This document shows, piece after piece, positions 1-64,000 of a stretch of 64,000 nt of DNA. Positions within the stretch are counted from its first letter, which is position 1. Each line of letters begins with the position of its first letter. The notes beneath the pieces are model-generated. The model did not search any database. It worked only from the letters and a program-made list of their open reading frames with translations, and was not told the DNA's origin. A program made the position numbers and the translations under genes. This DNA comes from Candidatus Aminicenantes bacterium (lineage in GTDB: Bacteria > Acidobacteriota > Aminicenantia > Aminicenantales > UBA4085), in NCBI GenBank assembly GCA_963783665.1, contig CAWANZ010000007.1, positions 28,793-92,792 on the forward strand, read 5' to 3'.

Positions 1-1704
1 ACCCATGTCGCTCCGAATCTGGCCTGGGACTCAGACTGGTCGCAGGCCGAGGCCGGGATCGCCGCTTTCAAGGCGGCCGTCGACGGGCATATCGCAGCCG
101 CCAAGGCCCGGGGCGTCAAGCTCCATCTTGTCGTCTGCTCCGGCCTGGCCCGAAACCTCGGGATTTATGCCGCGGCCAAGACCGAGGACATCCGCAACGC
201 CCAGTGGTTTAACGACAGGAACCTCGGCACGGCCGCCCAGGTCGCCGCTCCATCGGCGATGACCGACCACATCTTCGGGACGTTGTCCCGCTACGCCCGG
301 AAATTGCGGGCCAATCTCGAAGCCAAATCCCAGGCGGCGTTCGCCTTCCTGAAACAGCGGATGAACGAGAACCCGGACACCTTGATCGCCGTCAGCGGCT
401 GGGGCGAGGCGGAGCTGAGCTGGAAGCGGATCGACAACCTCGCTTCGGTCCAGGACTGGTTCTGCGATTATTCGCCGTTTGCCGTCCTGGAGTTCCGCGA
501 TTGGATCACCCATGAAGGCCTGTATGACGACGAACGGCAACTATGGCGGCTGGGGCTGGGAGTGGCGGCGGAGCGAAATACCGCGGCGCGGCCGGCCTCA
601 CTCAATTCAACGCCGATTTCGGGACGGCGTTTACGACCTGGCAGCTCGAATATTTCGATTGGAGCTTGAGCGATCATTGGCCGGCCGATCCCAACAAGGA
701 TCCCGTTTTCCGCGTACTTCCACGACGGGATGAGGCCGGCGGATCGGACGATCGCCGGGGGTTTCGATCCGCCGCGCGTCATGCAGCCCGGAGAAATCAT
801 TTTGGGATCTGTGGAACCTCTTCCGCGAGGCGATGGTCAACAATTTCGTCCGCGACGCGGCCCGCTGGGCTTCCGAAGCGGGGATCCCGCCGCAGAAATG
901 GTTCTCCCATCAGATCCCGGCCGATTACCTGTTCGGGACGAACGCCGGCTTCCCGCCGCTGAACGCCCGCTATTACACCTCGGCCTCGCCGCTCTGGACG
1001 GCCGACATCGGCTCGTGGGGCTCGGTCGGGGCGACCGTCTACGACATCAAATTCCCCGACCGCTTCGCCCGGACGACGGAGTATGTGCTGCCGGATCTGG
1101 CCTCAATGGCCGAGATCTGGGCGGTCATGGAATACGACCCGGAGACCTACCCGGCCGGAATGAACGTCCCCGAAAGCTCCGTCGAGTTACTCCTCGAGGA
1201 ATACCTCAAGGTTTACCGCTACGGTCCGGCCCTCATCAATTTCTGGCGGTGGTGGGACGCGACAGGGGAGCACCGGATCAAGGGCCTGAACAAGGAAGCG
1301 GCCCTGCGTCAATTCGTCGGCCTGATCCGCGACCGGGCGAAGTCGCCGGATTTAACCGTCGTCTACGATCCGCCCCGGGTGACCGGGGCAAACGCCGTCT
1401 TCCAGGACGGCGGGACGAAAGCCGGAATCGTGATCCCGTCCAGAATCTGGGCCGACGCTTCTTATGTCTGGACGGATTGGGGCGACTTCGATCATTTTGA
1501 AGTCTTCCGGTACGTCGCCGCCGGCCAGCCGGAAGCGCAGGGGGAGCTCTTGGTCCAAACCACGGATTACCGGATCGACGGTCTGGAAGCCGGCATCCCC
1601 ATCCGGCGATGCGGCCGAGGACGATCCCTTATTATTTCCGCGTCCGGGCGGTAAATTCCAAGGGCGTGGCCGGGCCGCTGAGCGTCCCGTTCAAAGCCCA
1701 ATAA
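1..1704 (+). CDS. Secreted glycoside-hydrolase-like protein with C-terminal FN3 domain. Its 5-prime end is cut by the window edge and it is broken by at least 4 frame shifts. Paralogue of 1837..5231.
   Basis: Frame 1 from nt 1 reads THVAPNLAWDSDWS...FCDYSPFAVLEFRDWITHEGLYDD, colinear with the 1837..3432 ORF. Homology continues through ORFs 543..962, 730..1500 and 833..1654. It ends in frame 1 with PYYFRVRAVNSKGVAGPLSVPFKAQ-TAA (stop 1702..1704), an FN3-type terminal pattern. The GH-like call is tentative and rests on a DYSP..A...FR.W pattern reminiscent of GH42-type TIM barrels. Confidence 0.6.
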
Positions 1705-1836
1705 AAACCGCTCTCACCCCTGTTGGCCGGTAAATTCATCGCCGGCGATTATTTACTTCCTTGGAAATAACTTTATACTCAGTTAGATGCCGGAATCCGA
1801 GGTTCCGAGCAGATCGTCCAGAGAGGGTCGAAAAAG

Positions 1837-4800
1837 ATGTTGAAACATGATGCCCTAAAACGCGCGTCGGAATTGATCGCGGCCGGCCTGATCATCGTCT
1901 TGGCGGTTGTCATTGCCCCGGCCTTTGGCCAGACCGAGCTTCCCAAGCCGACCTACGCCAATTCGCTCGTCATCAGTATCGAGCACCGCCCGACCGACGG
2001 GACGGAGGTTGATTATATCAAAGCCAATTTCCCCTTCGGCCTTTACGCCTGGCCGTCGCTGAGCGTCACCCATGTCGCTCCCTCCCTGGCCTGGGTTTCC
2101 GATTGGTCCGATGCGGACGCGGGGATTTCGGCCTTCAAGACAACGGTCAACAGCTATATCGCCGCGGCCAAAGCCAAGGGCGTCAAATTTCACCTGGTCG
2201 TCTGTTCCGGCCTTGCCCGGAGCCTCGGAGTTTATACCGCGGCTAAAACCGAGGATGTCCGGAACACCCAATGGTTCAACGACAACAACATGGGCACGCC
2301 CGGCCAGGTCGTCTCGTCCGAAGCGATGAGCAAATATATTTTCGGGACGTTTTCCCGCTATGCCCGGAAAATGCGGGCCAACCTCGAAGCCAAATCCCGG
2401 GCGACGTTCGAATACCTCAAGGAAAAGATGGACGAGAATCCGGAGACGTTTGTCGCCGTCAGCGGCTGGGGCGAAGCAGAGATGAGCTTCCGGCGGATGG
2501 ATGAATCGACCGGTCCCCAGGCCTGGTTTTGCGATTATTCGCCGTTTGCCGTCTTGGAATTCCGGGACTGGATCACCCACCAGGGCCTGTACGATGACGC
2601 GACGGGAATTTACGCCGGCCAGGGATGGTCGGGCGGCGGAGCCAAATACCAGGGAGCGGCCGGATTGGCCCAATTCAACGCCGATTTCGGCCAAGCTTTT
2701 ACGACCTGGGACCTTCGCTACTTCAACTGGACGCTGGCCGACGATTGGGATTCGGTTCCCGCGGACGGAATCAACAACGACCCGGGCCGAATCGCCCTGG
2801 CCGATTACGTTCAGGGCGGAATGATGCCGTCGTCGGGGACGCATTATATTGCCGGCGGCTTCGACCCTCCCCGGACGATGACCCTCGGCAACGCGTTCTA
2901 TGACCTGTGGCACCTCTTTCGGGAGACCTTGGTTCACCACCTGGCCCAGGACGCGGCCGGTTGGGCGGTCGATGAGGGCATTCCCTCGGACCGGTGGTAC
3001 TCCCATCAAATCGCGGCCGATTACATGTTCGGAACAAAGCCGGATGATCCGGTCCTCAACCCCAGGTATTACAGCTCGGCCTCGCCGCTCTGGGTGGCGG
3101 GAGTCGCTCCCGTCGCTTCGGTCGGGGCCTCCATTTACGACATCAAGTTCCCGACGATGGTTCGCCCGGACGACGCTTCATGTTTTTCCGGCGATTTCCG
3201 CCATGTCGGCCAACTGGGGGATCCTGGAATTCGACCCGGAAACATACCCGATCGGCCTGGGCGTGGAGCAGAGCTCGTCGGCGGTCATCCTGGCCCAGTA
3301 CCTCCGGGCCTATTCGTATCGACCGCACCTCATCAACTTCTGGCGTTGGACCGATACATCCGGGGAGCACCGGATCAAGGGGATGAACAAGGAAATCGCC
3401 CTGCGCGATTTCATCAGCCAAGTCCGGGATAAAGCCCGTTCGACCAACCTGTCGGTCGTTTATGCGCCCGCCCAAGGTCGTCGAGCTCTCCGGGTCCTAT
3501 GGCGCGTCCGGCGCCCGACTCGAAATCACCGGGAAAATCTGGAGCGGGGAAAAATGGAATTGGACGGACTGGGGTAATTTCCACCATTTCGTAGTCTATC
3601 GGAGCGCGACGGCCGTTTTTACGGCCGACGACGCCCATGCGATCGGGACGACGACGACGTTTGTCTACGACGACGGCACGGCCGCCTTACGGCGGAACCT
3701 ATTATTACAAGTGGCGGGCGGTCAACTCCGCCAACGTCAAGGGCCCGGCTTCCGACGCCGTGATGGTCTCGGCCGTTGCCCCCGACATGCCCGTCCTGTC
3801 GCTGAGCCGGACGTCGCTTTCTTCGGCTTCTCCCAGGGCGGGACGCCCACGCCGGCCCAGTCCGTTCTCGTTTCGAACGTTGGGGCCGCGGGAACGACGC
3901 TCGCCTGGACGGCCGTCTCCAACCAGCCTTGGCTCCAGGTCCAGCCCGGATCCGGGACAGGCAACGGCGTTCTTCAGATCAGCGTCCTTGGGGCGGGCCT
4001 TGCGCCCGGGACGTATTCGGGGACGATCACGGTCAACGATCCCTTGGCCGCCGACGCGCCGCAAACGGTCAGCGTCCGGTTTGACGTTTTCGCCCAGGGA
4101 GAGGATGAAGCGCCGTTCGGGTCGTTCGACACGCCTCTTCACGAGTCCAATGTTTCCTCCAGCATCCCCGTGTCAGGCTGGGCTCTGGACGATATCGGTC
4201 TCGCTTCGGTCTCGATCAAGCGGTATCCCGTCGATTCCGATCCGGCTGGGTCGGCTGGTTCCGACGGACTGGTCTTTCTCGGGGCGGCGACGTTCGTCCG
4301 CGGGGCCCGGCCCGACGTGGAAGGGGCCTATCCGGATTACCCGCAGGCCGATAAAGCCGGCTGGGGGTACATGCTGTTGACGAATTTCCTCCCCAACCAA
4401 GGCAACGGGACGTTCACCCTCGTGGCCGTGGCCGAGGACACGACCGGTCATGCGGTCCGGCTCGGGGAGAAAACGATTTACGTGGATAATGCCAACGCGG
4501 TCCTGCCTTTCGGGGCGATCGATACGCCGACCCAGGGCGGGACGGCTTCGGGCGCCCTCTTCTACAATTTCGGCTGGGCCCTCACTCCGCCGCCGGCTTC
4601 GATCCCCATCGACGGTTCGACCATCTGGGTTTTTGTGGACGGCGTTCCCCTGGGGCACCCGTCCTATAACCACTATCGCGCGGACATCGCCACGCTGTTC
4701 CCGGGATACGCCAATTCGCTCGGGGCCGTCGGCGTTTATAATCTCGATACCACGACCCTTTCGAACGCGACCCACACGATCGTCTGGAGCGTGACGGATT

Positions 4801-5231
4801 CCGCCGGCCGGGCGGACGGCATCGGCTCGCGCTACTTCGACGTGGTCAACGTCGGCGGATCCGCGGCCGCTTCAGGCGCGCCGGCGGAAGCACGGCTTCC
4901 CGAAATTCCCAGCGGCCGGCTCGGGCTCGAAGCGCGGGGCGGCCGGACGGTCTTCGAGATCGAGGAGCTGGGACGGATCAAAATCGAATTCGCCGTCCCT
5001 CCGGGGACGCGGATTGTCGGCTGGGGAGAGCTCCCGGACAAGCCGCTGCCCGTCGGCTCGACGCTGGACGGGGAGGGGCGCTTCTGGTGGATGCCGGGGC
5101 CTGGGTTCCTCGGCCGGCACATCCTGCATTTCGCCGCAACCGACGGCGCCGGGCGAGGCCCGATTGTGGACGTCGTGGTCGACATTGTGCCTAAACGCGG
5201 CCGGAATGAAGGATCGGGGTCCGAGGGCTAA
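1837..5231 (+). CDS. Secreted GH-like protein + FN3 + BACON-like domain + shared C-terminal double-Ig/He_PIG-like module. Frame-shift interrupted.
   Basis: ATG 1837 is followed by a TM/signal segment (AAGLIIVLAVVIAPAFGQ). The gene is spread over ORFs 1837..3432, 2900..3577 and 3462..5231, with junctions near 3170 and 3470. The FN3 motif YYYKWRAVNSANVKGPAS lies in a fourth frame (ORF 3637..4380), so a compensated shift pair sits at about 3690 and 3820. The C-terminal module is LAWTAVSNQPWLQVQPGSGTGNG...PGTYSGTITV, then APFGSFDTP...VSGWALDDIG, LPFGAIDTPTQGG, and PGPGFLGRH. Confidence 0.65.
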
Positions 5232-5339
5232 TCCCCCCTGGACGGGCGAATATCCCCCTCATTATTCCCCCCTGCGGGGGATGTTGTCATTTCTTTTTAA
5301 CGCTGTATATTATCGGCGAAGTTTTTTGCGAGGAGTCTC

Positions 5340-8300
5340 ATGAGTTTTTCCCGCATTGGCCGCCCGATTTTCTCCCTGTTCTCAAGCGCCCTCTTTTTCG
5401 TCATATCGTCGGCGGCTTTTGGCCAGATCACGGTCACGGCCCCGGCGGCCAAAGTCGTTGTCCGGGCCGCGCCCGATTACGCGACCGAGGTCCTGGCCGA
5501 CCGCTGGGACATGAATCAGCGGACCGACCTGGGTTGGCGGATCTTCAACACCGTCGAGCTTCCCGCTTCCAACCTGGCCGACATATCTTTTACGGGGGGC
5601 GTCTTCTCGGCCCGGTCCACGCCGGTCTATGACCCGAACTTTCCGGAGATATATTCCGACCCGAACATCGCCATCCTCGATTCCGATTATCCGAGCTCGG
5701 CCGGAATCGGCAAGTTCGGCTCGAATTATAAAATCAATGCCGACAAGTACCGCGTCTTCGCCATCCGGATGTATCTCGAGGGCCCTTACGATCCCAACCT
5801 GAGATTCGGACAGCTGAAGTGGTCGGAAAACACGATTTACGGAGGGGTGTCTCACGCCAACGCGTTTGTCGTCTCTCCGGGATGGCGGATCTACCTGGTC
5901 GACATCCCGACGCTCGGCCTCCTGAACGGAACCGCCTGGGCCGGGCTCAAGGATTCGCTCTTCTTCGATCCCATGTCCCAGAGAGACCGGGAGATCAAGA
6001 TCGACTGGATCCGGCTTGTCGAGAACGGAACGACGTACCGAAAGACGATCACCTGGACGGGCTCGGGCAACGTGGACATCTACCTCGACAACGACAGGGA
6101 TTCAAGCAACGGGAACCTCGGCATCCTGGCCTTGAATGTCTCCGGAAGCGTCCTACGAATTCATCGCCGGGGGGCTGGCGGCCGGGAATTATTATGTCGC
6201 CATCGCCCCGACCGGGTCGACGACGTATGCCTATTCGGCCGGCTATTACGCGGTCGACGAACAGCCGATCTTCCGGATCGACACGCCCTCGGCCGAAGGA
6301 AGCAACCAGGACTTCATGACCATCGTCGCCGGCAATCCCTGGGATTTTAACGCGCTCTCGGATGTCGACCACACGGTCAACTTGACGACCAAATCCATCC
6401 AGACGATCAACTACGAGGACTTGGCCGGGAACATCTTCAACGGCAACCAGGTCTTTTACGGCGAAGCGGCGATTCCCTCCGGCCTGATCGGCGACCCGAC
6501 GGTCTTTTTCCTGAATTACTTTTTCCGCGGGGCGACCTACAAGATCGACACGTCCCGGTATCATAACCTGGTCGCCAAAATGGGGATCGCCGGCGTCCAC
6601 AGCACCAACGACGGCTCCGTCGCCCGGGTCATGTACATGCGGACCGACGAGCATGCGATCGGGGAGAACGTCACCCAGGACATCATCATCCGCCATACCC
6701 CGCTGCCCGACGGCCGTTGGGTCATGAACAAGATCGTGGCCGACCTGCGGACCGTGCCCCTCGAGGACGGCGGAGGCAGCCCCTCCCACAGCGGCTGGAC
6801 CGGGACCGTCGACACATTCCGGATCGATCCGCATGAATTTCCCGACGGGCGGGCGTTCTTCTATGACGACGTCAAGATCACCGCCGACTGGCGGGTCGAC
6901 TCGTCGTTCGTCGATCGACTGGACGATGGAGGACGGGGACACGCCGACCGGGCGCGACGGTGTCTTTCTACTATGACACCGACCGGAGCGGGTATAACGG
7001 GACGCTCATCCAATCGGGGATCTCCGCCCCTGCCGGGAGCGGGAGCACCGTCTGGAACACGCCGAGCGTCCCGGGCGGGACGTACTATCTTTACGCCGTC
7101 GTCACCGACGGCTATAACACGAATCGGTTCTACGCCACCGGCCCGGTGATCGTCAACCACTCCGGCATCCCGACGCTCGCGCTTTCGAGACAGGCCTTCG
7201 TCTTCGGCGCGATCCAGAACGGGACCGCCACCCCGGCCGAAAAGACGACCCTGACCAACACGGGCACGGGGACGTTGAACTGGACGGCGACGCGCTCGGC
7301 CGACTGGATCTCGGTTTCCCCGACGAGCGGGACGGGAAACGGCATCATCAATATCGGAATCGCCCGGACGGACTTGAGCCCGGGGACCTATTCCGGAACG
7401 GTGACGGTCTCCGACCCGAACGCCTCCAACACTCCCCAGGTCATCACCGTGGCCTATACGATCTATGGCGACGGCGCGGATAGCCCGCCGTTCGGGGCGT
7501 TCGAGACCCCGGTCGACGGGGCGATGGTCGCCTCTTCAATCGCGGTGACGGGCTGGGTTCTGGACGATATCGGGATGCAATCGGTCAAAATCTACCGGGG
7601 GACGGGACTTTCCGACCGGATTTATATCGGGGACGCGGTCTTTGTGGAAGGGGCGCGTCCGGACGTGGCTTCCGCCTATCCCAACTATCCCCAAAACTGC
7701 AAGGCGGGCTGGGGATATATGCTGCTGACCAACTTCCTGCCTAACGGAGGAAACGGAGGCTTCAGTCTCCTGGCCTATGCCGTCGACCTGACCGGTCATG
7801 AAGTCCTTCTCGGGACCATGGCCATTACCTGCGACAACGCCGCCGCGGTGTTGCCGTTCGGGGCGATCGACACGCCCACCCAGGGCGGGACGGCCGCGGG
7901 GACGGGCTTTTTCAATTTCGGCTGGGCCTTGACCCCGATGCCCGCCTCGATTCCGACCAACGGATCGACGATCACAGTCTGGGTGGACGGGGCGCCCCTG
8001 GGGCATCCGTCGTATAACAATTACCGGGGGGACATCGCCACGCTGTTCCCCGGATACGCCAATTCCAACGGGGCGATCGGCGTCTACAGCCTTAACACAA
8101 CGACATACGCGGAAGGTTGCCATACCATCGTCTGGTCGGTGACGGATTCGGCCGGTCATTCCGACGGGATCGGGAGCCGGTACTTCATGATCCAGAATCT
8201 GGCCGCTCCGGGTGCAGCGGCGGCTTCAACGCAGCCGATGCGGCCGGCCGAGGAAACCTTAGGGATGCGGGAAGACGCCCGGATGCCGGTCTTCGCCAAG

Positions 8301-8672
8301 AAGGGGATGGACGTGAACAGGCGGGTGGAAATGGTCCTCCCGGAGGCCGACGGAGCGATCCGGATCACGATTCCCGAAGTCACCCGGGTGGCCGTTTATC
8401 TGAGCGAAGCCGAGGCGGGCGAAGACGAGGAGCGGATGACCGTCCGCGGGACGCGGATGTTGAGCAAGGTCGCCCGCGACGATGCGCGCTACGAGGCCTA
8501 TGAGATTGTCCTCGGCGAACTCAAGCCGCTTCCGATCGGCGCGTCCTTTGACCCCGTCGACGGCGTGCTTTACTGGCAGCCCGGTCCGGGATTTTTAGGA
8601 GAGTATACGTTCGTCATCGTTGATACGGAAACAAGGACGAAGCGGACGATCAAGGTGACGATTACGCCCTGA
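5340..8672 (+). CDS. Large secreted protein of unknown N-terminal family carrying the shared BACON-like/double-Ig/He_PIG-like C-terminal module. Two frame shifts.
   Basis: Signal peptide MSFSRIGRPIFSLFSSALFFVISSAAFGQ. ORFs 5340..6350, 6136..7149 and 6960..8672 join colinearly, with shifts near 6140 and 6940. Two internal ITW..G..V.IYLD.D/YYDTD...G.YY.YA repeats are present. The C-terminal 504 aa are homologous to the ends of 1837..5231, 8684..11800 and 19933..27552. Confidence 0.65.
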
Positions 8673-8683
8673 AAGCGAGGGCC

Positions 8684-11600
8684 GTGTTGAAATCGATAGT
8701 CCGGGCCGGTCGACGAATTTTCGTCTCAATCGGCCTGATGCTGATTCTCGCCGGCGCCGCTCAGGCGGCCTATTTAATCAACGTCCCCCAGGAGCTCCGC
8801 CAGCCCAACGGCGATCTTCTCAAATGCCTGGCCAGCGGAGACGAATTTTACAACTGGCTTCACGACGCGGCCGGATACACGATCGTCCAGAATCCGAAGA
8901 CCGGCTGGTATGTCTATGCCGAACCCGACCCGGACGGTGACCTCAGAGCCTCGGCCCACGTCGCCGGCCGGTCGGATCCGAGAAGGCCGGTCTGGCGAAG
9001 GGGCTGCGGCTCGCCCCGCAAAAGATCCGCGAACTTCGCAACGGCATCCTTCGGCTCCCGGCCGGAGAGGTTGCAGCCCCAGGCCCCCCGGTCCGGCGCC
9101 TTCAACAACCTGGCCGTTTTTATCCGCTTCTCCGGTGAAAACGAATTCACCGATGCGCCTTCGGTTTTTACCAATATGCTGAACGCCTCGGGCCCGTCGG
9201 ACAATTCGATGTACGGCTATTTCCGGGAGGCCTCGTATTCGACCCTGTCCATTTCGACATCCATCTATCCCACGCCGTCAACGACGGTCATCTCCTTATC
9301 AGGACGTCCAACCGCGCGGATACTACCAACCGTACAATGAAGCGACGAATACGATCGGCTACCAGGGAGGGAACAACGGAACCGAGCGAAGGGATCGGGA
9401 GCACATCCTGATCAAGAACGCCGTCGCCGCCATCGCCTCCCAGGTTCCGGCGGGTCTCGTGATCGACGGCGACGGGGACGGAAGAGTGGACAATCTCACG
9501 TTTGTCGTTTACGGCTCGCCGACGGGCTGGAGTTCCCTCCTCTGGCCTCATCAATGGTCTTTGTATTCCCAAACGGCCTATATCAACGGCAAGCGTGTTT
9601 ATACGTACAGCCTCCATCTCCAAAGCATGTTCAATGTGGGCGTCCTCTGCCATGAGATGTTCCACTGCCTCGGCTCGCCGGACTTGTATCACTATACGAG
9701 CAACGGCATCCAGCCGGTCGGCGGCTGGGACGTCATGGAAAACAACCGCAATCCGCCCCAGCACATGGGCGCCTATATGAAATGGCGGTATGGGACCTGG
9801 ATCGCCTCCATCCCGGAGATCACGACCTCGGGGACCTATACGCTTAATCCCCTGACGTCGTCCTCGGGAAATTGCTACAAGATCCGGTCGCCCAATTCCG
9901 CGACGGAATACTTCATCGTGGAATACCGGCGAAGAACGGGAATCTTCGAATCGTCCCTTCCCGGGGAAGGATTGCTGGTCTATCGCATCAACACGGCCGA
10001 AGTCGGGAACGCCGACGGCCCGCCCGACGAGGTCTACCTTTACCGGCCGGACGGAACGCTCTCGGCGAACGGGACCGTCAACAATGCGGCCTTCAGCAGC
10101 GGCGCCGGGCGCACGGCCATCAACGACGCGACGAATCCGTCTTCATTCTTGACGTCCGGGGGAGCCGGCGGCCTCAATATCTCCGCAGTCGGAGCCGTCG
10201 GCTCGACCATTTCTTTCACGGTCACGCTTCCGGCCGATTCGCCGACGATCTCCCTTTCCGATAAAAGCTTCGTTTTCGGCGCGATCCAGAACGGCCCGGC
10301 GACTCCGGGTGGGACGTCGATCCTGAAGAATTCGGGGGAGGGGACGCTCGCCTGGACGGCGACGCGCTCGGCCGATTGGATCTCGGTTTCCCCGACGAGC
10401 GGAACGGGGGATGCCCTGCTTTCGATCGGCATCGCCCGGACGAACCTGAGCCCCGGAAGCTATTCGGGCACGGTCGCGGTCGCCGCTCCGGGCGCGACCA
10501 ACACGCCGCAGACGATCTCCATCACTTACAACGTCTACGCCTCCGGCGGAGACGCCGCTCCGTTCGGGACGTTCGAAACGCCGCTCGAGGGATCGACGGT
10601 TGTTTCGAGCATCCCGGTGACGGGCTGGGCCCTGGACGATATCGGGATGTCCTCGGTGAAGATCTACCGGGGGACGGATTTCTCCGACCGGGTGTATATC
10701 GGGGACGCGGTATTTGTGGAAGGAGCCCGGCAGGACGTGGCCCTCGCGTATTCCGGTTATCCCCAAAATACGCGAGCCGGCTGGGGTTACATGCTCCTGA
10801 CCAACTTCCTTCCCAACGGAGGAAATGGGAGCTTTACCCTTTTAGCCTTTGCCACAGACCTGACCGGACATGAAGTTCTGCTCGGACAGCAAGACGATCA
10901 TCTGCGACAACGTCCACGCGATATTGCCGTTTGGGGCGATCGATACGCCGACGCAGGGAGGAACGGTTTCGGGAACGGGATTCTTCAACTTCGGCTGGGC
11001 CCTGACGCCGCAGCCGAATTCGATTCCGACGAATGGATCGACCATCAATGTCTGGGTGAACGGAGCGGCCCTGGGGCATCCGTCGTATAACAATTACCGT
11101 GGGGATATCGCAACGCTTTTCCCGGGATACGCCAACTCCAACGGTGCGGTGGGTGTATACACGCTCAACACGACCGGATACGCCGACGGCGTCCATACGA
11201 TCGCCTGGTCGGTGACTGATTCCGGCGGCAACACCGATGGGATCGGGAGCCGGTATTTTTCGATCTTGAACTCGGGGGGGGCGAGTCCGGCGGCGTCGTC
11301 GTCGATTGAGGGCTTGGCCGGCGACGGCAAGACCGGCTCCCAAGGACGGTCTTTCCCCAGAATCCGCTCAGTAGAGGAAATCGTCGCCATTCCCGAAGAC
11401 ACCCGAAGCCCGATGTTTATACGACGCGGGATGGCCGGTGACGCACCCGTCGAAATGGTTCTGCCCGAGACAGACGGCTCGCTTCGGATCGCGATTCCCG
11501 AGGTCACCCGGGTGGCGATTTACCTGAACGAAAAGGACGCCGTCGAGACGGAATCAGAGATAATCGCCCGCGGAGCGCGGATGCTGAGCAAGGCCAGCGT

Positions 11601-11800
11601 CGACCGATTCGCGCTACGAAGCCTACGAGCTGGCTCTCGGCGTGCTCAAACCGCTTCCGATCGGGGCATCCTTCGACCCCGTCGACGGCGTGCTTTACTG
11701 GCAGCCTGGCCCGGGATTCTTAGGCGAGTACCAGTTCATCGTGATTGACCGGGAGACGGGAACAAAGCGAAATATTTCGGTGACGATAAAGTCCAGATAA
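8684..11800 (+). CDS. M6-family (immune inhibitor A-like) zinc metalloprotease fused to the shared C-terminal module. Frame-shift interrupted.
   Basis: Signal peptide, then the N-terminal pattern PNGDLLKCLASGDEFYNWLHDAAGYTIV typical of M6-domain proteins. HExxH zinc site VLCHEMFHCLGSPDLYHY lies in ORF 9459..11090. Pieces are 8684..9340, 9459..11090 and 10870..11748, with shifts near 8990, 9300, 10880 and 11594. The true end is YEAYELALGVLKPLPIGASFDPVDGVLYWQPGPGFLGEYQFIVIDRETGTKRNISVTIKSR-TAA, with the stop at 11798..11800. Confidence 0.7.
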
Positions 11801-11993
11801 ATCAGTCTCTCTTTCCAGAATGATTGGTGACAATCGTGGACCTGAACCGTCCGCGCTTTTGAATTCCCGGCCGAGGATGCGTAGCCGAAAGTGGCAGCGT
11901 CCCGGCCAAGAAGATTGCTAATCAAGGGGTTGTTGAATACCATAACGGCAGGAGAGGCCGGAAAGCCGCCGGCCGCCTAGTCGGAGGCAACCT

Positions 11994-13928
11994 GTGGGAT
12001 TAGTCCGTTGGAGCCGGGCGCCCGGCCGCACCCTCGCGGTCTTTCTCTGCCTCATGCTCGTCCTCGGCGGGGCCCTGGGGTGGCTCGGCTGGCAGTTTCT
12101 GAAACAGGATCGGGCGCTGGAAGGTCAGCGCCGGCAGGAACGCTTGGAACTCGCCGCGGGCCAAATAGCCGTTGCCCTTCAGCAAAATCTTGCGGACCTG
12201 GAGAGCTATTTAAGCTTTGTCGCCCGTCCCGGAGCGAAAGATCCCCCGGACGGCGTTGTGGTCCTGCAAGCGACAAAAAATACCTTCGATGCTTTTCCGG
12301 TCGATGGCCTGCTCTTTTCTCCCGCGGTTCCCGAAAGCGTTGATCTGTCGACCGCGGCCTTCGCCAAGGGCGAATCCCTGGAATTCCAGCAAAACGATCC
12401 GGTCCGGGCGGCTTCTGTTTTTCGGGAGCTCTCCCAATCGCCGAACCCCGGAATAAAAGCCGGGGCTTTGCTGCGTCTGGGACGAACTCTCCGCAAAACG
12501 GGCCGGAATGAGGACGCCCTCCGTATCTACGGCGAGCTCTTGTTGCTCGGCCGAACGCCCGTTCAGGGGCTGCCGGCGGAGCTGTTGGCCCGTGAAGCGC
12601 GAGGCACGATTTTCGATGAGACCGGAAAGAGTGAAGAGCTGCGGCAGGAAGCATCGCTTCTTCGGGCGGCTCTTTGGAGCGGCCGCTGGAGCTTGTCCCG
12701 GCCTGCCTGGGAATATTATCGGGAAGAGGCGAAGCGCTGGCTGGGGGCCGATCCCTTGACGGAGCGCGATCAAGACGCGCTCTCGGTCTCGGCCGCGGCG
12801 GAATCGATCTACGAGCAATGGACGGCCGAACCGGAGACAAAGGGGCGCCGGATTTTTAAAATGGGAGGCCGGCCGGTGCTGGTTTCCTGGACCGGGACGC
12901 CGGAGCGGCTGGCCGCCGTCTTGGCCGGGCCCGCATATCTCGCCTCGAAATACGCGGAGGCCTTGCCCGGCGGACAGATTCAAGGCGCTTTAATCGATGC
13001 GGACGGGCAAGTGTTGATCGGCGAGTTCAATGCGAGCGGACCGCAAGCCGTCCGGATGGCCTCGGTTACGGGATTACCCTGGAGCCTGCACGCGACGAGC
13101 TCCGATCCCGGCGCCGATGCCGCGGGCCTCGCCGTCCGTCGCCGCCTCCTGTATGCGGCGTTTGCGGTCTTGGCCCTCGTGCTGCTGGCCGGTTCCTATT
13201 TCATCATGCGCGCCATCGACCGCGAACGGGCCGTCGCCCGGCTTCAGTCCGAGTTCGTATCGGCGGTGTCGCACGAATTCCGGACGCCGCTCACCTCGCT
13301 CCGCCAACTTTCGGAAATGCTGGCCCAGGGGAGGATTCCCACGCCGGAGCAGCGGCAGAAATCCTATGAGATCTTGTCCGGCGAAAGCGAGCGGCTGCAG
13401 CGGCTGGTCGAAGCGCTCCTGGATCTCAGCCGGATCGAATCGCGCACGTTCCGTTACCGTTTCGAGTCGCTCGACCCCGTCGCCCTGGTTAACGAGGTAA
13501 CGGCCGAATTCGGGGAGAAGGCCGCCGCCTTGGGCTTTCGCCTCGAGCTGAACGTCGCCGGGGAGTATCCGGCCGTCCGGGCCGACCGTGAGACCCTCAG
13601 CTTGGCCTTGCGGAACTTGCTCGACAATGCGGTTAAGTATTCGCCGGACGTCCGCATCGTCTGGGTCGAGATGGGACGCGAACGGGGCCGCCTGGCCATT
13701 CGTGTCCGGGACCAGGGCATGGGCATCCCGGCGGCGGAGCAGAAGGAAATCTTCAAGCGGTTTGTCCGCGGAGCCGGTTCCCAGACTGCCCGCATCCAGG
13801 GGACCGGCCTCGGCCTGGCCTTGGCCCATCGGATCATTGAAGATCACGGCGGCGAAATCCGCTTGGAAAGCGAACCCGGCAAGGGAAGCACCTTTACCAT
13901 TTTCCTGCCGCTGGAGAAAACCGTATGA
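11994..13928 (+). CDS. Sensor histidine kinase (two TM segments, TPR-like periplasmic sensor, HisKA + HATPase_c)
   Basis: Intact 644-aa ORF with a GTG start. H-box SHEFRTPLTSL. N/G boxes LLDNAVKYS and GTGLGLALAHRIIEDHGG. Its stop overlaps the regulator start (ATGA). Confidence 0.9.
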   Translation: MGLVRWSRAPGRTLAVFLCLMLVLGGALGWLGWQFLKQDRALEGQRRQERLELAAGQIAVALQQNLADLESYLSFVARPGAKDPPDGVVVLQATKNTFDAFPVDGLLFSPAVPESVDLSTAAFAKGESLEFQQNDPVRAASVFRELSQSPNPGIKAGALLRLGRTLRKTGRNEDALRIYGELLLLGRTPVQGLPAELLAREARGTIFDETGKSEELRQEASLLRAALWSGRWSLSRPAWEYYREEAKRWLGADPLTERDQDALSVSAAAESIYEQWTAEPETKGRRIFKMGGRPVLVSWTGTPERLAAVLAGPAYLASKYAEALPGGQIQGALIDADGQVLIGEFNASGPQAVRMASVTGLPWSLHATSSDPGADAAGLAVRRRLLYAAFAVLALVLLAGSYFIMRAIDRERAVARLQSEFVSAVSHEFRTPLTSLRQLSEMLAQGRIPTPEQRQKSYEILSGESERLQRLVEALLDLSRIESRTFRYRFESLDPVALVNEVTAEFGEKAAALGFRLELNVAGEYPAVRADRETLSLALRNLLDNAVKYSPDVRIVWVEMGRERGRLAIRVRDQGMGIPAAEQKEIFKRFVRGAGSQTARIQGTGLGLALAHRIIEDHGGEIRLESEPGKGSTFTIFLPLEKTV

Positions 13929-14599
13929 AACGCATTCTGGTGGTGGAAGATGACTCCGGAATCGCCTTCGGCCTTCAGCTGGACCTGAAGAACGAGGGAT
14001 ACGAGGTGAAGATCGAATCGGACGGCGAGAGCGCTCTTGACCGGGCGCGGAAGGAATCCTTCGACCTGATCCTGCTCGACGTCATGCTCCCGGGCATGGA
14101 CGGTTTCGAGGTCTGTCGCGAGCTGCGCCGGGGCGGGATAAAAACTCCCGTCATTATGCTGACCGCCAGGACCCAGGAAGCCGAAAAAGTTCTGGGGCTG
14201 GAAACCGGCGCCGATGACTACGTGACGAAGCCCTTCAGCCCGCGCGAGCTGCGGGCCCGGGTCAAGGCGTTGCTCCGCAGGGCCGCGAAAGACGAGGTGT
14301 CGGTTTACCGGTTCGGCGACGCGGAAGTGGATTTCGAACGCTGCGAACTTCGGCGGGCCGGAAAATCCGTAGGTCTGACGGCTCTTGAATTCAAGCTGCT
14401 CGCCGCGTTTATCCGAAACAGCGGGAAAGTCCTGAGCCGGGAAAAGCTCCTGGATCTTGTCTGGGGGCCAGGCACATTCGTCACGGATCGCGTCGTCGAT
14501 AACCATGTCGTCACCTTGCGAAAAAAGGTCGAACCGGAGCTTTCCGACCCGCGTTATATCGTCAGCGTCCGGGGGCTGGGATATCGCTTTGACGGTTGA
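13925..14599 (+). CDS. OmpR/PhoB-family response regulator (receiver + winged-helix)
   Basis: Intact 224-aa ORF. Receiver domain ILVVEDD...DLILLDVMLPGMDGFEVC...MLTAR. C-terminal LT..EF.LL..F...GKVLSREKLLD.VWG...RVVD.HV..LRKK...IVSVRGLGYRF. Confidence 0.92.
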   Translation: MKRILVVEDDSGIAFGLQLDLKNEGYEVKIESDGESALDRARKESFDLILLDVMLPGMDGFEVCRELRRGGIKTPVIMLTARTQEAEKVLGLETGADDYVTKPFSPRELRARVKALLRRAAKDEVSVYRFGDAEVDFERCELRRAGKSVGLTALEFKLLAAFIRNSGKVLSREKLLDLVWGPGTFVTDRVVDNHVVTLRKKVEPELSDPRYIVSVRGLGYRFDG

Positions 14600-14677
14600 A
14601 TCAAACCGAATCATGACAGTAACGCGTATACTCGCCTTACAATGGCGCCGTAACATGAGGGGCAGGAGGGGCTCCGC

Positions 14678-17323
14678 ATGAGGCTCGTCAAGCCGGTGAT
14701 TTTTGTCCTGCTGCTCGGGGCGGCGTCCGCGACCGGCCTTCCGGCAGGTCAAACCAAGGATATCCAGGCGGAAGTGGCCCTTCAGGCCGCGATTAAAATG
14801 GAATTGGTCGATGGAAACCTGAAAGGCGCGATCGCCCAGTATCGGCAGCTTGCTGACGGCGGCGATCACGCCGTGGCCGCGAAAGCGCTGGTTCGCCTGG
14901 GGCAGTGTTACGAGAAGCTCGGCGACGCGCAGGCGCGCAAGGCCTATGATCGGGTCGTCCGGGATTTCGCCGATCAAATAGAAACGGTCGCCGCGGCCAA
15001 GGCGCGACTGGCCGGGCTGAGCCGGCCGGCCCAACCGCCTCCCCTGGCTGTGCGCCGGGTCTGGTCGGGGTCCGACGTGAACACCGAAGGCGCCCCTTCC
15101 CGGGACGGGCGGTTCCTCTCCTTCACCAGCCGAGCCGGCGTCCTCGCCCTCCGCGACTTGGCTTCCGGCGAGACGCGTGATCTGACCAAAAAAACCGATG
15201 TCGGCGTCATCGCGCCCGGCCGATCCATGATTTCCCCTGACGGCAAGCAGGCGGTGTTCAGCCGGACGACCGATGACGGCTCGGGCGAGCTTTGTTTGAT
15301 CGGGACGGATGGTACCGGGCTCCGCGTCCTTTACCGTGACGAACATCTGCGCTCGATCGAGCCCGGCGCCTGGTTCCCGGACGGCGCCCGCATCGTTGCC
15401 GTCTTGGCGATCAAAGCCGAAGCCGGCGGGAGCGATGTCTTCCAGATCGCTTCGATCTCGCTTGCGGACGGCTCTCCGCGAATTCTGAAGACGCTGGGCT
15501 CCCGTCGGGGCGAGCCTCGCGGCATCGCTCCGGATGGCCGGTTCATCGCCTACGACTATCCTCCCAGTGAAGATGCGGAAAGCCGTGATGTCTTTCTTCT
15601 GGCGGCCGATGGGAGTCGGGATATCCCGCTGGTCGAACACCCGGCCGACGATCGACTCCTTGGTTGGGTGCCGGACGGGAGCGGCGTCCTCTTCAACAGC
15701 GACCGCGCCGGCCAATGGGGTGCTTGGTTCATCCGGGTTGTTGACGGCAAGCCCTTGGAGCCGCCCGTCCTGATCCGTCCCGAACTCGGGCCGGTCGAGC
15801 CGCTCGGCTTCACCCGGGACGGGTCGTTCTATTATGGAGCCGAAAGCGGCGGGACGGACGTTTATGTCACCGAGCTTGATCCGACGGCCTCCCGATTGAT
15901 GTCCCCGCCGGCCTTGATCAACGAGCGCTTCCCCGGACGGAATCGGCTTCCCCTATACGCTCCCAACGGAACGTCTTTGGCCTACTTCTCGAATCGAATC
16001 GCGGACCGCTGGACGTTATGCGTTCGTTCGCTCGCGACGGGGGATGAGCGTGAGCACCTGGTCCCGCACGACCTGGAGCGCCTGAGGATCGCGCGCTGGG
16101 TGCCGGGCGGACAGGAAATTCTTGTTTCCGGATTCGACAAGAATCTCCGCCACATGGGATTCTACGCAATCGAAGCGCGTACCGGGCAGACCAGGGCCAT
16201 CCTGTCGAGCAATCCCGAGGCAGACACTTTGGAGGGTCCGTGGGCGCCCGACGGGAAGTTCCTTTTCCTCGCTCGCGCCGGCTTTGCTTTCGCCGACGGG
16301 GCTTCCCGCATCCTGCAACGCGACTCGGCCACGGGGAGCGAAAGGGAAATCCATCGCCTTCCCCCGGGAGAAGACGTCACCAACCTGGTCCTTTCTCCCA
16401 ACGGACAGGAATTGGCGTTCACGTCTCGATCCCGGAAAGGGAGCGGATCTTTCGACGGGCTTGGGATCGTCGCGGTCGACGGCCGAGACGCCCGCGAGAT
16501 CCTTCGCTTGAGCGGGTGGGAAACCATCCGGCGCGGCGGGCTGGCGTGGACGCCGGACGGGGCGCATTTGTTGTTCGCCAAGGCGATCGAAATCTCCCCG
16601 CACGCTTTTCGGCTGGAGCTTTGGCGAACGTCCCCGCGAAATTCAGAGACGAAAAATATCGGCGTTCTGGTTTCCGACATGGCGTTCGGGGACGGATCGT
16701 CCGGATTGAGCCTTCACCCGAATGGGAAGAGCGTCGTCTTCCAGGCCGGCCCCAGGAAGCCCGAAGTGTGGGTCATGGAGAACGTCCTCCCGGCGACAAA
16801 AGCCGAATCCACTCCGGATTTTCTCAACGAGCTGACCCTGGAGGCCTGGATCAATTTCTCGGATCTCGATCCCTCTACCCAAGTGATCGCCGCGAAGGGC
16901 AACTTCACCTATGAAGGCGTCTGCTGCAGTCTGGGCTTGACGCCGGAGGGCCGGCTCCAATGGGGGATCCGGCATAGTCATACGTTCTATGGCGATTCGG
17001 GGGATTGGAGTATCGAGGGCATTATCGGCGATACGGTGCTGCGCCCAAACACCTGGTATCATGTGGCCGGCACGGTTTACTCTTCCCAAAGCGCCAGTCT
17101 TTACCTGGACGGAGCTTTGCTGAAAACGGGACCCATCACCCAAACGATTCCCGCCCGGTCGACGGAACCGCTGAACATCGGGATGCATCTGTATTACGGC
17201 GAGCCCGCGTATCGATTCAAAGGGTCAGTCGACGGCGTGGCGTTTCAAGAGCGGGCTCTTTCCGCGGAAGAAATCCGGAAACACTATCTTGCCGGAGTTC
17301 AAGGCAAAAAGAAGATCGAATAA
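14678..17323 (+). CDS. Secreted TPR + TolB-like beta-propeller (PD40 repeats) + C-terminal LamG/concanavalin-like domain protein
   Basis: Intact 881-aa ORF. A good SD (GGAGGGG) sits upstream and a signal peptide is present. Repeated SPDG...F/APDG...A propeller motifs occur throughout. The C-terminus LTLEAWINFSD...NTWYHVAGTVYSSQSASLYLDGAL...FKGSVDGVAFQERALSAEEI is typical of Laminin_G_3. Confidence 0.8.
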   Translation: MRLVKPVIFVLLLGAASATGLPAGQTKDIQAEVALQAAIKMELVDGNLKGAIAQYRQLADGGDHAVAAKALVRLGQCYEKLGDAQARKAYDRVVRDFADQIETVAAAKARLAGLSRPAQPPPLAVRRVWSGSDVNTEGAPSRDGRFLSFTSRAGVLALRDLASGETRDLTKKTDVGVIAPGRSMISPDGKQAVFSRTTDDGSGELCLIGTDGTGLRVLYRDEHLRSIEPGAWFPDGARIVAVLAIKAEAGGSDVFQIASISLADGSPRILKTLGSRRGEPRGIAPDGRFIAYDYPPSEDAESRDVFLLAADGSRDIPLVEHPADDRLLGWVPDGSGVLFNSDRAGQWGAWFIRVVDGKPLEPPVLIRPELGPVEPLGFTRDGSFYYGAESGGTDVYVTELDPTASRLMSPPALINERFPGRNRLPLYAPNGTSLAYFSNRIADRWTLCVRSLATGDEREHLVPHDLERLRIARWVPGGQEILVSGFDKNLRHMGFYAIEARTGQTRAILSSNPEADTLEGPWAPDGKFLFLARAGFAFADGASRILQRDSATGSEREIHRLPPGEDVTNLVLSPNGQELAFTSRSRKGSGSFDGLGIVAVDGRDAREILRLSGWETIRRGGLAWTPDGAHLLFAKAIEISPHAFRLELWRTSPRNSETKNIGVLVSDMAFGDGSSGLSLHPNGKSVVFQAGPRKPEVWVMENVLPATKAESTPDFLNELTLEAWINFSDLDPSTQVIAAKGNFTYEGVCCSLGLTPEGRLQWGIRHSHTFYGDSGDWSIEGIIGDTVLRPNTWYHVAGTVYSSQSASLYLDGALLKTGPITQTIPARSTEPLNIGMHLYYGEPAYRFKGSVDGVAFQERALSAEEIRKHYLAGVQGKKKIE

Positions 17324-17497
17324 CCTGGTTTGAACCCCGCCGGACCAAAACCCAATCCTGACAAAAAGCGCATATTCTCCTGACAATCGAGCCTTATCAT
17401 GAGAGGCGGGAAAGGAAGCGCTGAACGGGATTCCCTCAAAAAAACACAATAAATGAGAATTGTTATATTCTGATTGAAAATTTGAAGGAGGGACGCG

Positions 17498-19932
17498 ATG
17501 AAACATCATAACGGACGGCTCTTTTTACGTCTGGCCTTGGTCCCTATTCTGTCGATGCTATTTATGGGAGTTGTCTCGATATCCGCGCCCGACACGGTCG
17601 CCGGCGGAGGGCAATCTCTTTCAAAGAAGAGTCCGGCCCCGGGCGCGCTCACGGTCGAACCGAATTACGGCAAAATGCCGCTTTATTTTATCCCCAATCG
17701 GGGCCAGATGGATGAGCGGGTGGACTATTATCTTCAGGGCAAAGACAAGGCCGTTTACTTTACGTCGGAGGGCCTGACGTTTGTTCTGAATGAAAAAAGC
17801 GCGAAAAGCGAAAGCACCGTTGGACCGCGGCGCTCCGCCGTGAAACTGGATTTTGTGGGCGCGACTGCGGACGTTCGGCCCTCGGGAGAGGAGAAGACCG
17901 GCGCAATCGTTTCGTACTTCAAGGGGAAACCGGAGGAATGGAAGGCCGGGCTCCCGACCTACTCGCGGATCGTCTACAAGAATCTCTGGCCGGGGATCGA
18001 CCTCGCCTATTACGGCACGGTGGACAAGATGAAGTATGAATTTATCGTCGCTCCCGGCGCGGATCCTTCATTGGTCCGGTTGGCCTATCGCGGAGCCGAC
18101 GACGTGGCCTTGAATAGCGAAGGCCGGTTGGTGGTTAAAACGCCGGCGGGGGGCTTCGAGGATGATCGCCCGGTCGGGTATCAGGAAACGAATGGGAAGC
18201 GGTTGGAGGTCGGGCTTCGTTACGCGCTTGAAGTGCAAGCAACGGACGAGCCCGGCTTCAACCCTGGGAAAGACGCGGTTAAATCTTATGTCTACGGATT
18301 CGAAGTCGGGGAGTATGACCGGACAAAGCCGCTCGTTCTTGATCCGGCGGTCCTTGTTTATTGCGGCTATATCGGCGGGAGCGGGTATGATCATGGATAC
18401 GGAATAGCGGTCGACGGTTCGGGATGCGCTTATGTCACGGGGCAGACGGCTCCGCGGGGACTTTCCGGTCGCTCGTCGGTCCCGACCTAACGTATAACGC
18501 CAATTATGATGCTTTCGTGGCCAAAGTGAACGCCGCCGGAACGGCCCTTGTTTACTGCGGCTATATCGGCGGCTCGGAGGGAGACACGCCAATGATATCG
18601 CGGTTGACGGCTCCGGAAACGCGTATGTTATCGGTTCGACGATCTCCACCGAAAGCATGGGCTTCCCGGTCCTCGTCGGCCCCGACCTGACGTATAATGG
18701 CGGACGTCGATATTTTTGTAGCCAAGGTCAACGCCGCCGGTACAGCCCTCGATTATTGCGGCTACATCGGCGGCTCAGGTGACGAGGGGGGGATATATCC
18801 TAACCTCGGCGATACAGGCGGCATCGGGGTCGACAGCTCGGGAAACGCCTATGTCACATGATACGATTCGCGACCAACAGCGCCGCCACGTTTCCGGTCT
18901 CGGGCGGACCGGACTTGACCTGGAATGGCGGCAGTTACGATGGCTTCGTCGCCAAGGTCAATGCCGGCGGCACGGCCCTCGATTATTGCGGCTTTATCGG
19001 CGGGACGGGAGATGATGTTGCCCAATGACATCGCGGTCGACCACGAAGGCGGCGCTTATATGACGGGGACGACCAACTCCGCCCCGAGCGTGACTCCGGG
19101 AGATAACAAATTTCCGGTTTTGTCCGGCCCGTCCTTGACCTACAGCGGCGGCTATTAGGATGCCTTTGTGGCCAAGATAAGCCACACGGACGGAATCTTC
19201 GAATACTGCGGCTACATCGGAGGGTCGAAAAGCGATGACGGCGATAGTATCGCCGTCGATGGCGCCGGGCGCGCCTATGTCCTGGGACATACCTCCTCGA
19301 CCGAAACTACGTTTCCGGTCTTGGTCGGGCCGGACTTAACCTTCAATGGCGATTCCGCATGATTTTTCGTTCGATACCTTCGTGGCCAAGGTAAGCTCCT
19401 CCGGCTCGGGGCTCGATTATTGCGGTTATATCGGCGGCTCGATGAGACAGATATATCCCAAGGGAATTGCGGTTGACGGCTTGTATAACGCCTATGTCAC
19501 GGGCTACACCAGTTCCACCGAAGCGACCTTTCCGGTCATCGGCGGGCCTGACCTGACTTATAACGGCGGCTTAGATGATGCCTTTGTGGCAAAGGTAAAC
19601 GACTCCGGCTCGGCCCTCGTTTACTGCGGTTATATCGGCGGTTCAAGCTCTGACTACGGCTATGATATTGCCGTCGATGCCTCGGGAAATGCATATATCG
19701 TCGGAGACACCAGTTCCGGGCCGGATACTTTTCCGGTCATCGTCGGGCCCAGCCTGACCCTAATGGCGGCGAAACGCTTTCGTGGCCAAAATCTATTATG
19801 CCGACACGCTGGCCACGCTTGCAGTTACATCGCCCAACGGCGGGGAAAGCTGGGTCCAAGGTTCGATTCACGACATCACCTGGACGACAACGGGGACGGT
19901 AGCCAACGTCAAGCTCGAATATTCGACGAATA
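17498..19932 (+). CDS. N-terminal part of a giant surface protein: signal peptide, DUF7948-like region and SBBP beta-propeller repeats. Downstream of 18480 it carries multiple frame shifts and one in-frame TAG.
   Basis: ORF 17498..18490 is intact (MKHHNGRLFLRLALVPILS..., YGKMPLYFIPNRGQ). The repeating unit L.YCGYIGGS..D.G.GIAVD..GNAYVTG.T.S..FPV..GPDLTYNGG.DAFVAKV then hops between frames (pieces 18424..18690, 18925..19158, 19168..19362, 19346..19933, 19782..). There is a TAG at 19156..19158 within GGY-stop-DAFVAK. Confidence 0.65.
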
Positions 19933-22900
19933 ATGGGATCAAACTGGACGACGATCATCGCCTCGACGCCCAATACGAATTCTTTTTCCTGGACCTTGCC
20001 GATCGTCGTTTCGGCGAATGGCCTGGTCCGGGTAAGCGATGCCGCCGTATCGGCGATCAACGACGCGAGCGACACGGTGTTTGCGATCGTCCTCGCCGCG
20101 GTTTCCGGGACCGACCGGGCGGCCTTGATCGATCTGTATAACGCGACAAACGGGGATTCCTGGACGAACAATACGGGGTGGAAGACGGCCCCTCTTCATA
20201 CCGACGGATTTGCCCTGCCGGGTACCGAAAACACCTGGTTTGGCGTTACCACCGACGGTACGAATACGAACGTCCTGAACGTGTCTTTACCCGGCAATAA
20301 CCTGGTCGGCACTCTACCGGCCAGCTTGGGGAATCTGACGAACCTGCAAGAGCTCATTCTTTATTCCAACCAGCTCTCGGGGAGCATTCCGGCCAGTTTT
20401 GGCAGCCTGAGCAACTTGGTCACCCTCAACCTCTCCGGGAACCAGCTCTCGGGGAGTGTCCCGGCGGAATTGGGAAATTTGAACAATCTGCAATATTGCG
20501 TGCTTTTTAATAACCCGCTTTCGGGGAGCATTCCGCCGGAGCTGGGCAATTTGAGTCAGTTGAAGGAGCTCTGGATCTATCATAACCAGCTGACCGGAGC
20601 CATCCCGACGCAGCTCGGGAACCTGGGCAACCTGCTTAAGCTCGGCCTTTATGATAGTCAGCTCTCGGGGACCATTCCATCCAGCCTCGGCAATCTTAGC
20701 AATTTGCAAGAACTCTGGCTCTATAAAAACCAGCTGACCGGAAGCATCCCGGCGCAGCTCGGGAACCTGGGCAACCTGCTTAAGCTCGGCCTTTATGAAA
20801 ATCAGCTGACGGGAGCCATTCCGCCCGAACTGGGCAATCTGACCAATTTGACGGAGCTTTGGGCCTTTACCAATCTGCTCTCGGGGACCATTCCGGCGCA
20901 GCTGGCCAACCTCGTCAGTGTGATCAAACTCGATTTCTACGGCAACCAGCTGACGGGAAGCCTTCCGCCGGGGCTCGCGACTCTCGGCAATGTGCAACAC
21001 TTCGATTTCGGCTTGAATCAGCTCTCGGGAAGCATTCCGGCGGAATATGGAAATTTCAACAATGTCATTTATCTCGGCCTCGATCAAAACCAGCTGACCG
21101 GGGGCATACCGGCGGAGCTCGCCAGCCTCGGAACGCTCCAGCAGCTTCGTCTCGGCTCCAATCAGCTCTCCGGAAGCATTCCGGCGGAACTCGGCAGCCT
21201 AACAAATCTGACTTATCTCGGCCTTTATACAAACCAGTTGACGGGGACGATTCCCCCCGAGCTTGCCAATCTCACCCAACTGTATTATCTCGGCCTCCAA
21301 GCCAACCAGTTGACGGGTGGAATACCGATGGAGCTCGGAAACTTGGCTAATTTGGAATATCTCGTCCTCCGCTCCAATCAGCTGACCGGCGGCATTCCGA
21401 TGGAATTGGGGAATCTGAGCAAGCTGAAATGGCTCATTCTCCACTCCAATCAGCTCTCCGGGGAAATCCCGCCACAGATCGGCAACTTGACGAATTTGAC
21501 CGACCTTGATCTCCATTCCAACAAGCTGTCGGGAAGCATTCCGACTTCGCTGACCGGCCTTACGAGTTTGACCTCGACGACGACGAATATCGGCTACAAC
21601 GCCTTTTATTCCGCGGACGCCGGATTGACGGCATTTCTGGACGCCAAGGACGCCGACTGGGCGGTGACGCAAACGATCGCCCCAACAGGAGTATCGGCGG
21701 CCCCTGGTGACGCTTCGGCCGAGGTCACCTGGACTCCGATTCCGTATACCGGCGATACCGGCGGCTATCGGGTCTTTTACGCGACGACGGCCGGCGGGCC
21801 GTATACGTTCTACGCCCAGACCGCGGACAAAGCCGCGACTTCGCAAGTGGTAAGCGGCCTGACCAACGGGACGCCTTATTATTTCGTCGTCCAAACCCGG
21901 ACGGACGTCCATGCGGGAAACCTCAACGCTGTTGACAGCGGGAACAGTGACGAAGCCACGGCCACGCCGACACTCGTTACCACGGGGACGCTGACCCTGA
22001 CGGCGCCCAACGGCGGCGAAAATTGGCTTCTGGGATCCACCCACGGCATCCTCTGGACCTCGACGGGGACGGTGGGCAACGTCAAAATCGAATACTCGAC
22101 GGATAATGGCGCGAGCTGGAGGACGATCGTCTCTTCCAGGGCCAATACCGGAGGGTATTCCTGGACGTCGGGGAGCCCGACGGACCCCACGCTCAATACC
22201 TTGTCGACGACCTGCCTGGTCCGAATCAGCGGAGTGGCCGGAGAGGCGGTCCCGGACACAAGCGACGGGAACTTTGCGATTTCCGCGTCGGCGGCGATCA
22301 CCGGAACCATCACCGATCTTGCGGGAACACCCCTCCCTAATGCGTATGCGCAAGCTTTTGACTTGAATAACGTCCGCATCGTCACCCGTTTGGCGAACGC
22401 CTCGGGGGAATATTGGATGGCCGGGCTCCCGGCGGGGAGCTATAAGCTCGTCTTTTTCGCCGACTCTACGCAGAACAATCTTTATGAATGGTATGACGAC
22501 CAAAGGACGTTCAATGCGGCCGCGCCTATCGCCGTCACCTTGAACAACACGACGGCGAATATCAACGCGCAGCTGGCGGCCGGGGGGATCATCAGCGGCC
22601 GGGTGACGGATGAAACCGGGGCGCCCTTGGCCGAGGTCGTTATCGCGGCCTGGACGGAGGATGGCCTTTCCGGATATTGGGTTGCCGAATCGGACGGCAA
22701 TGGGGATTATCAGGTCAAGGGGCTGCCGGCGGGGAATATAAAGCTGATGTTCGAGCTTACGGGATATCCGGCGAAGTTTAACGGAAACGGCTATAGCTTC
22801 GAGCAATCCACGCCCGTTTCCGTCACTCTCGGCGCCGAAACATCGGGGATCAATATGGTCCTTGAAAAAGGCGGTCACATCAGCGGGACGATCATCGACG

Positions 22901-25900
22901 GAGCGGGGAATCCCGTTTCCGGCATTCGGGTGCTTACGTACGACGCGACCAGCCATGACTATTTAAGGCCCCCGGGAAACGTCGCCTTCACGGCGGCCGA
23001 CGGGACGTATTCCATCCAGGTGAGAGCGGGCCAGACTCATGTTCTCTTTGATGCCAGCGCGAAACCCGAGAGCGGGCTGCGTTCGCAGTTTTACAGCAAC
23101 CAGACGACGTTTGCGGCCGCGGGGTCGGTGGATGTGATCAAAGAAGGGACGACGCCGAACATCAACGCGACGCTGGCGGCCGGCGGGGGGACGCTTACGG
23201 TCCAGGTGACAAACGGCCTTGGGCAGGGCGTGGTCGCGTCTGTTTATCTGTATAACACCGAGACCGGCACCGAGACGCGAATGAGGCCGGGAGCGGCAAC
23301 CGACGCCAATGGGTATCTTGAGATCAAGGGGCTCATCCCCGGAAATTATAAAGTGAAAGTTTATGACTCCAACGATCAGTTGGGCCGATACCACACGGAG
23401 TGGTACGACAACGCCTTGACCTACGCCGGGGCGGCCCCGGTCAACGTCACGGAAGGGGGAACCACGGCGATCGCGGTGGTCATGGGCGAGACGGCCCCTG
23501 TCGCCCCGGAGATCAACCTGAAGCAGGGGGCGACGGATATCGCCACGGGCGGAACGTATGACTTCGGGTCGAAGACGGTCGGGACGGATACCGACACGGT
23601 CTTTACGATCGAAAACCTCGGGACGGACTCCCTGATATTGAGCGGACTGCCGCTTTCGATCACGGGAACGAATGCGGACCAGTTTGCGATCACCGTGCAG
23701 CCGACTTCGCCGGTGGCGAACGGCGGGACGAAGACCTTCACGGTCGGTTTCCATCCGACATCGCCGGGGGCCAAGACGGCCCAAATGTCGATTGCCAACA
23801 ATGACGGCAACGAGAATCCCTATGTCCTCAACCTGACGGGAACGGGCGGAGACGCCGCGGGGACGCTGACGGTCACATCCCCCAACGGCGGGGAGAGCTG
23901 GATCCTGGGCTCGACCCATAACGTCACCTGGACTTCGACGGGGACGGTGGGCAACGTTAAGATCGAGTATTCAACGGATAACGGCGCGAGTTGGATGACG
24001 ATCGTCGCCTCGACGCCAAACGACGGCGCGATTTCCTGGACCTCGGGCAGCCTGACCGACCCGGCGCTTAACACCGTGTCGACGACCTGCCTGGTGAAAA
24101 TCAGCGGAGTGGCCGGAGAGGCGCTTCCGGATCAAAGCGATGCGGTGTTCACGATCGCGGCCTCGGGGTTCATCCATGGAACGGTCACCGATTCTCTGGG
24201 GGCGCCGATTCCGGATGTACGGGTCTGCGCTTATGACCTGAATAATGTCTACATCTCGCGGGGGTGGACGAATGCGGCCGGGGAGTACGGGATCGGCGGG
24301 ATGGTTGCGGGGAGCTACAAGATCCTGTTCGATCCGACGGCGACGACGGGCAACTACCTTATCGAATGGTATAACAACCAGCCGAGCTTCAATGCCGGAG
24401 GTTCGGTGGCAGTGACGCTGAACAACGTAATCGAAGGGATCAACGCGCAGCTGAACCCCGGAGGGATGGTGAGCGGGCGCGTGATGGCGGAAGGCGGGGC
24501 GCCGTTGGAGGGAGTCGCCGTCACGGCCTGGATGGAGAATGGATTCTACGGTTTGTGGTATGCCGAGACGGACGCCAACGGAGACTACCGGGTCCAGGGG
24601 CTGCCGGCGGGGAATGTCCGGTTGATGTATTCTCTATCGGGGTATCCTCAGAAGTTTTACGGCAACGTCTATACGCTGGAAACGGGGACGAACGTCCCGG
24701 TAACGATCGGGACCGAAACGACGGGGATCAATATGGTCCTGGAAAAAGGCGGGACCATCAGCGGAACGGTGACCGACGGAGGAGGGAATCCAGTCTCCGG
24801 AATCAGGATCATCCCCTACGACGCAGCCAGCCATGATTATCTGAGGCCGACGGGAACGGTGTTGACGGGGGCGAATGGGACATACTCGGTGCTGGTGCGG
24901 GCGGGCCAGACCAAGGTGTTGTTCGACGCGAGCCCCAACCCCGGGAGCGGACTGCGGTCGCAGTATTACAACAACCAGACGACGTTTGCGGCGGCGGGGT
25001 CGGTGAACGTCGTCAAGGACGGGACGACGCCGAACATCAACGCGGTTCTGGCCGCCGGCGGCGGGACCATTACTGTCCAAGTGACGAACAGTCTCGGACA
25101 GGGGGTGCCGGCTGCGGTCTACCTCTATGATCCGGTCACGGAGACCCGGGTGACGATAGGCACTGCGACCGACGCGGGCGGATACGTGGAGTTCAAGGGG
25201 CTCATTCCCGGCAACTACAAGGTTAAAATTTATGACTCCAATGGGGAATGGGGGCGGTACTATGATGAATGGTACAACAACGCCTTGACTCATGCGATGG
25301 CTTCGCAGGTGAACGTGACGGAGGGAGGAACCACGGCCCTCTCGGTAGTTTTGAGCGAATCGGCGCCTGTTGCGCCGGAGATCAACCTGAAGCAGGGGAC
25401 GACGGATATCGCTACGGGCGGAACGCACGGATTTGGGTCGAGGATCGTCGGGACGGATACCGATGCGGTCTTCACGATCGAAAACCTCGGGACGGATTCC
25501 CTGACGCTGAGCGGACTGCCGCTTTCGATCACCGGAACGAACGCGGATCAGTTTGCGATCGCCGTCCAGCCGACCTCGCCGGTCGCGGCCGCGGGGACGA
25601 AGACGTTTACGGTCCGGTTCCATCCGACCTCGGTCGGGGCCAAAGCGGCCCAGATCTCGATCGCCAACAACGACAGCAACGAAAATCCCTATGTCCTCAA
25701 CCTGACTGGGACGGGCGCCGACGCCGCGGCGACGCTGACCGTGACGTCGCCCAACGGCGGCCAGAGCTGGATCGAAGGGACGGTCCACAATATCACCTGG
25801 ACGACGACCGGGACGGTGGCCAACGTCAAGCTTCAGTATTCGACGAACAACGGCGGCAACTGGACGACGATCGTCTCCTCGACGGCCAACACGGGAACCT

Positions 25901-27552
25901 ATGCCTGGATCGTGCCGAGCACCCTCTCGGTCAACTGTCTGGTCCTGATCAGCGGGGCCCCGTCGGGGATCCCGACGGACGCCAGCAACGCGGTCTTTGC
26001 GATCATCGCCGGCACGCCGACACTCGCCCTGTCGAAAACCGCGTTCAACTTCGGGTCGGAGCAGTATGGGACGCCGACGGCGGCCGAAACCTGCGTTGTG
26101 TCCAATAGCGGGACGGGAGTCATCAATTGGACGGCCACGCCATCGGCGGCTTGGCTCGGCGTGACGCCGGTCAGCGGGACCGGGGCGGGGACGCTGACGA
26201 TAAGTATCCTCGACACGAGTCTGTCTCCGGGCAATTACGCGGGAACGATCACGGTCGCCGATCCCGGGGCGATCAACTCGCCTCTGGCCATCACGGTGAA
26301 TTACCAGGTCTACGATAACGGGGCCGACGCCCCGCCGTTTGGGGCGTTTGAAACGCCGGCCGACGGAGCGACGGTCGCTTCCTCGATTCCGGTGACCGGT
26401 TGGGTCCTGGACGACATCGGGATGGTCGGCGTGAAGATCTACCGGGGGACGGACGCGTCCGACCGGGAATTCGTCGGAGACGCCATCCTGGTGAGAGGGG
26501 CCCGGAAGGATGTGGAGGCGGCCTATCCCGGCTATCCCCAGAACGAGGTCGCGGGATGGGGCTACATGCTCTTGACCAACTTCCTGCCCAACGGCGGCAA
26601 CGGGACATTCACGCTGCTGGCCTACGCCACGGACACGGGCGGCCACGAGGTTCTTCTCGGGTCCAAGACGATCACCTGCGATAATGAAAACGCCGTGTTG
26701 CCGTTTGGGGCGATCGACACCCCGACGCAAGGCGGAACGGCCTCGGGGAGCGCGTTCATGAACTTCGGCTGGGCTTTGACGCCCCGGCCCAACTCGATTC
26801 CGTTGGATGGTTCGACACTCCTGGTCTGGGTGGACGGTTCGCCGCTTTCCCATCCCTCCTACAACCATTACCGGGGAGATATTGCGACGCTGTTCCCCGG
26901 ATACGTGAACTCCAACGGAGCGGTCGGGCTGTACTTCCTGAATACGACGGCCTATACGGACGGAGTGCATACGATCGCCTGGAGCGTGCAAGATTCGGCG
27001 GGACATGTGGACGGGATCGGGAGTCGGTACTTCTCGATCCAGAATGCGGTCGGAGGGTCGAGCGCCGGAGCAACAGGGTTGCTGGTTTTGTTTGAATCGG
27101 CCGGAAAGATGTCCGAGACCGTGGCGGGGATGCGAGAAGACGGACGGAATCCGGTTTATGTGAAGCAGGGGATGGCCGCGGATGCGCGGGTCGAAATGGT
27201 TCTGCCCGATGCCGACGGCGCGATCCGGATCGCTATTCCTGAGGTCACCCGGGCGGCGATTTACCTGAAGGAAGCCGAAGCGGGAGAGACGCAGTCCGAA
27301 ATGATCGCCCGCGGGGCGCGGATGCTGAGCAAGGCAGCGTCGGCCGATTCCGTATCCGGTACCCATTATGAAGCCTACGAGCTGGCTCTCGGCGAGCTCA
27401 AGCCGCTCCCGATCGGGGCATCCTTCGATCCCGTCGACGGCGTGCTTTACTGGCAGCCTGGCCCGGGATTCTTGGGCGAGTATACCTTCGTTATCATCGA
27501 CCGGGAGACGGGAACAAAGCGAAATATTTCGGTAACGATCAAGTCCAGATAA
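19933..27552 (+). CDS. Giant surface/adhesin-like protein (2539-aa intact ORF): Ig-like GGESW domains, 18 LRRs, FN3, CarboxypepD_reg-like repeats, choice-of-anchor-D/HYDIN-like domains, then the shared BACON-like/double-Ig/He_PIG-like C-terminal module
   Basis: This is the longest ORF in the window. Its first residues (MGSNWTTIIASTPNTNSFSWTLP) are the middle of a domain that starts in ORF 19782.. (LAVTSPNGGESWVQGSIHDITWTTTGTVANVKLEYSTNNG). The real gene therefore very probably begins at 17498. Confidence 0.85.
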   Translation: MGSNWTTIIASTPNTNSFSWTLPIVVSANGLVRVSDAAVSAINDASDTVFAIVLAAVSGTDRAALIDLYNATNGDSWTNNTGWKTAPLHTDGFALPGTENTWFGVTTDGTNTNVLNVSLPGNNLVGTLPASLGNLTNLQELILYSNQLSGSIPASFGSLSNLVTLNLSGNQLSGSVPAELGNLNNLQYCVLFNNPLSGSIPPELGNLSQLKELWIYHNQLTGAIPTQLGNLGNLLKLGLYDSQLSGTIPSSLGNLSNLQELWLYKNQLTGSIPAQLGNLGNLLKLGLYENQLTGAIPPELGNLTNLTELWAFTNLLSGTIPAQLANLVSVIKLDFYGNQLTGSLPPGLATLGNVQHFDFGLNQLSGSIPAEYGNFNNVIYLGLDQNQLTGGIPAELASLGTLQQLRLGSNQLSGSIPAELGSLTNLTYLGLYTNQLTGTIPPELANLTQLYYLGLQANQLTGGIPMELGNLANLEYLVLRSNQLTGGIPMELGNLSKLKWLILHSNQLSGEIPPQIGNLTNLTDLDLHSNKLSGSIPTSLTGLTSLTSTTTNIGYNAFYSADAGLTAFLDAKDADWAVTQTIAPTGVSAAPGDASAEVTWTPIPYTGDTGGYRVFYATTAGGPYTFYAQTADKAATSQVVSGLTNGTPYYFVVQTRTDVHAGNLNAVDSGNSDEATATPTLVTTGTLTLTAPNGGENWLLGSTHGILWTSTGTVGNVKIEYSTDNGASWRTIVSSRANTGGYSWTSGSPTDPTLNTLSTTCLVRISGVAGEAVPDTSDGNFAISASAAITGTITDLAGTPLPNAYAQAFDLNNVRIVTRLANASGEYWMAGLPAGSYKLVFFADSTQNNLYEWYDDQRTFNAAAPIAVTLNNTTANINAQLAAGGIISGRVTDETGAPLAEVVIAAWTEDGLSGYWVAESDGNGDYQVKGLPAGNIKLMFELTGYPAKFNGNGYSFEQSTPVSVTLGAETSGINMVLEKGGHISGTIIDGAGNPVSGIRVLTYDATSHDYLRPPGNVAFTAADGTYSIQVRAGQTHVLFDASAKPESGLRSQFYSNQTTFAAAGSVDVIKEGTTPNINATLAAGGGTLTVQVTNGLGQGVVASVYLYNTETGTETRMRPGAATDANGYLEIKGLIPGNYKVKVYDSNDQLGRYHTEWYDNALTYAGAAPVNVTEGGTTAIAVVMGETAPVAPEINLKQGATDIATGGTYDFGSKTVGTDTDTVFTIENLGTDSLILSGLPLSITGTNADQFAITVQPTSPVANGGTKTFTVGFHPTSPGAKTAQMSIANNDGNENPYVLNLTGTGGDAAGTLTVTSPNGGESWILGSTHNVTWTSTGTVGNVKIEYSTDNGASWMTIVASTPNDGAISWTSGSLTDPALNTVSTTCLVKISGVAGEALPDQSDAVFTIAASGFIHGTVTDSLGAPIPDVRVCAYDLNNVYISRGWTNAAGEYGIGGMVAGSYKILFDPTATTGNYLIEWYNNQPSFNAGGSVAVTLNNVIEGINAQLNPGGMVSGRVMAEGGAPLEGVAVTAWMENGFYGLWYAETDANGDYRVQGLPAGNVRLMYSLSGYPQKFYGNVYTLETGTNVPVTIGTETTGINMVLEKGGTISGTVTDGGGNPVSGIRIIPYDAASHDYLRPTGTVLTGANGTYSVLVRAGQTKVLFDASPNPGSGLRSQYYNNQTTFAAAGSVNVVKDGTTPNINAVLAAGGGTITVQVTNSLGQGVPAAVYLYDPVTETRVTIGTATDAGGYVEFKGLIPGNYKVKIYDSNGEWGRYYDEWYNNALTHAMASQVNVTEGGTTALSVVLSESAPVAPEINLKQGTTDIATGGTHGFGSRIVGTDTDAVFTIENLGTDSLTLSGLPLSITGTNADQFAIAVQPTSPVAAAGTKTFTVRFHPTSVGAKAAQISIANNDSNENPYVLNLTGTGADAAATLTVTSPNGGQSWIEGTVHNITWTTTGTVANVKLQYSTNNGGNWTTIVSSTANTGTYAWIVPSTLSVNCLVLISGAPSGIPTDASNAVFAIIAGTPTLALSKTAFNFGSEQYGTPTAAETCVVSNSGTGVINWTATPSAAWLGVTPVSGTGAGTLTISILDTSLSPGNYAGTITVADPGAINSPLAITVNYQVYDNGADAPPFGAFETPADGATVASSIPVTGWVLDDIGMVGVKIYRGTDASDREFVGDAILVRGARKDVEAAYPGYPQNEVAGWGYMLLTNFLPNGGNGTFTLLAYATDTGGHEVLLGSKTITCDNENAVLPFGAIDTPTQGGTASGSAFMNFGWALTPRPNSIPLDGSTLLVWVDGSPLSHPSYNHYRGDIATLFPGYVNSNGAVGLYFLNTTAYTDGVHTIAWSVQDSAGHVDGIGSRYFSIQNAVGGSSAGATGLLVLFESAGKMSETVAGMREDGRNPVYVKQGMAADARVEMVLPDADGAIRIAIPEVTRAAIYLKEAEAGETQSEMIARGARMLSKAASADSVSGTHYEAYELALGELKPLPIGASFDPVDGVLYWQPGPGFLGEYTFVIIDRETGTKRNISVTIKSR
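20270..21575 (+). repeat. 18 tandem 72-nt (24-aa) leucine-rich repeats of the plant-specific type, inside the giant CDS
   Basis: Consensus L.NL..L.LY.NQL(S/T)G.IP.ELGN, counted 18 times in the translation. Some adjacent units are near-identical at the nucleotide level, for example CAGCTCGGGAACCTGGGCAACCTGCTTAAGCTCGGCCTTTATGA at about 20607 and 20751. Confidence 0.85.
21988..25731 (+). repeat. Intragenic tandem duplication of two ~1.87 kb units (about 625 aa each) inside the giant CDS
   Basis: Unit 1 (21988..23862) and unit 2 (23863..25731) both read TLT.T.PNGGE.W.LGSTH...WTSTGTVGNVKIEYSTDNGASW, then CarboxypepD_reg-like repeats, then APEINLKQG.TDIATGGT..FGS..VGTDTD.VFTIENLGTDSL.LSGLPLSITGTNADQFAI. 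A third partial unit starts at 25732. Confidence 0.85.
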
Positions 27553-27558
27553 AAGAGG

Positions 27559-27586
27559 AGGGGACGGGTCGCAAAGCCCATCCCCT
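27559..27586 (+). terminator. Candidate hairpin terminator after the giant gene
   Basis: AGGGGACGGG / CCCATCCCCT forms a 10-bp stem with one C.A mismatch and an 8-nt loop, starting 7 nt after the stop. The T-tract is only weak. Confidence 0.35.
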
Positions 27587-27729
27587 TAGGATCTCTTCCC
27601 GTGTTTCCGGGGCAGACGGTCGGCTTATGTCTGCACTTCAGACCGTGTTTTGTGTTGCTATTTAAGGGTTTGTCTTATACCATATTTAGGGGGAGCAAGG
27701 ATCATTCTACCGGTTAGGGCAAGCGAGAT

Positions 27730-29160
27730 ATGAATTCGAATTCTCCCGAGCGGAAAAGCGACGATTTCGAGGAAGAGCTCAAGCAAGCGCTCGCCCGGGC
27801 CTCGTCCCTTGAAGAAACGGTCAGGCAAAACGAAGCAAATATCAGGCGGCTCGAAGATCTTCAGCGGGAAAAAGACCTTCGGATCGGGGATCTCGAAACC
27901 ACCCTGGGGGAGAGACAAGCCTATTATTCGCAGATCCAGTCCGGTCACGGCTGGAAATGGCTGACCCGGTACTTTAAAATCCGGAATAAAATCCTCCCCC
28001 CGGAGTCCCGGCGCCGCCGGCTCCTGGCCGCGGCCCTCAGGGGCCCGGGAGCGGCGGCTGCTTTCGTCGGCCGGATGGCGGCAAGGATTTCCCGGGCCGT
28101 AAAGCCGGAGCGCCGAATATTCAACGTCCAAGTCGACCTGACGAATTATTGCAATTTGAAATGCAAAATGTGCTATTTCCAATTTCAATCCATTCCGGTC
28201 GAGGCGCGTCGGCGGCTGTCTTATGACCAATTGGTTAAAATCGTCGGTCCGTGGGCGGATCGCATCAAATCCCTCGGGCTTTCCTGCGGCGCCGAACCCT
28301 TGTTGGCCGAACGGAAGGAATTGCTGAAAATTCTCGGCTTTCCCCGGGAATACGGCATCCCGCGCTCCCTTCTGACGACCAACGCCACGCTGATGGATGA
28401 AGAAGTCGCCCGGAGAATCGTCGACAGCGGGATCGGCATCATCCAAATCTCCATGGACAGCCATCTCAAGGAAAAGTACGAGATGATCCGGGTTGGAGCG
28501 CATTTTGACCGCGTCGTTGAGAACATCAAATATCTGCGGGATTATAAGAAAGAACGAAAGTCATCTTCTCCCTACATCCAATTCGGTTGTGTTTTGATGC
28601 GCTGGAATATCGAAGACGTTTCGGATTATCTGGATTTCGTCCATTTGCTCGGGGCGAACGGCGTGGCCTTCCAGCATGTGGTTGTCTACCAGGGTTCGGA
28701 AATCAGCGACCAGTCCTTGTCGCTGGACAAGCCCCTGGCCAACAGATACCTGGACTTGATCCGGGAAAAATGCCGGACCCATGGATTCCATCTCAATACG
28801 ATCCCGGAAAACTTTTCATTAAGCCCGGCCGCGGAAAAGGATTCGGCCTCGCGGAAAAAATCGGCCCGCCGGCGCAGACGGACCTGCGTGATTCCTCAGA
28901 GCTATATTTACATGGCGCCCAACGGGGATGTGTTGCCATGTCCGTATTTCTACGGGGAGCGTCCGGTCGGAAATCTGGCCCAGGACGATTTTGCGACGAT
29001 GTGGAACCGAAAAGATTACGTCAGGTTCCGCAAGGACGTCGGCCGGGGCGTTTTCGCCCGGGAGTGCTGCAAGACCTGTCCGGCCGCGGGTTCCGGGGAA
29101 ATCAACGATCCCCTGGCTTTTCAAGAAAAGGACCTGGAACAACGGGAGGGAACGCGGTGA
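27730..29160 (+). CDS. Radical SAM / SPASM-domain protein with a ~130-aa N-terminal coiled-coil extension
   Basis: Intact 476-aa ORF. CxxxCxxC cluster motif DLTNYCNLKCKMCYF. The C-terminal Cys-rich auxiliary-cluster region is CVIPQSYIYMAPNGDVLPCPYFYG...ECCKTCPAAG. The N-terminus has heptad-like EEELKQALARASSLEETVRQNEANIRRLEDLQREKDLRIGDLE. Confidence 0.85.
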   Translation: MNSNSPERKSDDFEEELKQALARASSLEETVRQNEANIRRLEDLQREKDLRIGDLETTLGERQAYYSQIQSGHGWKWLTRYFKIRNKILPPESRRRRLLAAALRGPGAAAAFVGRMAARISRAVKPERRIFNVQVDLTNYCNLKCKMCYFQFQSIPVEARRRLSYDQLVKIVGPWADRIKSLGLSCGAEPLLAERKELLKILGFPREYGIPRSLLTTNATLMDEEVARRIVDSGIGIIQISMDSHLKEKYEMIRVGAHFDRVVENIKYLRDYKKERKSSSPYIQFGCVLMRWNIEDVSDYLDFVHLLGANGVAFQHVVVYQGSEISDQSLSLDKPLANRYLDLIREKCRTHGFHLNTIPENFSLSPAAEKDSASRKKSARRRRRTCVIPQSYIYMAPNGDVLPCPYFYGERPVGNLAQDDFATMWNRKDYVRFRKDVGRGVFARECCKTCPAAGSGEINDPLAFQEKDLEQREGTR

Positions 29161-29828
29161 TCCGCCCGATTCTTCTGGTCGTTTTCGTCCTGGCCCAGGT
29201 CTTTCTGGTCGCCGTTCCCCGGCATGACACCCTCGACCTCGAGGCTTGGCCAAACGCCCGGCTTTCGCCCCGCATCTTCGGGGAGCGGACGGTCGGGCAA
29301 TCCTTCATCGCCGGAAGAAACGGTCTCAGCCGGGTGGACGTCTTTCTCGCAACTTATTTGACGGCCCCGCCGGGCGACGTGATTTTCCGCCTGTTTGAAG
29401 GGGAGCCGGCGGGAAGTCCCATCGCCGAAGCCCGGGTTTCAGGATCGAAGCTAAGGGACAATCTTTTCAATCCGTTCGAGTTCCGCCGTGTCGCCCGGTC
29501 CAAGGGGAAGCGTTTTTCCTTCACCCTTTCGGTGCCGACGGCGTCGGAGGCCAACGGTCCTTCGGTCTGGATGAATCCCGGCCGACTCTGCCCCAAGGCG
29601 CGCTCCTGGTCGACGGCCGTCCCGCTCCCGGCGACGGCGATTTTCCGGACGTATTCCCGGCGGACGATTCTGGCCGAATGGGCGCGGATCTCCAAGGGCG
29701 CTCCGGGCTTCCTGGGAAATCCCTTTGTCCTGGCCCTGGCTGCGCTTCTTTTCGAAATCGCCGCGGCGGCGGTCTTCTGGAGGATCCTCGGCTTGTTTTT
29801 CCGAAACGGGGAGAATTCCGATGCCTGA
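29157..29828 (+). CDS. Hypothetical membrane protein (N- and C-terminal TM helices), translationally coupled to the radical SAM gene
   Basis: GTG 29157 overlaps the radical SAM stop (GTGA). This is the last 223 codons of ORF 28587..29828: VIRPILLVVFVLAQVFLVAV...FVLALAALLFEIAAAAVFWRILGLFF. The central segment may hide compensated shifts, because the alternative frame reads PQGALLVDGRPAPGDGDF. Confidence 0.5.
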   Translation: MIRPILLVVFVLAQVFLVAVPRHDTLDLEAWPNARLSPRIFGERTVGQSFIAGRNGLSRVDVFLATYLTAPPGDVIFRLFEGEPAGSPIAEARVSGSKLRDNLFNPFEFRRVARSKGKRFSFTLSVPTASEANGPSVWMNPGRLCPKARSWSTAVPLPATAIFRTYSRRTILAEWARISKGAPGFLGNPFVLALAALLFEIAAAAVFWRILGLFFRNGENSDA

Positions 29829-31231
29829 CATCCTGCTCGTCAGCGACGACGTCGTCGGCGCCCGGATGGCCGGGCCGGGCATCCGCGCCTGGGAGATGGC
29901 CCGGACGCTTTCCGGCAGGTTTGAGGTTGAGCTGGCCGTGCCCGAATCCAAAGCCGGGCGAAGCGGACGCCGCTTTTTTCGCCGGGCGCCGTTTACGATA
30001 TTCGTTTATTCCGTCGACCGGCCGAAGGAGCTTCTCGCCCGGGCCGAGGCGGCCCGGATCATCGTCGTCCAGGGCTATGTCCTTTCGAAGTTTCCCGGCT
30101 TGGGGGACTTGACTCGGCCCGCTCGTCGCGGACATTTACGATCCCTTCGTCCTGGAAAACCTGTTCATCCATCAAAAGAAGATCCCAAACCTCCGCGACC
30201 GGGAAGCCGTCCATTTTCACGACCTGGGCGTTTTCAACGGGCTGCTGCGGCGGGGCGACCATTTTCTGGTCGCTTCCGACCGGCAAAAGGATCTGGTCAC
30301 CGGTTGTCTTCTGGCCCTCGGCCGGATCGGGCCGCCGACCTCGACGCCGGGGCCTGACTGGACCATCTCCTCAGCGTCGTTCCCTTCGGGATCGAAGGCG
30401 CGACGAACCGATCCGGTTGCGCTCGGAGAAACCATCCGCCGAATTTCGGTCGCTCTTCCCGCAAATCGCCGACGACGACATCCTTCTTCTCTGGGGCGGC
30501 GTGCTTTCGTCCTGGTACGATCCGGAAACGCTGCTCCGGGCCCTGAAAATCGCCCGGGAATCCGATCCCCGGCTCAAGCTCCTTTTCCTTGCGACCGGCC
30601 ATCCCAATCCCGTCGTTCCGGCGATGGACGCCGTCCCCGCGGCCAGAAAGCTTGCCGCCGAGCTGGGGCTTCCGGCCGGACGCCGTGATATTCAACGACG
30701 GCTGGATCGAATACGACCGCCGCGGGGCGGTTTTCCGCCGGGCCGATATCGGCGTCTCCATCCATAAAACCCACTTCGAAACCCGCTATGCCTTCCGGAC
30801 GCGAATGCTCGATTACCTGAAATACGGCCTGCCGATCATCGGGACCGAGGGCGACGTGTTCGCCGAGCTGGTCGAGAACAAGGCGCTGGGACGCGTCGTC
30901 CGTTCCGGGGATGTCGGCCGGCCTGGCCCGGGCGATCGTCGAGCTTGCCGGAAATGCCGCGGAACGGGCCGCGATCGCGCCCGGACGGCCGAATTTCGGG
31001 AACGATTTCTCTGGAAAAATACGGTCGCGCCGCTTATCGGCTTGGTGCGGGCGGGTTCTGGCCGGGGACTTTGCCCTGCCTCGCCGCCCGTCGCGCGAAG
31101 AGATCATCCGGGTGTGCGCCGGATCGACCGAGCCCGGCTTCTCGCGGCCGGCTGAAGCGCTGGGCGGGACGCTCGGCCGCCGGCTTCCGCCCGGGATCCG
31201 GGGCCGGCTCCGCCGGTTGTGGAAAGGATGA
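29821..31231 (+). CDS. Glycosyltransferase (GT-B, group 1-like), heavily frame-shifted
   Basis: ATG 29821 overlaps the previous stop (ATGCCTGA) and reads MPDILLVSDDVVGARMAGPGIRAWEMARTL. Later pieces lie in other frames: LVADIYDPFVLENLF..., DDDILLLWGGVLSSWYDPETLLRAL, FNDGWIEYDRRGAVFRRADIGVSIHKTHFETRYAFRTRMLDYLKYGLPIIGTEGDVF, and LARAIVELAGNAAERAAI. The stop is at 31229..31231. Confidence 0.55.
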
Positions 31232-32352
31232 GGAAGGGCGCCATGGGTTTGAAGATCGCCTTCATCGGAACGCGGGGCGTTCCGGCCCGCTACGGCGGCT
31301 TCGAAACCTGCGCCGAAGAGGTCGGGAAGCGCCTGGTCCTCCGCGGACATGACGTCCGGGTCTATTGCCGGTCGCGCTATTATCCGGAACGGCTGCGGAC
31401 ATATGAAGGCATGACCCTCGTCTATCGCCCCGCTCTCCCGGCCCGGTCCCTGGAAACCTTGTCCCATACGGCCCTTTCTCTTCTCCACGCCGCCTTCCGC
31501 AAAACCGACGTCTGCCTCGTCTTCAACACGGCCAACAGCCCGCTTCTCTGGATCGCCCGGCTGGCCGGGAAACAGGTCGTCGTCCACACCGATGGCTTGG
31601 AATGGGAGCGGGACAAATGGCGCGGGCCTCGGGGCCCGGTATTTCAAGTGGGCGGCGAAAAAGGCCACCCGCCTAAAAAAGATCCCCCTGATCAGCGATT
31701 CCCTGGAAATCCAGGCGTATTACCGGCGGGTGTTCGACCGGGAGACGCATTTTATCGCTTACGGGGCGCCGCTGGTCGAAAGCCGTGATCCCTCGCCCTT
31801 GCGGAAATACGGGCTTGTCCCGGGCGGGTATTTTCTCCAGATGGCCCGCTTCGAGCCGGAAAACAACGTCCATTTGACGATCGAGGCGTTTTCCCGGGTG
31901 AGCACGGACAAAAAACTCGTCCTCGTCGGCGGGGCGTCCTATGAGACCGATTATGTCCGGACGCTGCCGGCGGCGGCCGCGGTCGGACCCGCGAGTGATT
32001 CTTCCCGGATTCGTCTATGAGCGCGGCGTTGTCAACGAGCTTTTGACCAACGCGTTCGCGTATCGTCCACGGCAACGAAGCCGGCGGGACGAATCCCGGC
32101 CTTCTCCAGGCCATGGGGGCCGGCTGCGCCATCCTGGCCCGGGACGTGTCTTTCAACCGCGAAGTCTGCGGCGGGGAGGCGGATTATTTCGACGACGACG
32201 CGGCCGACTTGGCCGAAAAGATCCGCCGGACGCTCGCTCGCCCCGAGGACTTGGCCCGGATGAAAAGCGGAGTGAGGCGGATCGCTCGGGAGCGGTACGA
32301 CTGGGACGCCGTGACCGAGGATTACGAACGGCTGCTTTTGAGCTCGGTGTAA
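31228..32352 (+). CDS. Glycosyltransferase family 4 with a DUF1972-type N-terminal domain, frame-shifted
   Basis: ATG 31228 overlaps the upstream stop (ATGA). Alternative starts are GTG 31219 and ATG 31243. The N-terminus reads GLKIAFIGTRGVPARYGGFETCAEEVGKRLVLRGHDVRVYC. It continues in ORFs 31592..32020 and 31941.., then in 32113..32352 (MGAGCAILARDVSFNREVCG...ERYDWDAVTEDYERLL). Confidence 0.6.
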
Positions 32353-33447
32353 ATCCGGAGCGTCCGGCGTCCGGCTTCTTCGCAGGTGAAATCCATCGCC
32401 CGGCGTCGGCCGTCGCTTCCCATCTTTTCCCGGAGGGCCGGGTCGTCGGCCAGCTCGGCCATGGCCGCGGCGATTTCGCTTTCGTTCTCCGGGTCGACGA
32501 GCCGGGCCGCGCCGCCGGCGATTTCGGGCATCGAGGTCGCCGCCGAAGTGATGACCGGCGTTCCCGCGGCCATCGCTTCCATGACCGGAAGGCCGACACC
32601 CTCGAAAAGCGACGGATAGACGAAAAATTCCGCCGCCCGGATCAGGGCCGGAAGATCCGCGTCCGGGACAAATCCGGTGAAATGGATCTCGGCTTCTCCG
32701 GCGGCCCGGATTTCGGCCATCGTCCGGTCCGTCCGGAAATCGTTCTTGCCGACGATGACGAGCTGATGGGGACGGTGTCTTTCCGGTCTTGAAACGGGCG
32801 AAAGCCCGGGCCAGGGCGGGAAGATTTTTCCGCGGATTCAAGCGCCCGACGCAGAGGATGTAGGGCGGCTTGATTCCATAGGCGGCGGCCCGGCCGGGGT
32901 CCTCGTCCTTGTTTCCCGGGAGAAAAAATCGCGGTTCGACGGCGTAGGGGACGACCGCGACCCGGTTTTCCGGCAGACCGTAGGTTTCGAGGATGTCCCG
33001 GCGCGAGCATTCCGACCCGACGATGATTCGGCCGGCCCGCCGGGCGGTCCGTCTGACGAGGAGGCGGGAGCGGCGGATGAAGAATTTCGAAAACGTCCCG
33101 GGAACGCGGAGGAAGCCCAGGTCGTGGATCGTGGCCACGAGCCGGCCGCGGTGGAGCGGCGGGGCGATGTACTGGACATGGAGGATGTCGAGCCGGTCGC
33201 GGTACGGAGGCGGCCGCGAGAAGAAGCGGGATCCGGAGGAACGCGGAGCGGGCTCCGGTTTTCACGATCCGGACGCCCGGGCGCGAGGCGGAGGGCGGCG
33301 TAAAACGGATGGCCGGGATGTGACCGCATAGAAGACGTATTCGTTTTCCCGGTCGACCGCCAGGAGCCCCCGGACGAGGCCGCGGATGTAGGTGCAGTTG
33401 CCCGACCCGTCCTGTTCGGCGGCGTGGACGTCGATCCCGATGCGCAT
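32322..33447 (-). CDS. Glycosyltransferase family 1 (GT4-type), frame-shifted
   Basis: The N-terminus MRIGIDVHAAEQDGSGNCTYIRGLVRGL starts at 33447. The middle, ILCVGRLNPRKNLPALARAF, is in ORF 32032..33138. The C-terminus GFVPDADLPALIRAAEFFVYPSLFEGVGLPVMEAMAAGTPVITS is in ORF 32322..32720. Confidence 0.6.
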
Positions 33448-33461
33448 GATCTCAAGGGGCA

Positions 33462-34895
33462 TTAGAACGCGCCCCGGCCGGAGATGAGTCGCCCCGAACG
33501 TCTTGAACAGGATGATGATGTCCATCCAGAGCGACCAGTTGCGGATGTAATGCTCGTCGATCCGGAGCCGTTCGGCGAAGGGGATGTCGGATCGGCCGCT
33601 GATCTGCCACATCCCGGTGATCCCGGGCTTGACCTCGAAGATGAGGGCGGGTAACGGCTTGACCTTTTCGATCTCTTCGGCCAGGTAGGGCCGCGGTCCG
33701 ACCAGGCTCATGGTCCCGCCCAGGACGTTGAGGAGCTGGGGAAGCTCGTCCAGGCTGTGGCGCCGGAGGAACGCGCCGACCCGGGTGATCCGGGGATCGC
33801 CCTTCTTGAGCTTTTTGAAGGTTTCCCATTCCCGGGCCGCTTCCGGATCGGCCTTGAGAATCTCGGCCAGGCGGGCCTCGCCGTCGATCGCGCATCGTCC
33901 GGAACTTGACGATGGTGATGGTCCGGCCTTTGCGTCCCAGCCGCTTCTGGAGGAAGAAGACGGGGCCGGGGGAGCTGAGCTTGATGGCGATGGCCGCGGC
34001 CAGGAGCAGCGGGGAGGTGAGCACCAGGAGGAGCAGGGCCAGGATGTATTCGAAGACCGTTTTAAGGAGGATGTTCCACGGCTTGTGAAGGTTTTTCCGG
34101 ACGACCAGGGAGAGGATCTTGCCGATATTTTCGATCTCGATGCCGGTCGTGATCAGGTCGCCCGTCTGGGGGATGTAGCGGATGGTTTCGCTGACGCCTT
34201 CCCACGATTTCATCAGATGGATCAGGATGTTTCTGGGGATGTTGGGGAACGTGACGATGATGTCCTCGAAGGCGGTGTCTTCCTTCCAGGTCTCGATGTC
34301 GTCGTAATGGCCGAGGACCGGGACGCCCGAGAGACTTTCGCCGATCCGGTTCCGGTCGTCGGTCAGGCAGCCGACGATCCGGTAGCCCATCGTCACGTCG
34401 GACTTGATCGCCTGGATGACCTTGGCCGTCTCCTCGGTCGAGCCGATGATGATCACCCGCTTGCTCCAGATCCCGAGGTGGAAGAGAACCGACTTGGTCG
34501 TGCGGCGGAAGAGGGGAAGGTAGAACAAGCTCAGGAGCCAGGCCAGGGCGACGATCAGCCGGGAAAAGGGGAAATATTCCTGGGTGACGAAGATGGCCGT
34601 CATGATCAGGCCGAAGGCCATGGTCGTGCTTTTCAGGAGGAGGCGGGTTTCCTCCCAGAAGGCGTGCCGCTTGGTGTACAGGCCCTCGAAGGCGAAAACG
34701 ACCCAAGAGGATGAAGATGACGTACCAGCGGTTGATGAACATGTCGAAGACGACCGGCAGCCGGTCGGAGAAAAATTCGGGGAAGACGCGGATCAGGACT
34801 TCGGTCCGGAGGAGATATGCGGAGAGGAAAGCCAGGGCGACGGCCAAGGCGTCGGAGACGAGCAGTACGGCAAAACTGGCGTATTTCCGGGTCAT
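33462..34895 (-). CDS. Polyprenyl-phosphate hexose-1-phosphate transferase (bacterial sugar transferase, WbaP/EpsL-like), frame-shifted
   Basis: TM-rich N-terminus at 34895 ([29 protein letters not shown]). The core is in ORF 33452..34621 ([29 protein letters not shown]). The catalytic end is in ORF 33262..33711 ([12 protein letters not shown]...[44 protein letters not shown]). The canonical end [11 protein letters not shown] appears only in the third frame, with the stop at 33462..33464. Confidence 0.7.
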
Positions 34896-34972
34896 TTAGA
34901 TAATCCTGGACATCAACCTGCCCGGAATTTCATCATATCCGGCCTTAACCTGTCAATTTTCCAGGATCCGGA

Positions 34973-35992
34973 TCAGTCCTTGATCGCGATGGCCAGGAGC
35001 TGGTCGCCGCGAAAGAGCCGCTTGGCCGCGGCGATAAGACGGCGCCGGAACCGGATGGCCGCCGACACCGGAACGTCCAGCGGCGGGTCATCGGATAAAA
35101 TCGGCCGGCGGCCCGCGTTGGAGCGTTCGATCATGCGGATGAGCTCTTTCCGCTCGTAGGTCTCCATTTTCTTCCAGAAGGGCGAATGAGCCCACCGGGC
35201 CAGCCGTTTTTTCCAGGTCCGGCCGCGGCGTCCGTCTTTGTCATGGGCGTAATCCAGGTTGAACCGGGAGAAGTTGCGGATGCCGACGAGCCGGAACCCG
35301 GCTCGTTGCAGCAGGGCGGCGAGGGTCTTGCGGCGGAAATAATAGAGATGCTCCAAAGGGGAAAAAACCGCCCAGCTCCGTCCGAGGACAAGCCGGCTGA
35401 GGCTGCTTAAATCCGGCGTATGGAGGATAAGGCGCCCGCCGGGCTTGAGGACGGACCGGGCCTTGATCAGGTCGGCCAGGGGATCCTGGAGATGCTCGAG
35501 CGTGTCCAACATAACGACGGCGTCGAACGATCCGGGCGGAAGATCGATCCGGCCGAACGTTCCGGTCCGGACCGGGACGCCGAGGATGTTCCGGCCGTAG
35601 GCGGCCGCCTCCTCGGAGAGCTCGAGGCCTTCCGCTTCGAAGCCGATATGGCCGGCCGCTTTGACGAAAAACCCGCCGCCGGCCCCGACGTCCAGGATCT
35701 TCCGGCCGGGAAGGGCGGACATTTTCAGGATTTCCAGGAAGAGCTCGAACCGGTCGAGCGCCGTCTTAAGCGAATATGAATCGGGCCCGGCTCCGAATGC
35801 CGGCAGGTACTCCCGTTCGAAGTAATCCTTGCCGTACCGTCTGAAGAGGTGCTCTTCGGTCAAGCGGGGGGAGACGTAGACCAGGCCGCAGCGACGGCAC
35901 TTGACGATCGTCATCTGAAGCTTCCGGAGATAGGGGCGGGGCTGCGCGCTCCCGCAAAGATTGCAGACGACGATTTCCTTGTCGTTTTCCAT
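34973..35992 (-). CDS. Class I SAM-dependent methyltransferase with an N-terminal zinc-ribbon
   Basis: Intact 339-aa ORF. Zinc-ribbon CNLCGS...CRRCGLVYVSP. SAM motif I is ILDVGAGGGFF. The post-I/II region is FDAVVMLDTLEHLQDP...LKPGGRLILHTP. Confidence 0.85.
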   Translation of the reverse strand: MENDKEIVVCNLCGSAQPRPYLRKLQMTIVKCRRCGLVYVSPRLTEEHLFRRYGKDYFEREYLPAFGAGPDSYSLKTALDRFELFLEILKMSALPGRKILDVGAGGGFFVKAAGHIGFEAEGLELSEEAAAYGRNILGVPVRTGTFGRIDLPPGSFDAVVMLDTLEHLQDPLADLIKARSVLKPGGRLILHTPDLSSLSRLVLGRSWAVFSPLEHLYYFRRKTLAALLQRAGFRLVGIRNFSRFNLDYAHDKDGRRGRTWKKRLARWAHSPFWKKMETYERKELIRMIERSNAGRRPILSDDPPLDVPVSAAIRFRRRLIAAAKRLFRGDQLLAIAIKD

Positions 35993-36081
35993 CGGCCTGT
36001 GCCCCTCCTCATCTTATGGGAAATCGCGAAGCGGGGCAACAAGACACCCGCCTTCTTGTGATAAAATCCCCTTAAGGGACC

Positions 36082-38286
36082 ATGACGAACACGACGGGAG
36101 GGATCCAAGCGCCGCGGGTAGCGATCCTTCTTCTTTCGGCCGCCGTTTTGGCCTGGTTTCTATCGGCGTATGGCCCGGCCGAGCCCGGCCTCCGCGGGCT
36201 GATCCTGGCCGTCGGTATTCTCATCGCGGCCGCGGCCGCGTTTCGCCCGGCTTGGGGCCTCGCGGCCTTCGTTTTTTTGCTTCTGACGGCCAACAACTGG
36301 CCTTATTATTTCCAGTCCCGCCACGGCGTCTTCTACGTCCGCGTCGCGGCGATCCTCTTCTTGTTCCTGGCCGCGGGTTGGAATCTGCGGCGGGCGGTCG
36401 TCCGCCGGGAAAGCGAAACGGATGGCGAAGCGTCGCTTCCGGCCGCGGTCGGAAGGCCGCTGGGATTTGCGGCCGCGGTCATCGTGATATCGGCGGGAGT
36501 CGCGTTTTGGCGATGGGCGAATTTTTACCCTGTTTGGGGAAACGGCGTCTTTGACTGGATGACCAACTCCAACGGTCTTTTTGCCGCCTTGGCCCGCCGG
36601 GGCGCGGTCATGAGCGCGGCCGGATATCTCCTCCCGTTCGCCTTCCTGGCGATCGCGGCGAAAACGATGAAAACCCGGGCCGGTGTCGAGCCCGTCCTCC
36701 GAGCGGCGAGTCTCGGCCTCGGCTTGGCCGTCGTCTTCGGCTATGTTCAGCATTTCGCCTCGCCGGGCTTGGGGAATACCGATTTTTGGGTGAAGCTGGG
36801 CCAGATCAACGGAACGTTCATCGACCCGAATGCCTATGGCGCCGTTTTGGCGATCCTGATCCCGATGGTCTTCGCCGCGGCCGTGGACGGCTGGGCGAAA
36901 GCGAAAGGGATCGGGAAGGCGGGCGGGTGGCCGGCGGCTGCGGCGGCCGTCGCGGGCCTCGGTACGGTCGCCTTTCTCTGGATCGGAGCCCGGTCCTCCG
37001 TTCTGGCGTTTGCCGCCGGAATGGCGGTGTTTGCGGTCGGAGCGTTCGTCTCCCGAAAAAAGGACGGAACTCGTTTGCCGGCCGGCACGGACGACGCGTC
37101 CCGCGAGGCGGGTGCGGGTCATAAGAAGCGGACGTTGCGGCGGCGATGGATGGCGGCCGCGGCGATCGTGCTTCTCGTTTCCGGCGGCGGGCTTTTTTTT
37201 CGCTCCCGGCTGTTTGTCCGGTTGAAGGACCGGACGCGGATGGCCGCGGCGACCGGGGACCTCCTTCTGCTTTCGCCCGAACGGTATTTCCTCTGGAAAC
37301 ACGCCCTGGCGATGACCCGGGATTATCCTGTGTCCGGTGTCGGCGTCGGGGCGTTTATCGTCGTGCTCCCTGATTACTATCAACTGGACAAGACTCCGGC
37401 TCCGGCGGGATTCGAAGGGTATCAACGCCTGGACTCGGCGGAAAATTTCTTCCTCCAAGCCGCGGCCGAGACCGGCCTGATCGGCCTTGCCGCCTGGATC
37501 GCGGTATGGATTGGGCTCGCTTGGAAAATCCGGCGGGCGGTCCTGGCCGGAATTCTCCGGGGTTCGGACCGGTGGCTCTTCCTGGGCGCGGTCGGCGGTC
37601 TGACCGGATTTTTCGTCAACGCTTTGTTCCATTCCTTCACCCAGAGCTTCGAAACGATGTTTTGTTTCTGCCTGGCGGCGGCCGTGGTCGTCGTCCTGGG
37701 CCCGAGGCAAGAAGGCGGCGCCACGCCTCACCTCGGCCGTCCGGCGCTTTTGCTCCTTGTCCTCCTCCTCCTTCTCATCGTCTTCGGCGCTTCGAGCTTC
37801 AGGGATTCCAGCCGGAGCTTGTCCATCGCCGCTAAATCGGAGGCTTTCGGGCTTTCCCAGGAATTCGGGCTTTATCGCCCCGAACAGGACGAAAACGGAA
37901 CTCCGTTCCGATGGACGAAAGACGAGGCGGCTTGGACGGTCGAGGTGACGGGACGGACCCTGCGCCTTCCCGTCCGGATCTCCCATCCCGACGCCGCCGC
38001 CGAGCGCCCGGTGAGGGTGAAGGTCTCGATCGGAAAATACTTGTTGAGGGATGAGGTCCTTCTGGGCGAGGCGGTCTGGACGGAATCCGGCCGGAAAGTC
38101 CTGGAATTTCCCCTCCCGGCCGGGTACGGGGGAAGGGCGACGATCCGCCTGGTCGTCGATCGAACCTGGGTTCCGAGCGCAAAGGATCCCCGGCGCCTCG
38201 GGGCGGCTGTCGAGCCCGCACCGAATTCTTTTAAACAATTGAATATAAATAAGATGCTGAGGTCCGACCCCAATAATCAGATCTAA
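36082..38286 (+). CDS. O-antigen ligase/polymerase-like (Wzy_C family) polytopic membrane protein with a ~190-aa C-terminal soluble domain
   Basis: Intact 734-aa ORF with more than 10 hydrophobic segments. The Wzy_C-like loop reads SRLFVRL...[25 protein letters not shown]...[22 protein letters not shown]. Confidence 0.75.
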
Positions 38287-38327
38287 TATGTTATAATCCG
38301 GAGGTATTTCGAGGAAAGGACGGTTCG

Positions 38328-39215
38328 ATGAAGGGCATCATCTTGGCCGGCGGCAAAGGCACCCGCCTCAACCCGTTGACCCTTTCGGTCAGCAAGCAGC
38401 TTCTCCCGGTTTATGACAAGCCGATGATCTATTATCCGCTGTCGATGCTGATGCTGGCCGGGATCCGGGAGATCCTGGTGATCACCACGCCCGAGTCGCT
38501 CCCGGCCTTCCGCGAGCTGCTCGGGGACGGCCGGCAGTGGGGACTGTCGCTTCGACGTTCAAGGCCCAGGACAAGCCGCGCGGCCTGGCCGACGCCTTTC
38601 TCGTCGGCCGCGAATTCGTGGCCGGGAAGCCGGTTTGCCTGATCCTGGGCGACAACATCTTTTTCGGCCACGGGCTGGCCGGCCAGCTGAAAAAATCGGC
38701 CCAGCTGCAAATCAGGGGCGATCGTCTTCGCCTATCCGGTCAAGGACCCCGAGCGGTACGGCGTCGTCGAATTCGACGCCGAGCGGCCGGGCGGTCAGCA
38801 TCGAAGAAAAGCCGGCCAAGCCGCGGTCGCATTTCGCCGTCCCGGGCCTGTACTTTTACGACGGCCGGGTCTCCGAATACGCGGCCGCCCTCAAACCGTC
38901 GCCTCGGGGCGAGATCGAGATCACCGACCTCAACCTGGAATACCTGCGGCGCGGCGAGCTCAAGGTCGAAGAGATGGGACGGGGCGTGGCCTGGCTCGAC
39001 GCCGGAACCCACGAATCGCTCCTCCAGGCGGCCAATTTCGTCCAGGCGGTCGAGGACCGGCAGGGGCTGATGATCGCCTGTCCGGAGGAAATCGCTTACC
39101 ACCCGGGTATATCGACGCAAAGCAGCTGCGCCGCCTGGCCGCGGCCATCCCGAACGCCTACGGCGAGTATCTTGTCCGGCTGTCCCATGAGCCGGCCGAT
39201 GGGGGAGTCAAATGA
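38328..39215 (+). CDS. rfbA: Glucose-1-phosphate thymidylyltransferase, frame-shifted
   Basis: [55 protein letters not shown], then ...[17 protein letters not shown]...LILGDNIF.G, then ...[20 protein letters not shown]...[14 protein letters not shown], then ...[20 protein letters not shown], spread over three frames. The stop TGA 39213..39215 overlaps the rfbC ATG. Confidence 0.8.
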
Positions 39216-39667
39216 TTCAAGGCGTCATCGTTAAAAAGCTCAAGGTCATCCCCGACGAGCGGGGCCGGTTGATGGAAATCTTCCGGGCCGACGACGAATT
39301 CTTCGAGAAATTCGGCCAGGCCTATATGACCACCACCTATCCCGGGGTCATCAAGGGCTGGCATAAGCACGAAAAGCAGGCCGACAACATGGCCTGCGTC
39401 CACGGGATGGTCAAAGTCGCCCTTTGCGACGCCCGGGAGGGCTCGCCGACCAAGGGCGAGATCAACCAGTTCTACATGGGCGTGCACAATCCGCTCCTCA
39501 TCCACATCCCGACCGGCGTTTATCACGGCTGGATCTGCACGAGTCCGGAGGAGTCCATCGTCGTCAACGTCCCGACCGAGCCGTATGATTACAAGAATCC
39601 GGACGAGCAGCGGCTCGACCCCCATTCGGGCGAAATCCCCTACGACTGGGAGCGGAAAGACGGTTGA
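39212..39667 (+). CDS. rfbC: dTDP-4-dehydrorhamnose 3,5-epimerase (short cupin-type RmlC)
   Basis: Intact 151-aa ORF: [14 protein letters not shown]...[38 protein letters not shown]...[10 protein letters not shown]. Confidence 0.8.
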
Positions 39668-39761
39668 GCCCGGGCCGATCCCGGAGCGGTCGATTTCGGA
39701 ATAAGTCAGCGGAGAAGCCCATATGAAGAAATCCGAAAAGCCGCGTCCCGCGCAAAAATAA

Positions 39762-40824
39762 AACATCAAATCGGCAAGACGAAACCCGTCCCGGAGCGCA
39801 AGCTCGAACGGCAAAACCATCCTGGTCACCGGCGGGGCCGGATTCATCGGGAGCAACTTCATCCGGATGATGCTGGCCAAGCACGACGAGATCCGGATCA
39901 TCAACCTCGACAAGCTGACCTATGCCGGTAATCCCGAGAACATGGCCGACTTCAAATGCGACTCTCGCCATGAGTTCGTCCACGGCGACATCCGCGACGC
40001 CGGGCTTGTGTCCGGGATCTTCGAGCACGTCCAGGGCGTCGTCCACTTCGCCGCCGAAACCCACGTCGACCGGTCGATCGTCGACGCCGGCGAATTCGTC
40101 CTGACCGATGTCTACGGGACCTATGTGCTCCTGGAAGCCCTCCGGAAATCGCCCCAGGTCGAGTTCTTCGTCCATATCTCGACCGACGAAGTCTACGGAA
40201 GCCGGGAGACGGGCTTCTTCAAGGAAACCGATCCGATCAATCCTTCTTCGCCGTATGCCGCCAGCAAAGTCGGCGCCGATCGGATGGTCCAGGCGTATCA
40301 CACGACATACGGCTCGCCGGTCCTCATCGTCCGGCCGAGCAACAACTACGGGCCGTACCAGTTCCCGGAAAAATTCATCCCCCTGTTCACGACCCACGCC
40401 ATGGAAGAGAAAAATCTCCCGCTTTACGGCAAGGGCCGCAACGTCCGCGACTGGCTGCACGTCGAGGACAACTGCCGGGCGATCGAGCTGGTGGCCCGCA
40501 AGGGGACGATCGGCGAGGCTTATAACATCGGGGCCAACGATGAGCGGATGAATATCGAAGTCGCCAAGCGGATCGTCAAGCTCGTCGGGGCTTCGCAAGG
40601 ACCTGATCAGGTTCGTCCCGGACCGGCTCGGCCACGACACGCGATATGCCGTTAACATTAATAAAATCAAGGCCTTAGGATGGAAGCGGGAGGTCGATTT
40701 CGAAGACGGGATCGTCTCGACCGTGAAATGGTATATGGACAACCGGGACTGGTGGACGCGGATCAAGGAAAAGAGCGTCGAGTTCAAATCGTTCTACGAG
40801 AATTATTACAAAGACCGGAAATAA
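39762..40824 (+). CDS. rfbB: dTDP-glucose 4,6-dehydratase. The start is unresolved and there is a frame shift near 40600.
   Basis: KTILVTGGAGFIGSNF begins at 39813, followed by ...HFAAETHVDRS...STDEVYG...PYAASKVGADRMVQAY. The C-terminus KDLIRFVPDRLGHDTRYAVNINKIKALGWKREVDFEDGI...WW is in a second frame, with the stop at 40822..40824. There is no ATG/GTG/TTG between an in-frame TAA (39759) and the Rossmann motif. An upstream ATG at 39723 is in the same frame but separated by that TAA. Confidence 0.8.
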
Positions 40825-40838
40825 TCCTCATTATCGGT

Positions 40839-41119
40839 TCTCTTCCATTTAGTGTGGGTAGAGGTTCGGAGAATATAACGGCCTTCGCTCGCGCGTCCGG
40901 TTCTTCACGGTCTTTCTCGATTGGTTAGGCTTGGCGGCGAAGAACTCGCGTCCCGGAAGACTTTCTTACGGTTCAAGGCACGGGACGCTCAAATATCTTC
41001 GCACGGCCGGCTTCTTCCGAGCCGGCTTCCCAAGCACGACATCGAGAAAGACCTAAACCGGACGATGTTCGCTCCGACCGTCATAACCCTCACTATCTAC
41101 CCCCACAAGTTGGAAGAGA
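40839..41119 (+). repeat. Foldback (MITE/ERIC-like) intergenic repeat, copy 1
   Basis: The left arm is TCTCTTCCATTTAGTGTGGGTAGAGG...GGCCTTCGCTCGCGCGTCCGGTT. The right arm is AACCGGACGATGTTCGCTCCGACCG...CTACCCCCACAAGTTGGAAGAGA. Together they form an imperfect ~60-90 nt terminal inverted repeat. It fills the gap between the rfbB stop (40824) and the S41 peptidase stop (41122). Confidence 0.75.
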
Positions 41120-41121
41120 TC

Positions 41122-42465
41122 TCATTTTTTAATCAGGGCGAAGGCGCGCTCTAAAACTGGATCCTTGCCAGAAAGATAGTCGGCGATGCCGGGTTCGACC
41201 GGGTAATCCGGGAGGACGCCCCGGTAACGGGGCAGCGTTTTGACCGCCGCGGTAAATGTCATCCGGGCGATCGTCACGGCCAAGCCCGAATTTTTCAGCC
41301 GGACTTCCCGGGAGGCGTCGTTGCATTCGTAGGTTCCGCCGGTTTCGGAGCCGATCAAGGTCCCGATGGCGTGCTCCTTGAGAAGGGCGGTGATGTGGCC
41401 CGTCGAGGAAAAGCAGCCTTGATTGATGAGGACGAACAGCTTCCCTTCGAAGGCGCCGGCGGCCCGGGGGATGGGCTCGGCGAAGCGGGCGTAACCGCCC
41501 GGATAGACCCGGGCGAAATACGGAATGGGGTTCGGCTCCAGGTAGCCGAGGAGATGGGTTGTGCAGAAGGGATCGCCGCCGCCGTTGTCGCGCAGGTCGA
41601 GGATCAGATTGCGGACGCCCGCGGCGCGGATGCGGGTGAAGGAATCGTCGATAAACGCCTTGAACTTATCCACCGCCTGGTAATAGGAAAAGTTCCGGAT
41701 CGTCAGAATGGCCGTCCCTGCCGGGTCCTCGAGAATTTCGAAATCGAGATTGGGATCGCCCGTCGAGGTCGGACGATTATTCCTAGGGGGATCAGCCGGT
41801 ATTTGATTGTAACTAACGCCCCGGAGGCGGAGCGTTTCGGGTTCGTTCCGGCCGGGAAGCCGCGCCTCGACGACGAATTCCTCGGGAAAGCCGAACCGAT
41901 GAGCGTAAATCGGGGCGAACGCCGCGCTGAGCCTGAAGGTCTTGTTCCCGTCATTCGCGCCGTCGCTGGACGTCAGGGATTTGAGGACGGCCAGGATCTC
42001 CGGGATGGTTTGCCCATTGATGGCCGCGATTTCGCTTCCCGCGGGAAGGCGGGCGGCGGCCTCGGACGCGCCGGTCACGAAAGCCCGGTTGCCGAAAAAT
42101 CTGATCTTGAGAGGAAAAAAGCGCGCCGGCGCGTTTTGCCAGTATGCGGGCGGGGTGATCAACCGGGTATGGCCGCAGCCGACGGCTGTGATGAGGGGAG
42201 CGGCGATCGAATAGAATTGGCCGAGCGTCATCGGTCCGGTGATCAATCCGATCTGCTTTTCGTAGAGTCGCTCGAACGATTCTTTATCCGTGAATCCATA
42301 AACCGCCGGATGCGAATTTTCCAGGGCTGAGCGGATTTGGAGCAAGTCGGCTCTCAGATCCTCGGCTGAAAAAGCCGTTAAAGCGGGCTCGGGTTGAATG
42401 ATGCCGGAGTCGCACGGCGTTCCCAAGAAGGCCAGGGCCGTCATCAATGCCAGCGCGATTTTCAT
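41122..42465 (-). CDS. S41-family (tail-specific/C-terminal processing type) serine peptidase, secreted
   Basis: Intact 447-aa ORF with a signal peptide. LILDLRDNGGGD and FVLINQGCFSSTGHITALLKEH are typical S41 catalytic Ser/Lys region patterns. Confidence 0.85.
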   Translation of the reverse strand: MKIALALMTALAFLGTPCDSGIIQPEPALTAFSAEDLRADLLQIRSALENSHPAVYGFTDKESFERLYEKQIGLITGPMTLGQFYSIAAPLITAVGCGHTRLITPPAYWQNAPARFFPLKIRFFGNRAFVTGASEAAARLPAGSEIAAINGQTIPEILAVLKSLTSSDGANDGNKTFRLSAAFAPIYAHRFGFPEEFVVEARLPGRNEPETLRLRGVSYNQIPADPPRNNRPTSTGDPNLDFEILEDPAGTAILTIRNFSYYQAVDKFKAFIDDSFTRIRAAGVRNLILDLRDNGGGDPFCTTHLLGYLEPNPIPYFARVYPGGYARFAEPIPRAAGAFEGKLFVLINQGCFSSTGHITALLKEHAIGTLIGSETGGTYECNDASREVRLKNSGLAVTIARMTFTAAVKTLPRYRGVLPDYPVEPGIADYLSGKDPVLERAFALIKK

Positions 42466-42648
42466 CGGTCGATCTCCTCACAGCCGGATCTACCGGATCC
42501 ATATTAATTTAACGCCGGCTAACCGACAAAGTTACTGTTTTGACTTTATAAAGGGGGATTCTAAGAAGAAAAATGCCGTAAACGCGTTGATCTTATTGAT
42601 AAGGCCAGAAATCCTGAGGTCCGACCCCGATAAAAACAGATAAAAAAA

Positions 42649-42678
42649 TTGACAGGCCGAACTTCGATCGGCCATAAT
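42649..42678 (+). promoter_or_regulatory. Sigma70-like promoter candidate for the selenoprotein gene
   Basis: TTGACA (42649..42654), an 18-nt spacer, then CATAAT (42673..42678). It lies about 20 nt upstream of ATG 42699, in an AT-rich divergent intergenic region. Confidence 0.45.
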
Positions 42679-42698
42679 CGGCGGCAAGGGGTGTCTCG

Positions 42699-44867
42699 AT
42701 GAAAAAATTCTTTTTCCCTGCCGTCATCTTTTGTCTTGCCGTTTCGGTTGCGCCCGCGGAAGCGTTGAAGTGGCGAACCGGCTCCGTGGATGCCGCCCTG
42801 GCCGCGGCCAGAGCCGAGGGCAAGCTTCTCCTGATCGACTTCTTTACCGAAACCGGCTGAGGGAACTGCATCCTGCTGGGTCAGCAGGTTTATAATAATC
42901 CTTCCTACGCCGAATATCTCGATAAGCACTTCGTTCTTCTCCGGGTCACCCGGAACGAAATTGACGGCGAAAAAATGGTCAAGGCCTTCGGGGTCAGAAG
43001 GACGCCGTACGTCCTGATCCTCGACCCGGACGAACAGATTCGGGATTGGCTGGCCGGATACCTGCCGCCGGCGGAAGCGTATTTCGCCCGTCTCCAAGCC
43101 GCGGTCCGGGGAGAGGACACGGTCCGGGAGCTCTCCCGCCGGCTTTCGGCCGAGCCCGGGAATCCGGAGATCCGGATCAAGCTCGGCCTCAAGGAGCAGG
43201 AGCGCGACAATCGCGAGGAAGCGCTGGCGTTTTTCCGGGAAGCCGCTTCGCTCGACCCCGACGGGACGATCATGATGAAAAGCGACACCGGCGCCCTTGT
43301 CTCCTGCCGGGAGACGGCCGAGTATCAGCTCGTGCGGACCCCCATGGCGACTTCCGGAATCATCGAATCACGGCCGTTGCTGCGAATACATCAAGACGCA
43401 TCCGGACGGCCCGTATTTGCGCGACGCCTGCCTGACCATCACCCGCGGCCTGATCATGGACGAAAAAGAAGACCGGGAATTATTGAACTTGATGATGGAC
43501 CGGATCCCTCCGGATCCCGCCATCGCCGGCGTTTTGGCCAGGCGGCGGTCGAACGGATACGGGGGCCAGGTGATCAAAGAGCTGTCGGATAAGATCCGGG
43601 CTTACGCCGACGGGTCGGTGAAACGGGTCCCGGAATTTTCCCCCGTCGCGGCGGCTCAAAACCAGGCCGAGATCAACATGAATGCGAACGATCTGGCTGC
43701 GGCGGAAATCGCCTACGGCCCGGATTTCATGGCCGCTCAAACCCGGGCCTGGGCCAGGTCGCTCCTGGATTACGCCGATTACTGGAGGTCGAAAACCAAG
43801 GACAAGCTCGACGTGTTTCCGGCCGTCCGGCTGGCCCTCGAGATGCGGCCGGACGACCTGGCGATCCGAGCGGCGGCGGCGAAAGTGTATGCTTATGACC
43901 CGCCCCGGCTGGAAGACGCCCTGGCCGTCTACGGTCCCGAGCCGTTTCGTCGTCTGGCCGTGACGACCCAGGAATATTATGATTATTTCAGCTTCTGGAC
44001 GGCGCGGAAAGCCAACCGGGAAAGCGCCCTGGCCGCCCTGGAGAACGTCCTTCAAAGAGAGCCGGACAGCCTTCATTTCCGCTCCTCCTCCGCTTCCGCG
44101 CTTTACCGGGCCGGCGAGAAGGAAAAGGCCCTGGCCGTTTTCGGTCCGGCCTATGCCGATTCCCATTCCGAGCGCCTGTCGCATCTTTTTGAGTACGGAA
44201 GCTTCTGGGTAGGCCGGAAGGAAAATCTTGAAAGCGCGGTCCCGGCGTTGGTGAAAGCCGTTTCCGACCCGGCCATCCCGGCGATCAGCAAATGGCGGGC
44301 GGCCCAATTACTGGACGAAAGCGGCCGGCTCGCCGAAGTGGAACGATTCTTCGGACCGGCGTCCCTTCCGGGAATCAAGGATGACGCGCACGGCTTAGAT
44401 TTCTATATCGATTTCTGGAAGGAAAAGAAAAGCCGCCGGAATTCATCCTTCCGGCCATCGCCTTCAAGGAAAAAATCCCCGACTTGGACTGGATGGATCG
44501 TTCCCAGATCGCCTGGGCTTATGCCGGGTTGAATCTCCCCGCCCGCGCCGAAAAAGTTTACGGGCCGGAATATGCGAAGACGATTGCCGGAGAGGGAAGG
44601 CAATTGTTTTACTATGCCTCCTTCTGGGCCCGGCAGAAATTAAACCTCGCCTCGGCCTTAAATGCGGCTCAATCCGCGGTCCGGCTCATTCCGGATGACG
44701 CCGAAGCCTGGGCCTGCCTGGCCGACCTGCTCCTAATCGACGGCAGGAAGGAGGAGGCCGTGAAGGCAGCGGAAAAGGCCGTCGGCCTGGCCAAATCGAA
44801 AGAGGATAAAGAGAGGTTCGAGCGGCGAAAGGCGGAGATATCGGGCCTCGAGAAAAAACGCGGATAA
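42699..44867 (+). CDS. Periplasmic thioredoxin-fold (UxxC) candidate selenoprotein fused to a long TPR-like helical-repeat region. In-frame UGA at 42858, plus two frame shifts near 43380 and 44450.
   Basis: The signal peptide is MKKFFFPAVIFCLAVSVAPAEA. The domain then reads GKLLLIDFFTETG-TGA-GNCILLGQQVYNNPSYAEYLDKHFVLLRVTRNEIDGEKMVKAFGVRRTPYVLILD. The same frame runs on into ORF 42975..43592. The helical repeats continue in ORFs 43297..44532 and 44484..44867. Confidence 0.7.
42872..42888 (+). promoter_or_regulatory. Candidate bacterial SECIS stem-loop
   Basis: CCUGCU(G)-GGU-(C)AGCAGG is a 6-7 bp perfect stem starting 11 nt after UGA. The loop GGU sits at +22..+24 from the U of UGA. Confidence 0.55.
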
Positions 44868-44971
44868 GCCCGGACTTTCTATCTTGTTGATAATGAGGAA
44901 AATATTCCGGACCGCTCCCGGTTAATGGCCGGGTTATTCCGATTCTGCTATAATCCCTGCCGGGTGAATCC

Positions 44972-46453
44972 ATGTGCGGCGTTATAGGAATCTGGGCAAA
45001 CGGACAAGTCTTTCGCGACCTTTACCAGGGCATGCTGGCCATCCAACACCGGGGCCAGGACTCGGCCGGGATCATCACCTTCGATGACCGATTCCACACC
45101 AAGAAAGGCAACGGCCTTGTCCGGGACATTTTCAGCGCCGTCCACGCCGAGCGCCTGACCGGGAAAATCGGGATCGGCCACACCCGCTACCCGACGATCG
45201 GCGGGGGCCGGGGCGAGGACGCCCAGCCCTTTCAGCTGAACGCGCCCTTCGGGATCATCATGGCCCACAACGGGAACGTGGTGAACTACGGCGCCCTGAA
45301 AAAACACCTGACCGAGAAGCACCGCCGGATGCTGAACTCCGATAACGACGTCGAGAGCATCCTGAACATCTTCGCCGTCGCCCTGGAAGCCCAAAACCCG
45401 TCCGAGCTGACGCCGGACATCGTCTTCCAGGCCGTCGCTTCGGTCTTCCGGCAGGTCGTCGGGAGCTATTCCGTGATCGCCTATATCGCCGGACAGGGGA
45501 TGGTCGCCTTCCGCGATCCTTTCGGGATCAAGCCGCTCGTTTGGGGCCAGCGCCGCGACGGGGTCATCCCGTCCTACGCCGTCGCCTCCGAGAGCGTCTC
45601 CCTCAACATCATGAACTTCTCCGACATCCGGGACGTCGCGCCCGGCTCGGCGCTGTTCATCGACAAAAACCGCGAGGTCCATATGCGGCGGATCTCGGTC
45701 AAGCCCCATTCCCCCTGCCTCTTCGAATGGGTTTACTTCGCCCGGCCCGATTCGGTCATCGACGGGGTCAACGTCTACCGGGCCCGGGTCCACATGGGCG
45801 AGCTCCTGGCCGAGGAAATCCGCAAGCTCGGCCTGTCGATCGACGTCGTCGTCCCGATCCCCGATTCGGCCCGGGACGCGGCCATCGAGATTGCCCGGAA
45901 GCTCGACCTGAAATACCGCGAAGCCCTGGTCAAGAACCGGTACATCGGCCGGACCTTCATCATGCCGGCCGAAAACGACCGCCAGAGCACGGTCCGGTAC
46001 AAGCTCAACCCCATCGCCTCCGAATTCAAGGACAAGGACGTTCTCCTGGTCGACGACAGCATCGTCCGGGGCAACACCTCCCGGGCCATCGTTCGGCTGG
46101 TCCGGGATTGCGGGGCCCGGAACGTCTATTTCGCTTCCTGCTCACCGCCTCTTCGCTTCCCCTGCGTTTACGGGATCGACATGCAGACCCGGACGGAATT
46201 CGTCGCCCGGGATCGCGATTTCGACGAGATCGCCAAGCGGATCGGGGCGGACAAGGTCATCTACCAAACCCAGGCGAACCTGATCAAGGCCGTCCAGATG
46301 GAGAATCCCAACCTCGGCCGGTTCTGCGCGGCCTGTTTCGACGGTAATTACATCACCGGGGATGTCACTCCGGAGATGCTCGCCTCGATCGAGGAAGAGC
46401 GCCGGACCTTGTCGTCCGGCCAGCTGGCGCTTCAAATCAAGTCCGCCCTTTAA
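44972..46453 (+). CDS. purF: Amidophosphoribosyltransferase
   Basis: Intact 493-aa ORF. The N-terminal nucleophile is MCGVIGI. Also present are ...HRGQDSAGI...GIGHTRYPT...AHNGN and the PRPP-binding loop VLLVDDSIVRGNTS. Confidence 0.95.
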   Translation: MCGVIGIWANGQVFRDLYQGMLAIQHRGQDSAGIITFDDRFHTKKGNGLVRDIFSAVHAERLTGKIGIGHTRYPTIGGGRGEDAQPFQLNAPFGIIMAHNGNVVNYGALKKHLTEKHRRMLNSDNDVESILNIFAVALEAQNPSELTPDIVFQAVASVFRQVVGSYSVIAYIAGQGMVAFRDPFGIKPLVWGQRRDGVIPSYAVASESVSLNIMNFSDIRDVAPGSALFIDKNREVHMRRISVKPHSPCLFEWVYFARPDSVIDGVNVYRARVHMGELLAEEIRKLGLSIDVVVPIPDSARDAAIEIARKLDLKYREALVKNRYIGRTFIMPAENDRQSTVRYKLNPIASEFKDKDVLLVDDSIVRGNTSRAIVRLVRDCGARNVYFASCSPPLRFPCVYGIDMQTRTEFVARDRDFDEIAKRIGADKVIYQTQANLIKAVQMENPNLGRFCAACFDGNYITGDVTPEMLASIEEERRTLSSGQLALQIKSAL

Positions 46454-46472
46454 TCATGGGAAGGAAAGCTTT

Positions 46473-47435
46473 ATGAACGTTTTAATCACGGGAATCACCG
46501 GCTTCGCCGGCAGCCACCTGGCCGAATACATCCTCGCCCATCATCCCGGTATCGAGGTCCACGGCATCGCCCGCTGGCGGAGCCGAATGGACAACATCGC
46601 TCATCTTGTCCGGGAGGGGAAAGTCCATCTCCACGAAGCCGACCTTAAGGACATGATTTCGCTGCGGAAGATGCTGGCCGAGGCCCGCCCCGACCGGATC
46701 TTTCACCTGGCCGCCCAAAGCTTCGTCCCGGCTTCCTGGCGCCTGCCGGCCGAAACGTTCATGATCAACGCCGTCGGCCAGGTCAACCTCTTCGAGGCCG
46801 TCCTGGCCGAGAAGCTCGAGCCCCGCATCCAGATCGCCGGCTCGAGCGAGGAATACGGGATGGTTCATCCCGACGAAGTCCCGATGAAGGAAACCAATCC
46901 GCTCCGGCCCCTCAGCCCCTATGCCGTGAGCAAAGTCGCCCAGGATCTCCTGGGATATCAGTACTGGCAGAGCTACCGCCTCCATGTGGTCCGGACCCGG
47001 GGCTTCAACCACACCGGCCCCCGCCGCGGCGACGTCTTCGTCACTTCGAACTTCGCCCGCCAGATCGCCCGGATCGAAAAAGGCCAGGTCGAGCCGGTCA
47101 TCCGGGTCGGCAACCTCGAAGCCAAGCGCGACTTCACCGACGTCCGCGACACCGTCCGGGCCTACTGGCTGGCCCTGGAAAAAGGCGATCCGGGCGACGT
47201 GTACAATATCGGCACCGGAACGACGATCTCGATGAAGGACATGCTCGGGATCCTCCTGTCCCACAGCCCGGCCAAGGTCGAAGTCCGGGTCGATCCCGAT
47301 CGCCTCCGGCCGTCCGACGTTCAGATCCTCTATGCCGACGTCTCGAAATTCGCGGCTAAGACCGGCTGGGCTCCGAAAATTCCGCTGCAGACAACCCTGA
47401 AGGACCTTCTCGATTACTGGCGGGCCCGGGTCTGA
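46473..47435 (+). CDS. NAD(P)-dependent epimerase/dehydratase of the GDP-mannose 4,6-dehydratase family
   Basis: MNVLITGITGFAGSHLAEYIL...HLAAQSFV...SSEEYG...PLSPYAVSKV..D.L...Y, then NHTGPRRG..FV.S.FA.QIA. ATG 46473 follows a GGAAGGAAAG ribosome-binding site. The ORF-track start at 46362 would overlap purF. Confidence 0.8.
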   Translation: MNVLITGITGFAGSHLAEYILAHHPGIEVHGIARWRSRMDNIAHLVREGKVHLHEADLKDMISLRKMLAEARPDRIFHLAAQSFVPASWRLPAETFMINAVGQVNLFEAVLAEKLEPRIQIAGSSEEYGMVHPDEVPMKETNPLRPLSPYAVSKVAQDLLGYQYWQSYRLHVVRTRGFNHTGPRRGDVFVTSNFARQIARIEKGQVEPVIRVGNLEAKRDFTDVRDTVRAYWLALEKGDPGDVYNIGTGTTISMKDMLGILLSHSPAKVEVRVDPDRLRPSDVQILYADVSKFAAKTGWAPKIPLQTTLKDLLDYWRARV

Positions 47436-47456
47436 CGGCGTCCCGGCCCAGGAGAC

Positions 47457-48490
47457 GTGAGGATGCCCGCCGCCAAGAAACGCCCGGCCGAACCCCTGCG
47501 CGTTTTCATCACCGGAGCGACGGGATTCGCCGGCCGCCATCTCATCGCCTTCCTCGAAGAGGAAGAACGGCGGAAAAAATCCGGCCGGCTCCTGGACATC
47601 ACCGGGACGTGCTTTCCCGAACGGCCGGAAGATTGCCCGGATTTTGCCGCCGCCTCGCCCGGGGTGAAGCTCATCCCGCTGGATCTGCGCGACGCCGCGG
47701 CCGTTTCCGCCGCCGTCTCCGCGGCTCGGCCGGACCGCATCTTTCACCTGGCCGCGATTTCCCAGGTCAAAGCGTCCTGGGACAAGCGGAAAGAAACAAT
47801 CGAAACGAACATCCTTGGAACCTTCAATCTCTTTGAGGCCGTTCGTCTCCATGCCCCTTCGGCCCGGATCCTGTTCGTCAGCTCGTCGGACGTTTATGGA
47901 AAACAGGGTCCCGAAGAGCATGCCGCTTCGGGAAACCGCCCGAACCGGCGCGGCCAGCCCGTATGGATTCACCAAGCTCAGCGGCGAGGCCATGGCCGGA
48001 TTCTATGTCCGGAGCGAGAAGCTTCGCGATCGTCATCGCCCGGCCGTTCACCCACACCGGCCCCGGCCAGAGCCCGGACTTCGTTTGCTCGGACTGGGCT
48101 CGCCAAATCGCCGTGATCGAGGCGGCCGGAAAAACAAAAGGGGCCCTCAAGGTCGGAAATCTCGCGGTCCGGCGCGATTATTCCGATGTCCGGGATGTCG
48201 TGCGGGCCTACGCCCTGCTTCTCGAGAAAGGAAAAGCGGGGGAGGCCTACAACATCTCCTCGGGCAAGTCCCCCTCCCTTCGGGTCATCCTCCGGATGCT
48301 CCAGAATAAATCGTCCGCCGACATCGGCTTCAACGTCGACCGCGAAACGTTTCCGCAAGGCCGATATTCCGCTCCTGGCCGGAAGCCACGCCAAAATCGC
48401 CCGGGAAACCGGATGGAAGCCGCGTTTCAACCTGGAGACAACGCTCGCCGACCTTCTCGAAGAATGGCGGGCAAAAGTCCGGAGCGGATG
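47457..48490 (+). CDS. Second GDP-sugar dehydratase/reductase-like SDR (Rmd-like?), frame-shifted. The 3-prime boundary is inferred only.
   Basis: RVFITGATGFAGRHL...HLAAISQV...SSSDVYG in ORF 47457..48116, then SPYGFTKLSGEAMAGFY, then ARPFTHTGPGQSPDFVCSDWARQIAVIE...GNLAVRRDYSDVRDVVRAY, then ...AKIARETGWKPRFNLETTLADLLEEWR in other frames. There is no stop codon in any plus frame between 48310 and 48950. Confidence 0.55.
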
Positions 48491-49504
48491 CCGTCCTCCC
48501 GGAATCCGCGCGAAAAAGCGCCCCATCGACGGCCAAGCTCCGGTCCGGGCAAGCGCACGTCCTGGTCACCGGCGGAGCCGGATACATCGGGTCCCTGCTG
48601 GTCGAGGAGCTTCTCCGCTCGAACCGCCGGGTCACGGTCCTCGACTCGCTCGTCCACGGAGGCAATTCCCTCCTGGCCTACCTGCCGCATCCGGCCTTCG
48701 CCTTTCACCGCGTCGACGTCTGCGACCGGAAGGCGCTCGCTCCGCATTTTGCCGGCGTCGACGCCGTCGTCCACCTGGCGGCGATCGTCGGGTACCCGGC
48801 CTGCGACCGGGCCGGCCGCAAGGCCGCCTTTCGCTGCAACGTCGAGGGGACGCGCAACGCCTTCGAGGCGGCCGAGCAGGCCGGAGCGGAGCGGTTCCTT
48901 TTCGCCTCGTCCTACAGCAATTATGGCCTGGCGCCCGACGGACGCCCGGTGACGGAAGAGTCGCCGCTGTTCCCTCAATCGATCTACGCCGAGACGAAAA
49001 TCGAGGCGGAGCGGTATCTGGCCGCCCGGTCGGCCGGGGCCCGGACGGCCCCGATCCTCTTCCGTTTTGCCACCCTCTTCGGCCCGTCGCCGAGGACGCG
49101 GTTCGACCTCATCATCAACCAGTTCGTCTGGGAGGCCGTGGTCGAAAAGAAGCTGGCCGTCTATCAGCCGGGATTCAACCGCTCGTTCGTCCATATCCGG
49201 GACGTCGTCCGGGCCCTGGTCTCCGCCCTGGAGGCTTCGGTCGGACGGCGTGCGCGGTCAAATCTTCAACGTCGGGTCCAACGCCGCGAATTATTCAAAA
49301 GCCGAGATTGCCGACTTGATCAAGAAATACGCCCCGCCGTTCGAGCTGACCTTTCCCGACCTGAGCTTCGACGGCGATATGCGGGACGTCCGCGTGGCCT
49401 TCGATAAGATCGAGCGGGTCCTGGGCTGGAAGGCCGGGATCACCGTCGAAGACGGGATCCGGGAGCTTGTCGGGGCGATTTCCTCGGGCTTTCTGAAAAA
49501 ATAA
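48488..49504 (+). CDS. NAD-dependent epimerase/dehydratase (UDP-hexose 4-epimerase-like SDR), frame-shifted
   Basis: AHVLVTGGAGYIGSLLVEELL begins near 48553, followed by ...VVHLAAIVGYPAC...FLFASSYSNYG...SIYAETKIEAERYL. A shift near 49240 leads into ORF 49067..49504 (QIFNVGSNAANYSKAEIADLI...VLGWKAGITVEDGIRELV). The start at ATG 48488 requires one more shift. Confidence 0.6.
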
Positions 49505-49520
49505 GCCGTTCCCCGGCTCC

Positions 49521-50502
49521 TCAGAGGTTTTCGATCGCCGCCAGGAGCTCTTCCGGAGCGCAGACGGCCGTTCCGATCTTCCCGACGACGACGCCGCCGG
49601 CGGCGTTGGCCAAGACCGCCGCTTCCCTGATCGACATTCCGCCGATAACGGCCAGGGCGGCCGTGGCGATGACCGTGTCGCCGGCTCCGGTCACATCGAA
49701 CACTTCCCGGGCGATCGTCGGAATATGGATGGGTTTTTTGCCCCGCTCGAAGATCGACATCCCCTGCTCGCCCCGCTTGATGATCAGGTAGCGGCAGGAG
49801 ATCATTTCCATGATTTCCCGGCCGGCCTTTTCGACCTCGGCGTCGGTCCGGCAGGAATGGCGGACGACCCGTTCGGCTTCGTGGTGGTTGGGGGAGATGA
49901 ACGTCACCGGGGTAAAGAGGGCGAAATTCTCGACCTTCGGGATCGACGAAGACCGGAATGCGGGCTTCGCGCGGCAAAGGCCAGGACGCGGGCCATCATC
50001 GACTTGGTCACGATCCCCTTGTTGTAGTCGGAGACGATGATCCCGGCGATAGCGTTTCTTCCTTGATAAAGCGGACCATCCGGTCTTCCATCTCCGGGGG
50101 AATGGCCTGCTTTTTTTCCTGGTCCACCCGGACGACCTGCTGGTGCTCGGCGATGATCCGGGTTTTGACCGTCGTCGGGCGCTCGGGGTCGAGGAAGATG
50201 CCCCGGCCGTCGGGGACGTTTTTCTTGATCCACTGACCTTCTTCGTCGTCGCCGACGACGCCGACGAGGAGCGGGGCGGCCTTCAAGGCCTGGAGGTTAT
50301 GGGCGACGTTGCCCGCCCCGCCCAGGGCCGTGGTGCTTTTGTGGACTTCGACGACCGGGACGGGCGCTTCGGGCGAGATGCGGGAGACGCTGCCCCAGAT
50401 GTATTTGTCGAGCATCAGGTCGCCGAGGACGAGGACCCGGCGGTTGCGGAATCCCCGGACCGCCCGGCGGGCTTTGGGGAGGGAGAGCGAGATCGACGTC
50501 AT
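49521..50502 (-). CDS. D-glycero-beta-D-manno-heptose-7-phosphate kinase (RfaE/HldE domain I, PfkB family), two frame shifts
   Basis: The N-terminus is RVLVLGDLMLDKYIWGSVSRISPEAPVPVVEV......GGAGNVAHNL (ORF 50008..50538, ATG 50502). The middle is AIAGIIVSDYNKGIVT (ORF 49904..50233). The C-terminus is FISPNHHEAE......FDVTGAGDTVIATAALAV..G......AAVLANAAGGVVVGKIGTA (ORF 49521..49907). Confidence 0.7.
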
Positions 50503-51711
50503 GGGATATCCTTTCCAACGATGATGGGATTGCTGCAAATCCAGGGAACGTCGGGGCGGAGCGGCGTCCGTTCCCGGAGGTAAACTTCGACCCGGTAGGC
50601 GCCCGGGTCGCGGGCTTCGTAGACGAGGTTCGTCCCCGTGGCCCGGGCGACGACTGCGCCCTTGTGAAGGAGGCGCGTTTCATGGGCGAAGGAATAAGGG
50701 GTTTGAACATGGAGGACGGTTGGGGAGCCGTTTCCGCCTTCCGCCGGAAGCGGAATCCGGTCGGGTCGGCGGCGCCTTCGACGGCGCTGTAAAAGCGTCC
50801 TTGCCGGAGGGCGTCGAGGATCGCCCGGGACGCGTCGGCGAAGTCGACGGGGGCGAGGGAATCCAATTGCACGTGGATATTCAGGACACTCAGCCCGGTT
50901 TCGAAAAAATAGCGGTGGGCGTCCACGCCGTAATAGCCTGAGATGGGGCCGGCTGAGGAATCGGTCAGCTGGTCCCATTTCCGGATCGTCTCGGTCGGAG
51001 GATCCAGGATCTTGAGCAGGGCCATCTCCGGTTTGAGGAAGAGCGCGGGAAGATCAAGGAGCGACCCGACCCAGCCGCGCCGGAGGTCGGCGTCGACGTT
51101 CATGATCTCGATCCCGTCGAATTCCGTTTGCTCGCCCCAGGACCAGCGCGTTTTGGAATAGGGGTGGGCGACGACGGTAAAACCCCCGAGCGATCGGACC
51201 TCGCGGACCGCCAGGTCGGCATTCTGGGAGAAAGGCGGGAAGGCCGATTGAATCCCAGGGCGACCAGGTGGCCGCGGCTGGAGGAGATCTCCGTTCCGGC
51301 GATGACCAGGACCCGGCCGATTTTCCCCTGGGACTCCAGGGACGGAAGATTGGGAGCTCCATGATCCGTGAGGATGACAAAATCCAGGCCGGCCCTCTCG
51401 GCCGCGGCGGCGACCTCGGCAACGGTTTTCGCCCCGTCGGAATGGCGGGTGTGAAGATGATAGGCGCCGCGAAGCTCGACGGGCTCGGGCGGCCCCGTGC
51501 GGCCTTGGATTACCGCGCTTCCGGGGGTAAGGATCTCCGCTCGGACGATTTCCGGCGGGGTGACGTATCTTTTAAAGGAAACGACCTGGAAGACGATCCA
51601 GGCCGCATAAGCCGCCAAGACGAAAACCAGGATCACCCGTATCGGGCGCCGCCGCCTGTTCGCGGCGGCCGGTTCCGGATGATGATCCTCAGTGGGCCTG
51701 GGCCGGGTCAT
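50499..51711 (-). CDS. Membrane-anchored PHP-domain (CehA/McbA-like) metal-dependent phosphoesterase, frame-shifted
   Basis: An N-terminal Arg-rich segment is followed by a TM helix (RRRRPIRVILVFVLAAYAAWIVF). PHP motifs are GAYHLHTRHSDG and LDFVILTDHG. It continues in ORFs 50297..51103 and 50499..50978. Its stop overlaps the kinase start (ATGA). Confidence 0.6.
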
Positions 51712-52972
51712 GGGCTTCCTTTTCGAGGCGCTTGGCCGCGAAAGGCAGGGAGATCAAGACTAAAAAGAGCTGGGCGATTTCGGAGTCGCCGAAGTTGTAT
51801 TCGAAGAATCCGGCGACGAACAGGGCGGTCAGCACGGCCAGGGCCCCGATCCCGATTTTGCGGAGCAAGACCGAGTCGGGAGGCGCCGGCGAGTCCGGCT
51901 TCCGCCGGAACGGCCAGAGGCCGATGAAGGCCAGAGCGACGAACGCGAGCCAGGCCGCCAAGGTGACGATCCCGCGCTCGGCCGCGATCTGAATGACGTT
52001 GCTGTGAAGATGGACGTTGTGCTTGGCGTATTCGCCCAGGCCGTATTTCTCGTTCTGGAAGACCATGTCCACGGTGTCGGGACCGGTTCCAAACAGGGGA
52101 TAATCGCCGATGATTTTCATCCCCGTCTTAAAATATTGAACGCGGGCGATGTTCGAGTTGTCGCGCATCGTGAAGATGCTCAGGGCGCGATCCCGGATCG
52201 ATTTCGGAGCGGCCAGAAAACCGAGGGCGGCCACGACCGGCAGGATGATCAGGGCTTTGGGCTTCCAGAGAAACAAGGCGACAACGAGGGCGGCCCCGAT
52301 GCCGATCCAGGCTCCCCGGGTATACGTCAGCAGATTGGCCGCCACGGCCAGGATCAGGGCCATGCCCCAGACGGCTCGCTCGGCCCCGACGAGCTTGACG
52401 TCCGTGGCTCCGGAGGAGGCGTTCGGCCGCCGTCCGAAACCGCCGAAGAGATATCCCAGGGCGAAGGAAATGAACAGGGCCGTGATCCCGGCCTGGGTCA
52501 TGTAATGGCTCATGAAGGCGTCGACCCGCTCGACGTCCGTCGTGAGCCGGCAGAAAATCGCATAGACGCCGTTCGTCGCAGCCGAAACAAGGGCCGCCCC
52601 GAGGAGCAGCCGGAGGTCCTCCCGGCGGCGGACGGCAGCCTGCGCGACCGGGACGGCGAGAATGAGGAGCAGCTCGCGCGAATCCCAAAAGCTCATCCTC
52701 GGATTGACCGAGGCGGCCGAGGACACGAGGGAGAGGGCGGCATAAACGACCAGGGCCCAGAAGAAGACCGGAACGTCAAAGCGCCGTTTTTTCCGGATGA
52801 GGAGGATGATCCAGGCGGCCAGGGCGATCGCCAGGAATCCCTGGGTCAGGCTGATCGAGATCTGGGAGAATAGAAGCGAGGCGGCCAGGGCGCAGACCAG
52901 GACCATGTCTCCGGCCGGCCGGCCGGCGAAAAGACGGCGGAAAAAGGAGCTCATAAGCCCGCAGTATAGCAT
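51689..52972 (-). CDS. O-antigen ligase family (Wzy_C) membrane protein
   Basis: Intact 427-aa polytopic ORF. The loop YTRGAWIGIGAALVV...RVQYFKTGMKIIGDYPLFGTGPDT is typical of WaaL/O-antigen ligase-like proteins. Confidence 0.8.
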   Translation of the reverse strand: MLYCGLMSSFFRRLFAGRPAGDMVLVCALAASLLFSQISISLTQGFLAIALAAWIILLIRKKRRFDVPVFFWALVVYAALSLVSSAASVNPRMSFWDSRELLLILAVPVAQAAVRRREDLRLLLGAALVSAATNGVYAIFCRLTTDVERVDAFMSHYMTQAGITALFISFALGYLFGGFGRRPNASSGATDVKLVGAERAVWGMALILAVAANLLTYTRGAWIGIGAALVVALFLWKPKALIILPVVAALGFLAAPKSIRDRALSIFTMRDNSNIARVQYFKTGMKIIGDYPLFGTGPDTVDMVFQNEKYGLGEYAKHNVHLHSNVIQIAAERGIVTLAAWLAFVALAFIGLWPFRRKPDSPAPPDSVLLRKIGIGALAVLTALFVAGFFEYNFGDSEIAQLFLVLISLPFAAKRLEKEAHDPAQAH

Positions 52973-53019
52973 TTATTTTCAGCGGATTAAACGCCGTGGA
53001 CCGGGCTGGCTCGTATCGC

Positions 53020-53268
53020 GTCTTCCTCGGCAATCGATATGGCCTTCGCTCACGCGTCCGGTTCTTAACGGGCTTTCTCGATTAGTCTAGCTTGGCGTCG
53101 AAGAACTAGTCGTCCCGGAAGACTTCCTTACGGTTAAAGCCATAGGACGCTGCAACAAATTCGATGGGCATAGCTATCATGGGAGAAGGCATCCGAAGCA
53201 CGAGATCGAAGAATGTTCCCTAAACCGGACGATGCTTCGTCTCGGCCATATCACGGCCGACAGGAAGG
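53020..53268 (+). repeat. Foldback intergenic repeat, copy 2 (outer arms degenerate)
   Basis: GATATGGCCTTCGCTCACGCGTCCGGTTCTTAACGGGCTTTCTCGATTAG...CCCTAAACCGGACGATGCTTCGTCTCGGCCATATC. The first ~115 nt and last ~45 nt align with copy 1. It is in the same orientation. Confidence 0.65.
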
Positions 53269-53328
53269 CGACAAGTGCCCCAGAATGCCTGCCCGGTCCT
53301 GGCGTTTTGACATCGCGAAAATGTGGGA

Positions 53329-54387
53329 TTACGGGTGGAGGAAGGGCCGGGAAGCGGAAAAGACGGCGTCCGGGGTGATTGCCCGGAGGCAGCGGAAATC
53401 GCCGGTGACGCATTCGTGCTGCCGGCAGGGGCGGCAGTCCAATTCCGTCTGAAGGATGACGGTGTTGGCCGAGTTGAGGCCGGGGCGCCAGGGGCCGAAC
53501 ACCGCCGGAAGCGTCGGGCCGAAATAGACGACGAGGGGAGTGCCGGTGCTCGCGGCCAGGTGCATCGGCCCGCTGTCGGGGCCGACGAAGAGGGCCGATC
53601 GGCCGATGAGCTCGCGGATCTCGATGAAATCGAGGCGGCCGCAGAGAGGGAAAAACCGGCGGGACGAAAGGCGCTCGGCGAGCCGGCTTTCCCTCGACTG
53701 GTCGCCTGCTCCGCCGATCGAGGCGACGGCGATTCCCGGGATCTCCAGGAATAGGGCGGCCAGGGAGGCGATATTTTCCTCTCCCCAATCCCGGAAGGCG
53801 TTTCCGGCGCCGATGTGAAGGACGACGAGCGGGAGGGGGATTCGTCCGGCGCGTTCCGGGGATATTTCGGCGGCCAGGGCGTCGATCCGGACGATTTCTT
53901 CCGGCGTTGCGGGCGGAAGAGAGAGGGCTGGGATGTCGTCTTTCCCGAATTCCATCCCCAGGGCCCGGACCAGGCCGGCGTGGGTTTCGACGGAATGGAT
54001 GGGGGCGTCCGTTCCCCGTCGGGGCGCGGTTTTATGATAAAGCAGGCCCTTCGATTTGATGGCATGGCCGATTTTAAGCCGCGCGCCTCCGAACAAGGCG
54101 ATCCAAGAGGCCCGCGGGCCGCCGTGAAAATCCAAGAGGGCGTCGTACCGCTCCTTCCGAAGGGAGTGGATGAACCGGATGAAGTCCGGGCGCTTTTGCT
54201 TCACGGGAACAACGATGGCCCGGTCGATCAAGGGATGGCCTTCGATCAGGCGGCGATAGGGCTCCTCGACGACATAGGTCAGGGACGCTTCGGGGAAACC
54301 GCGCTTGAGCAGGGCGACGGCGGGAGTCGTCAAGACGATATCGCCGAGGCGGCGAAAGCGGACAAGAAGGATGGAACGGGGAGTCAA
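53329..54387 (-). CDS. Glycosyltransferase family 9 (LPS heptosyltransferase-like)
   Basis: Intact 352-aa ORF: ILLVRFRRLGDIVLTTPAVALLK..FP.A.LTYVVEEPY, then VVLHIGAGNAFRDW, then FVGPDSGPMHLAA..GTP.V..FGPT. Confidence 0.85.
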   Translation of the reverse strand: MTPRSILLVRFRRLGDIVLTTPAVALLKRGFPEASLTYVVEEPYRRLIEGHPLIDRAIVVPVKQKRPDFIRFIHSLRKERYDALLDFHGGPRASWIALFGGARLKIGHAIKSKGLLYHKTAPRRGTDAPIHSVETHAGLVRALGMEFGKDDIPALSLPPATPEEIVRIDALAAEISPERAGRIPLPLVVLHIGAGNAFRDWGEENIASLAALFLEIPGIAVASIGGAGDQSRESRLAERLSSRRFFPLCGRLDFIEIRELIGRSALFVGPDSGPMHLAASTGTPLVVYFGPTLPAVFGPWRPGLNSANTVILQTELDCRPCRQHECVTGDFRCLRAITPDAVFSASRPFLHP

Positions 54388-54388
54388 C

Positions 54389-54577
54389 TCACTCTTTGAC
54401 CGCCCGGCCGGGCTCGATCGTCGATTCCTCGATCAGCATGACCGGGATGTCCTCCCTGATGGGGTAGACCCGGTGACAACGGCCGCACTTGAGCCCCTTT
54501 TCGTCGGCCGTCAGCTTGACTTCGGCCTTGCAGTCCGGGCAGGCGAGGATTTCGAGCAAGAAAGGATCGAGGGCCAT
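54389..54577 (-). CDS. Trm112/UPF0434-family small zinc-ribbon protein
   Basis: 62 aa: LLEILACPDCKAEVKL...GLKCGRCHRVYPIREDIPVML. Confidence 0.8.
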   Translation of the reverse strand: MALDPFLLEILACPDCKAEVKLTADEKGLKCGRCHRVYPIREDIPVMLIEESTIEPGRAVKE

Positions 54578-54680
54578 GGAAGTCTCCTCTCAGTTCGGTC
54601 CGCTAGCGGTAGAATACCCCGCCGCCGGGTTTCCGTCAATCCGATTGACAACATCCCGACGGGTGGAATACAAAGAGGCC

Positions 54681-55820
54681 GTGCGATTCGAATTCATCGG
54701 CGGCTTTACTCCGGGCTATCAGCGCAACGCCGTTCTCCGTAAAGGCCTGGACCGGCTTGGCGTCGAAACGGCCGTTTGCCGGGCTGGAGGGACGCTCAAG
54801 GCCTGGGCCCGGTACCCGCTTCTTTTCCTCGACGCCGGACGACAAGGATTTTGGCGGCCCGGTGGGGCTTCCCGCGGTCGGTGCCTCTTCGTCCCGGAGT
54901 TCTGCGCCAAGGACGTCCCGCTGGCCAAGTTTCTCTCGGTCCTCCAATCCCGCCCGCTGATTTTCGACCCCCTGGCCGCCCGTTTCGAGACGAAAATCGT
55001 CGATTGGGGCCGGGTGCGCCGGGGCACTCCCCAGGCCTGGTGGAATTTCAAGATCGATCAAGCGGCCTTCCATCTGGCCGACCTCGTCCTGGCCGACACG
55101 GCTGCCCATAAAGCCTATTACAGCGAGACGTACGGGACCGATCCCACCAAGATCGAGGTCCTGCCGCTGGGTTACGATGACGACGTCTTCCGCCCGGGGC
55201 CCGTCCGGGGTGCCCGGCCTTCCGGCCGGCCTCCGAAAAGCGGAATCTGGGTGCTTTTCTTCGGGTCCTTCCTGCCGCTTCACGGGGCCGAAATCGTCGC
55301 CGGCGCGGCCCGTCTCCTCCAGGATTCGGATCCGCCGATCAGGATCCGGCTGATTGGCGAGGGGCGGACGCTGGCCGCGACCAAGCGGGCGGCGGCCGGA
55401 GCGACGAATGTCACCTTCACCGGCCGCTTGCCGCTTGCCGCCCTGGCCAGGGCCGTGGAAGCGGCCGACATTTGCCTGGGGATCTTCGGTCCGACCGAGA
55501 AAGCCCGGCGCGTCGTTCCCCATAAAATCTACCAAGCGATGGGTTTGGGCCGGCCGGTCGTCACCCTGCGCACACCGGCGGTTGAGGAATTTTTCACCCA
55601 TAACGACAACATCGTCCTTGTGGATGAAGTCTCGCCGGATGCCCTGGCCCGGACCGTCCTGGCCCTGGCCCAGGACGCGGAGCGCCGCGAACGGATCGGC
55701 CGGGCGGGTTATGCTCTCGTCCGCCGCGACTTTACCCCCGAGGCCGTCGCCTTGCGCCTGGTCGAAATCGCCCGAAAGAGATTCGGGATGGCCTTTTCGC
55801 CGAAGAATCTGGTAAATTAA
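54681..55820 (+). CDS. Glycosyltransferase family 1
   Basis: GTG 54681 sits 5 nt after AAAGAGG and reads VRFEFIGGFTPGY. The GT-B C-terminal half is VLFFGSFLPLHGAEIV...FTGRLP...ADICLGIFG......VPHKIYQAMGLGRPVVT. The longer ORF-track start (54489) would overlap the Trm112 gene. Confidence 0.75.
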   Translation: MRFEFIGGFTPGYQRNAVLRKGLDRLGVETAVCRAGGTLKAWARYPLLFLDAGRQGFWRPGGASRGRCLFVPEFCAKDVPLAKFLSVLQSRPLIFDPLAARFETKIVDWGRVRRGTPQAWWNFKIDQAAFHLADLVLADTAAHKAYYSETYGTDPTKIEVLPLGYDDDVFRPGPVRGARPSGRPPKSGIWVLFFGSFLPLHGAEIVAGAARLLQDSDPPIRIRLIGEGRTLAATKRAAAGATNVTFTGRLPLAALARAVEAADICLGIFGPTEKARRVVPHKIYQAMGLGRPVVTLRTPAVEEFFTHNDNIVLVDEVSPDALARTVLALAQDAERRERIGRAGYALVRRDFTPEAVALRLVEIARKRFGMAFSPKNLVN

Positions 55821-55828
55821 TCTGGCCG

Positions 55829-56644
55829 ATGTTTGAATCGCGTTCGCTCGAAATCCCTCCCTACCGCGGCTTCGTCGCGGCCGCTCATGACGGCCCGGCT
55901 CTGAACGCGGTTGTGAGCGGCTTCCCGGCGATCCTCCGCTCCCCCTCGGCCGAAACCCTCCACGAGGGCCGGAACAGGATCACGGCGGTCCGGCTGTCAC
56001 CCGAGGTCGAAGCGGTCGTCAAGGTTTTCGGAGCGCGCGGATTCCACAAGCTTAAAACGCTCATTCTCCCTTCAAAGGGGATGCGGGCCTGGACGGGAGC
56101 CGTGGCCTTGAGCGAATGCGGATTCGGGACCCCCGGACCTATCGCCGTCTTCGAGCGGCGGCGCGGCGGGATCGCCGCCGAAAGCGTTTTCATCGCCGAA
56201 CGAGTCCGCGGCGGCCGGGAAATACGGGACGTGTTCCGGGCCGGCCCGGAATCGTCTTTGCCCGGTTTGATCGATACCATCGCTCCCGTTCTCGAGCGGC
56301 TCCACCGGGCCGGGCTCATCCATCGCGACCTTTCCGATGGGAACATTCTCGTCGTCGAAGGCGCGACCCCTTCGGATATCCGGTTTCTATTTCTCGACAC
56401 AAACCGGGTTCGGCGCCGCTTGCCGGGATGTTTCGGCCGGGCCCGGAACCTCGTCCGCTTGGGCGTTCCGCCCGGCCTCCGGGCGCGTTTCCTCGACCGA
56501 TACGCCGAGGCCGCCGGCCTCGGATTCCCCAGAAAACGGTTTGGTTTGTCGTATCGAGTGGCCAAGCGGTCATTCGAAACATGGCTGGCCCTGAAAAAGA
56601 CTCTCCGCCTCCGGACCCTGGCCCGGAAGCTCGGGATTCAATGA
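55829..56644 (+). CDS. Lipopolysaccharide kinase (Kdo/WaaP/InaA) family protein
   Basis: Intact 271-aa ORF with the catalytic loop LHRAGLIHRDLSDGNILV and FLFLDTNR. Confidence 0.8.
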   Translation: MFESRSLEIPPYRGFVAAAHDGPALNAVVSGFPAILRSPSAETLHEGRNRITAVRLSPEVEAVVKVFGARGFHKLKTLILPSKGMRAWTGAVALSECGFGTPGPIAVFERRRGGIAAESVFIAERVRGGREIRDVFRAGPESSLPGLIDTIAPVLERLHRAGLIHRDLSDGNILVVEGATPSDIRFLFLDTNRVRRRLPGCFGRARNLVRLGVPPGLRARFLDRYAEAAGLGFPRKRFGLSYRVAKRSFETWLALKKTLRLRTLARKLGIQ

Positions 56645-56651
56645 GGCGCGA

Positions 56652-57976
56652 ATGAGCTTCCCCTTCGAATGGAACGCCTTCGCCGACCAGCCGCATAACG
56701 TCGCCCCGCGGTCCGAGCGGACGAAGCACCACCTCCGTCGCTGGCCGGGGTACTTGGCCCTTGTCGGGCTGAACGCCGGCTGGAGCCCGCGTCTCTTTTG
56801 GCGGTACCGGCGATATCGCCGGGAGAGCTTCCGCCGCCCGGTCGAAATCAAGCCGGAGATGTTCGGGCTGGCGGTTTCCCCGCGTTTTGACCGGCCGGGC
56901 GAGACCGACGAAGTCATCAACCTCCTTCGGGAAAGCGGCGCCCGTCAAACCCTCTTCCGCCTGCCGTCCTGGGAGAAGGACCGGCTTGTCCGGTATGAGA
57001 ACTTCGCCCTCCGGCTCCGCAACGAAAAATTCGGGCTGACCGCCGCCCTCCTCCAGAAACGCGAGGACGTCTGCGCGCCCGGAGGGTGGTCGGCGTTTTT
57101 GAACGGAAGCCTTCGACCGGATCGGGCCCGTCTGCCCGTACTTTGAAGTCGGCCATGCCTGGAATCGGACCAAGTGGGGCGTCTGGGATCACGACGAGTA
57201 CCTGACCCTGGCCCGGGCGGCCGTTTCCGCCCGGAACAAATCCGGGGCGAAGTCGGTCAAGCTCATCGGGCCGGCGGTCATTGATTTCGAGTTCCACCTT
57301 TACCCGCCCGTCCTTCGGGCCGTGGACTTCGACGTCATCAGCTCGCTTCTCTATGTCGACCGGGTCGGGGCTCCGGAAAACGCCCAGTACGGCTTCACGG
57401 CGGCTAAAAAGATCGCCCTGTTCCGGTCTTATGCCGACGTCCTGTCCCGGCGACCCGTGCCGGCCTGGATCACGGAATTCAACTGGCCCCTGGAAAACAC
57501 CGGGCCGTGGTCGCCGGCCTCGGGCAAGCCCAATGTCAGCGAAGACGCGCAGGCCGACTTCCTCGTCCGGTATTACGTGATTGCCCTCGCCTCGGGCCTC
57601 ATCGACCGGGTCGTATTGGTGGCAACTGGCCGCTCCAGGATACGGCCTTGTCGATACCCGGGAATCGCCCTGGAGAAAGCGGCCTTCGTTCTTCGCCTAT
57701 TCGTTCCTCGTGTCCATGCTCTCCGGGAGCACGTTCCTCGGCAAAGAAGAGGCGGCGCCGGCCGGAGGGATGCCGGGGCGGTCCGAAGAAATCTATCATT
57801 TCCGGAAAGACGGCCGGGAATTCGCTCTGGCCTGGACGGTCGGAGGTCCGGGCCGTCGGTCTTTCGGCCGGACGGTCGGAGACGTCCTCGCTCGCGACGG
57901 CCAATCCTCGGCCAAGGACCGGGAGGGCGAAAGCATTTATCTTGACGGGAGTCCCCGCTATGTCCTCTTTGAGTAA
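56652..57976 (+). CDS. Hypothetical protein, possibly a TIM-barrel glycoside-hydrolase-like protein. Two frame shifts.
   Basis: Pieces are 56652..57146, 57322..57945 (first part) and 57581..57976, joined colinearly. The motifs EVGHAWNRTKWG, WITEFNWP and SEDAQADFLVRYYV resemble GH39/GH5-like catalytic strands. The assignment is weak. Confidence 0.45.
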
Positions 57977-58715
57977 ATTTACCAGGGACGGAGTTCGCGA
58001 TTACGAACAACGCCGCTATCGCGGCCTCGACCAGCGTCTTGTCCATGCCCGGGAAATGAAGCTGATACGGAATATGGTCGACCGCGTCCGTCCGGATACG
58101 GCCGGAGGCACCGCCCTGGACCTGCCCTGCGGCTATGGCCGCTTCACGTCCTTTCTTCGGGGCCGCGGATTTGCGGTCGTCGGAGCGGACCTTTCGGTCG
58201 AAATGGCCCGACGGGCGGCGGAAAACGCGGCCGGGGCCGGGACGACCCCTTTCTACCGGACGGTCGCGGCCGATGCCGGCCGGCTGCCCTTTCGCTCCGG
58301 AGCCTTCGCCCTGGTCTTTTCCATCCGGTTTTTTCACCACGTCCACACGCCCGAAGGACGGGCAGCCATTCTCCGGGAATTCCGCCGGGTGTCGGCCGGC
58401 TATGTCGTGGTCTCGTTTTACCGGGCCAACGGCCTCCACGTCTTTCAGCGCCGTCTCCGCCGGGTGTTCGGGAAAAGCCGGACGAACATCAAGATGCTCG
58501 AGCCCGGGGTTTTTGAGACGGCGGCGGCCGAGGCTGGATTTGAAGTCGTCAAGGTGAAGCCGCTGTTCCGCGGCCTCCACGCGTATCACCTGGCGCTTTT
58601 GAAAATCTCTGATTTTCAAAAGCGCCAGATCAACCGGGTGGGGACAGGTCGAAGACCTGTCCCCTGGGTCCTTCTTTTGTCTTTCGCTTACCGTTTGTTC
58701 AGAACTTATATTTGA
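57969..58715 (+). CDS. Class I SAM-dependent methyltransferase
   Basis: This is the last 248 codons of ORF 57507..58715, starting at MSSLSKF. SAM motif ALDLPCGYGRF...VGADLS, followed by FALVFSIRFFHH. The last ~40 codons run through two perfect hairpins, so the true stop may be earlier. Confidence 0.7.
   Translation: MSKFTRDGVRDYEQRRYRGLDQRLVHAREMKLIRNMVDRVRPDTAGGTALDLPCGYGRFTSFLRGRGFAVVGADLSVEMARRAAENAAGAGTTPFYRTVAADAGRLPFRSGAFALVFSIRFFHHVHTPEGRAAILREFRRVSAGYVVVSFYRANGLHVFQRRLRRVFGKSRTNIKMLEPGVFETAAAEAGFEVVKVKPLFRGLHAYHLALLKISDFQKRQINRVGTGRRPVPWVLLLSFAYRLFRTYI
58590..58628. terminator. Perfect 17-bp inverted repeat hairpin at a convergent gene junction
   Basis: CTGGCGCTTTTGAAAAT - CTCTG - ATTTTCAAAAGCGCCAG. 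Confidence 0.5.
58640..58664. terminator. Perfect 11-bp GC-rich hairpin followed by a T-rich tract (intrinsic terminator candidate)
   Basis: GGGGACAGGTC - GAA - GACCTGTCCCC, followed by TGGGTCCTTCTTTTGTCTTTC. Confidence 0.55.
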
Positions 58716-59931
58716 AACCGATTTTCAGCGAGATTCCCGACAGGTCCAGCTTGGCTTCGCGGGCATTCTCAACCCCGCTTTCGGCCGGCTTTTTCCCCCG
58801 GATGAAGATTAAGGAATAGGCCGTCTGGCTCGAAGTCCGGGCGTCGTAGGCGTACAACCGCCCTTCCTCGACGTAGGGCTCGTCGAGATTTTCATCTGCG
58901 TAGGAATCGCTCCCGGCGAAACCGGTAATGACGGCGTACCGGCCGCAGAGCTCAGCCGTCAAGCCCAGGCCGCGGGCGAGCGACAGGTCCAAGCCGATTC
59001 CTCCCAGCAGGCCGGCGCCGCCGGCGGTCGCCTCGCCCTGCCAATCGCGGAGAATTTCGCCGTAAGTGAACGCGTAGCGATAATCAGTCCTGGCGAAATA
59101 GTAGCCGACTCCGGCTTTCAGATATAGATAGTTCAAAGGATAATAGACGACGGCCAGGTGGACGGGAAGTGCGGAAAATCCAGGTTTGACCGTCAGAGTG
59201 GAGGGATTCAGGGGATCGGCGGAGAGCGTCAGGGCGCTTTCCCGCGAGGCCCAAATGTATTCGGCTCCGAAGGCGATCTTTAATCCCGGGGCGATCGCGA
59301 CCATCGCTTCCCCGCCGAGTTGGAGGCCGGACCGGACGGGCGAGACGGCCTTATCGGCGTTTCCGCCGGTCTGGGCTTCGTAAAAATCGGCCAAACCCTT
59401 GGCGCCCGTGTTCAGGTCGCCGACCAGCGTCAGGCCGCCACCGCCCCAGACGGCGAGGGAGAAGGGGCTTTCCGCCCCCGCGTCGGCGAGGATTTCGTCC
59501 GTGACCTCATAGACGGCCGGTTTATCCCTGGCCGTCGTGACGACTTCCGTTTTCGGCGCGGGGACTTTTACCGCCGGTTTCGTCTCCGGGGCCTTGACGA
59601 CGGGAGGCGGGACTGCGGCGACCGGAGGCGCGGCTGCCGGAACCTGGTTCAGGGGCATGACCAGGCTTTCGTGGACATAGCCGGTGACGTTGCCGGCGTC
59701 GTCGGGATCGAGCTTGATCAAGTACCATTCGCCTTCTTTCTGCTCGGCTTCGAGGATCGCGCCCGCGGGGAATTGCCGGATGATATTGCTGCCGATGGAC
59801 GGCTTGACCCGGATATTGGCGGTCTCGGCGGTCACTCTCAGCTTGATGGTATCCGAGCCGAAGGCGGCTGCGGCGAGGGTCCAGATTCCCAGCGAGGCGA
59901 GGACGAGGAAACGGGTCTGTCGATGTCTCAT
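58699..59931 (-). CDS. Outer-membrane beta-barrel-like protein with an N-terminal SH3b domain and a Pro/Ala-rich linker
   Basis: Intact 410-aa ORF with a signal peptide. The SH3-like segment is ANIRVKPSIGSNIIRQFPAGAILEAEQKEGEWYLIKL. The linker is PAAAPPVAAVPPPVVKAPETKP. Alternating beta strands follow, ending in ISLKIGFKYKF with a terminal Phe. Confidence 0.7.
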   Translation of the reverse strand: MRHRQTRFLVLASLGIWTLAAAAFGSDTIKLRVTAETANIRVKPSIGSNIIRQFPAGAILEAEQKEGEWYLIKLDPDDAGNVTGYVHESLVMPLNQVPAAAPPVAAVPPPVVKAPETKPAVKVPAPKTEVVTTARDKPAVYEVTDEILADAGAESPFSLAVWGGGGLTLVGDLNTGAKGLADFYEAQTGGNADKAVSPVRSGLQLGGEAMVAIAPGLKIAFGAEYIWASRESALTLSADPLNPSTLTVKPGFSALPVHLAVVYYPLNYLYLKAGVGYYFARTDYRYAFTYGEILRDWQGEATAGGAGLLGGIGLDLSLARGLGLTAELCGRYAVITGFAGSDSYADENLDEPYVEEGRLYAYDARTSSQTAYSLIFIRGKKPAESGVENAREAKLDLSGISLKIGFKYKF

Positions 59932-59982
59932 GTCGCACCCCTATCCGTCATCAAGGCCAGTATACCACGATTTTGAAAAGGT

Positions 59983-60380
59983 GCTCTTCCAACTTGTGCG
60001 GGTTGGAGTTTCCGAGAATATGGCGGCCTTCGCTCACGCGTCCGGATCTTAACGGCTTTTCTTGATTGGCCTGCGGCTTCTCTTCGGATAATGCGTATTT
60101 AGAGTCGTGGTGTGTGCCCCGATTCGCAAGGCTCATGTGGGACTTGCCTTGGCTCGTACGGCGAGCGAGGCATCGTCAATGCTAGCATTGGTCATGGAGT
60201 GCTGTCACCTTGGAAGTGAGAGGCAGAGAGCGTAGCGACCGTTGGAGAGAAACCCGATATTGGGTTTTCTCTCCAAGAGGTCCGGCTACCCAATCAGGCA
60301 TCAAGAAAAGCCTAATCCGGACGATGTTCGCTCCGGCCGCCATAACCTCACATCTCTACCCGCACAATATGGAAGAGAGC
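59983..60380 (+). repeat. Foldback intergenic repeat, copy 3 (longest, ~400 nt, unique centre)
   Basis: The left arm is GCTCTTCCAACTTGTGCGGGTTGGAG...GGCCTTCGCTCACGCGTCCGGATCTTAACGGCTTTTCTTGATTGG. The right arm is CCAATCAGGCATCAAGAAAAGCCTAATCCGGACGATGTTCGCTCCGGCCGCC...CTACCCGCACAATATGGAAGAGAGC. Together they form an ~85-90 nt imperfect inverted repeat. The centre contains a second hairpin, GGAGAGAAACCC..GGGTTTTCTCTCC. Confidence 0.75.
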
Positions 60381-60381
60381 T

Positions 60382-61329
60382 TTAAAAAATGATCTTAATT
60401 CCGCAGGCGACCTGGATGAGCGACGGGTCGATCGTCAAACGGGTCGTGTCCCGGTCATATCGGGCGGCCGTCGTGGAGTCGAAATCGAAACCGGAAATTT
60501 CCCCGAAGACGCCGTTATAGACGCCCGGCGTCCAGGTCCAGGCGAAGTTTTTTTTCTGGGAGTAGAAATACCGCCCTTCAACGGTCAGGGCCAGGGATTT
60601 CGAAAGCGGAAGATCGAGGCCGAGGCCGGCCGTCGCTCCGAACGATACCCAGGTCGTGTCCGCAACCGCGACGGGGATAAGGAAAGCATCGGCCTTGTCC
60701 GCTTGGATCAAGGCCGCTCCGCCGCGTACTTCGGCCAGGACGGAGTTAAGGAAAAACGCCGGGCCGGCGGTCACGTAGGCCCGGAGTGCTTTGGCCCCGA
60801 TCTTCACCTCGAATTTATTGAACAGGCAGAAAAATATCGGCACGGCGGTGAGCTCGCCTCGGCCCGTATCGGCGGCCGCGTAAGAAATGCGGGAGGTGCC
60901 CGGGGCGGCGTAGCGGAAGGCGTTTTCGATCTCCAGGTCGGATTTCAGATAGCCGAAACCGGCCTGGAGGCCGATGCCGCTCCGAAGAAAGAACGTTGCC
61001 CCCGCTCCGAAGAAAATGTCGGATTTCGAGGCGGTTTGGATCCGGTTTTCGGCCGTAGCCGCCAGGCCGGCCGCCGACGCCGTTTCGGTATAGTGAATCG
61101 TCGTCAGTTTGGCGATGGGAATTCCCAGGCCGCCGAAAAGCGTGATCTCCACCCGTTCCCAGAGTTTCGGCGGCTTAAAGTCGGCCGTTGCCGGTTGACG
61201 CTTGTCCCGGGAGGGGTCCTGCCCGCTCAGTCGGCCGTAGGCGACGGGAACGGCGGCCGCCCAGACGGCCAGGGCCGCTGCGGCGATGACGAGAGAACGC
61301 CGGCATCTTCTCATGCGCAACCCATCCAA
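60382..61329 (-). CDS. Outer-membrane beta-barrel-like protein
   Basis: Intact 315-aa ORF with signal peptide RRSLVIAAAALAVWAAAVPVAYG. It has alternating-hydrophobic strands and the C-terminus VACGIKIIF. Confidence 0.65.
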   Translation of the reverse strand: MDGLRMRRCRRSLVIAAAALAVWAAAVPVAYGRLSGQDPSRDKRQPATADFKPPKLWERVEITLFGGLGIPIAKLTTIHYTETASAAGLAATAENRIQTASKSDIFFGAGATFFLRSGIGLQAGFGYLKSDLEIENAFRYAAPGTSRISYAAADTGRGELTAVPIFFCLFNKFEVKIGAKALRAYVTAGPAFFLNSVLAEVRGGAALIQADKADAFLIPVAVADTTWVSFGATAGLGLDLPLSKSLALTVEGRYFYSQKKNFAWTWTPGVYNGVFGEISGFDFDSTTAARYDRDTTRLTIDPSLIQVACGIKIIF

Positions 61330-61438
61330 AAATGAAAATATCTTTAAAATCAGACGTCTTTATACCATCTCCGGGGGTTTTCGGGCAACTTGCCGGGAAA
61401 GGGGAAAAGATGTACATTCTCACTTTAGGGAGGATTTC

Positions 61439-62209
61439 ATGAGACGAAACGTTGTCAAAGGCTTGGCGATCGTCCTCCTTGCCGCAGTTTTCGCCGTATC
61501 ATTTGCCGCCGCGGCCAAGGGTCCGAAAATCGTCTTTAAAACGGATAAATGGGATTTTGGAAAAATCAAGCAGGGCAAGGAAGCGGCCTATGAGTTCGCC
61601 TTTAAAAACGAAGGCGACGAAGACCTTCAGATCGGCAATGTCGAGTCCTCCTGCGGCTGCACCGCCGTCCTGGTTTCGAACAAGAAGGTCGCCCCGGGCG
61701 CGGCCGGGGTCATCAAGGTGACCTTCAGCTCCGCCGGGTACGCCGGCGAAGTGATCAAGTACATTTATGTCGAGTCCAACGACCCGTCCAACCGCCGCGC
61801 GCAACTTAAAATCGAGGCGGCCGTGGACGTCCCTCCCCAGCCGAAAATCGACTTGAACCGGTACATGCACGACCAGGGGCTGGTTGTCGAGGGCGAATCC
61901 CTGGAAACCGAGGTCGTCGTCATCAACCGCGGAGAGCTCGAGCTTCAATTCGAGTGCTCCCTGCCGGGGGCGACCTTTGAGGCGAAGGGGAAACCGGCCG
62001 TTTTCCCGATCAAGGTGGCGGCCGGCAAGGAAGCGGAAATCACCGTGAAATTCTCCCTGGCCGGGCGGGTGGGCTATGTCCGGGAATTCATCCTTTTCAA
62101 AACCAACGACCCCCTCCGGACCACGATCTCGATGACCATCAGCGGGTATATTGTAACCAAACTCCAGCTGCAGCAGATTTTCGAGAAATACAAATCGATT
62201 ATTAAGTAA
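61439..62209 (+). CDS. DUF1573 domain-containing secreted protein (two Ig-like DUF1573 units)
   Basis: ATG 61439 follows GGGAGG. A signal peptide is present. The DUF1573 signature reads WDFGKIKQGKEAAYEFAFKNEGDEDLQIGNVESSCGCTAV......PGAAGVIKVTF. Confidence 0.8.
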   Translation: MRRNVVKGLAIVLLAAVFAVSFAAAAKGPKIVFKTDKWDFGKIKQGKEAAYEFAFKNEGDEDLQIGNVESSCGCTAVLVSNKKVAPGAAGVIKVTFSSAGYAGEVIKYIYVESNDPSNRRAQLKIEAAVDVPPQPKIDLNRYMHDQGLVVEGESLETEVVVINRGELELQFECSLPGATFEAKGKPAVFPIKVAAGKEAEITVKFSLAGRVGYVREFILFKTNDPLRTTISMTISGYIVTKLQLQQIFEKYKSIIK

Positions 62210-62253
62210 CTTTTTCTGAGAAAAAAGCGAACGGGGGCGTCTCTTGAGACGCC

Positions 62254-63402
62254 ATGCCGCTTTTCAGGGCTTCTTCCCGGGGAGACCGCCCCTTGACCGG
62301 TCCTCTCTCCCCAAAGGTTGCCTTTCTGGCCCTGAATCTGGCCCTTTGGGACCGGATGGTCTGGATTAAACGGGTCCTATCCCTGTTTTCCGACCCCGTC
62401 GAGGCCTTCCGCATCCCCGTGGGGGAGTGGCCCGCCCTCGGGATTCCGCCTCATATCGCCTCCCGGTTGACCGAATCCGGGCTCCTGGACCGGGCGGTTA
62501 AAGAATTTGACAGGTCCCGGGAGAAAGGATATTCTCTCTTGACTCTTGGGGACGTCGCGTATCCGCCCCTTCTTCGGGAAATATTCGACCCGCCCTGCGT
62601 CCTTTATTGTTACGGGCGGCCGAATGTCCTCGAGAGCCCGGCGGTGGCCGTGGTTGGTTCGCGCCGTCCGACGCCTTATGGTCGGGGAATGGCCGAGCGG
62701 CTGGCTCGGGACCTGGCCGAGCGGGGCGTCACCGTCGCCAGCGGGCTGGCGATCGGGATCGATGCCGCGGCCCACGAAGGCGCCCTCGCCGGAGGGCGGA
62801 CGATCGCGGTCCTCGGATCCGGACTCGACGTGCCCTACCCGAAGTCGAACCGGAAGCTCTTCGACCGGATCGCCGGCAAGGGAGCCGTGATTTCCGAGTT
62901 TCCGCTGGGAACCGAGCCGCTGGCGGCAAATTTTCCCCGGCGGAACCGGATCATCAGCGGCCTCGCCTGGGCCCTGGTTGTGGTCGAAGCGGCCGAAAAG
63001 AGCGGGTCGCTGATTTCGGCCGAATTCGCCCTCGAGCAGGGACGGGAAGTCCTGGCCGTCCCGGGCAACGCGACGTCCGAGCTGAGCCGCGGGGCCAACA
63101 GGCTGATCAAGGAAGGGGCCAAGCTCACGGCGACCTGGGAAGACGTGGCCGAGGAGCTGCCGCCGCCGCTTCGGGAGGCCCTCCTGGCCCAACGGGCGGG
63201 AGAGACGGCGCCTTTGCCGCTTCTTTCCGACGACGAGGCGGCCGTGCGGGAGCTGCTCTCTCCCGATACGCCGGCCCATGTGGACGAGCTGCTGGAACGA
63301 ACGGAGCTTTCGGTAACGGAGCTCCTGACGATATTGCTGGGACTGGAGATCAAAGGCGTCGCCGCCGCGATCCCCGGGAAGCGCTATGTGAGGAGAATGT
63401 GA
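62254..63402 (+). CDS. dprA: DNA-processing protein DprA (Smf)
   Basis: [67 protein letters not shown], then ...[11 protein letters not shown]......[12 protein letters not shown]. The exact start is uncertain because the hairpin 62236..62253 overlaps ATG 62254. Confidence 0.85.
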
Positions 63403-64000
63403 TGGACAAGGCGTTGTTGATCGTCGAATCGCCGGCCAAGGCCCGGACGATCAATAAATATCTCGGTCCCGGGTACAAGGTGATGGCTTCGATGGGCCAC
63501 GTGCGGGACTTGCCGAAAAGCAAGCTCGGGGTGGACGTCGAGAACAATTTTGAGCCGCAGTACATCATCATCCCCGAGCGCAGCAAGGTCGTCGCCGAGC
63601 TCAAGAAAGCGGGCGAAGAAGCCACGACGATCATTCTGGCAGCCGACCCCGACCGGGAAGGGGAGGCCATTTGCTGGCACTTGAAATCGCTGTTCGACGG
63701 CGAGAAGAAGCCCATCTACCGGGTCCGGCTTCAGGAAATTACCAAACATGCCGTTGAGGAGGCCGTCAAACATATGGGGGATCTCGACCTCCACATGTTC
63801 GAGGCCCAGCAAGCCCGCCGCGTTCTCGACCGGCTCGTGGGCTATAAAATCAGCCCTCTCCTCTGGAAAAAAATCGGCCGGGGCCTCTCCGCCGGCCGCG
63901 TCCAGAGCATTGCTCTCCGGCTGATCGTCGAGCGGGAGCGGGAGCGGCTGGCCTTCACCCCCGAAGAGTACTGGACGATTTTCGCCCACCTGGAAGCCTC
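63402..64000 (+). CDS. topA: DNA topoisomerase I, N-terminal Toprim part (3-prime end outside the window)
   Basis: ATG 63402 overlaps the dprA stop. It reads [38 protein letters not shown]...[16 protein letters not shown]...[37 protein letters not shown]. The plus frame is open to the window end. Confidence 0.92.

Follow-up and report, generated by a model that had tools for sequence, protein, structure and literature searches.

A conserved C-terminal module of Ig-like domains on diverse exported proteins of Aminicenantia, a candidate display or retention stalk

Four genes in a 64,000-nucleotide stretch of an Aminicenantes genome (the window) encode proteins that end in the same module of about 480-515 amino acids. 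The module consists, in fixed order, of a BACON_2 domain, two homologous Big_7-like domains (IgA and IgB), a disordered linker and a terminal He_PIG/dystroglycan-cadherin-like β-sandwich. We interpret it as a C-terminal stalk for display or retention that is specific to the class Aminicenantia (Acidobacteriota) and carried by a large, regulon-like set of Sec-exported proteins, a reading to which we assign a probability of roughly 0.45. Each of the four parts falls into a known family of Ig-like domains, and the novelty therefore lies in the composite and its deployment and not in the fold. The composite itself has no entry in Pfam, NCBIfam or the PDB, and no paper on the four-Ig-domain module was found in the literature. 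The initial sequence-only reading had not recognised the module as a described system, and it maps to no curated anchor or sorting family.

Four module copies in the window

A tblastn search of the window with the intact copy (7161-8669) as query identified four module copies and no more. Together with domain HMMs built from homologues, this search bears out the number and coordinates of the copies claimed from the sequence alone, and the order BACON, IgA, IgB, terminal domain is identical in all four (Table 1). Matches to copy 2 extend over 3822-5144 for copy 1 (50% amino acid identity), 10242-11788 for copy 3 (63-75%, spread over three reading frames) and 26008-27540 for copy 4 (68.6%). Frameshifts are present in all four module genes, with genes 1-3 each distributed over 3-5 reading frames; they number about 15 within positions 1-20,000 and probably represent assembly indels. 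The start of gene 4 was corrected to 17498.

Table 1. Features of the window (positions within the 64,000-nucleotide stretch)
Feature	Position	Strand	Remarks
Tandem paralogue of gene 1 head, 3' part	1..1704	+	without module; frameshifted; ends in ...RVRAVNSKGVAGPLSVPFKAQ, then stop
Gene 1: signal peptide, family-less head, FN3-like unit, module	1837..5231	+	at least 4 frame segments; ORFs 1837-3432, 2900-3577, 3462-5231; further frame change around 3640-3830
Module copy 1, divergent subtype	3780..5231	+	HMM envelopes
Copy 1 BACON	3780-4100	+	
Copy 1 IgA	4101-4493	+	
Copy 1 IgB	4494-4850	+	
Copy 1 terminal domain	4911-5192	+	N-terminal half shortened
Gene 2: signal peptide, β-rich head, module	5340..8672	+	3 frame segments; ORFs 5340-6350, 6136-7149, 6960-8672
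Module copy 2, intact, reference	7161..8672	+	HMM and Pfam
Copy 2 BACON_2	7161-7475	+	
Copy 2 Big_7-like IgA	7476-7841	+	
Copy 2 Big_7-like IgB	7842-8198	+	
Copy 2 disordered linker	8199-8273	+	
Copy 2 terminal He_PIG-like domain	8274-8669	+	
Gene 3: signal peptide, M6 metalloprotease head (HEMFH), module	8684..11800	+	4 frame segments; frame changes near 9340-9459, 10885 and 11600
Module copy 3	10233..11800	+	tblastn and HMM; two internal frameshifts
Copy 3 BACON	10233-10547	+	
Copy 3 IgA	10548-10904	+	
Copy 3 IgB	10915-11271	+	
Copy 3 terminal domain	11398-11794	+	
Gene 4, about 3,350 aa: signal peptide, DUF7948, SBBP repeats, LRR, fn3, CarboxypepD_reg repeats, DUF1573/HYDIN-like Ig, module	17498..27552	+	several frame changes at 18400-19950; intact from 19933
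Module copy 4	26008..27552	+	tblastn and HMM
Copy 4 BACON	26008-26322	+	
Copy 4 IgA	26323-26688	+	
Copy 4 IgB	26689-27045	+	
Copy 4 terminal domain	27139-27546	+	

The heads attached to the four copies had been described as unrelated, and tblastx accordingly detects no similarity among them (no HSP at 1e-5). The gene 3 head is an M6 metalloprotease, as proposed, with matches to TIGR03296 (1.5e-31) and Peptidase_M6, and Pfam matches likewise confirm the SBBP, LRR and CarboxypepD_reg composition suggested for the gene 4 giant. The assignment of the gene 1 head to a glycoside hydrolase-like TIM barrel found no support, as no Pfam, NCBIfam or PDB match was obtained, and the gene 2 head has no family match in Pfam or NCBIfam. 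A natural pair of the same head with and without the module is formed by gene 1 and the tandem paralogue upstream of it. At the amino acid level the paralogue (1-1800) and head 1 share about 71% identity (tblastx). The paralogue halts directly after its FN3-like end (...PFKAQ, then stop), where gene 1 runs on into BACON. No module is detected in the paralogue by tblastn, so that the earlier description of it as ending after FN3 without a module holds.

Profile and structure comparisons support the domain composition first suggested by sequence motifs. The BACON-like first unit belongs with BACON/BACON_2 (PF13004/PF19190). BACON_2 scores 39.9-40.1 bits on copy 2 (cut-off 25) and reaches significance in 34 of 36 homologues, while a PDB profile search returned the BACON-containing structures 4ZMH and 3ZMR for the first domain only. 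By hhalign (94.6%) the two tandem β units are homologues. Big_7 (PF17957) stays below threshold on the window copies (18.8-20.7 bits, cut-off 24.1), and of 36 family members 31 match it, the best at an E-value of 1.4e-24. The He_PIG/cadherin-like character proposed for the terminal domain is seen below threshold by sequence (PF05345, 21.5 bits, cut-off 24; 10 of 32 members at E<1) and by fold as a weak match to dystroglycan domains (Foldseek, E 8.5e-4, TM ~0.4). An AlphaFold2 model of the copy 2 module (pLDDT 82.6) contains four β-sandwiches, with residues 348-360 below pLDDT 50, and the model of the terminal domain reaches a pLDDT of 90.5. Foldseek searches against the PDB with the terminal-domain model returned dystroglycan, Rib, titin and CEACAM Ig domains; searches with the whole module gave only generic Ig chains (titin, cadherins, HYDIN-like proteins) and, in the viral search, phage tail/Ig proteins, none of which points to a function. 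SGBP-B, a surface glycan-binding protein of Bacteroides, was also among the Foldseek matches. The terminal domain follows a flexible linker of 20-40 residues and is itself bipartite. Its N-terminal half (about 65 residues, often with a helical acidic insert) is specific to the family, and its C-terminal half (LPIGSxLDxxxGxFxWxPGPGFxGxY) resembles the common He_PIG repeat of giant adhesins, with strong matches of the terminal-domain profile to tandem He_PIG-type repeats present in 8-34 copies per giant protein. The module ends in a β-strand (…RKxIxVxIxPK[FY]) and not in a hydrophobic helix.

Distribution, cargo and conservation of the module

More than 2,453 database proteins match the module, mostly from Aminicenantes/Acidobacteriota MAGs, which shows that it is not confined to a single locus as a recent duplication. 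We confirmed 455 module stretches in species-representative genomes, and individual MAGs contain at least 23 intact copies in one case and 14 in another. In 1.2 Mb of related loci, 95 intact ORFs keep the order BACON (1-6 copies), IgA, IgB, terminal domain, in which the last three domains neither change places nor vary in number, and the module ends at most 14 amino acids from the stop codon in 92 of these ORFs. The module is also strictly C-terminal in about 105 of the best 120 database matches. Current annotations label such proteins as BACON domain-containing, Ig-like domain-containing or hypothetical, and a further search with T9SS-type cassettes as profile again returned mostly Aminicenantes proteins with no informative names.

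The cargo of the module is highly diverse. A total of 64 Pfam families were found in 82 heads, including LRR, SBBP, LVIVD, β-propellers, M28, S8, C1 and M20 peptidases and PhoD/purple acid phosphatases. Proteases, phosphatases, LRR and propeller proteins predominate and glycosidases are few. A cargo mix this diverse is expected of a general sorting or anchoring tag and not of a substrate-specific CBM. Signal-peptide-like N-termini are present in 76 of 83 complete ORFs and in all four window genes, where they are not of the lipoprotein type, and no membrane-spanning or lipid-anchor signal was found in module proteins.

Among paralogues with unrelated heads, IgA-IgB is 65-71% identical as compared to 41-46% for BACON and 37-45% for the terminal domain. 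The Big_7 pair is thus the most conserved part, which argues that the module is more than a spacer. Many aromatic and polar residues in IgA-IgB are invariant (AGWGY, NxGW, YNxYRxDI, FPGYxNS, DGIGSRYF) and are kept across phyla; this conservation in other phyla is easier to reconcile with a widespread ligand than with a receptor specific to one lineage. For each of the three parts, identity is higher within genomes than between them, and the terminal domain shows this best. In the window, genes 3 and 4 share 89-94% DNA identity over their last ~230 nt, ending at the stop codon.

Clustering of 1,435 neighbouring ORFs from 77 loci revealed no recurrent secretion or anchoring gene beside module genes. 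The recurrent neighbour clusters represent antisense shadows, two-component systems and simple synteny of orthologous loci. The terminal domain was also considered as a free-standing tag and rejected. Neither an HMM scan of the 1.2 Mb of loci nor a search by profile among 1.84 billion representatives yielded an intact protein with the terminal domain but without the Big_7 pair, and short terminal-domain matches proved to be gene fragments starting inside IgB or the linker. In these searches the terminal domain was never seen apart from the other three domains, and so its behaviour is not that of an independent tag.

Relation to known sorting and attachment systems

The closest parallel in layout is provided by T9SS cargo. 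Cassette homologues in other phyla consist of a signal peptide, two BACON-IgA-IgB cassettes and a T9SS Por_Secre_tail, and this tail starts exactly where the linker and terminal domain start in Aminicenantes proteins. Like the T9SS CTD, the terminal domain is a C-terminal β-sandwich behind a linker, borne within a genome by numerous unrelated cargo proteins with signal peptides, and both repertoires include proteases, phosphatases, LRR and adhesin-like proteins. In contrast to the type A T9SS CTD of 70-100 amino acids, however, the conserved unit in Aminicenantes comprises about 500 amino acids and four domains. No relationship between the two was detected: alignments of terminal domains and T9SS tails gave an hhalign probability of 0.8%, Por_Secre_tail (PF18962/TIGR04183) did not match any of 36 modules in Pfam and NCBIfam searches, and no T9SS CTD was among the top 50 Foldseek PDB matches of the terminal-domain model. 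T9SS tails are absent from the window and from the 1.2 Mb of related loci with about 95 module genes (HMM), and T9SS machinery (SprA/Sov, PorV, PorU, GldKLMN) is not encoded in the window or the clustered loci. PEP-CTERM-like tails were not found in the window or related loci by regular expression, and NCBIfam gave no match. The initial statement that the proteins end without a T9SS, PEP-CTERM or sortase-type signal and without a hydrophobic tail is therefore upheld by HMM, regular expression and NCBIfam searches.

Pfam, NCBIfam, PDB, hhalign and Foldseek comparisons did not map the module to a characterised anchor or sorting family; a known sorting domain was rejected because Pfam, NCBIfam, PDB and hhalign gave only BACON_2, Big_7/Big_13 and sub-threshold He_PIG. 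The NCBIfam model choice_anch_D reaches 18.9 bits (cut-off 45) in the BACON region only. The module resembles the NCBIfam choice-of-anchor families in that an extracellular cassette precedes different tails depending on lineage (T9SS CTD, Aminicenantes terminal domain or none), but it belongs to no curated choice-of-anchor family.

In Bacteroidota, BACON, DUF1735 and SusE/F Ig-like domains have been proposed to act as membrane-proximal spacers that hold a functional domain off the outer membrane (PMC11216935). The Bacteroidota spacers are N-terminal and anchored through a lipoprotein signal peptide, whereas the Aminicenantes Ig chain is C-terminal and has no lipid anchor. Compared with the Bacteroidota glycan-utilisation proteins, the module also belongs to an Acidobacteriota lineage and its cargo consists mostly of proteins other than CAZymes. 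He_PIG adhesin domains resemble the C-terminal half of the terminal domain, for which dystroglycan cadherin-like domains are the best folds. They occur in tandem, however, while the terminal domain is present in single copy, strictly at the terminus, with a Pfam score below the gathering threshold. Dockerin and SLH domains are non-covalent C-terminal attachment modules found on diverse enzymes in the cellulosome and the S-layer, respectively. As with these domains, one conserved C-terminal module is combined with many unrelated secreted heads per genome, which implies a common docking partner. The folds are unrelated to dockerin and SLH, though, no partner, cohesin-like or otherwise, was found beside module genes, and the bacterium is a diderm that has LPS genes.

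Possible roles of the module

In the display or retention stalk we propose, the N-terminal signal peptide would carry the protein across the inner membrane. Outside, the N-terminal cargo would be located at the far end of a rod formed by BACON_2 and the two Big_7 domains, followed by the flexible linker and the terminal β-sandwich. The module would retain the cargo non-covalently on a common envelope component, with an outer-membrane protein, LPS/EPS or the S-layer as candidates, and the conserved Big_7 pair and/or the terminal domain may provide the common binding surface. That the proteins lie at the surface, that there is a receptor and of what kind, and which domain docks to it are all inferred. 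The initial proposal of a display, anchoring or export stalk with swappable heads stands in part, being supported by the conserved C-terminal cassette, the many copies and the signal peptides; the anchoring or export role itself is putative, given that no partner or machinery gene recurs beside module genes, that the terminal domain was never seen apart from the other three and that its fold is a generic Ig domain of the adhesin type. The stalk reading is weakened by the absence of a receptor, sortase-like enzyme or secretion component that recurs beside module genes, by the absence of a membrane-spanning or lipid-anchor signal, by the conservation of IgA-IgB in other phyla, and by a terminal domain that does not act as an independent tag, is unrelated to the T9SS CTD and resembles in one half a common He_PIG repeat. 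A related but unlikely possibility is that the four-domain tail, or the terminal domain plus the Big_7 pair, serves as the handle of an undescribed Aminicenantia outer-membrane export or attachment pathway, and would thus be a functional analogue of the T9SS CTD that evolved from ordinary adhesin Ig domains.

Several other explanations draw on parts of the same evidence. The conservation of IgA-IgB, including its invariant residues, across phyla and the existence of T9SS proteins in other phyla that are made up of two cassettes alone, which indicates that the cassette works by itself, would suit a CBM-like binder that tethers secreted proteins to an environmental polymer or particle and not to the producing cell, with the terminal Ig domain adding avidity or oligomerisation. 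BACON was indeed first proposed as a carbohydrate-binding domain (PMC11216935), and the Foldseek match to SGBP-B points in the same direction. We nevertheless regard such substrate targeting, together with the role it gives to the terminal domain, as doubtful: the cargo is not one coherent enzyme class and includes few glycosidases, the BACON domain of BoGH5A is regarded as a spacer and not a binder (PMC11216935), no CBM family was matched by sequence or fold, and a CBM needs neither a strict C-terminal position nor homogenisation of the last domain within genomes. The module could also be an export signal, in which case it or its terminal domain would be read, and perhaps cleaved off after transport, by an undescribed Aminicenantia outer-membrane translocation or attachment pathway in the manner of a T9SS CTD. 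Diverse cargo, Ig domains, a flexible linker and a terminal β-sandwich are arranged as in T9SS cargo, in homologues of the cassette a T9SS CTD stands where the terminal domain would be, substrates would number dozens per genome, and the loci with about 95 module genes lack T9SS-CTD and PEP-CTERM tails. This reading is rendered quite improbable by T9SS CTDs that are unrelated in sequence and fold, a terminal domain that was never seen apart from the other three domains, the lack of a candidate translocon linked to module genes in 77 loci, and a C-terminal half that resembles the ordinary He_PIG repeats arrayed in tandem along giant adhesins.

The generic nature of all domains (BACON_2, Big_7/Big_13, He_PIG), the generic Ig chains and phage tail/Ig proteins returned by Foldseek and the lack of a partner gene are also compatible with an inert cassette that spread by duplication and domain shuffling in one lineage without a common partner, and whose sole function would be to extend the protein or stabilise its fold, as fibrillar adhesin stalks do. 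Change is tolerated in spacers, but here all 95 ORFs have the last three domains in one order and number and IgA-IgB is strongly conserved between paralogues, and the module is found at the extreme C-terminus and never internally, so that an inert stalk appears distinctly unlikely. The many frameshifts in the region and the near-identical 3' tract of genes 3 and 4 could, in turn, be taken as traces of recent duplication at this locus, or of a repeat that the assembler collapsed or chimerised. This explanation, which retains next to no probability, is refuted by the divergence of the copies (57-74% identity in DNA, 50% in protein for copy 1) and by thousands of homologues in independent assemblies.

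Aminicenantes, anaerobes that have not been cultured, are abundant in sediments, aquifers and bioreactors. Each genome has dozens of exported proteins with the module, including many with family-less heads, and the module therefore provides a sequence-based list of the likely surface or secreted proteome. Used in pull-downs or phyletic profiling, it could also lead to the envelope component or pathway by which it would be recognised, and the composite and its terminal domain fill a gap in Pfam and NCBIfam, from which both are missing. Should a dedicated sorting pathway exist, it would be a new member of the short list of C-terminal protein-sorting systems. If the module is indeed an export or attachment handle, it would define the surface or secreted proteome of a widespread uncultured lineage, with dozens of proteases, phosphatases and binders per genome. 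Even if no dedicated pathway is involved, the module would still represent a massive lineage-specific reuse of one Ig cassette.

Architecture and copies of the module

Using the intact copy 2 (503 aa) as a tblastn query against the window, we identified exactly four module loci, at the places where the sequence-only reading had put them. Pairwise DNA identity among the copies is only 57-74%, so they represent paralogues of some age, as opposed to a recent duplication. The heads of the four module-bearing genes (genes 1-4) had been called unrelated, and pairwise tblastx comparison at 1e-5 indeed gave no match between them. The partial gene at 1-1704 and the gene 1 head (1837-3800) are tandem paralogues of ~71% identity. 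As first described, the partial gene lacks the module: it ends directly after an FN3-like unit (…PFKAQ-stop), where gene 1 continues into the module. The two form a natural pair with the same head, with and without module, that is of use for experiments.

Domain HMMs built from homologues resolve each of the four copies into the same ordered series of four units. The first, proposed as BACON-like, matches BACON_2 above the Pfam threshold. The two tandem ~120-aa β units that follow, IgA and IgB, are each other's homologues (hhalign 94.6%, E 7e-8); Big_7 matches are weak in the window copies and are found in 31 of 36 family members (best E 1.4e-24), with Big_13 matching in 29 of the 36. An AlphaFold2 model based on a 36-sequence alignment comprises four β-sandwiches (mean pLDDT 82.6) and a disordered stretch at residues 348-360. 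Modelled alone, the terminal 139 residues fold into a β-sandwich that carries a variable helical insert (pLDDT 90.5, pTM 0.84). The suggested He_PIG/cadherin-like nature of this end is upheld by a weak match in fold, dystroglycan cadherin-like domains being the best PDB match by Foldseek (E 8.5e-4, TM ~0.4) ahead of Rib, titin and CEACAM Ig domains; the He_PIG sequence match stays below the Pfam threshold. Foldseek with the whole module returns generic Ig chains, and PDB sequence and profile searches yield nothing beyond the BACON part. Known Ig-like families accommodate each domain, some clearly and some marginally. For the composite module we found no curated family, no solved structure and no paper.

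Genes 1-3 are each spread over several reading frames. Giant gene 4 starts at 17498 (signal peptide, DUF7948, SBBP), changes frame repeatedly at 18400-19950 and is then intact from 19933 to 27552. About 15 frameshifts lie at high density within 1-20000, affecting both the module genes and the SBBP repeats; at ~10885, for example, one surplus C shifts GSKTIICDN into another frame. Given the ~1.1 Mb contig, the frame breaks and genes that look truncated against Pfam profiles, these are likely residual indel errors of a long-read-type assembly, with real pseudogenisation as a possible alternative. The two-component genes between genes 3 and 4 are intact, as is the 19933-27552 part of gene 4.

Features of the window (matches by tblastn with copy 2; domains by HMM)
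Feature	Coordinates	Remarks
Module copy 1	3822-5144	50% identity to copy 2
Module copy 2	7161-8669	query
BACON_2, copy 2	7161-7475	
IgA, copy 2	7476-7841	
IgB, copy 2	7842-8198	
Linker, copy 2	8199-8273	
Terminal domain, copy 2	8274-8669	
Module copy 3	10242-11788	63-75% identity to copy 2, over three reading frames
Histidine kinase and response regulator pair	11994-14599	between genes 3 and 4
PD40/Laminin_G_3 exoprotein	14678-17323	881 aa, no module; between genes 3 and 4
Module copy 4	26008-27540	68.6% identity to copy 2
Radical-SAM/SPASM gene	27730-29160	downstream of gene 4; block 27730-31668
Two conserved ORFs	~28548-29825, ~29575-31152	no known family; after radical-SAM/SPASM gene
Surface-polysaccharide/LPS/EPS biosynthesis region	30500-58700	beyond radical-SAM block
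Bac_transf sugar transferase	33455-34621	LPS/EPS region; truncated-looking
Two Wzy_C O-antigen-ligase-like proteins	36082-38283, 51692-52972	LPS/EPS region
S41 C-terminal peptidase	41125-42465	LPS/EPS region
GDP-mannose-dehydratase-like epimerase	47963-48949	LPS/EPS region; truncated-looking
GT1 glycosyltransferase, Kdo/WaaP-family kinase, methyltransferases, dehydratases, GATase/PRTase protein		LPS/EPS region
Frameshift sites (examples)	~2900, ~3440, ~3640-3830, ~6300, ~6960, ~9340-9459, ~10885, ~11600, 18400-19950	

Distribution, cargo and conservation

The module extends beyond this locus, which speaks against a local duplication. Among the matches listed, more than 2,453 proteins (a lower bound) match it at E≤1e-3, and nearly all those with names belong to MAGs of Candidatus Aminicenantes or Acidobacteriota. 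Of the 120 best matches, about 105 span 96-100% of the module and end within a few residues of the protein C-terminus. In species-representative genomes, 455 module stretches were confirmed; the best 80 of these come from ~17 MAGs, one of which contributes up to 19 loci. For some MAGs the label (Eubacteriales, Clostridia, Deferrimicrobium) is probably not reliable.

In 1.2 Mb of fetched related loci, 95 intact ORFs share the order BACON (1-6 copies), IgA, IgB, terminal domain, and 92 of them end the module ≤14 aa from the stop codon. BACON is the sole domain of variable number; six copies occur in a homologue (L012, 411-7187) from a MAG labelled Deltaproteobacteria UBA8936, whose head carries Peptidase_C39_2, Golvesin_C and LGFP. 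One MAG holds at least 23 intact copies and another 14. By a simple heuristic, 76 of 83 5'-complete module ORFs and all four window genes have a signal-peptide-like start. Across 82 heads we counted 64 Pfam families, including LRR (12), SBBP (9), Kre9_KNH (6), LVIVD (5), DUF7948 (5), M28, S8, C1, M20 and C39-like peptidases, PhoD and purple acid phosphatase N-domains, and Laminin_G_3. Against 1.84 billion representative proteins, a terminal-domain profile gives 5,912 matches at E≤1e-3, of which 2,920 reach E≤1e-10. Of the two classes among them, one consists of single full-length domains at protein C-termini, the module family; the other of giant proteins with 8-34 repeats aligning only to the He_PIG-like C-terminal half. 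Short matches considered as stand-alone domains were rejected as gene fragments.

Among paralogues with unrelated heads, identity between genomes (within a genome) is 65% (71%) for IgA-IgB, 41% (46%) for BACON and 37% (44.5%) for the terminal domain. Invariant residues are concentrated in IgA's C-terminal half and all along IgB (AGWGY, PFGAIDTP, NxGW, YNxYRxDI, FPGYxNS, DGIGSRYF). In genes 3 and 4, the last ~230 nt of coding sequence (11570-11800 and 27320-27552), corresponding to the He_PIG-like part, are 89-94% DNA-identical, compared with 57-78% over the rest of the module. Because similarity ends at the stop codon, the tract looks like gene conversion between paralogues confined to the terminal domain.

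The C-terminal slot and known sorting systems

A minority of matches, from unclassified other bacteria, consist of nothing besides a signal peptide, two tandem BACON-IgA-IgB cassettes and a type A T9SS tail (YPNPFNP…K..L[IL][RK]; P0002, P0006, P0012, P0014, P0015, P0044, P0056, P0062, P0064 and L078 5794-8307); in P0005 and P0009 no tail follows the two cassettes. The cassettes of the T9SS type also retain the invariant IgA/IgB residues. Its tandem occurrence with or without a tail indicates that the three-domain cassette is an autonomous unit, older than Aminicenantes or reaching beyond them. Linker plus terminal domain in Aminicenantes stand exactly where these proteins have their T9SS tail, and this equivalence, one of architecture only, gives the best clue at hand that the last domain may sit in an anchor slot.

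The terminal domain has no detectable relationship to T9SS tails (hhalign 0.8%; no T9SS CTD in the top 50 of PDB Foldseek), and neither T9SS-type nor PEP-CTERM-type tails were found in the 1.2 Mb of Aminicenantes loci, in line with the sequence-only reading of the window copies. Nor does the module map onto PEP-CTERM-like or choice-of-anchor families: NCBIfam has no model for any module part, its sole match being a sub-threshold choice_anch_D on BACON. In its working the module most resembles T9SS cargo tails or dockerin/SLH-type attachment modules. It also recalls the BACON, DUF1735 and SusE/F Ig spacers of Bacteroidota (PMC11216935) with inverted topology, the chain here being C-terminal and without lipid anchor.

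Genomic setting and function

The PD40/Laminin_G_3 protein demonstrates that not every exported protein in the cluster uses the module. The radical-SAM/SPASM gene and the two conserved ORFs may form a peptide-maturation cassette; four further Aminicenantes loci (L003, L023, L027, L071) also have the two ORFs beside module genes of the M6-peptidase kind. The LPS/EPS region indicates that the host is a diderm with LPS. The other loci examined do not repeat its adjacency to module genes, and surface polysaccharide as the module's attachment substrate is speculation.

Architecture, strict C-terminal position, copy number, cargo diversity and signal-peptide-like N-termini are shown here, and they are typical of a shared module for sorting, retention or display. 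The earlier proposal of a surface display, anchoring or export stalk with swappable heads fits C-terminal position, copy number and diverse heads, but gains no linked partner gene, and the terminal domain is of a generic fold. We tentatively favor a non-covalent surface display or retention stalk (probability about 0.45). Targeting of an environmental polymer is unlikely, the cargo mix speaking against a substrate-specific CBM. That the module is a signal for an undescribed outer-membrane export pathway is quite improbable: the module genes show no linked partner gene in the loci examined, and the terminal domain is never met by itself and adopts a generic adhesin-type Ig fold. An inert stalk is similarly doubtful, as the strong conservation of the Big_7 pair marks the module as more than a passive spacer. 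Because of this conservation, the module would bind a common partner, be it a component of the envelope or some widespread ligand. We rate the module as a lineage-specific C-terminal Ig cassette marking an exoproteome; a dedicated pathway that recognises it would, if discovered, make it of high interest.

Follow-up and report, generated by a model that had tools for sequence, protein, structure and literature searches.

Among the selenoproteins discovered computationally, the UxxC proteins of the thioredoxin fold form the commonest class. In the published members, selenocysteine (Sec) stands for the first Cys of a CxxC motif in a fold of the Thioredoxin_2/7 type, the SECIS element immediately follows the UGA within the coding sequence, and Cys homologues exist; all of these features recur in the family described here. 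The criteria for a bacterial SECIS (bSECIS) were taken from the bSECISearch consensus reproduced in PMC13188914 (Fig. 2): an apical loop of 3–9 nt on an upper stem of 4–16 bp, a G in the first two loop positions with the pattern G[G|U]N, a spacing of 16–37 nt from the UGA to the apical loop, and a minimum free energy (MFE) of −7.5 kcal/mol or lower. Among the Acidobacteriota, the use of Sec has been reported in another species, Occallatibacter (PMC12013277). Recent selenoprotein inventories contain neither a Trx-TPR selenoprotein nor one from Aminicenantes, and our literature search for Aminicenantes selenoproteins and TPR selenoproteins found nothing relevant.

We analysed a 64-kb stretch of DNA from a Candidatus Aminicenantes bacterium (the whole of it is referred to as the window hereafter), in which an earlier note had proposed a candidate selenoprotein with an in-frame UGA. 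The conservation of the TGA, the pairing of Sec with Cys in homologues, and the geometry and covariation of the SECIS hairpin all support that proposal: it is highly probable that the UGA at 42858 truly encodes Sec and that the gene belongs to a family of selenoproteins.

Structure of the gene and its surroundings

The gene extends over 42699..44867 on the forward strand, on which all the features given below also lie, and comprises ~722 codons with one Sec-UGA and, in the window copy, two 1-nt indels. From the ATG at 42699, the frame reads ...KLLLIDFFTETG-TGA-GNC(TGC 42867–69)ILLGQQ... and continues, in the same frame as the earlier note had stated, into the ORF 42975..43592; it leaves the frame of this ORF near 43382, returns to it near 44424, and stops at 44867. 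Relative to an intact orthologue (L001, positions 2797–4965; 83% DNA identity), in which there is just one internal TGA and the frame is never shifted, the two events are a 1-nt insertion at 43382 and a 1-nt deletion at 44424, the latter restoring the frame. The positions that the note had assigned to the ATG, the TGA (42858–60), the Cys codon (42867–69), and the hairpin (42872–88) were all exact. Its description of the gene was right in the start and the frame, but left out the TPR domain of ~580 aa as well as both frameshifts.

The N-terminus is a signal peptide, MKKFFFPAVIFCLAVSVAPAEA (42699..42764), with a cleavage-type motif AEA. A heuristic (a K/R n-region plus a hydrophobic core) detected signal peptides in 67 of the 73 family loci, and the six exceptions are artefacts of start-codon choice; a periplasmic location is suggested by this peptide. 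It is followed by a Thioredoxin_7/Thioredoxin_2 domain (42777..43028; residues 27–110), in agreement with the Thioredoxin_7-like layout noted earlier: with Cys put for Sec, the domain matches PF13899 (Thioredoxin_7) with E = 7.8e-12 and 45.6 bits, above the cutoff of 27, and it also matches PF13098 (E = 1.3e-10) and PDB 2kuc_A (E = 1.8e-10). The Sec codon UGA (42858..42860) corresponds to residue 54 and occupies the nucleophilic first position of a U-G-N-C redox motif, the resolving Cys of which (TGC, 42867..42869) is invariant across the aligned family members. The remainder of the protein is an all-alpha superhelical domain of the TPR type (~580 aa; 43116..44864), which the two indels interrupt in the window copy. 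The Pfam TPR matches of this region are weak; the AlphaFold model of the post-Sec orthologue P0001 has a mean pLDDT of 82.5 and ~40 helices, and its best Foldseek matches are TPR solenoids (Ski3, Prp6, OGT-TPR, Tom70, and LbcA).

A sigma-70-like promoter candidate (42649..42678; TTGACA, an 18-nt spacer, and CATAAT) ends 20 nt before the ATG. It agrees with the consensus at 11 of 12 positions and is the single such site in the region, where 0.7 would be expected, and is therefore suggestive only. No universal operon partner was found among the family loci: cydAB is located upstream in 13 loci, DUF5128 genes adjoin 7 loci, and genes for methyltransferases, esterases, and the like recur in subclades alone, probably because the loci there are related and hence syntenic. 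The neighbours thus lend no support to any specific function. Up to four paralogues occur per genome. A second selenoprotein was also sought in the window, and the 105 TGA-bridged ORF candidates obtained were essentially all off-frame noise in GC-rich sequence.

Among the alternatives to an intact selenoprotein gene, the one that survives best accepts the family as real and regards the window copy as a decaying pseudogene, given the two frameshifts relative to the intact orthologue, neither of which falls within a long homopolymer. However, a similar density of 1-nt indels is seen in the adjacent housekeeping genes rmlA/C/B as compared with L001, and this points to an assembly or long-read error process acting across the window; the two indels together restore the frame, and between and after them the identity stays at ~83%, and the correct frames contain no additional stops. 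We thus consider decay of the window copy unlikely.

Conservation of the UGA and its Cys counterparts

The TGA was found at the same codon, within a G-U-G-N/S-C motif, in all of nine independent metagenome contigs and in 64 of 64 loci from 48 GTDB species-representative genomes, the latter count being biased toward Sec forms because the principal search pattern used on the genomes contained the LLxQQ peptide, a bias partly offset by an exhaustive HMMER search. Altogether, the TGA is present in 73 of 73 family loci and, in addition, in a distant member of 31% GC (L078), which has a hairpin of different sequence and the same geometry, its loop being separated from the UGA by 22 nt. The 48 genomes are nearly all Aminicenantes, in which the family is common, the nine closest homologues are 36–82% identical, and the gene is also found on complete Aminicenantes chromosomes (e.g., OY969696.1 and OY970261.1).

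Coding conservation was seen both upstream and downstream of the TGA, and each full-length homologue gene (~720 codons) contains exactly one internal stop. The residues just after the TGA (G-N/S-C-x-LL-G/V-QQ) form the most conserved stretch of the protein, and no start codon downstream of the TGA is conserved among the aligned family loci. The database homologues (13 of 13) are N-terminally truncated just past the TGA, with a mini-ORF of 51–54 aa upstream of each, and the truncated part is named a 'TPR/PilF/TadD' protein. Because the database entries start after the TGA, a word-index protein search with the Trx domain only gave zero matches, and the exhaustive HMMER search was used instead. 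In this search, Cys was located opposite the UGA in 56 CxxC clusters among the 94 homologue clusters. The UGA also aligns with the first Cys of the CxxC motif (CGPC/CPYC) in PDB 2kuc, 2lst, and 6dnl. One full-length Cys form (P0020/L079; 39% identical) carries a TGC codon at the UGA site, and the Cys forms are uninterrupted ORFs. Thus, the placement of the UGA at the nucleophilic Cys with the resolving Cys kept, as the note had it, is borne out by the structure alignments and the Cys clusters, and the homologue alignment that it had suggested gave Sec (73 of 73 loci and L078) or Cys at the exact position. Both an in-frame TGA with flanking coding conservation and Cys homologues aligned to it, which are among the standard in-silico criteria for a bacterial selenoprotein gene, are found in this family.

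ARAGORN detected no tRNA-Sec, and tblastn with E. coli SelA, SelB, and SelD gave no match, in the 64-kb window and 510 kb of related loci; since the searched loci are small targeted pieces, this absence of the Sec machinery is uninformative rather than negative.

Decoding of the UGA as a residue other than Sec, namely as Trp or Gly by a reassigned code, by near-cognate leaky read-through, or as Cys, is much less plausible than decay of the window copy. The relative P0049 is indeed recorded with Trp at the UGA position, but this is because the caller applied code 4. TGA is the real terminator of 4 of 8 homologue genes and of 26 of the 56 long ORFs in the window, where it is the commonest stop, and only one TGA per gene is internal. 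Trp or Gly would kill a redox site whose resolving Cys is invariant and whose catalytic residue is Cys in the 56 clusters, and generic read-through would not account for the conservation of a SelB-type hairpin in the register of fdhF (see below). Such non-Sec decoding is accordingly judged highly unlikely.

The probable SECIS hairpin downstream of the UGA

The hairpin at 42872..42888 has a perfect 7-bp stem, CCUGCUG/CAGCAGG (−10.4 kcal/mol), with arms at 42872–78 and 42882–88. Its loop, GGU (42879–81), corresponds to +22..+24 from the U of the UGA, from which codon it is separated by 18 nt, and the hairpin also codes for the peptide I-LLGQQ-V. The fdhF-like position and spacing pointed out in the note were confirmed: as in the SECIS of E. 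coli fdhF, the hairpin begins 11 nt downstream of the UGA, and its apical GGUC falls at nt 22–25, so that the SelB-contacting G23/U24 positions are in the same register. The two elements differ in that the present stem is a perfect helix of 7–9 bp with a 3-nt loop and without the bulged U17, and in that the loop varies among the paralogues of the family.

In 71 of the 73 sequences, including the window copy, the hairpin agrees with the bSECIS consensus in all four respects. The loop of 3 nt, the stem of 7–9 bp, and the UGA-loop distance of 18 nt are common to all 73; the loop types are GGU (34), GUU (22), GUC (14), and GGC (3), which conform to G[G|U]N; and the MFE of the 21-nt core is within the cut-off in 71 sequences, the two exceptions having −6.3. 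The pair 21:37 is formed in 73 of 73 (AU 56, CG 9, and GU 8), the compensatory double swap C:G → U:A (CTG..CAG → TTG..CAA) occurs three times, and a G:C → C:G swap is found in L080, while in slid-register controls the pairing falls to 15–55%. The helix thus covaries, with the caveat that six core stem pairs are near-invariant, so that among these related sequences, with few variable pairs, the covariation support comes mostly from two or three pairs. Synonymous sites are also constrained: the stem Leu codon is CTG in all 8 homologues tested, versus 21–34% CTG among the Leu codons of these genes (the naive joint probability of the stem codons is 1.6e-12), and it is CTG throughout the 73 sequences except for TTG in three, each with a CAA partner. 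The Cys form P0020/L079 is without the LLGQQ hairpin.

The window hairpin alone is statistically ordinary: its z-score against shuffles is −1.37, and of the 1516 TGA triplets that the window contains, 3.6% are followed by a hairpin that fits the model equally well. Its significance thus comes from the comparative data. Rfam scans, at the gathering threshold and in a permissive mode, gave no SECIS or other relevant family. With regard to the SECIS check that the note had suggested, the published bSECIS criteria and the covariation thus support the element, and no Rfam model matched.

The hairpin could also be read as an intrinsic terminator or attenuator, with the UGA as a true stop that ends a 53-aa secreted peptide ahead of a TPR protein initiated downstream. 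Gene callers do annotate two genes everywhere, and 42872–88 plus UUUAUAAUAAU was flagged as terminator-like by a scan. However, the homologues do not conserve the T-tract (GTTTACGAC and TTCTACAAC), for which reason an intrinsic terminator was rejected, and terminator-like sites numbered 5 against a shuffle expectation of 4.3. Furthermore, the stop would sever the thioredoxin fold exactly at the catalytic residue, the best-conserved residues come directly after the TGA without a conserved start codon, and the Cys forms are continuous ORFs; a true stop is therefore very improbable, slightly more so than non-Sec decoding. Finally, it is a negligible prospect that the TGA arose in this error-rich window through faulty sequencing or assembly, or that TGC or TGT recently underwent a nonsense mutation; the note had already argued that an error was improbable. 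The window does contain many lesions, with 1-nt indels in the neighbouring rml genes and the selenoprotein gene itself, but these are indels and not substitutions, and the same-codon TGA recurs in 73 of 73 independent loci from many samples and assemblers, short-read k141/NODE contigs included, and is kept in the distant low-GC relative L078.

Proposed function and comparison with known systems

If the UGA is a Sec codon, the gene product would be an exported protein of ~722 aa consisting of a Sec-type signal peptide, a Thioredoxin_7 fold with U-G-N-C, and a TPR superhelix of ~580 aa. The hairpin at 42872–88 would recruit SelB with GTP and Sec-tRNA(Sec) while the UGA occupies the ribosomal A site, and selenocysteine would be placed where the CxxC thioredoxin motif has its nucleophilic Cys; Sec is presumably inserted in this way, and selABCD presumably present. 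After export, the Sec/Cys pair may alternate between selenol/thiol and selenenylsulfide, and this cycling would reduce, oxidise, or isomerise disulfides (or sulfenates) of envelope proteins; we infer both the redox direction and the clients. The TPR domain would serve as a client- or partner-binding module, in a layout analogous to that of the cytoplasmic Trx+TPR chaperedoxin CnoX, yet secreted and selenium-dependent. We lean slightly toward such a role as a client-binding envelope oxidoreductase. The chances are about even that the window gene is the first recognised representative of a family of secreted Trx7-TPR selenoproteins ('periplasmic seleno-chaperedoxins') that is lineage-wide and so far undescribed, occurs almost exclusively in Sec form, has expanded to 2–4 paralogues per Aminicenantes genome, and is sometimes linked to cydAB.

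The result corrects a systematic annotation error, in which split gene calls conceal a redox-active domain; if the lineage-wide family is real, all present annotations, which give a 'PilF/TadD-like TPR protein' and beside it an orphan of 52 aa, would be wrong. It adds a distinctive architecture, a secreted Trx7 domain with a long TPR domain, to the prokaryotic selenoproteome, and points to a substantial dependence on selenium in the Aminicenantes, which are widespread and uncultured; if the lineage-wide family is real, the envelope thiol/redox homeostasis of these abundant anaerobes would depend on selenium. The near-invariant SECIS offers a good study case of an RNA signal constraining a protein helix, as LL-G/V-QQ is kept in the Sec forms and the Cys form drifts from it. 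Given the register shared with fdhF, the family might lend itself to heterologous expression in E. coli.

The protein falls within no NCBIfam selenoprotein model: TsoB (NF045694; 27.4 vs 805 bits), VPGUxxT (NF041383; 24.9 vs 275 bits), and Trx7/PDZ all scored below their curated cutoffs, and the three scores reflect domain-level similarity only. The Trx7/PDZ (seleno)protein NF041199, which is among the best NCBIfam matches (24.8 bits vs a cutoff of 300), likewise combines a Thioredoxin_7 selenoprotein with a protein-interaction domain, but the partner there is PDZ instead of TPR, and Sec is second in the motif (CxxU; PMC13188914), whereas it is first (UxxC) in the present protein.

By sequence, the closest solved structures are the 2kuc-type Bacteroides Thioredoxin_7 proteins and the gamma domain of DsbD (6dnl; E = 5e-3). 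They, too, are exported domains of the thiol-disulfide oxidoreductase kind, with an active site that aligns residue-for-residue; they differ in having Cys (WCGPC) and in being without the long TPR fusion, and the gamma domain of DsbD stands at the C-terminus of a membrane electron transporter. The DsbD model (NF001419) scores 21 vs 330 bits, with the gamma-domain region alone aligned. E. coli CnoX (YbbN) shares the order of an N-terminal thioredoxin fold and a client-binding TPR domain, but it is cytoplasmic, has an SxxC/CxxC Trx domain (PF00085) within 284 aa, and is without Sec. Profile comparison by hhalign gave a probability of 17.9%, and CnoX is an analogue and a useful working model, not a family relative.

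From the published Trx-fold UxxC selenoproteins, the present family is set apart, as judged from the description of a representative, by the following: the C-terminal TPR superhelix of ~580 aa, the motif G-U-G-N/S-C instead of W-C/U-x-x-C, the almost invariant SECIS CUGCUG-GKY-CAGCAG, the distribution centred on Aminicenantes, and the presence of up to four paralogues per genome. Since the UxxC class is already common, the mechanism is unsurprising; this is a new family within a well-known kind, the thioredoxin-fold UxxC selenoproteins.

The gene and its product

The earlier note placed a candidate selenoprotein gene at ATG 42699, and the sequence agrees exactly with its start, frame and coordinates: the frame reads MKKFFFPAVIFCLAVSVAPAEA-LKWRTGSVDAALAAARAEGKLLLIDFFTETG-TGA-GNCILLGQQVYNNPSYAEYLDKHF..., with the in-frame TGA at 42858-60 and a Cys codon (TGC) at 42867-69. 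Comparison with the intact, 83%-identical orthologue on contig L001 gives a much longer gene than described there, 42699-44867 (about 722 codons), in which the window copy has an insertion of 1 nt near 43382 and a deletion of 1 nt near 44424. These frameshifts look like window-wide assembly lesions rather than decay particular to this gene, because the neighbouring rmlA, rmlC and rmlB show comparable 1-nt indels against the same contig; this suggests an indel-prone (perhaps long-read) assembly of the whole window and not a pseudogene-rich genome. The rml region (38286-40824) has many such indels when compared with its intact counterparts on L001 (86% identity), and the alignment of the adjacent purF (44972-46453) is free of coding indels. 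The window also contains a 2539-aa ORF (19933-27552, + strand) and two other in-frame stops named in the earlier note (TAG 19156 and TAA 39759).

With the stop read as Cys, Pfam recognises Thioredoxin_7 (E 7.8e-12; 45.6 bits, cutoff 27) and Thioredoxin_2 (E 1.3e-10) in the product, followed C-terminally by weak TPR matches. The solved structures nearest in sequence are 2kuc, a Bacteroides 'putative disulphide isomerase' (E 1.8e-10), 2lst, and 6dnl, the gamma domain of DsbD; in these sequence alignments, the UGA is matched to the Cys that opens the CGPC/CPYC motifs. The AlphaFold model of the orthologue (pLDDT 82.5) predicts about 40 helices in a TPR-type solenoid, for which Foldseek returned only generic TPR superhelices with low TM-scores. 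The best-superposing bacterial structure for this domain (TM 0.33-0.41) is LbcA, a TPR protein that partners the S41 protease CtpA.

At least 67 of the 73 family loci encode a predicted signal peptide (MKK/MRK, a hydrophobic stretch and a small residue) ahead of the conserved mature N-terminus, which suggests a periplasmic or envelope location. A sigma-70-like promoter candidate (11/12 match) ends 20 nt upstream of the ATG. No universal neighbour gene was found among the loci compared. In one paralogue subclade (13 loci, including L045 48-2024), cydA/cydB, encoding cytochrome bd oxidase, directly precede the family gene and share its strand, which may tie that subfamily functionally to oxygen or redox stress. 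Genes for DUF5128 (6-bladed beta-propeller) proteins, often multicopy, adjoin family members in seven loci (flanking, for example, those of contigs L002, L004, L005, L007 and L009), and BNR/Sortilin-Vps10 proteins are encoded 3' of the family gene in L008 and L010. In addition, a gene for an S41 (C-terminal processing) peptidase adjoins the selenoprotein gene (window 41122-42465, - strand; L001 5008-6345); this adjacency may be a coincidence, because it is confined to these two related loci.

Conservation of the UGA and its Cys counterparts

Every one of the 13 database homologues (32-82% identity) lacks its N-terminus, starting just 3' of the UGA position, and is preceded on its contig by a 51-54-aa 'gene'. 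Nine independent contigs were read through, and all nine have the TGA at this very codon, within the motif G-U-G-N/S-C, followed by about 670 further codons without another stop. When one genome was scanned for each GTDB species, 64 more loci came to light in 48 genomes, almost all of Candidatus Aminicenantes/Aminicenantales; 13 of these genomes carry 2-4 paralogues, and two of the sequence records are complete chromosomes of about 4.3 Mb. TGA occupies the Sec position in all 64. UGA is otherwise an ordinary terminator in these organisms: it ends 4 of 8 homologue genes and is the commonest stop among the long ORFs of the window.

Because the scan pattern began directly after the Sec codon and could thus disfavour Cys forms, the 90 residues that follow the UGA were used as the query in an exhaustive HMMER search of 1.84 billion representatives. 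Among its 94 hits, 56 have CxxC with Cys aligned to the UGA, and 27 are gene calls beginning just past the Sec position, the signature of Sec forms. Both TGA and Cys, the alternatives that the earlier note proposed to look for, occur at this position. The nearest Cys form, P0020 (509 aa, 39% identity over the query, shared TPR motifs), has TGC there and reads CQGC-DLLSRQ, so that the hairpin peptide LLGQQ is lost.

One apparent 'Trp' among the hits is a TGA translated under genetic code 4 by the gene caller: this protein, P0049 (L078 107-1159, a 31%-GC contig), is a lipoprotein-type Trx7+TPR relative with the active site D-G-U-G-G-C. Other selenoproteins in public protein sets may be masked by such calls. 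Another hit, P0016 (L080 1501-1962), has Ser (TCA) in place of TGA and keeps the hairpin via a compensatory change; it may be a real SxxC variant or a base-call error, as frameshifts lie nearby on this error-prone long-read contig.

The hairpin as a SECIS element

The hairpin described in the earlier note is present with the stem, loop and spacing given there: a perfect 7-bp stem (CCUGCUG/CAGCAGG, 42872-78 and 42882-88) begins 11 nt after the UGA and encloses the loop GGU (42879-81). It is the minimum free energy (MFE) element of the region, with a modest gain over shuffled sequences (z = -1.37), and hairpins of equal quality that fit the model come after 54 of the window's 1516 TGA triplets (3.6%). 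Taken alone, this single-sequence evidence proves little. A scan also called the hairpin terminator-like; this was rejected, as the T-rich tail occurs in the window copy only and is not conserved in homologues. No Rfam model matches the hairpin.

The bacterial SECIS consensus (PMC13188914) specifies a loop of 3-9 nt with G in its first two positions (G[G|U]N), a stem of 4-16 bp, a UGA-to-loop distance of 16-37 nt and an MFE no higher than -7.5 kcal/mol. The window hairpin conforms in all four respects (GGU, 7 bp, 18 nt, -10.4 kcal/mol), as do 71 of the 73 family sequences. The register shared with E. coli fdhF, also claimed earlier, holds against the real fdhF sequence: counted from the U of UGA, the apical GGUC lies at nt 22-25 in each of the two genes.

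Covariation was found across the family. Pair 21:37 is paired in 73 of 73 sequences (A:U 56, C:G 9, G:U 8), three loci show a doubly synonymous C:G to U:A swap (CTG...CAG to TTG...CAA), and the closing pair changes from G:C to C:G in L080. Pairing amounts to 90% in register versus 15-55% in slid-register controls. CTG makes up 21-34% of the Leu codons in family genes, and the stem Leu codons are all CTG in 8 homologues (joint probability of the stem codons 1.6e-12, a naive value that ignores phylogeny); in all 73 sequences, the sole exception is TTG in those three, each with its CAA partner. The low-GC Sec member on L078 has a hairpin of different sequence and the same geometry (AGACC-AGUU-GGUCU, 22 nt from the UGA).

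The earlier observation is confirmed, and the selenoprotein interpretation is supported by the conserved TGA, the Cys alignment, and the SECIS geometry and covariation.

Relation to known selenoproteins

The product was compared with NCBIfam release 20, which contains curated selenoprotein models. The best matches are all far under cutoff: TsoB (27 bits, cutoff 805), Trx7/PDZ (25, 300), VPGUxxT (25, 275) and DsbD (21, 330). A 2026 inventory that covers about 110 families of prokaryotic selenoproteins has generic entries for Trx-fold UxxC proteins, 'Thiol:disulfide interchange protein, PF13098' among them, and mentions neither TPR nor Aminicenantes; nor do BSepDB and deep-Sep, and full-text literature searches found no account of such a family. 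The Trx7-TPR selenoprotein family thus appears undescribed as such. Five truncated members (P0004, P0006, P0009, P0012 and P0014) carry from their sources the names 'Flp pilus assembly protein TadD', 'Tfp pilus assembly protein PilF' or 'TPR repeat protein', which rest on generic TPR similarity only.

No sel genes or tRNA-Sec were found in the 64-kb window or in 510 kb of related loci, a sample too small to be informative. The analysis shows a secreted Thioredoxin_7 domain, fused to a TPR solenoid, at whose catalytic position lies a conserved recoding signal (UGA and SECIS). In bacterial Sec decoding, the apical loop is bound by SelB in complex with GTP and Sec-tRNA(Sec), which brings Sec to the UGA in the A site; the nucleophile that attacks in thioredoxin-fold UxxC proteins is the selenolate, and the resolving Cys joins it in a selenenylsulfide (PMC13188914). 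The TPR domain might recruit clients or partners in the manner of CnoX, which is an analogue only (hhalign probability 18%). With its thioredoxin-fold UxxC motif, the family falls into the best-known class of selenoproteins in bacteria.
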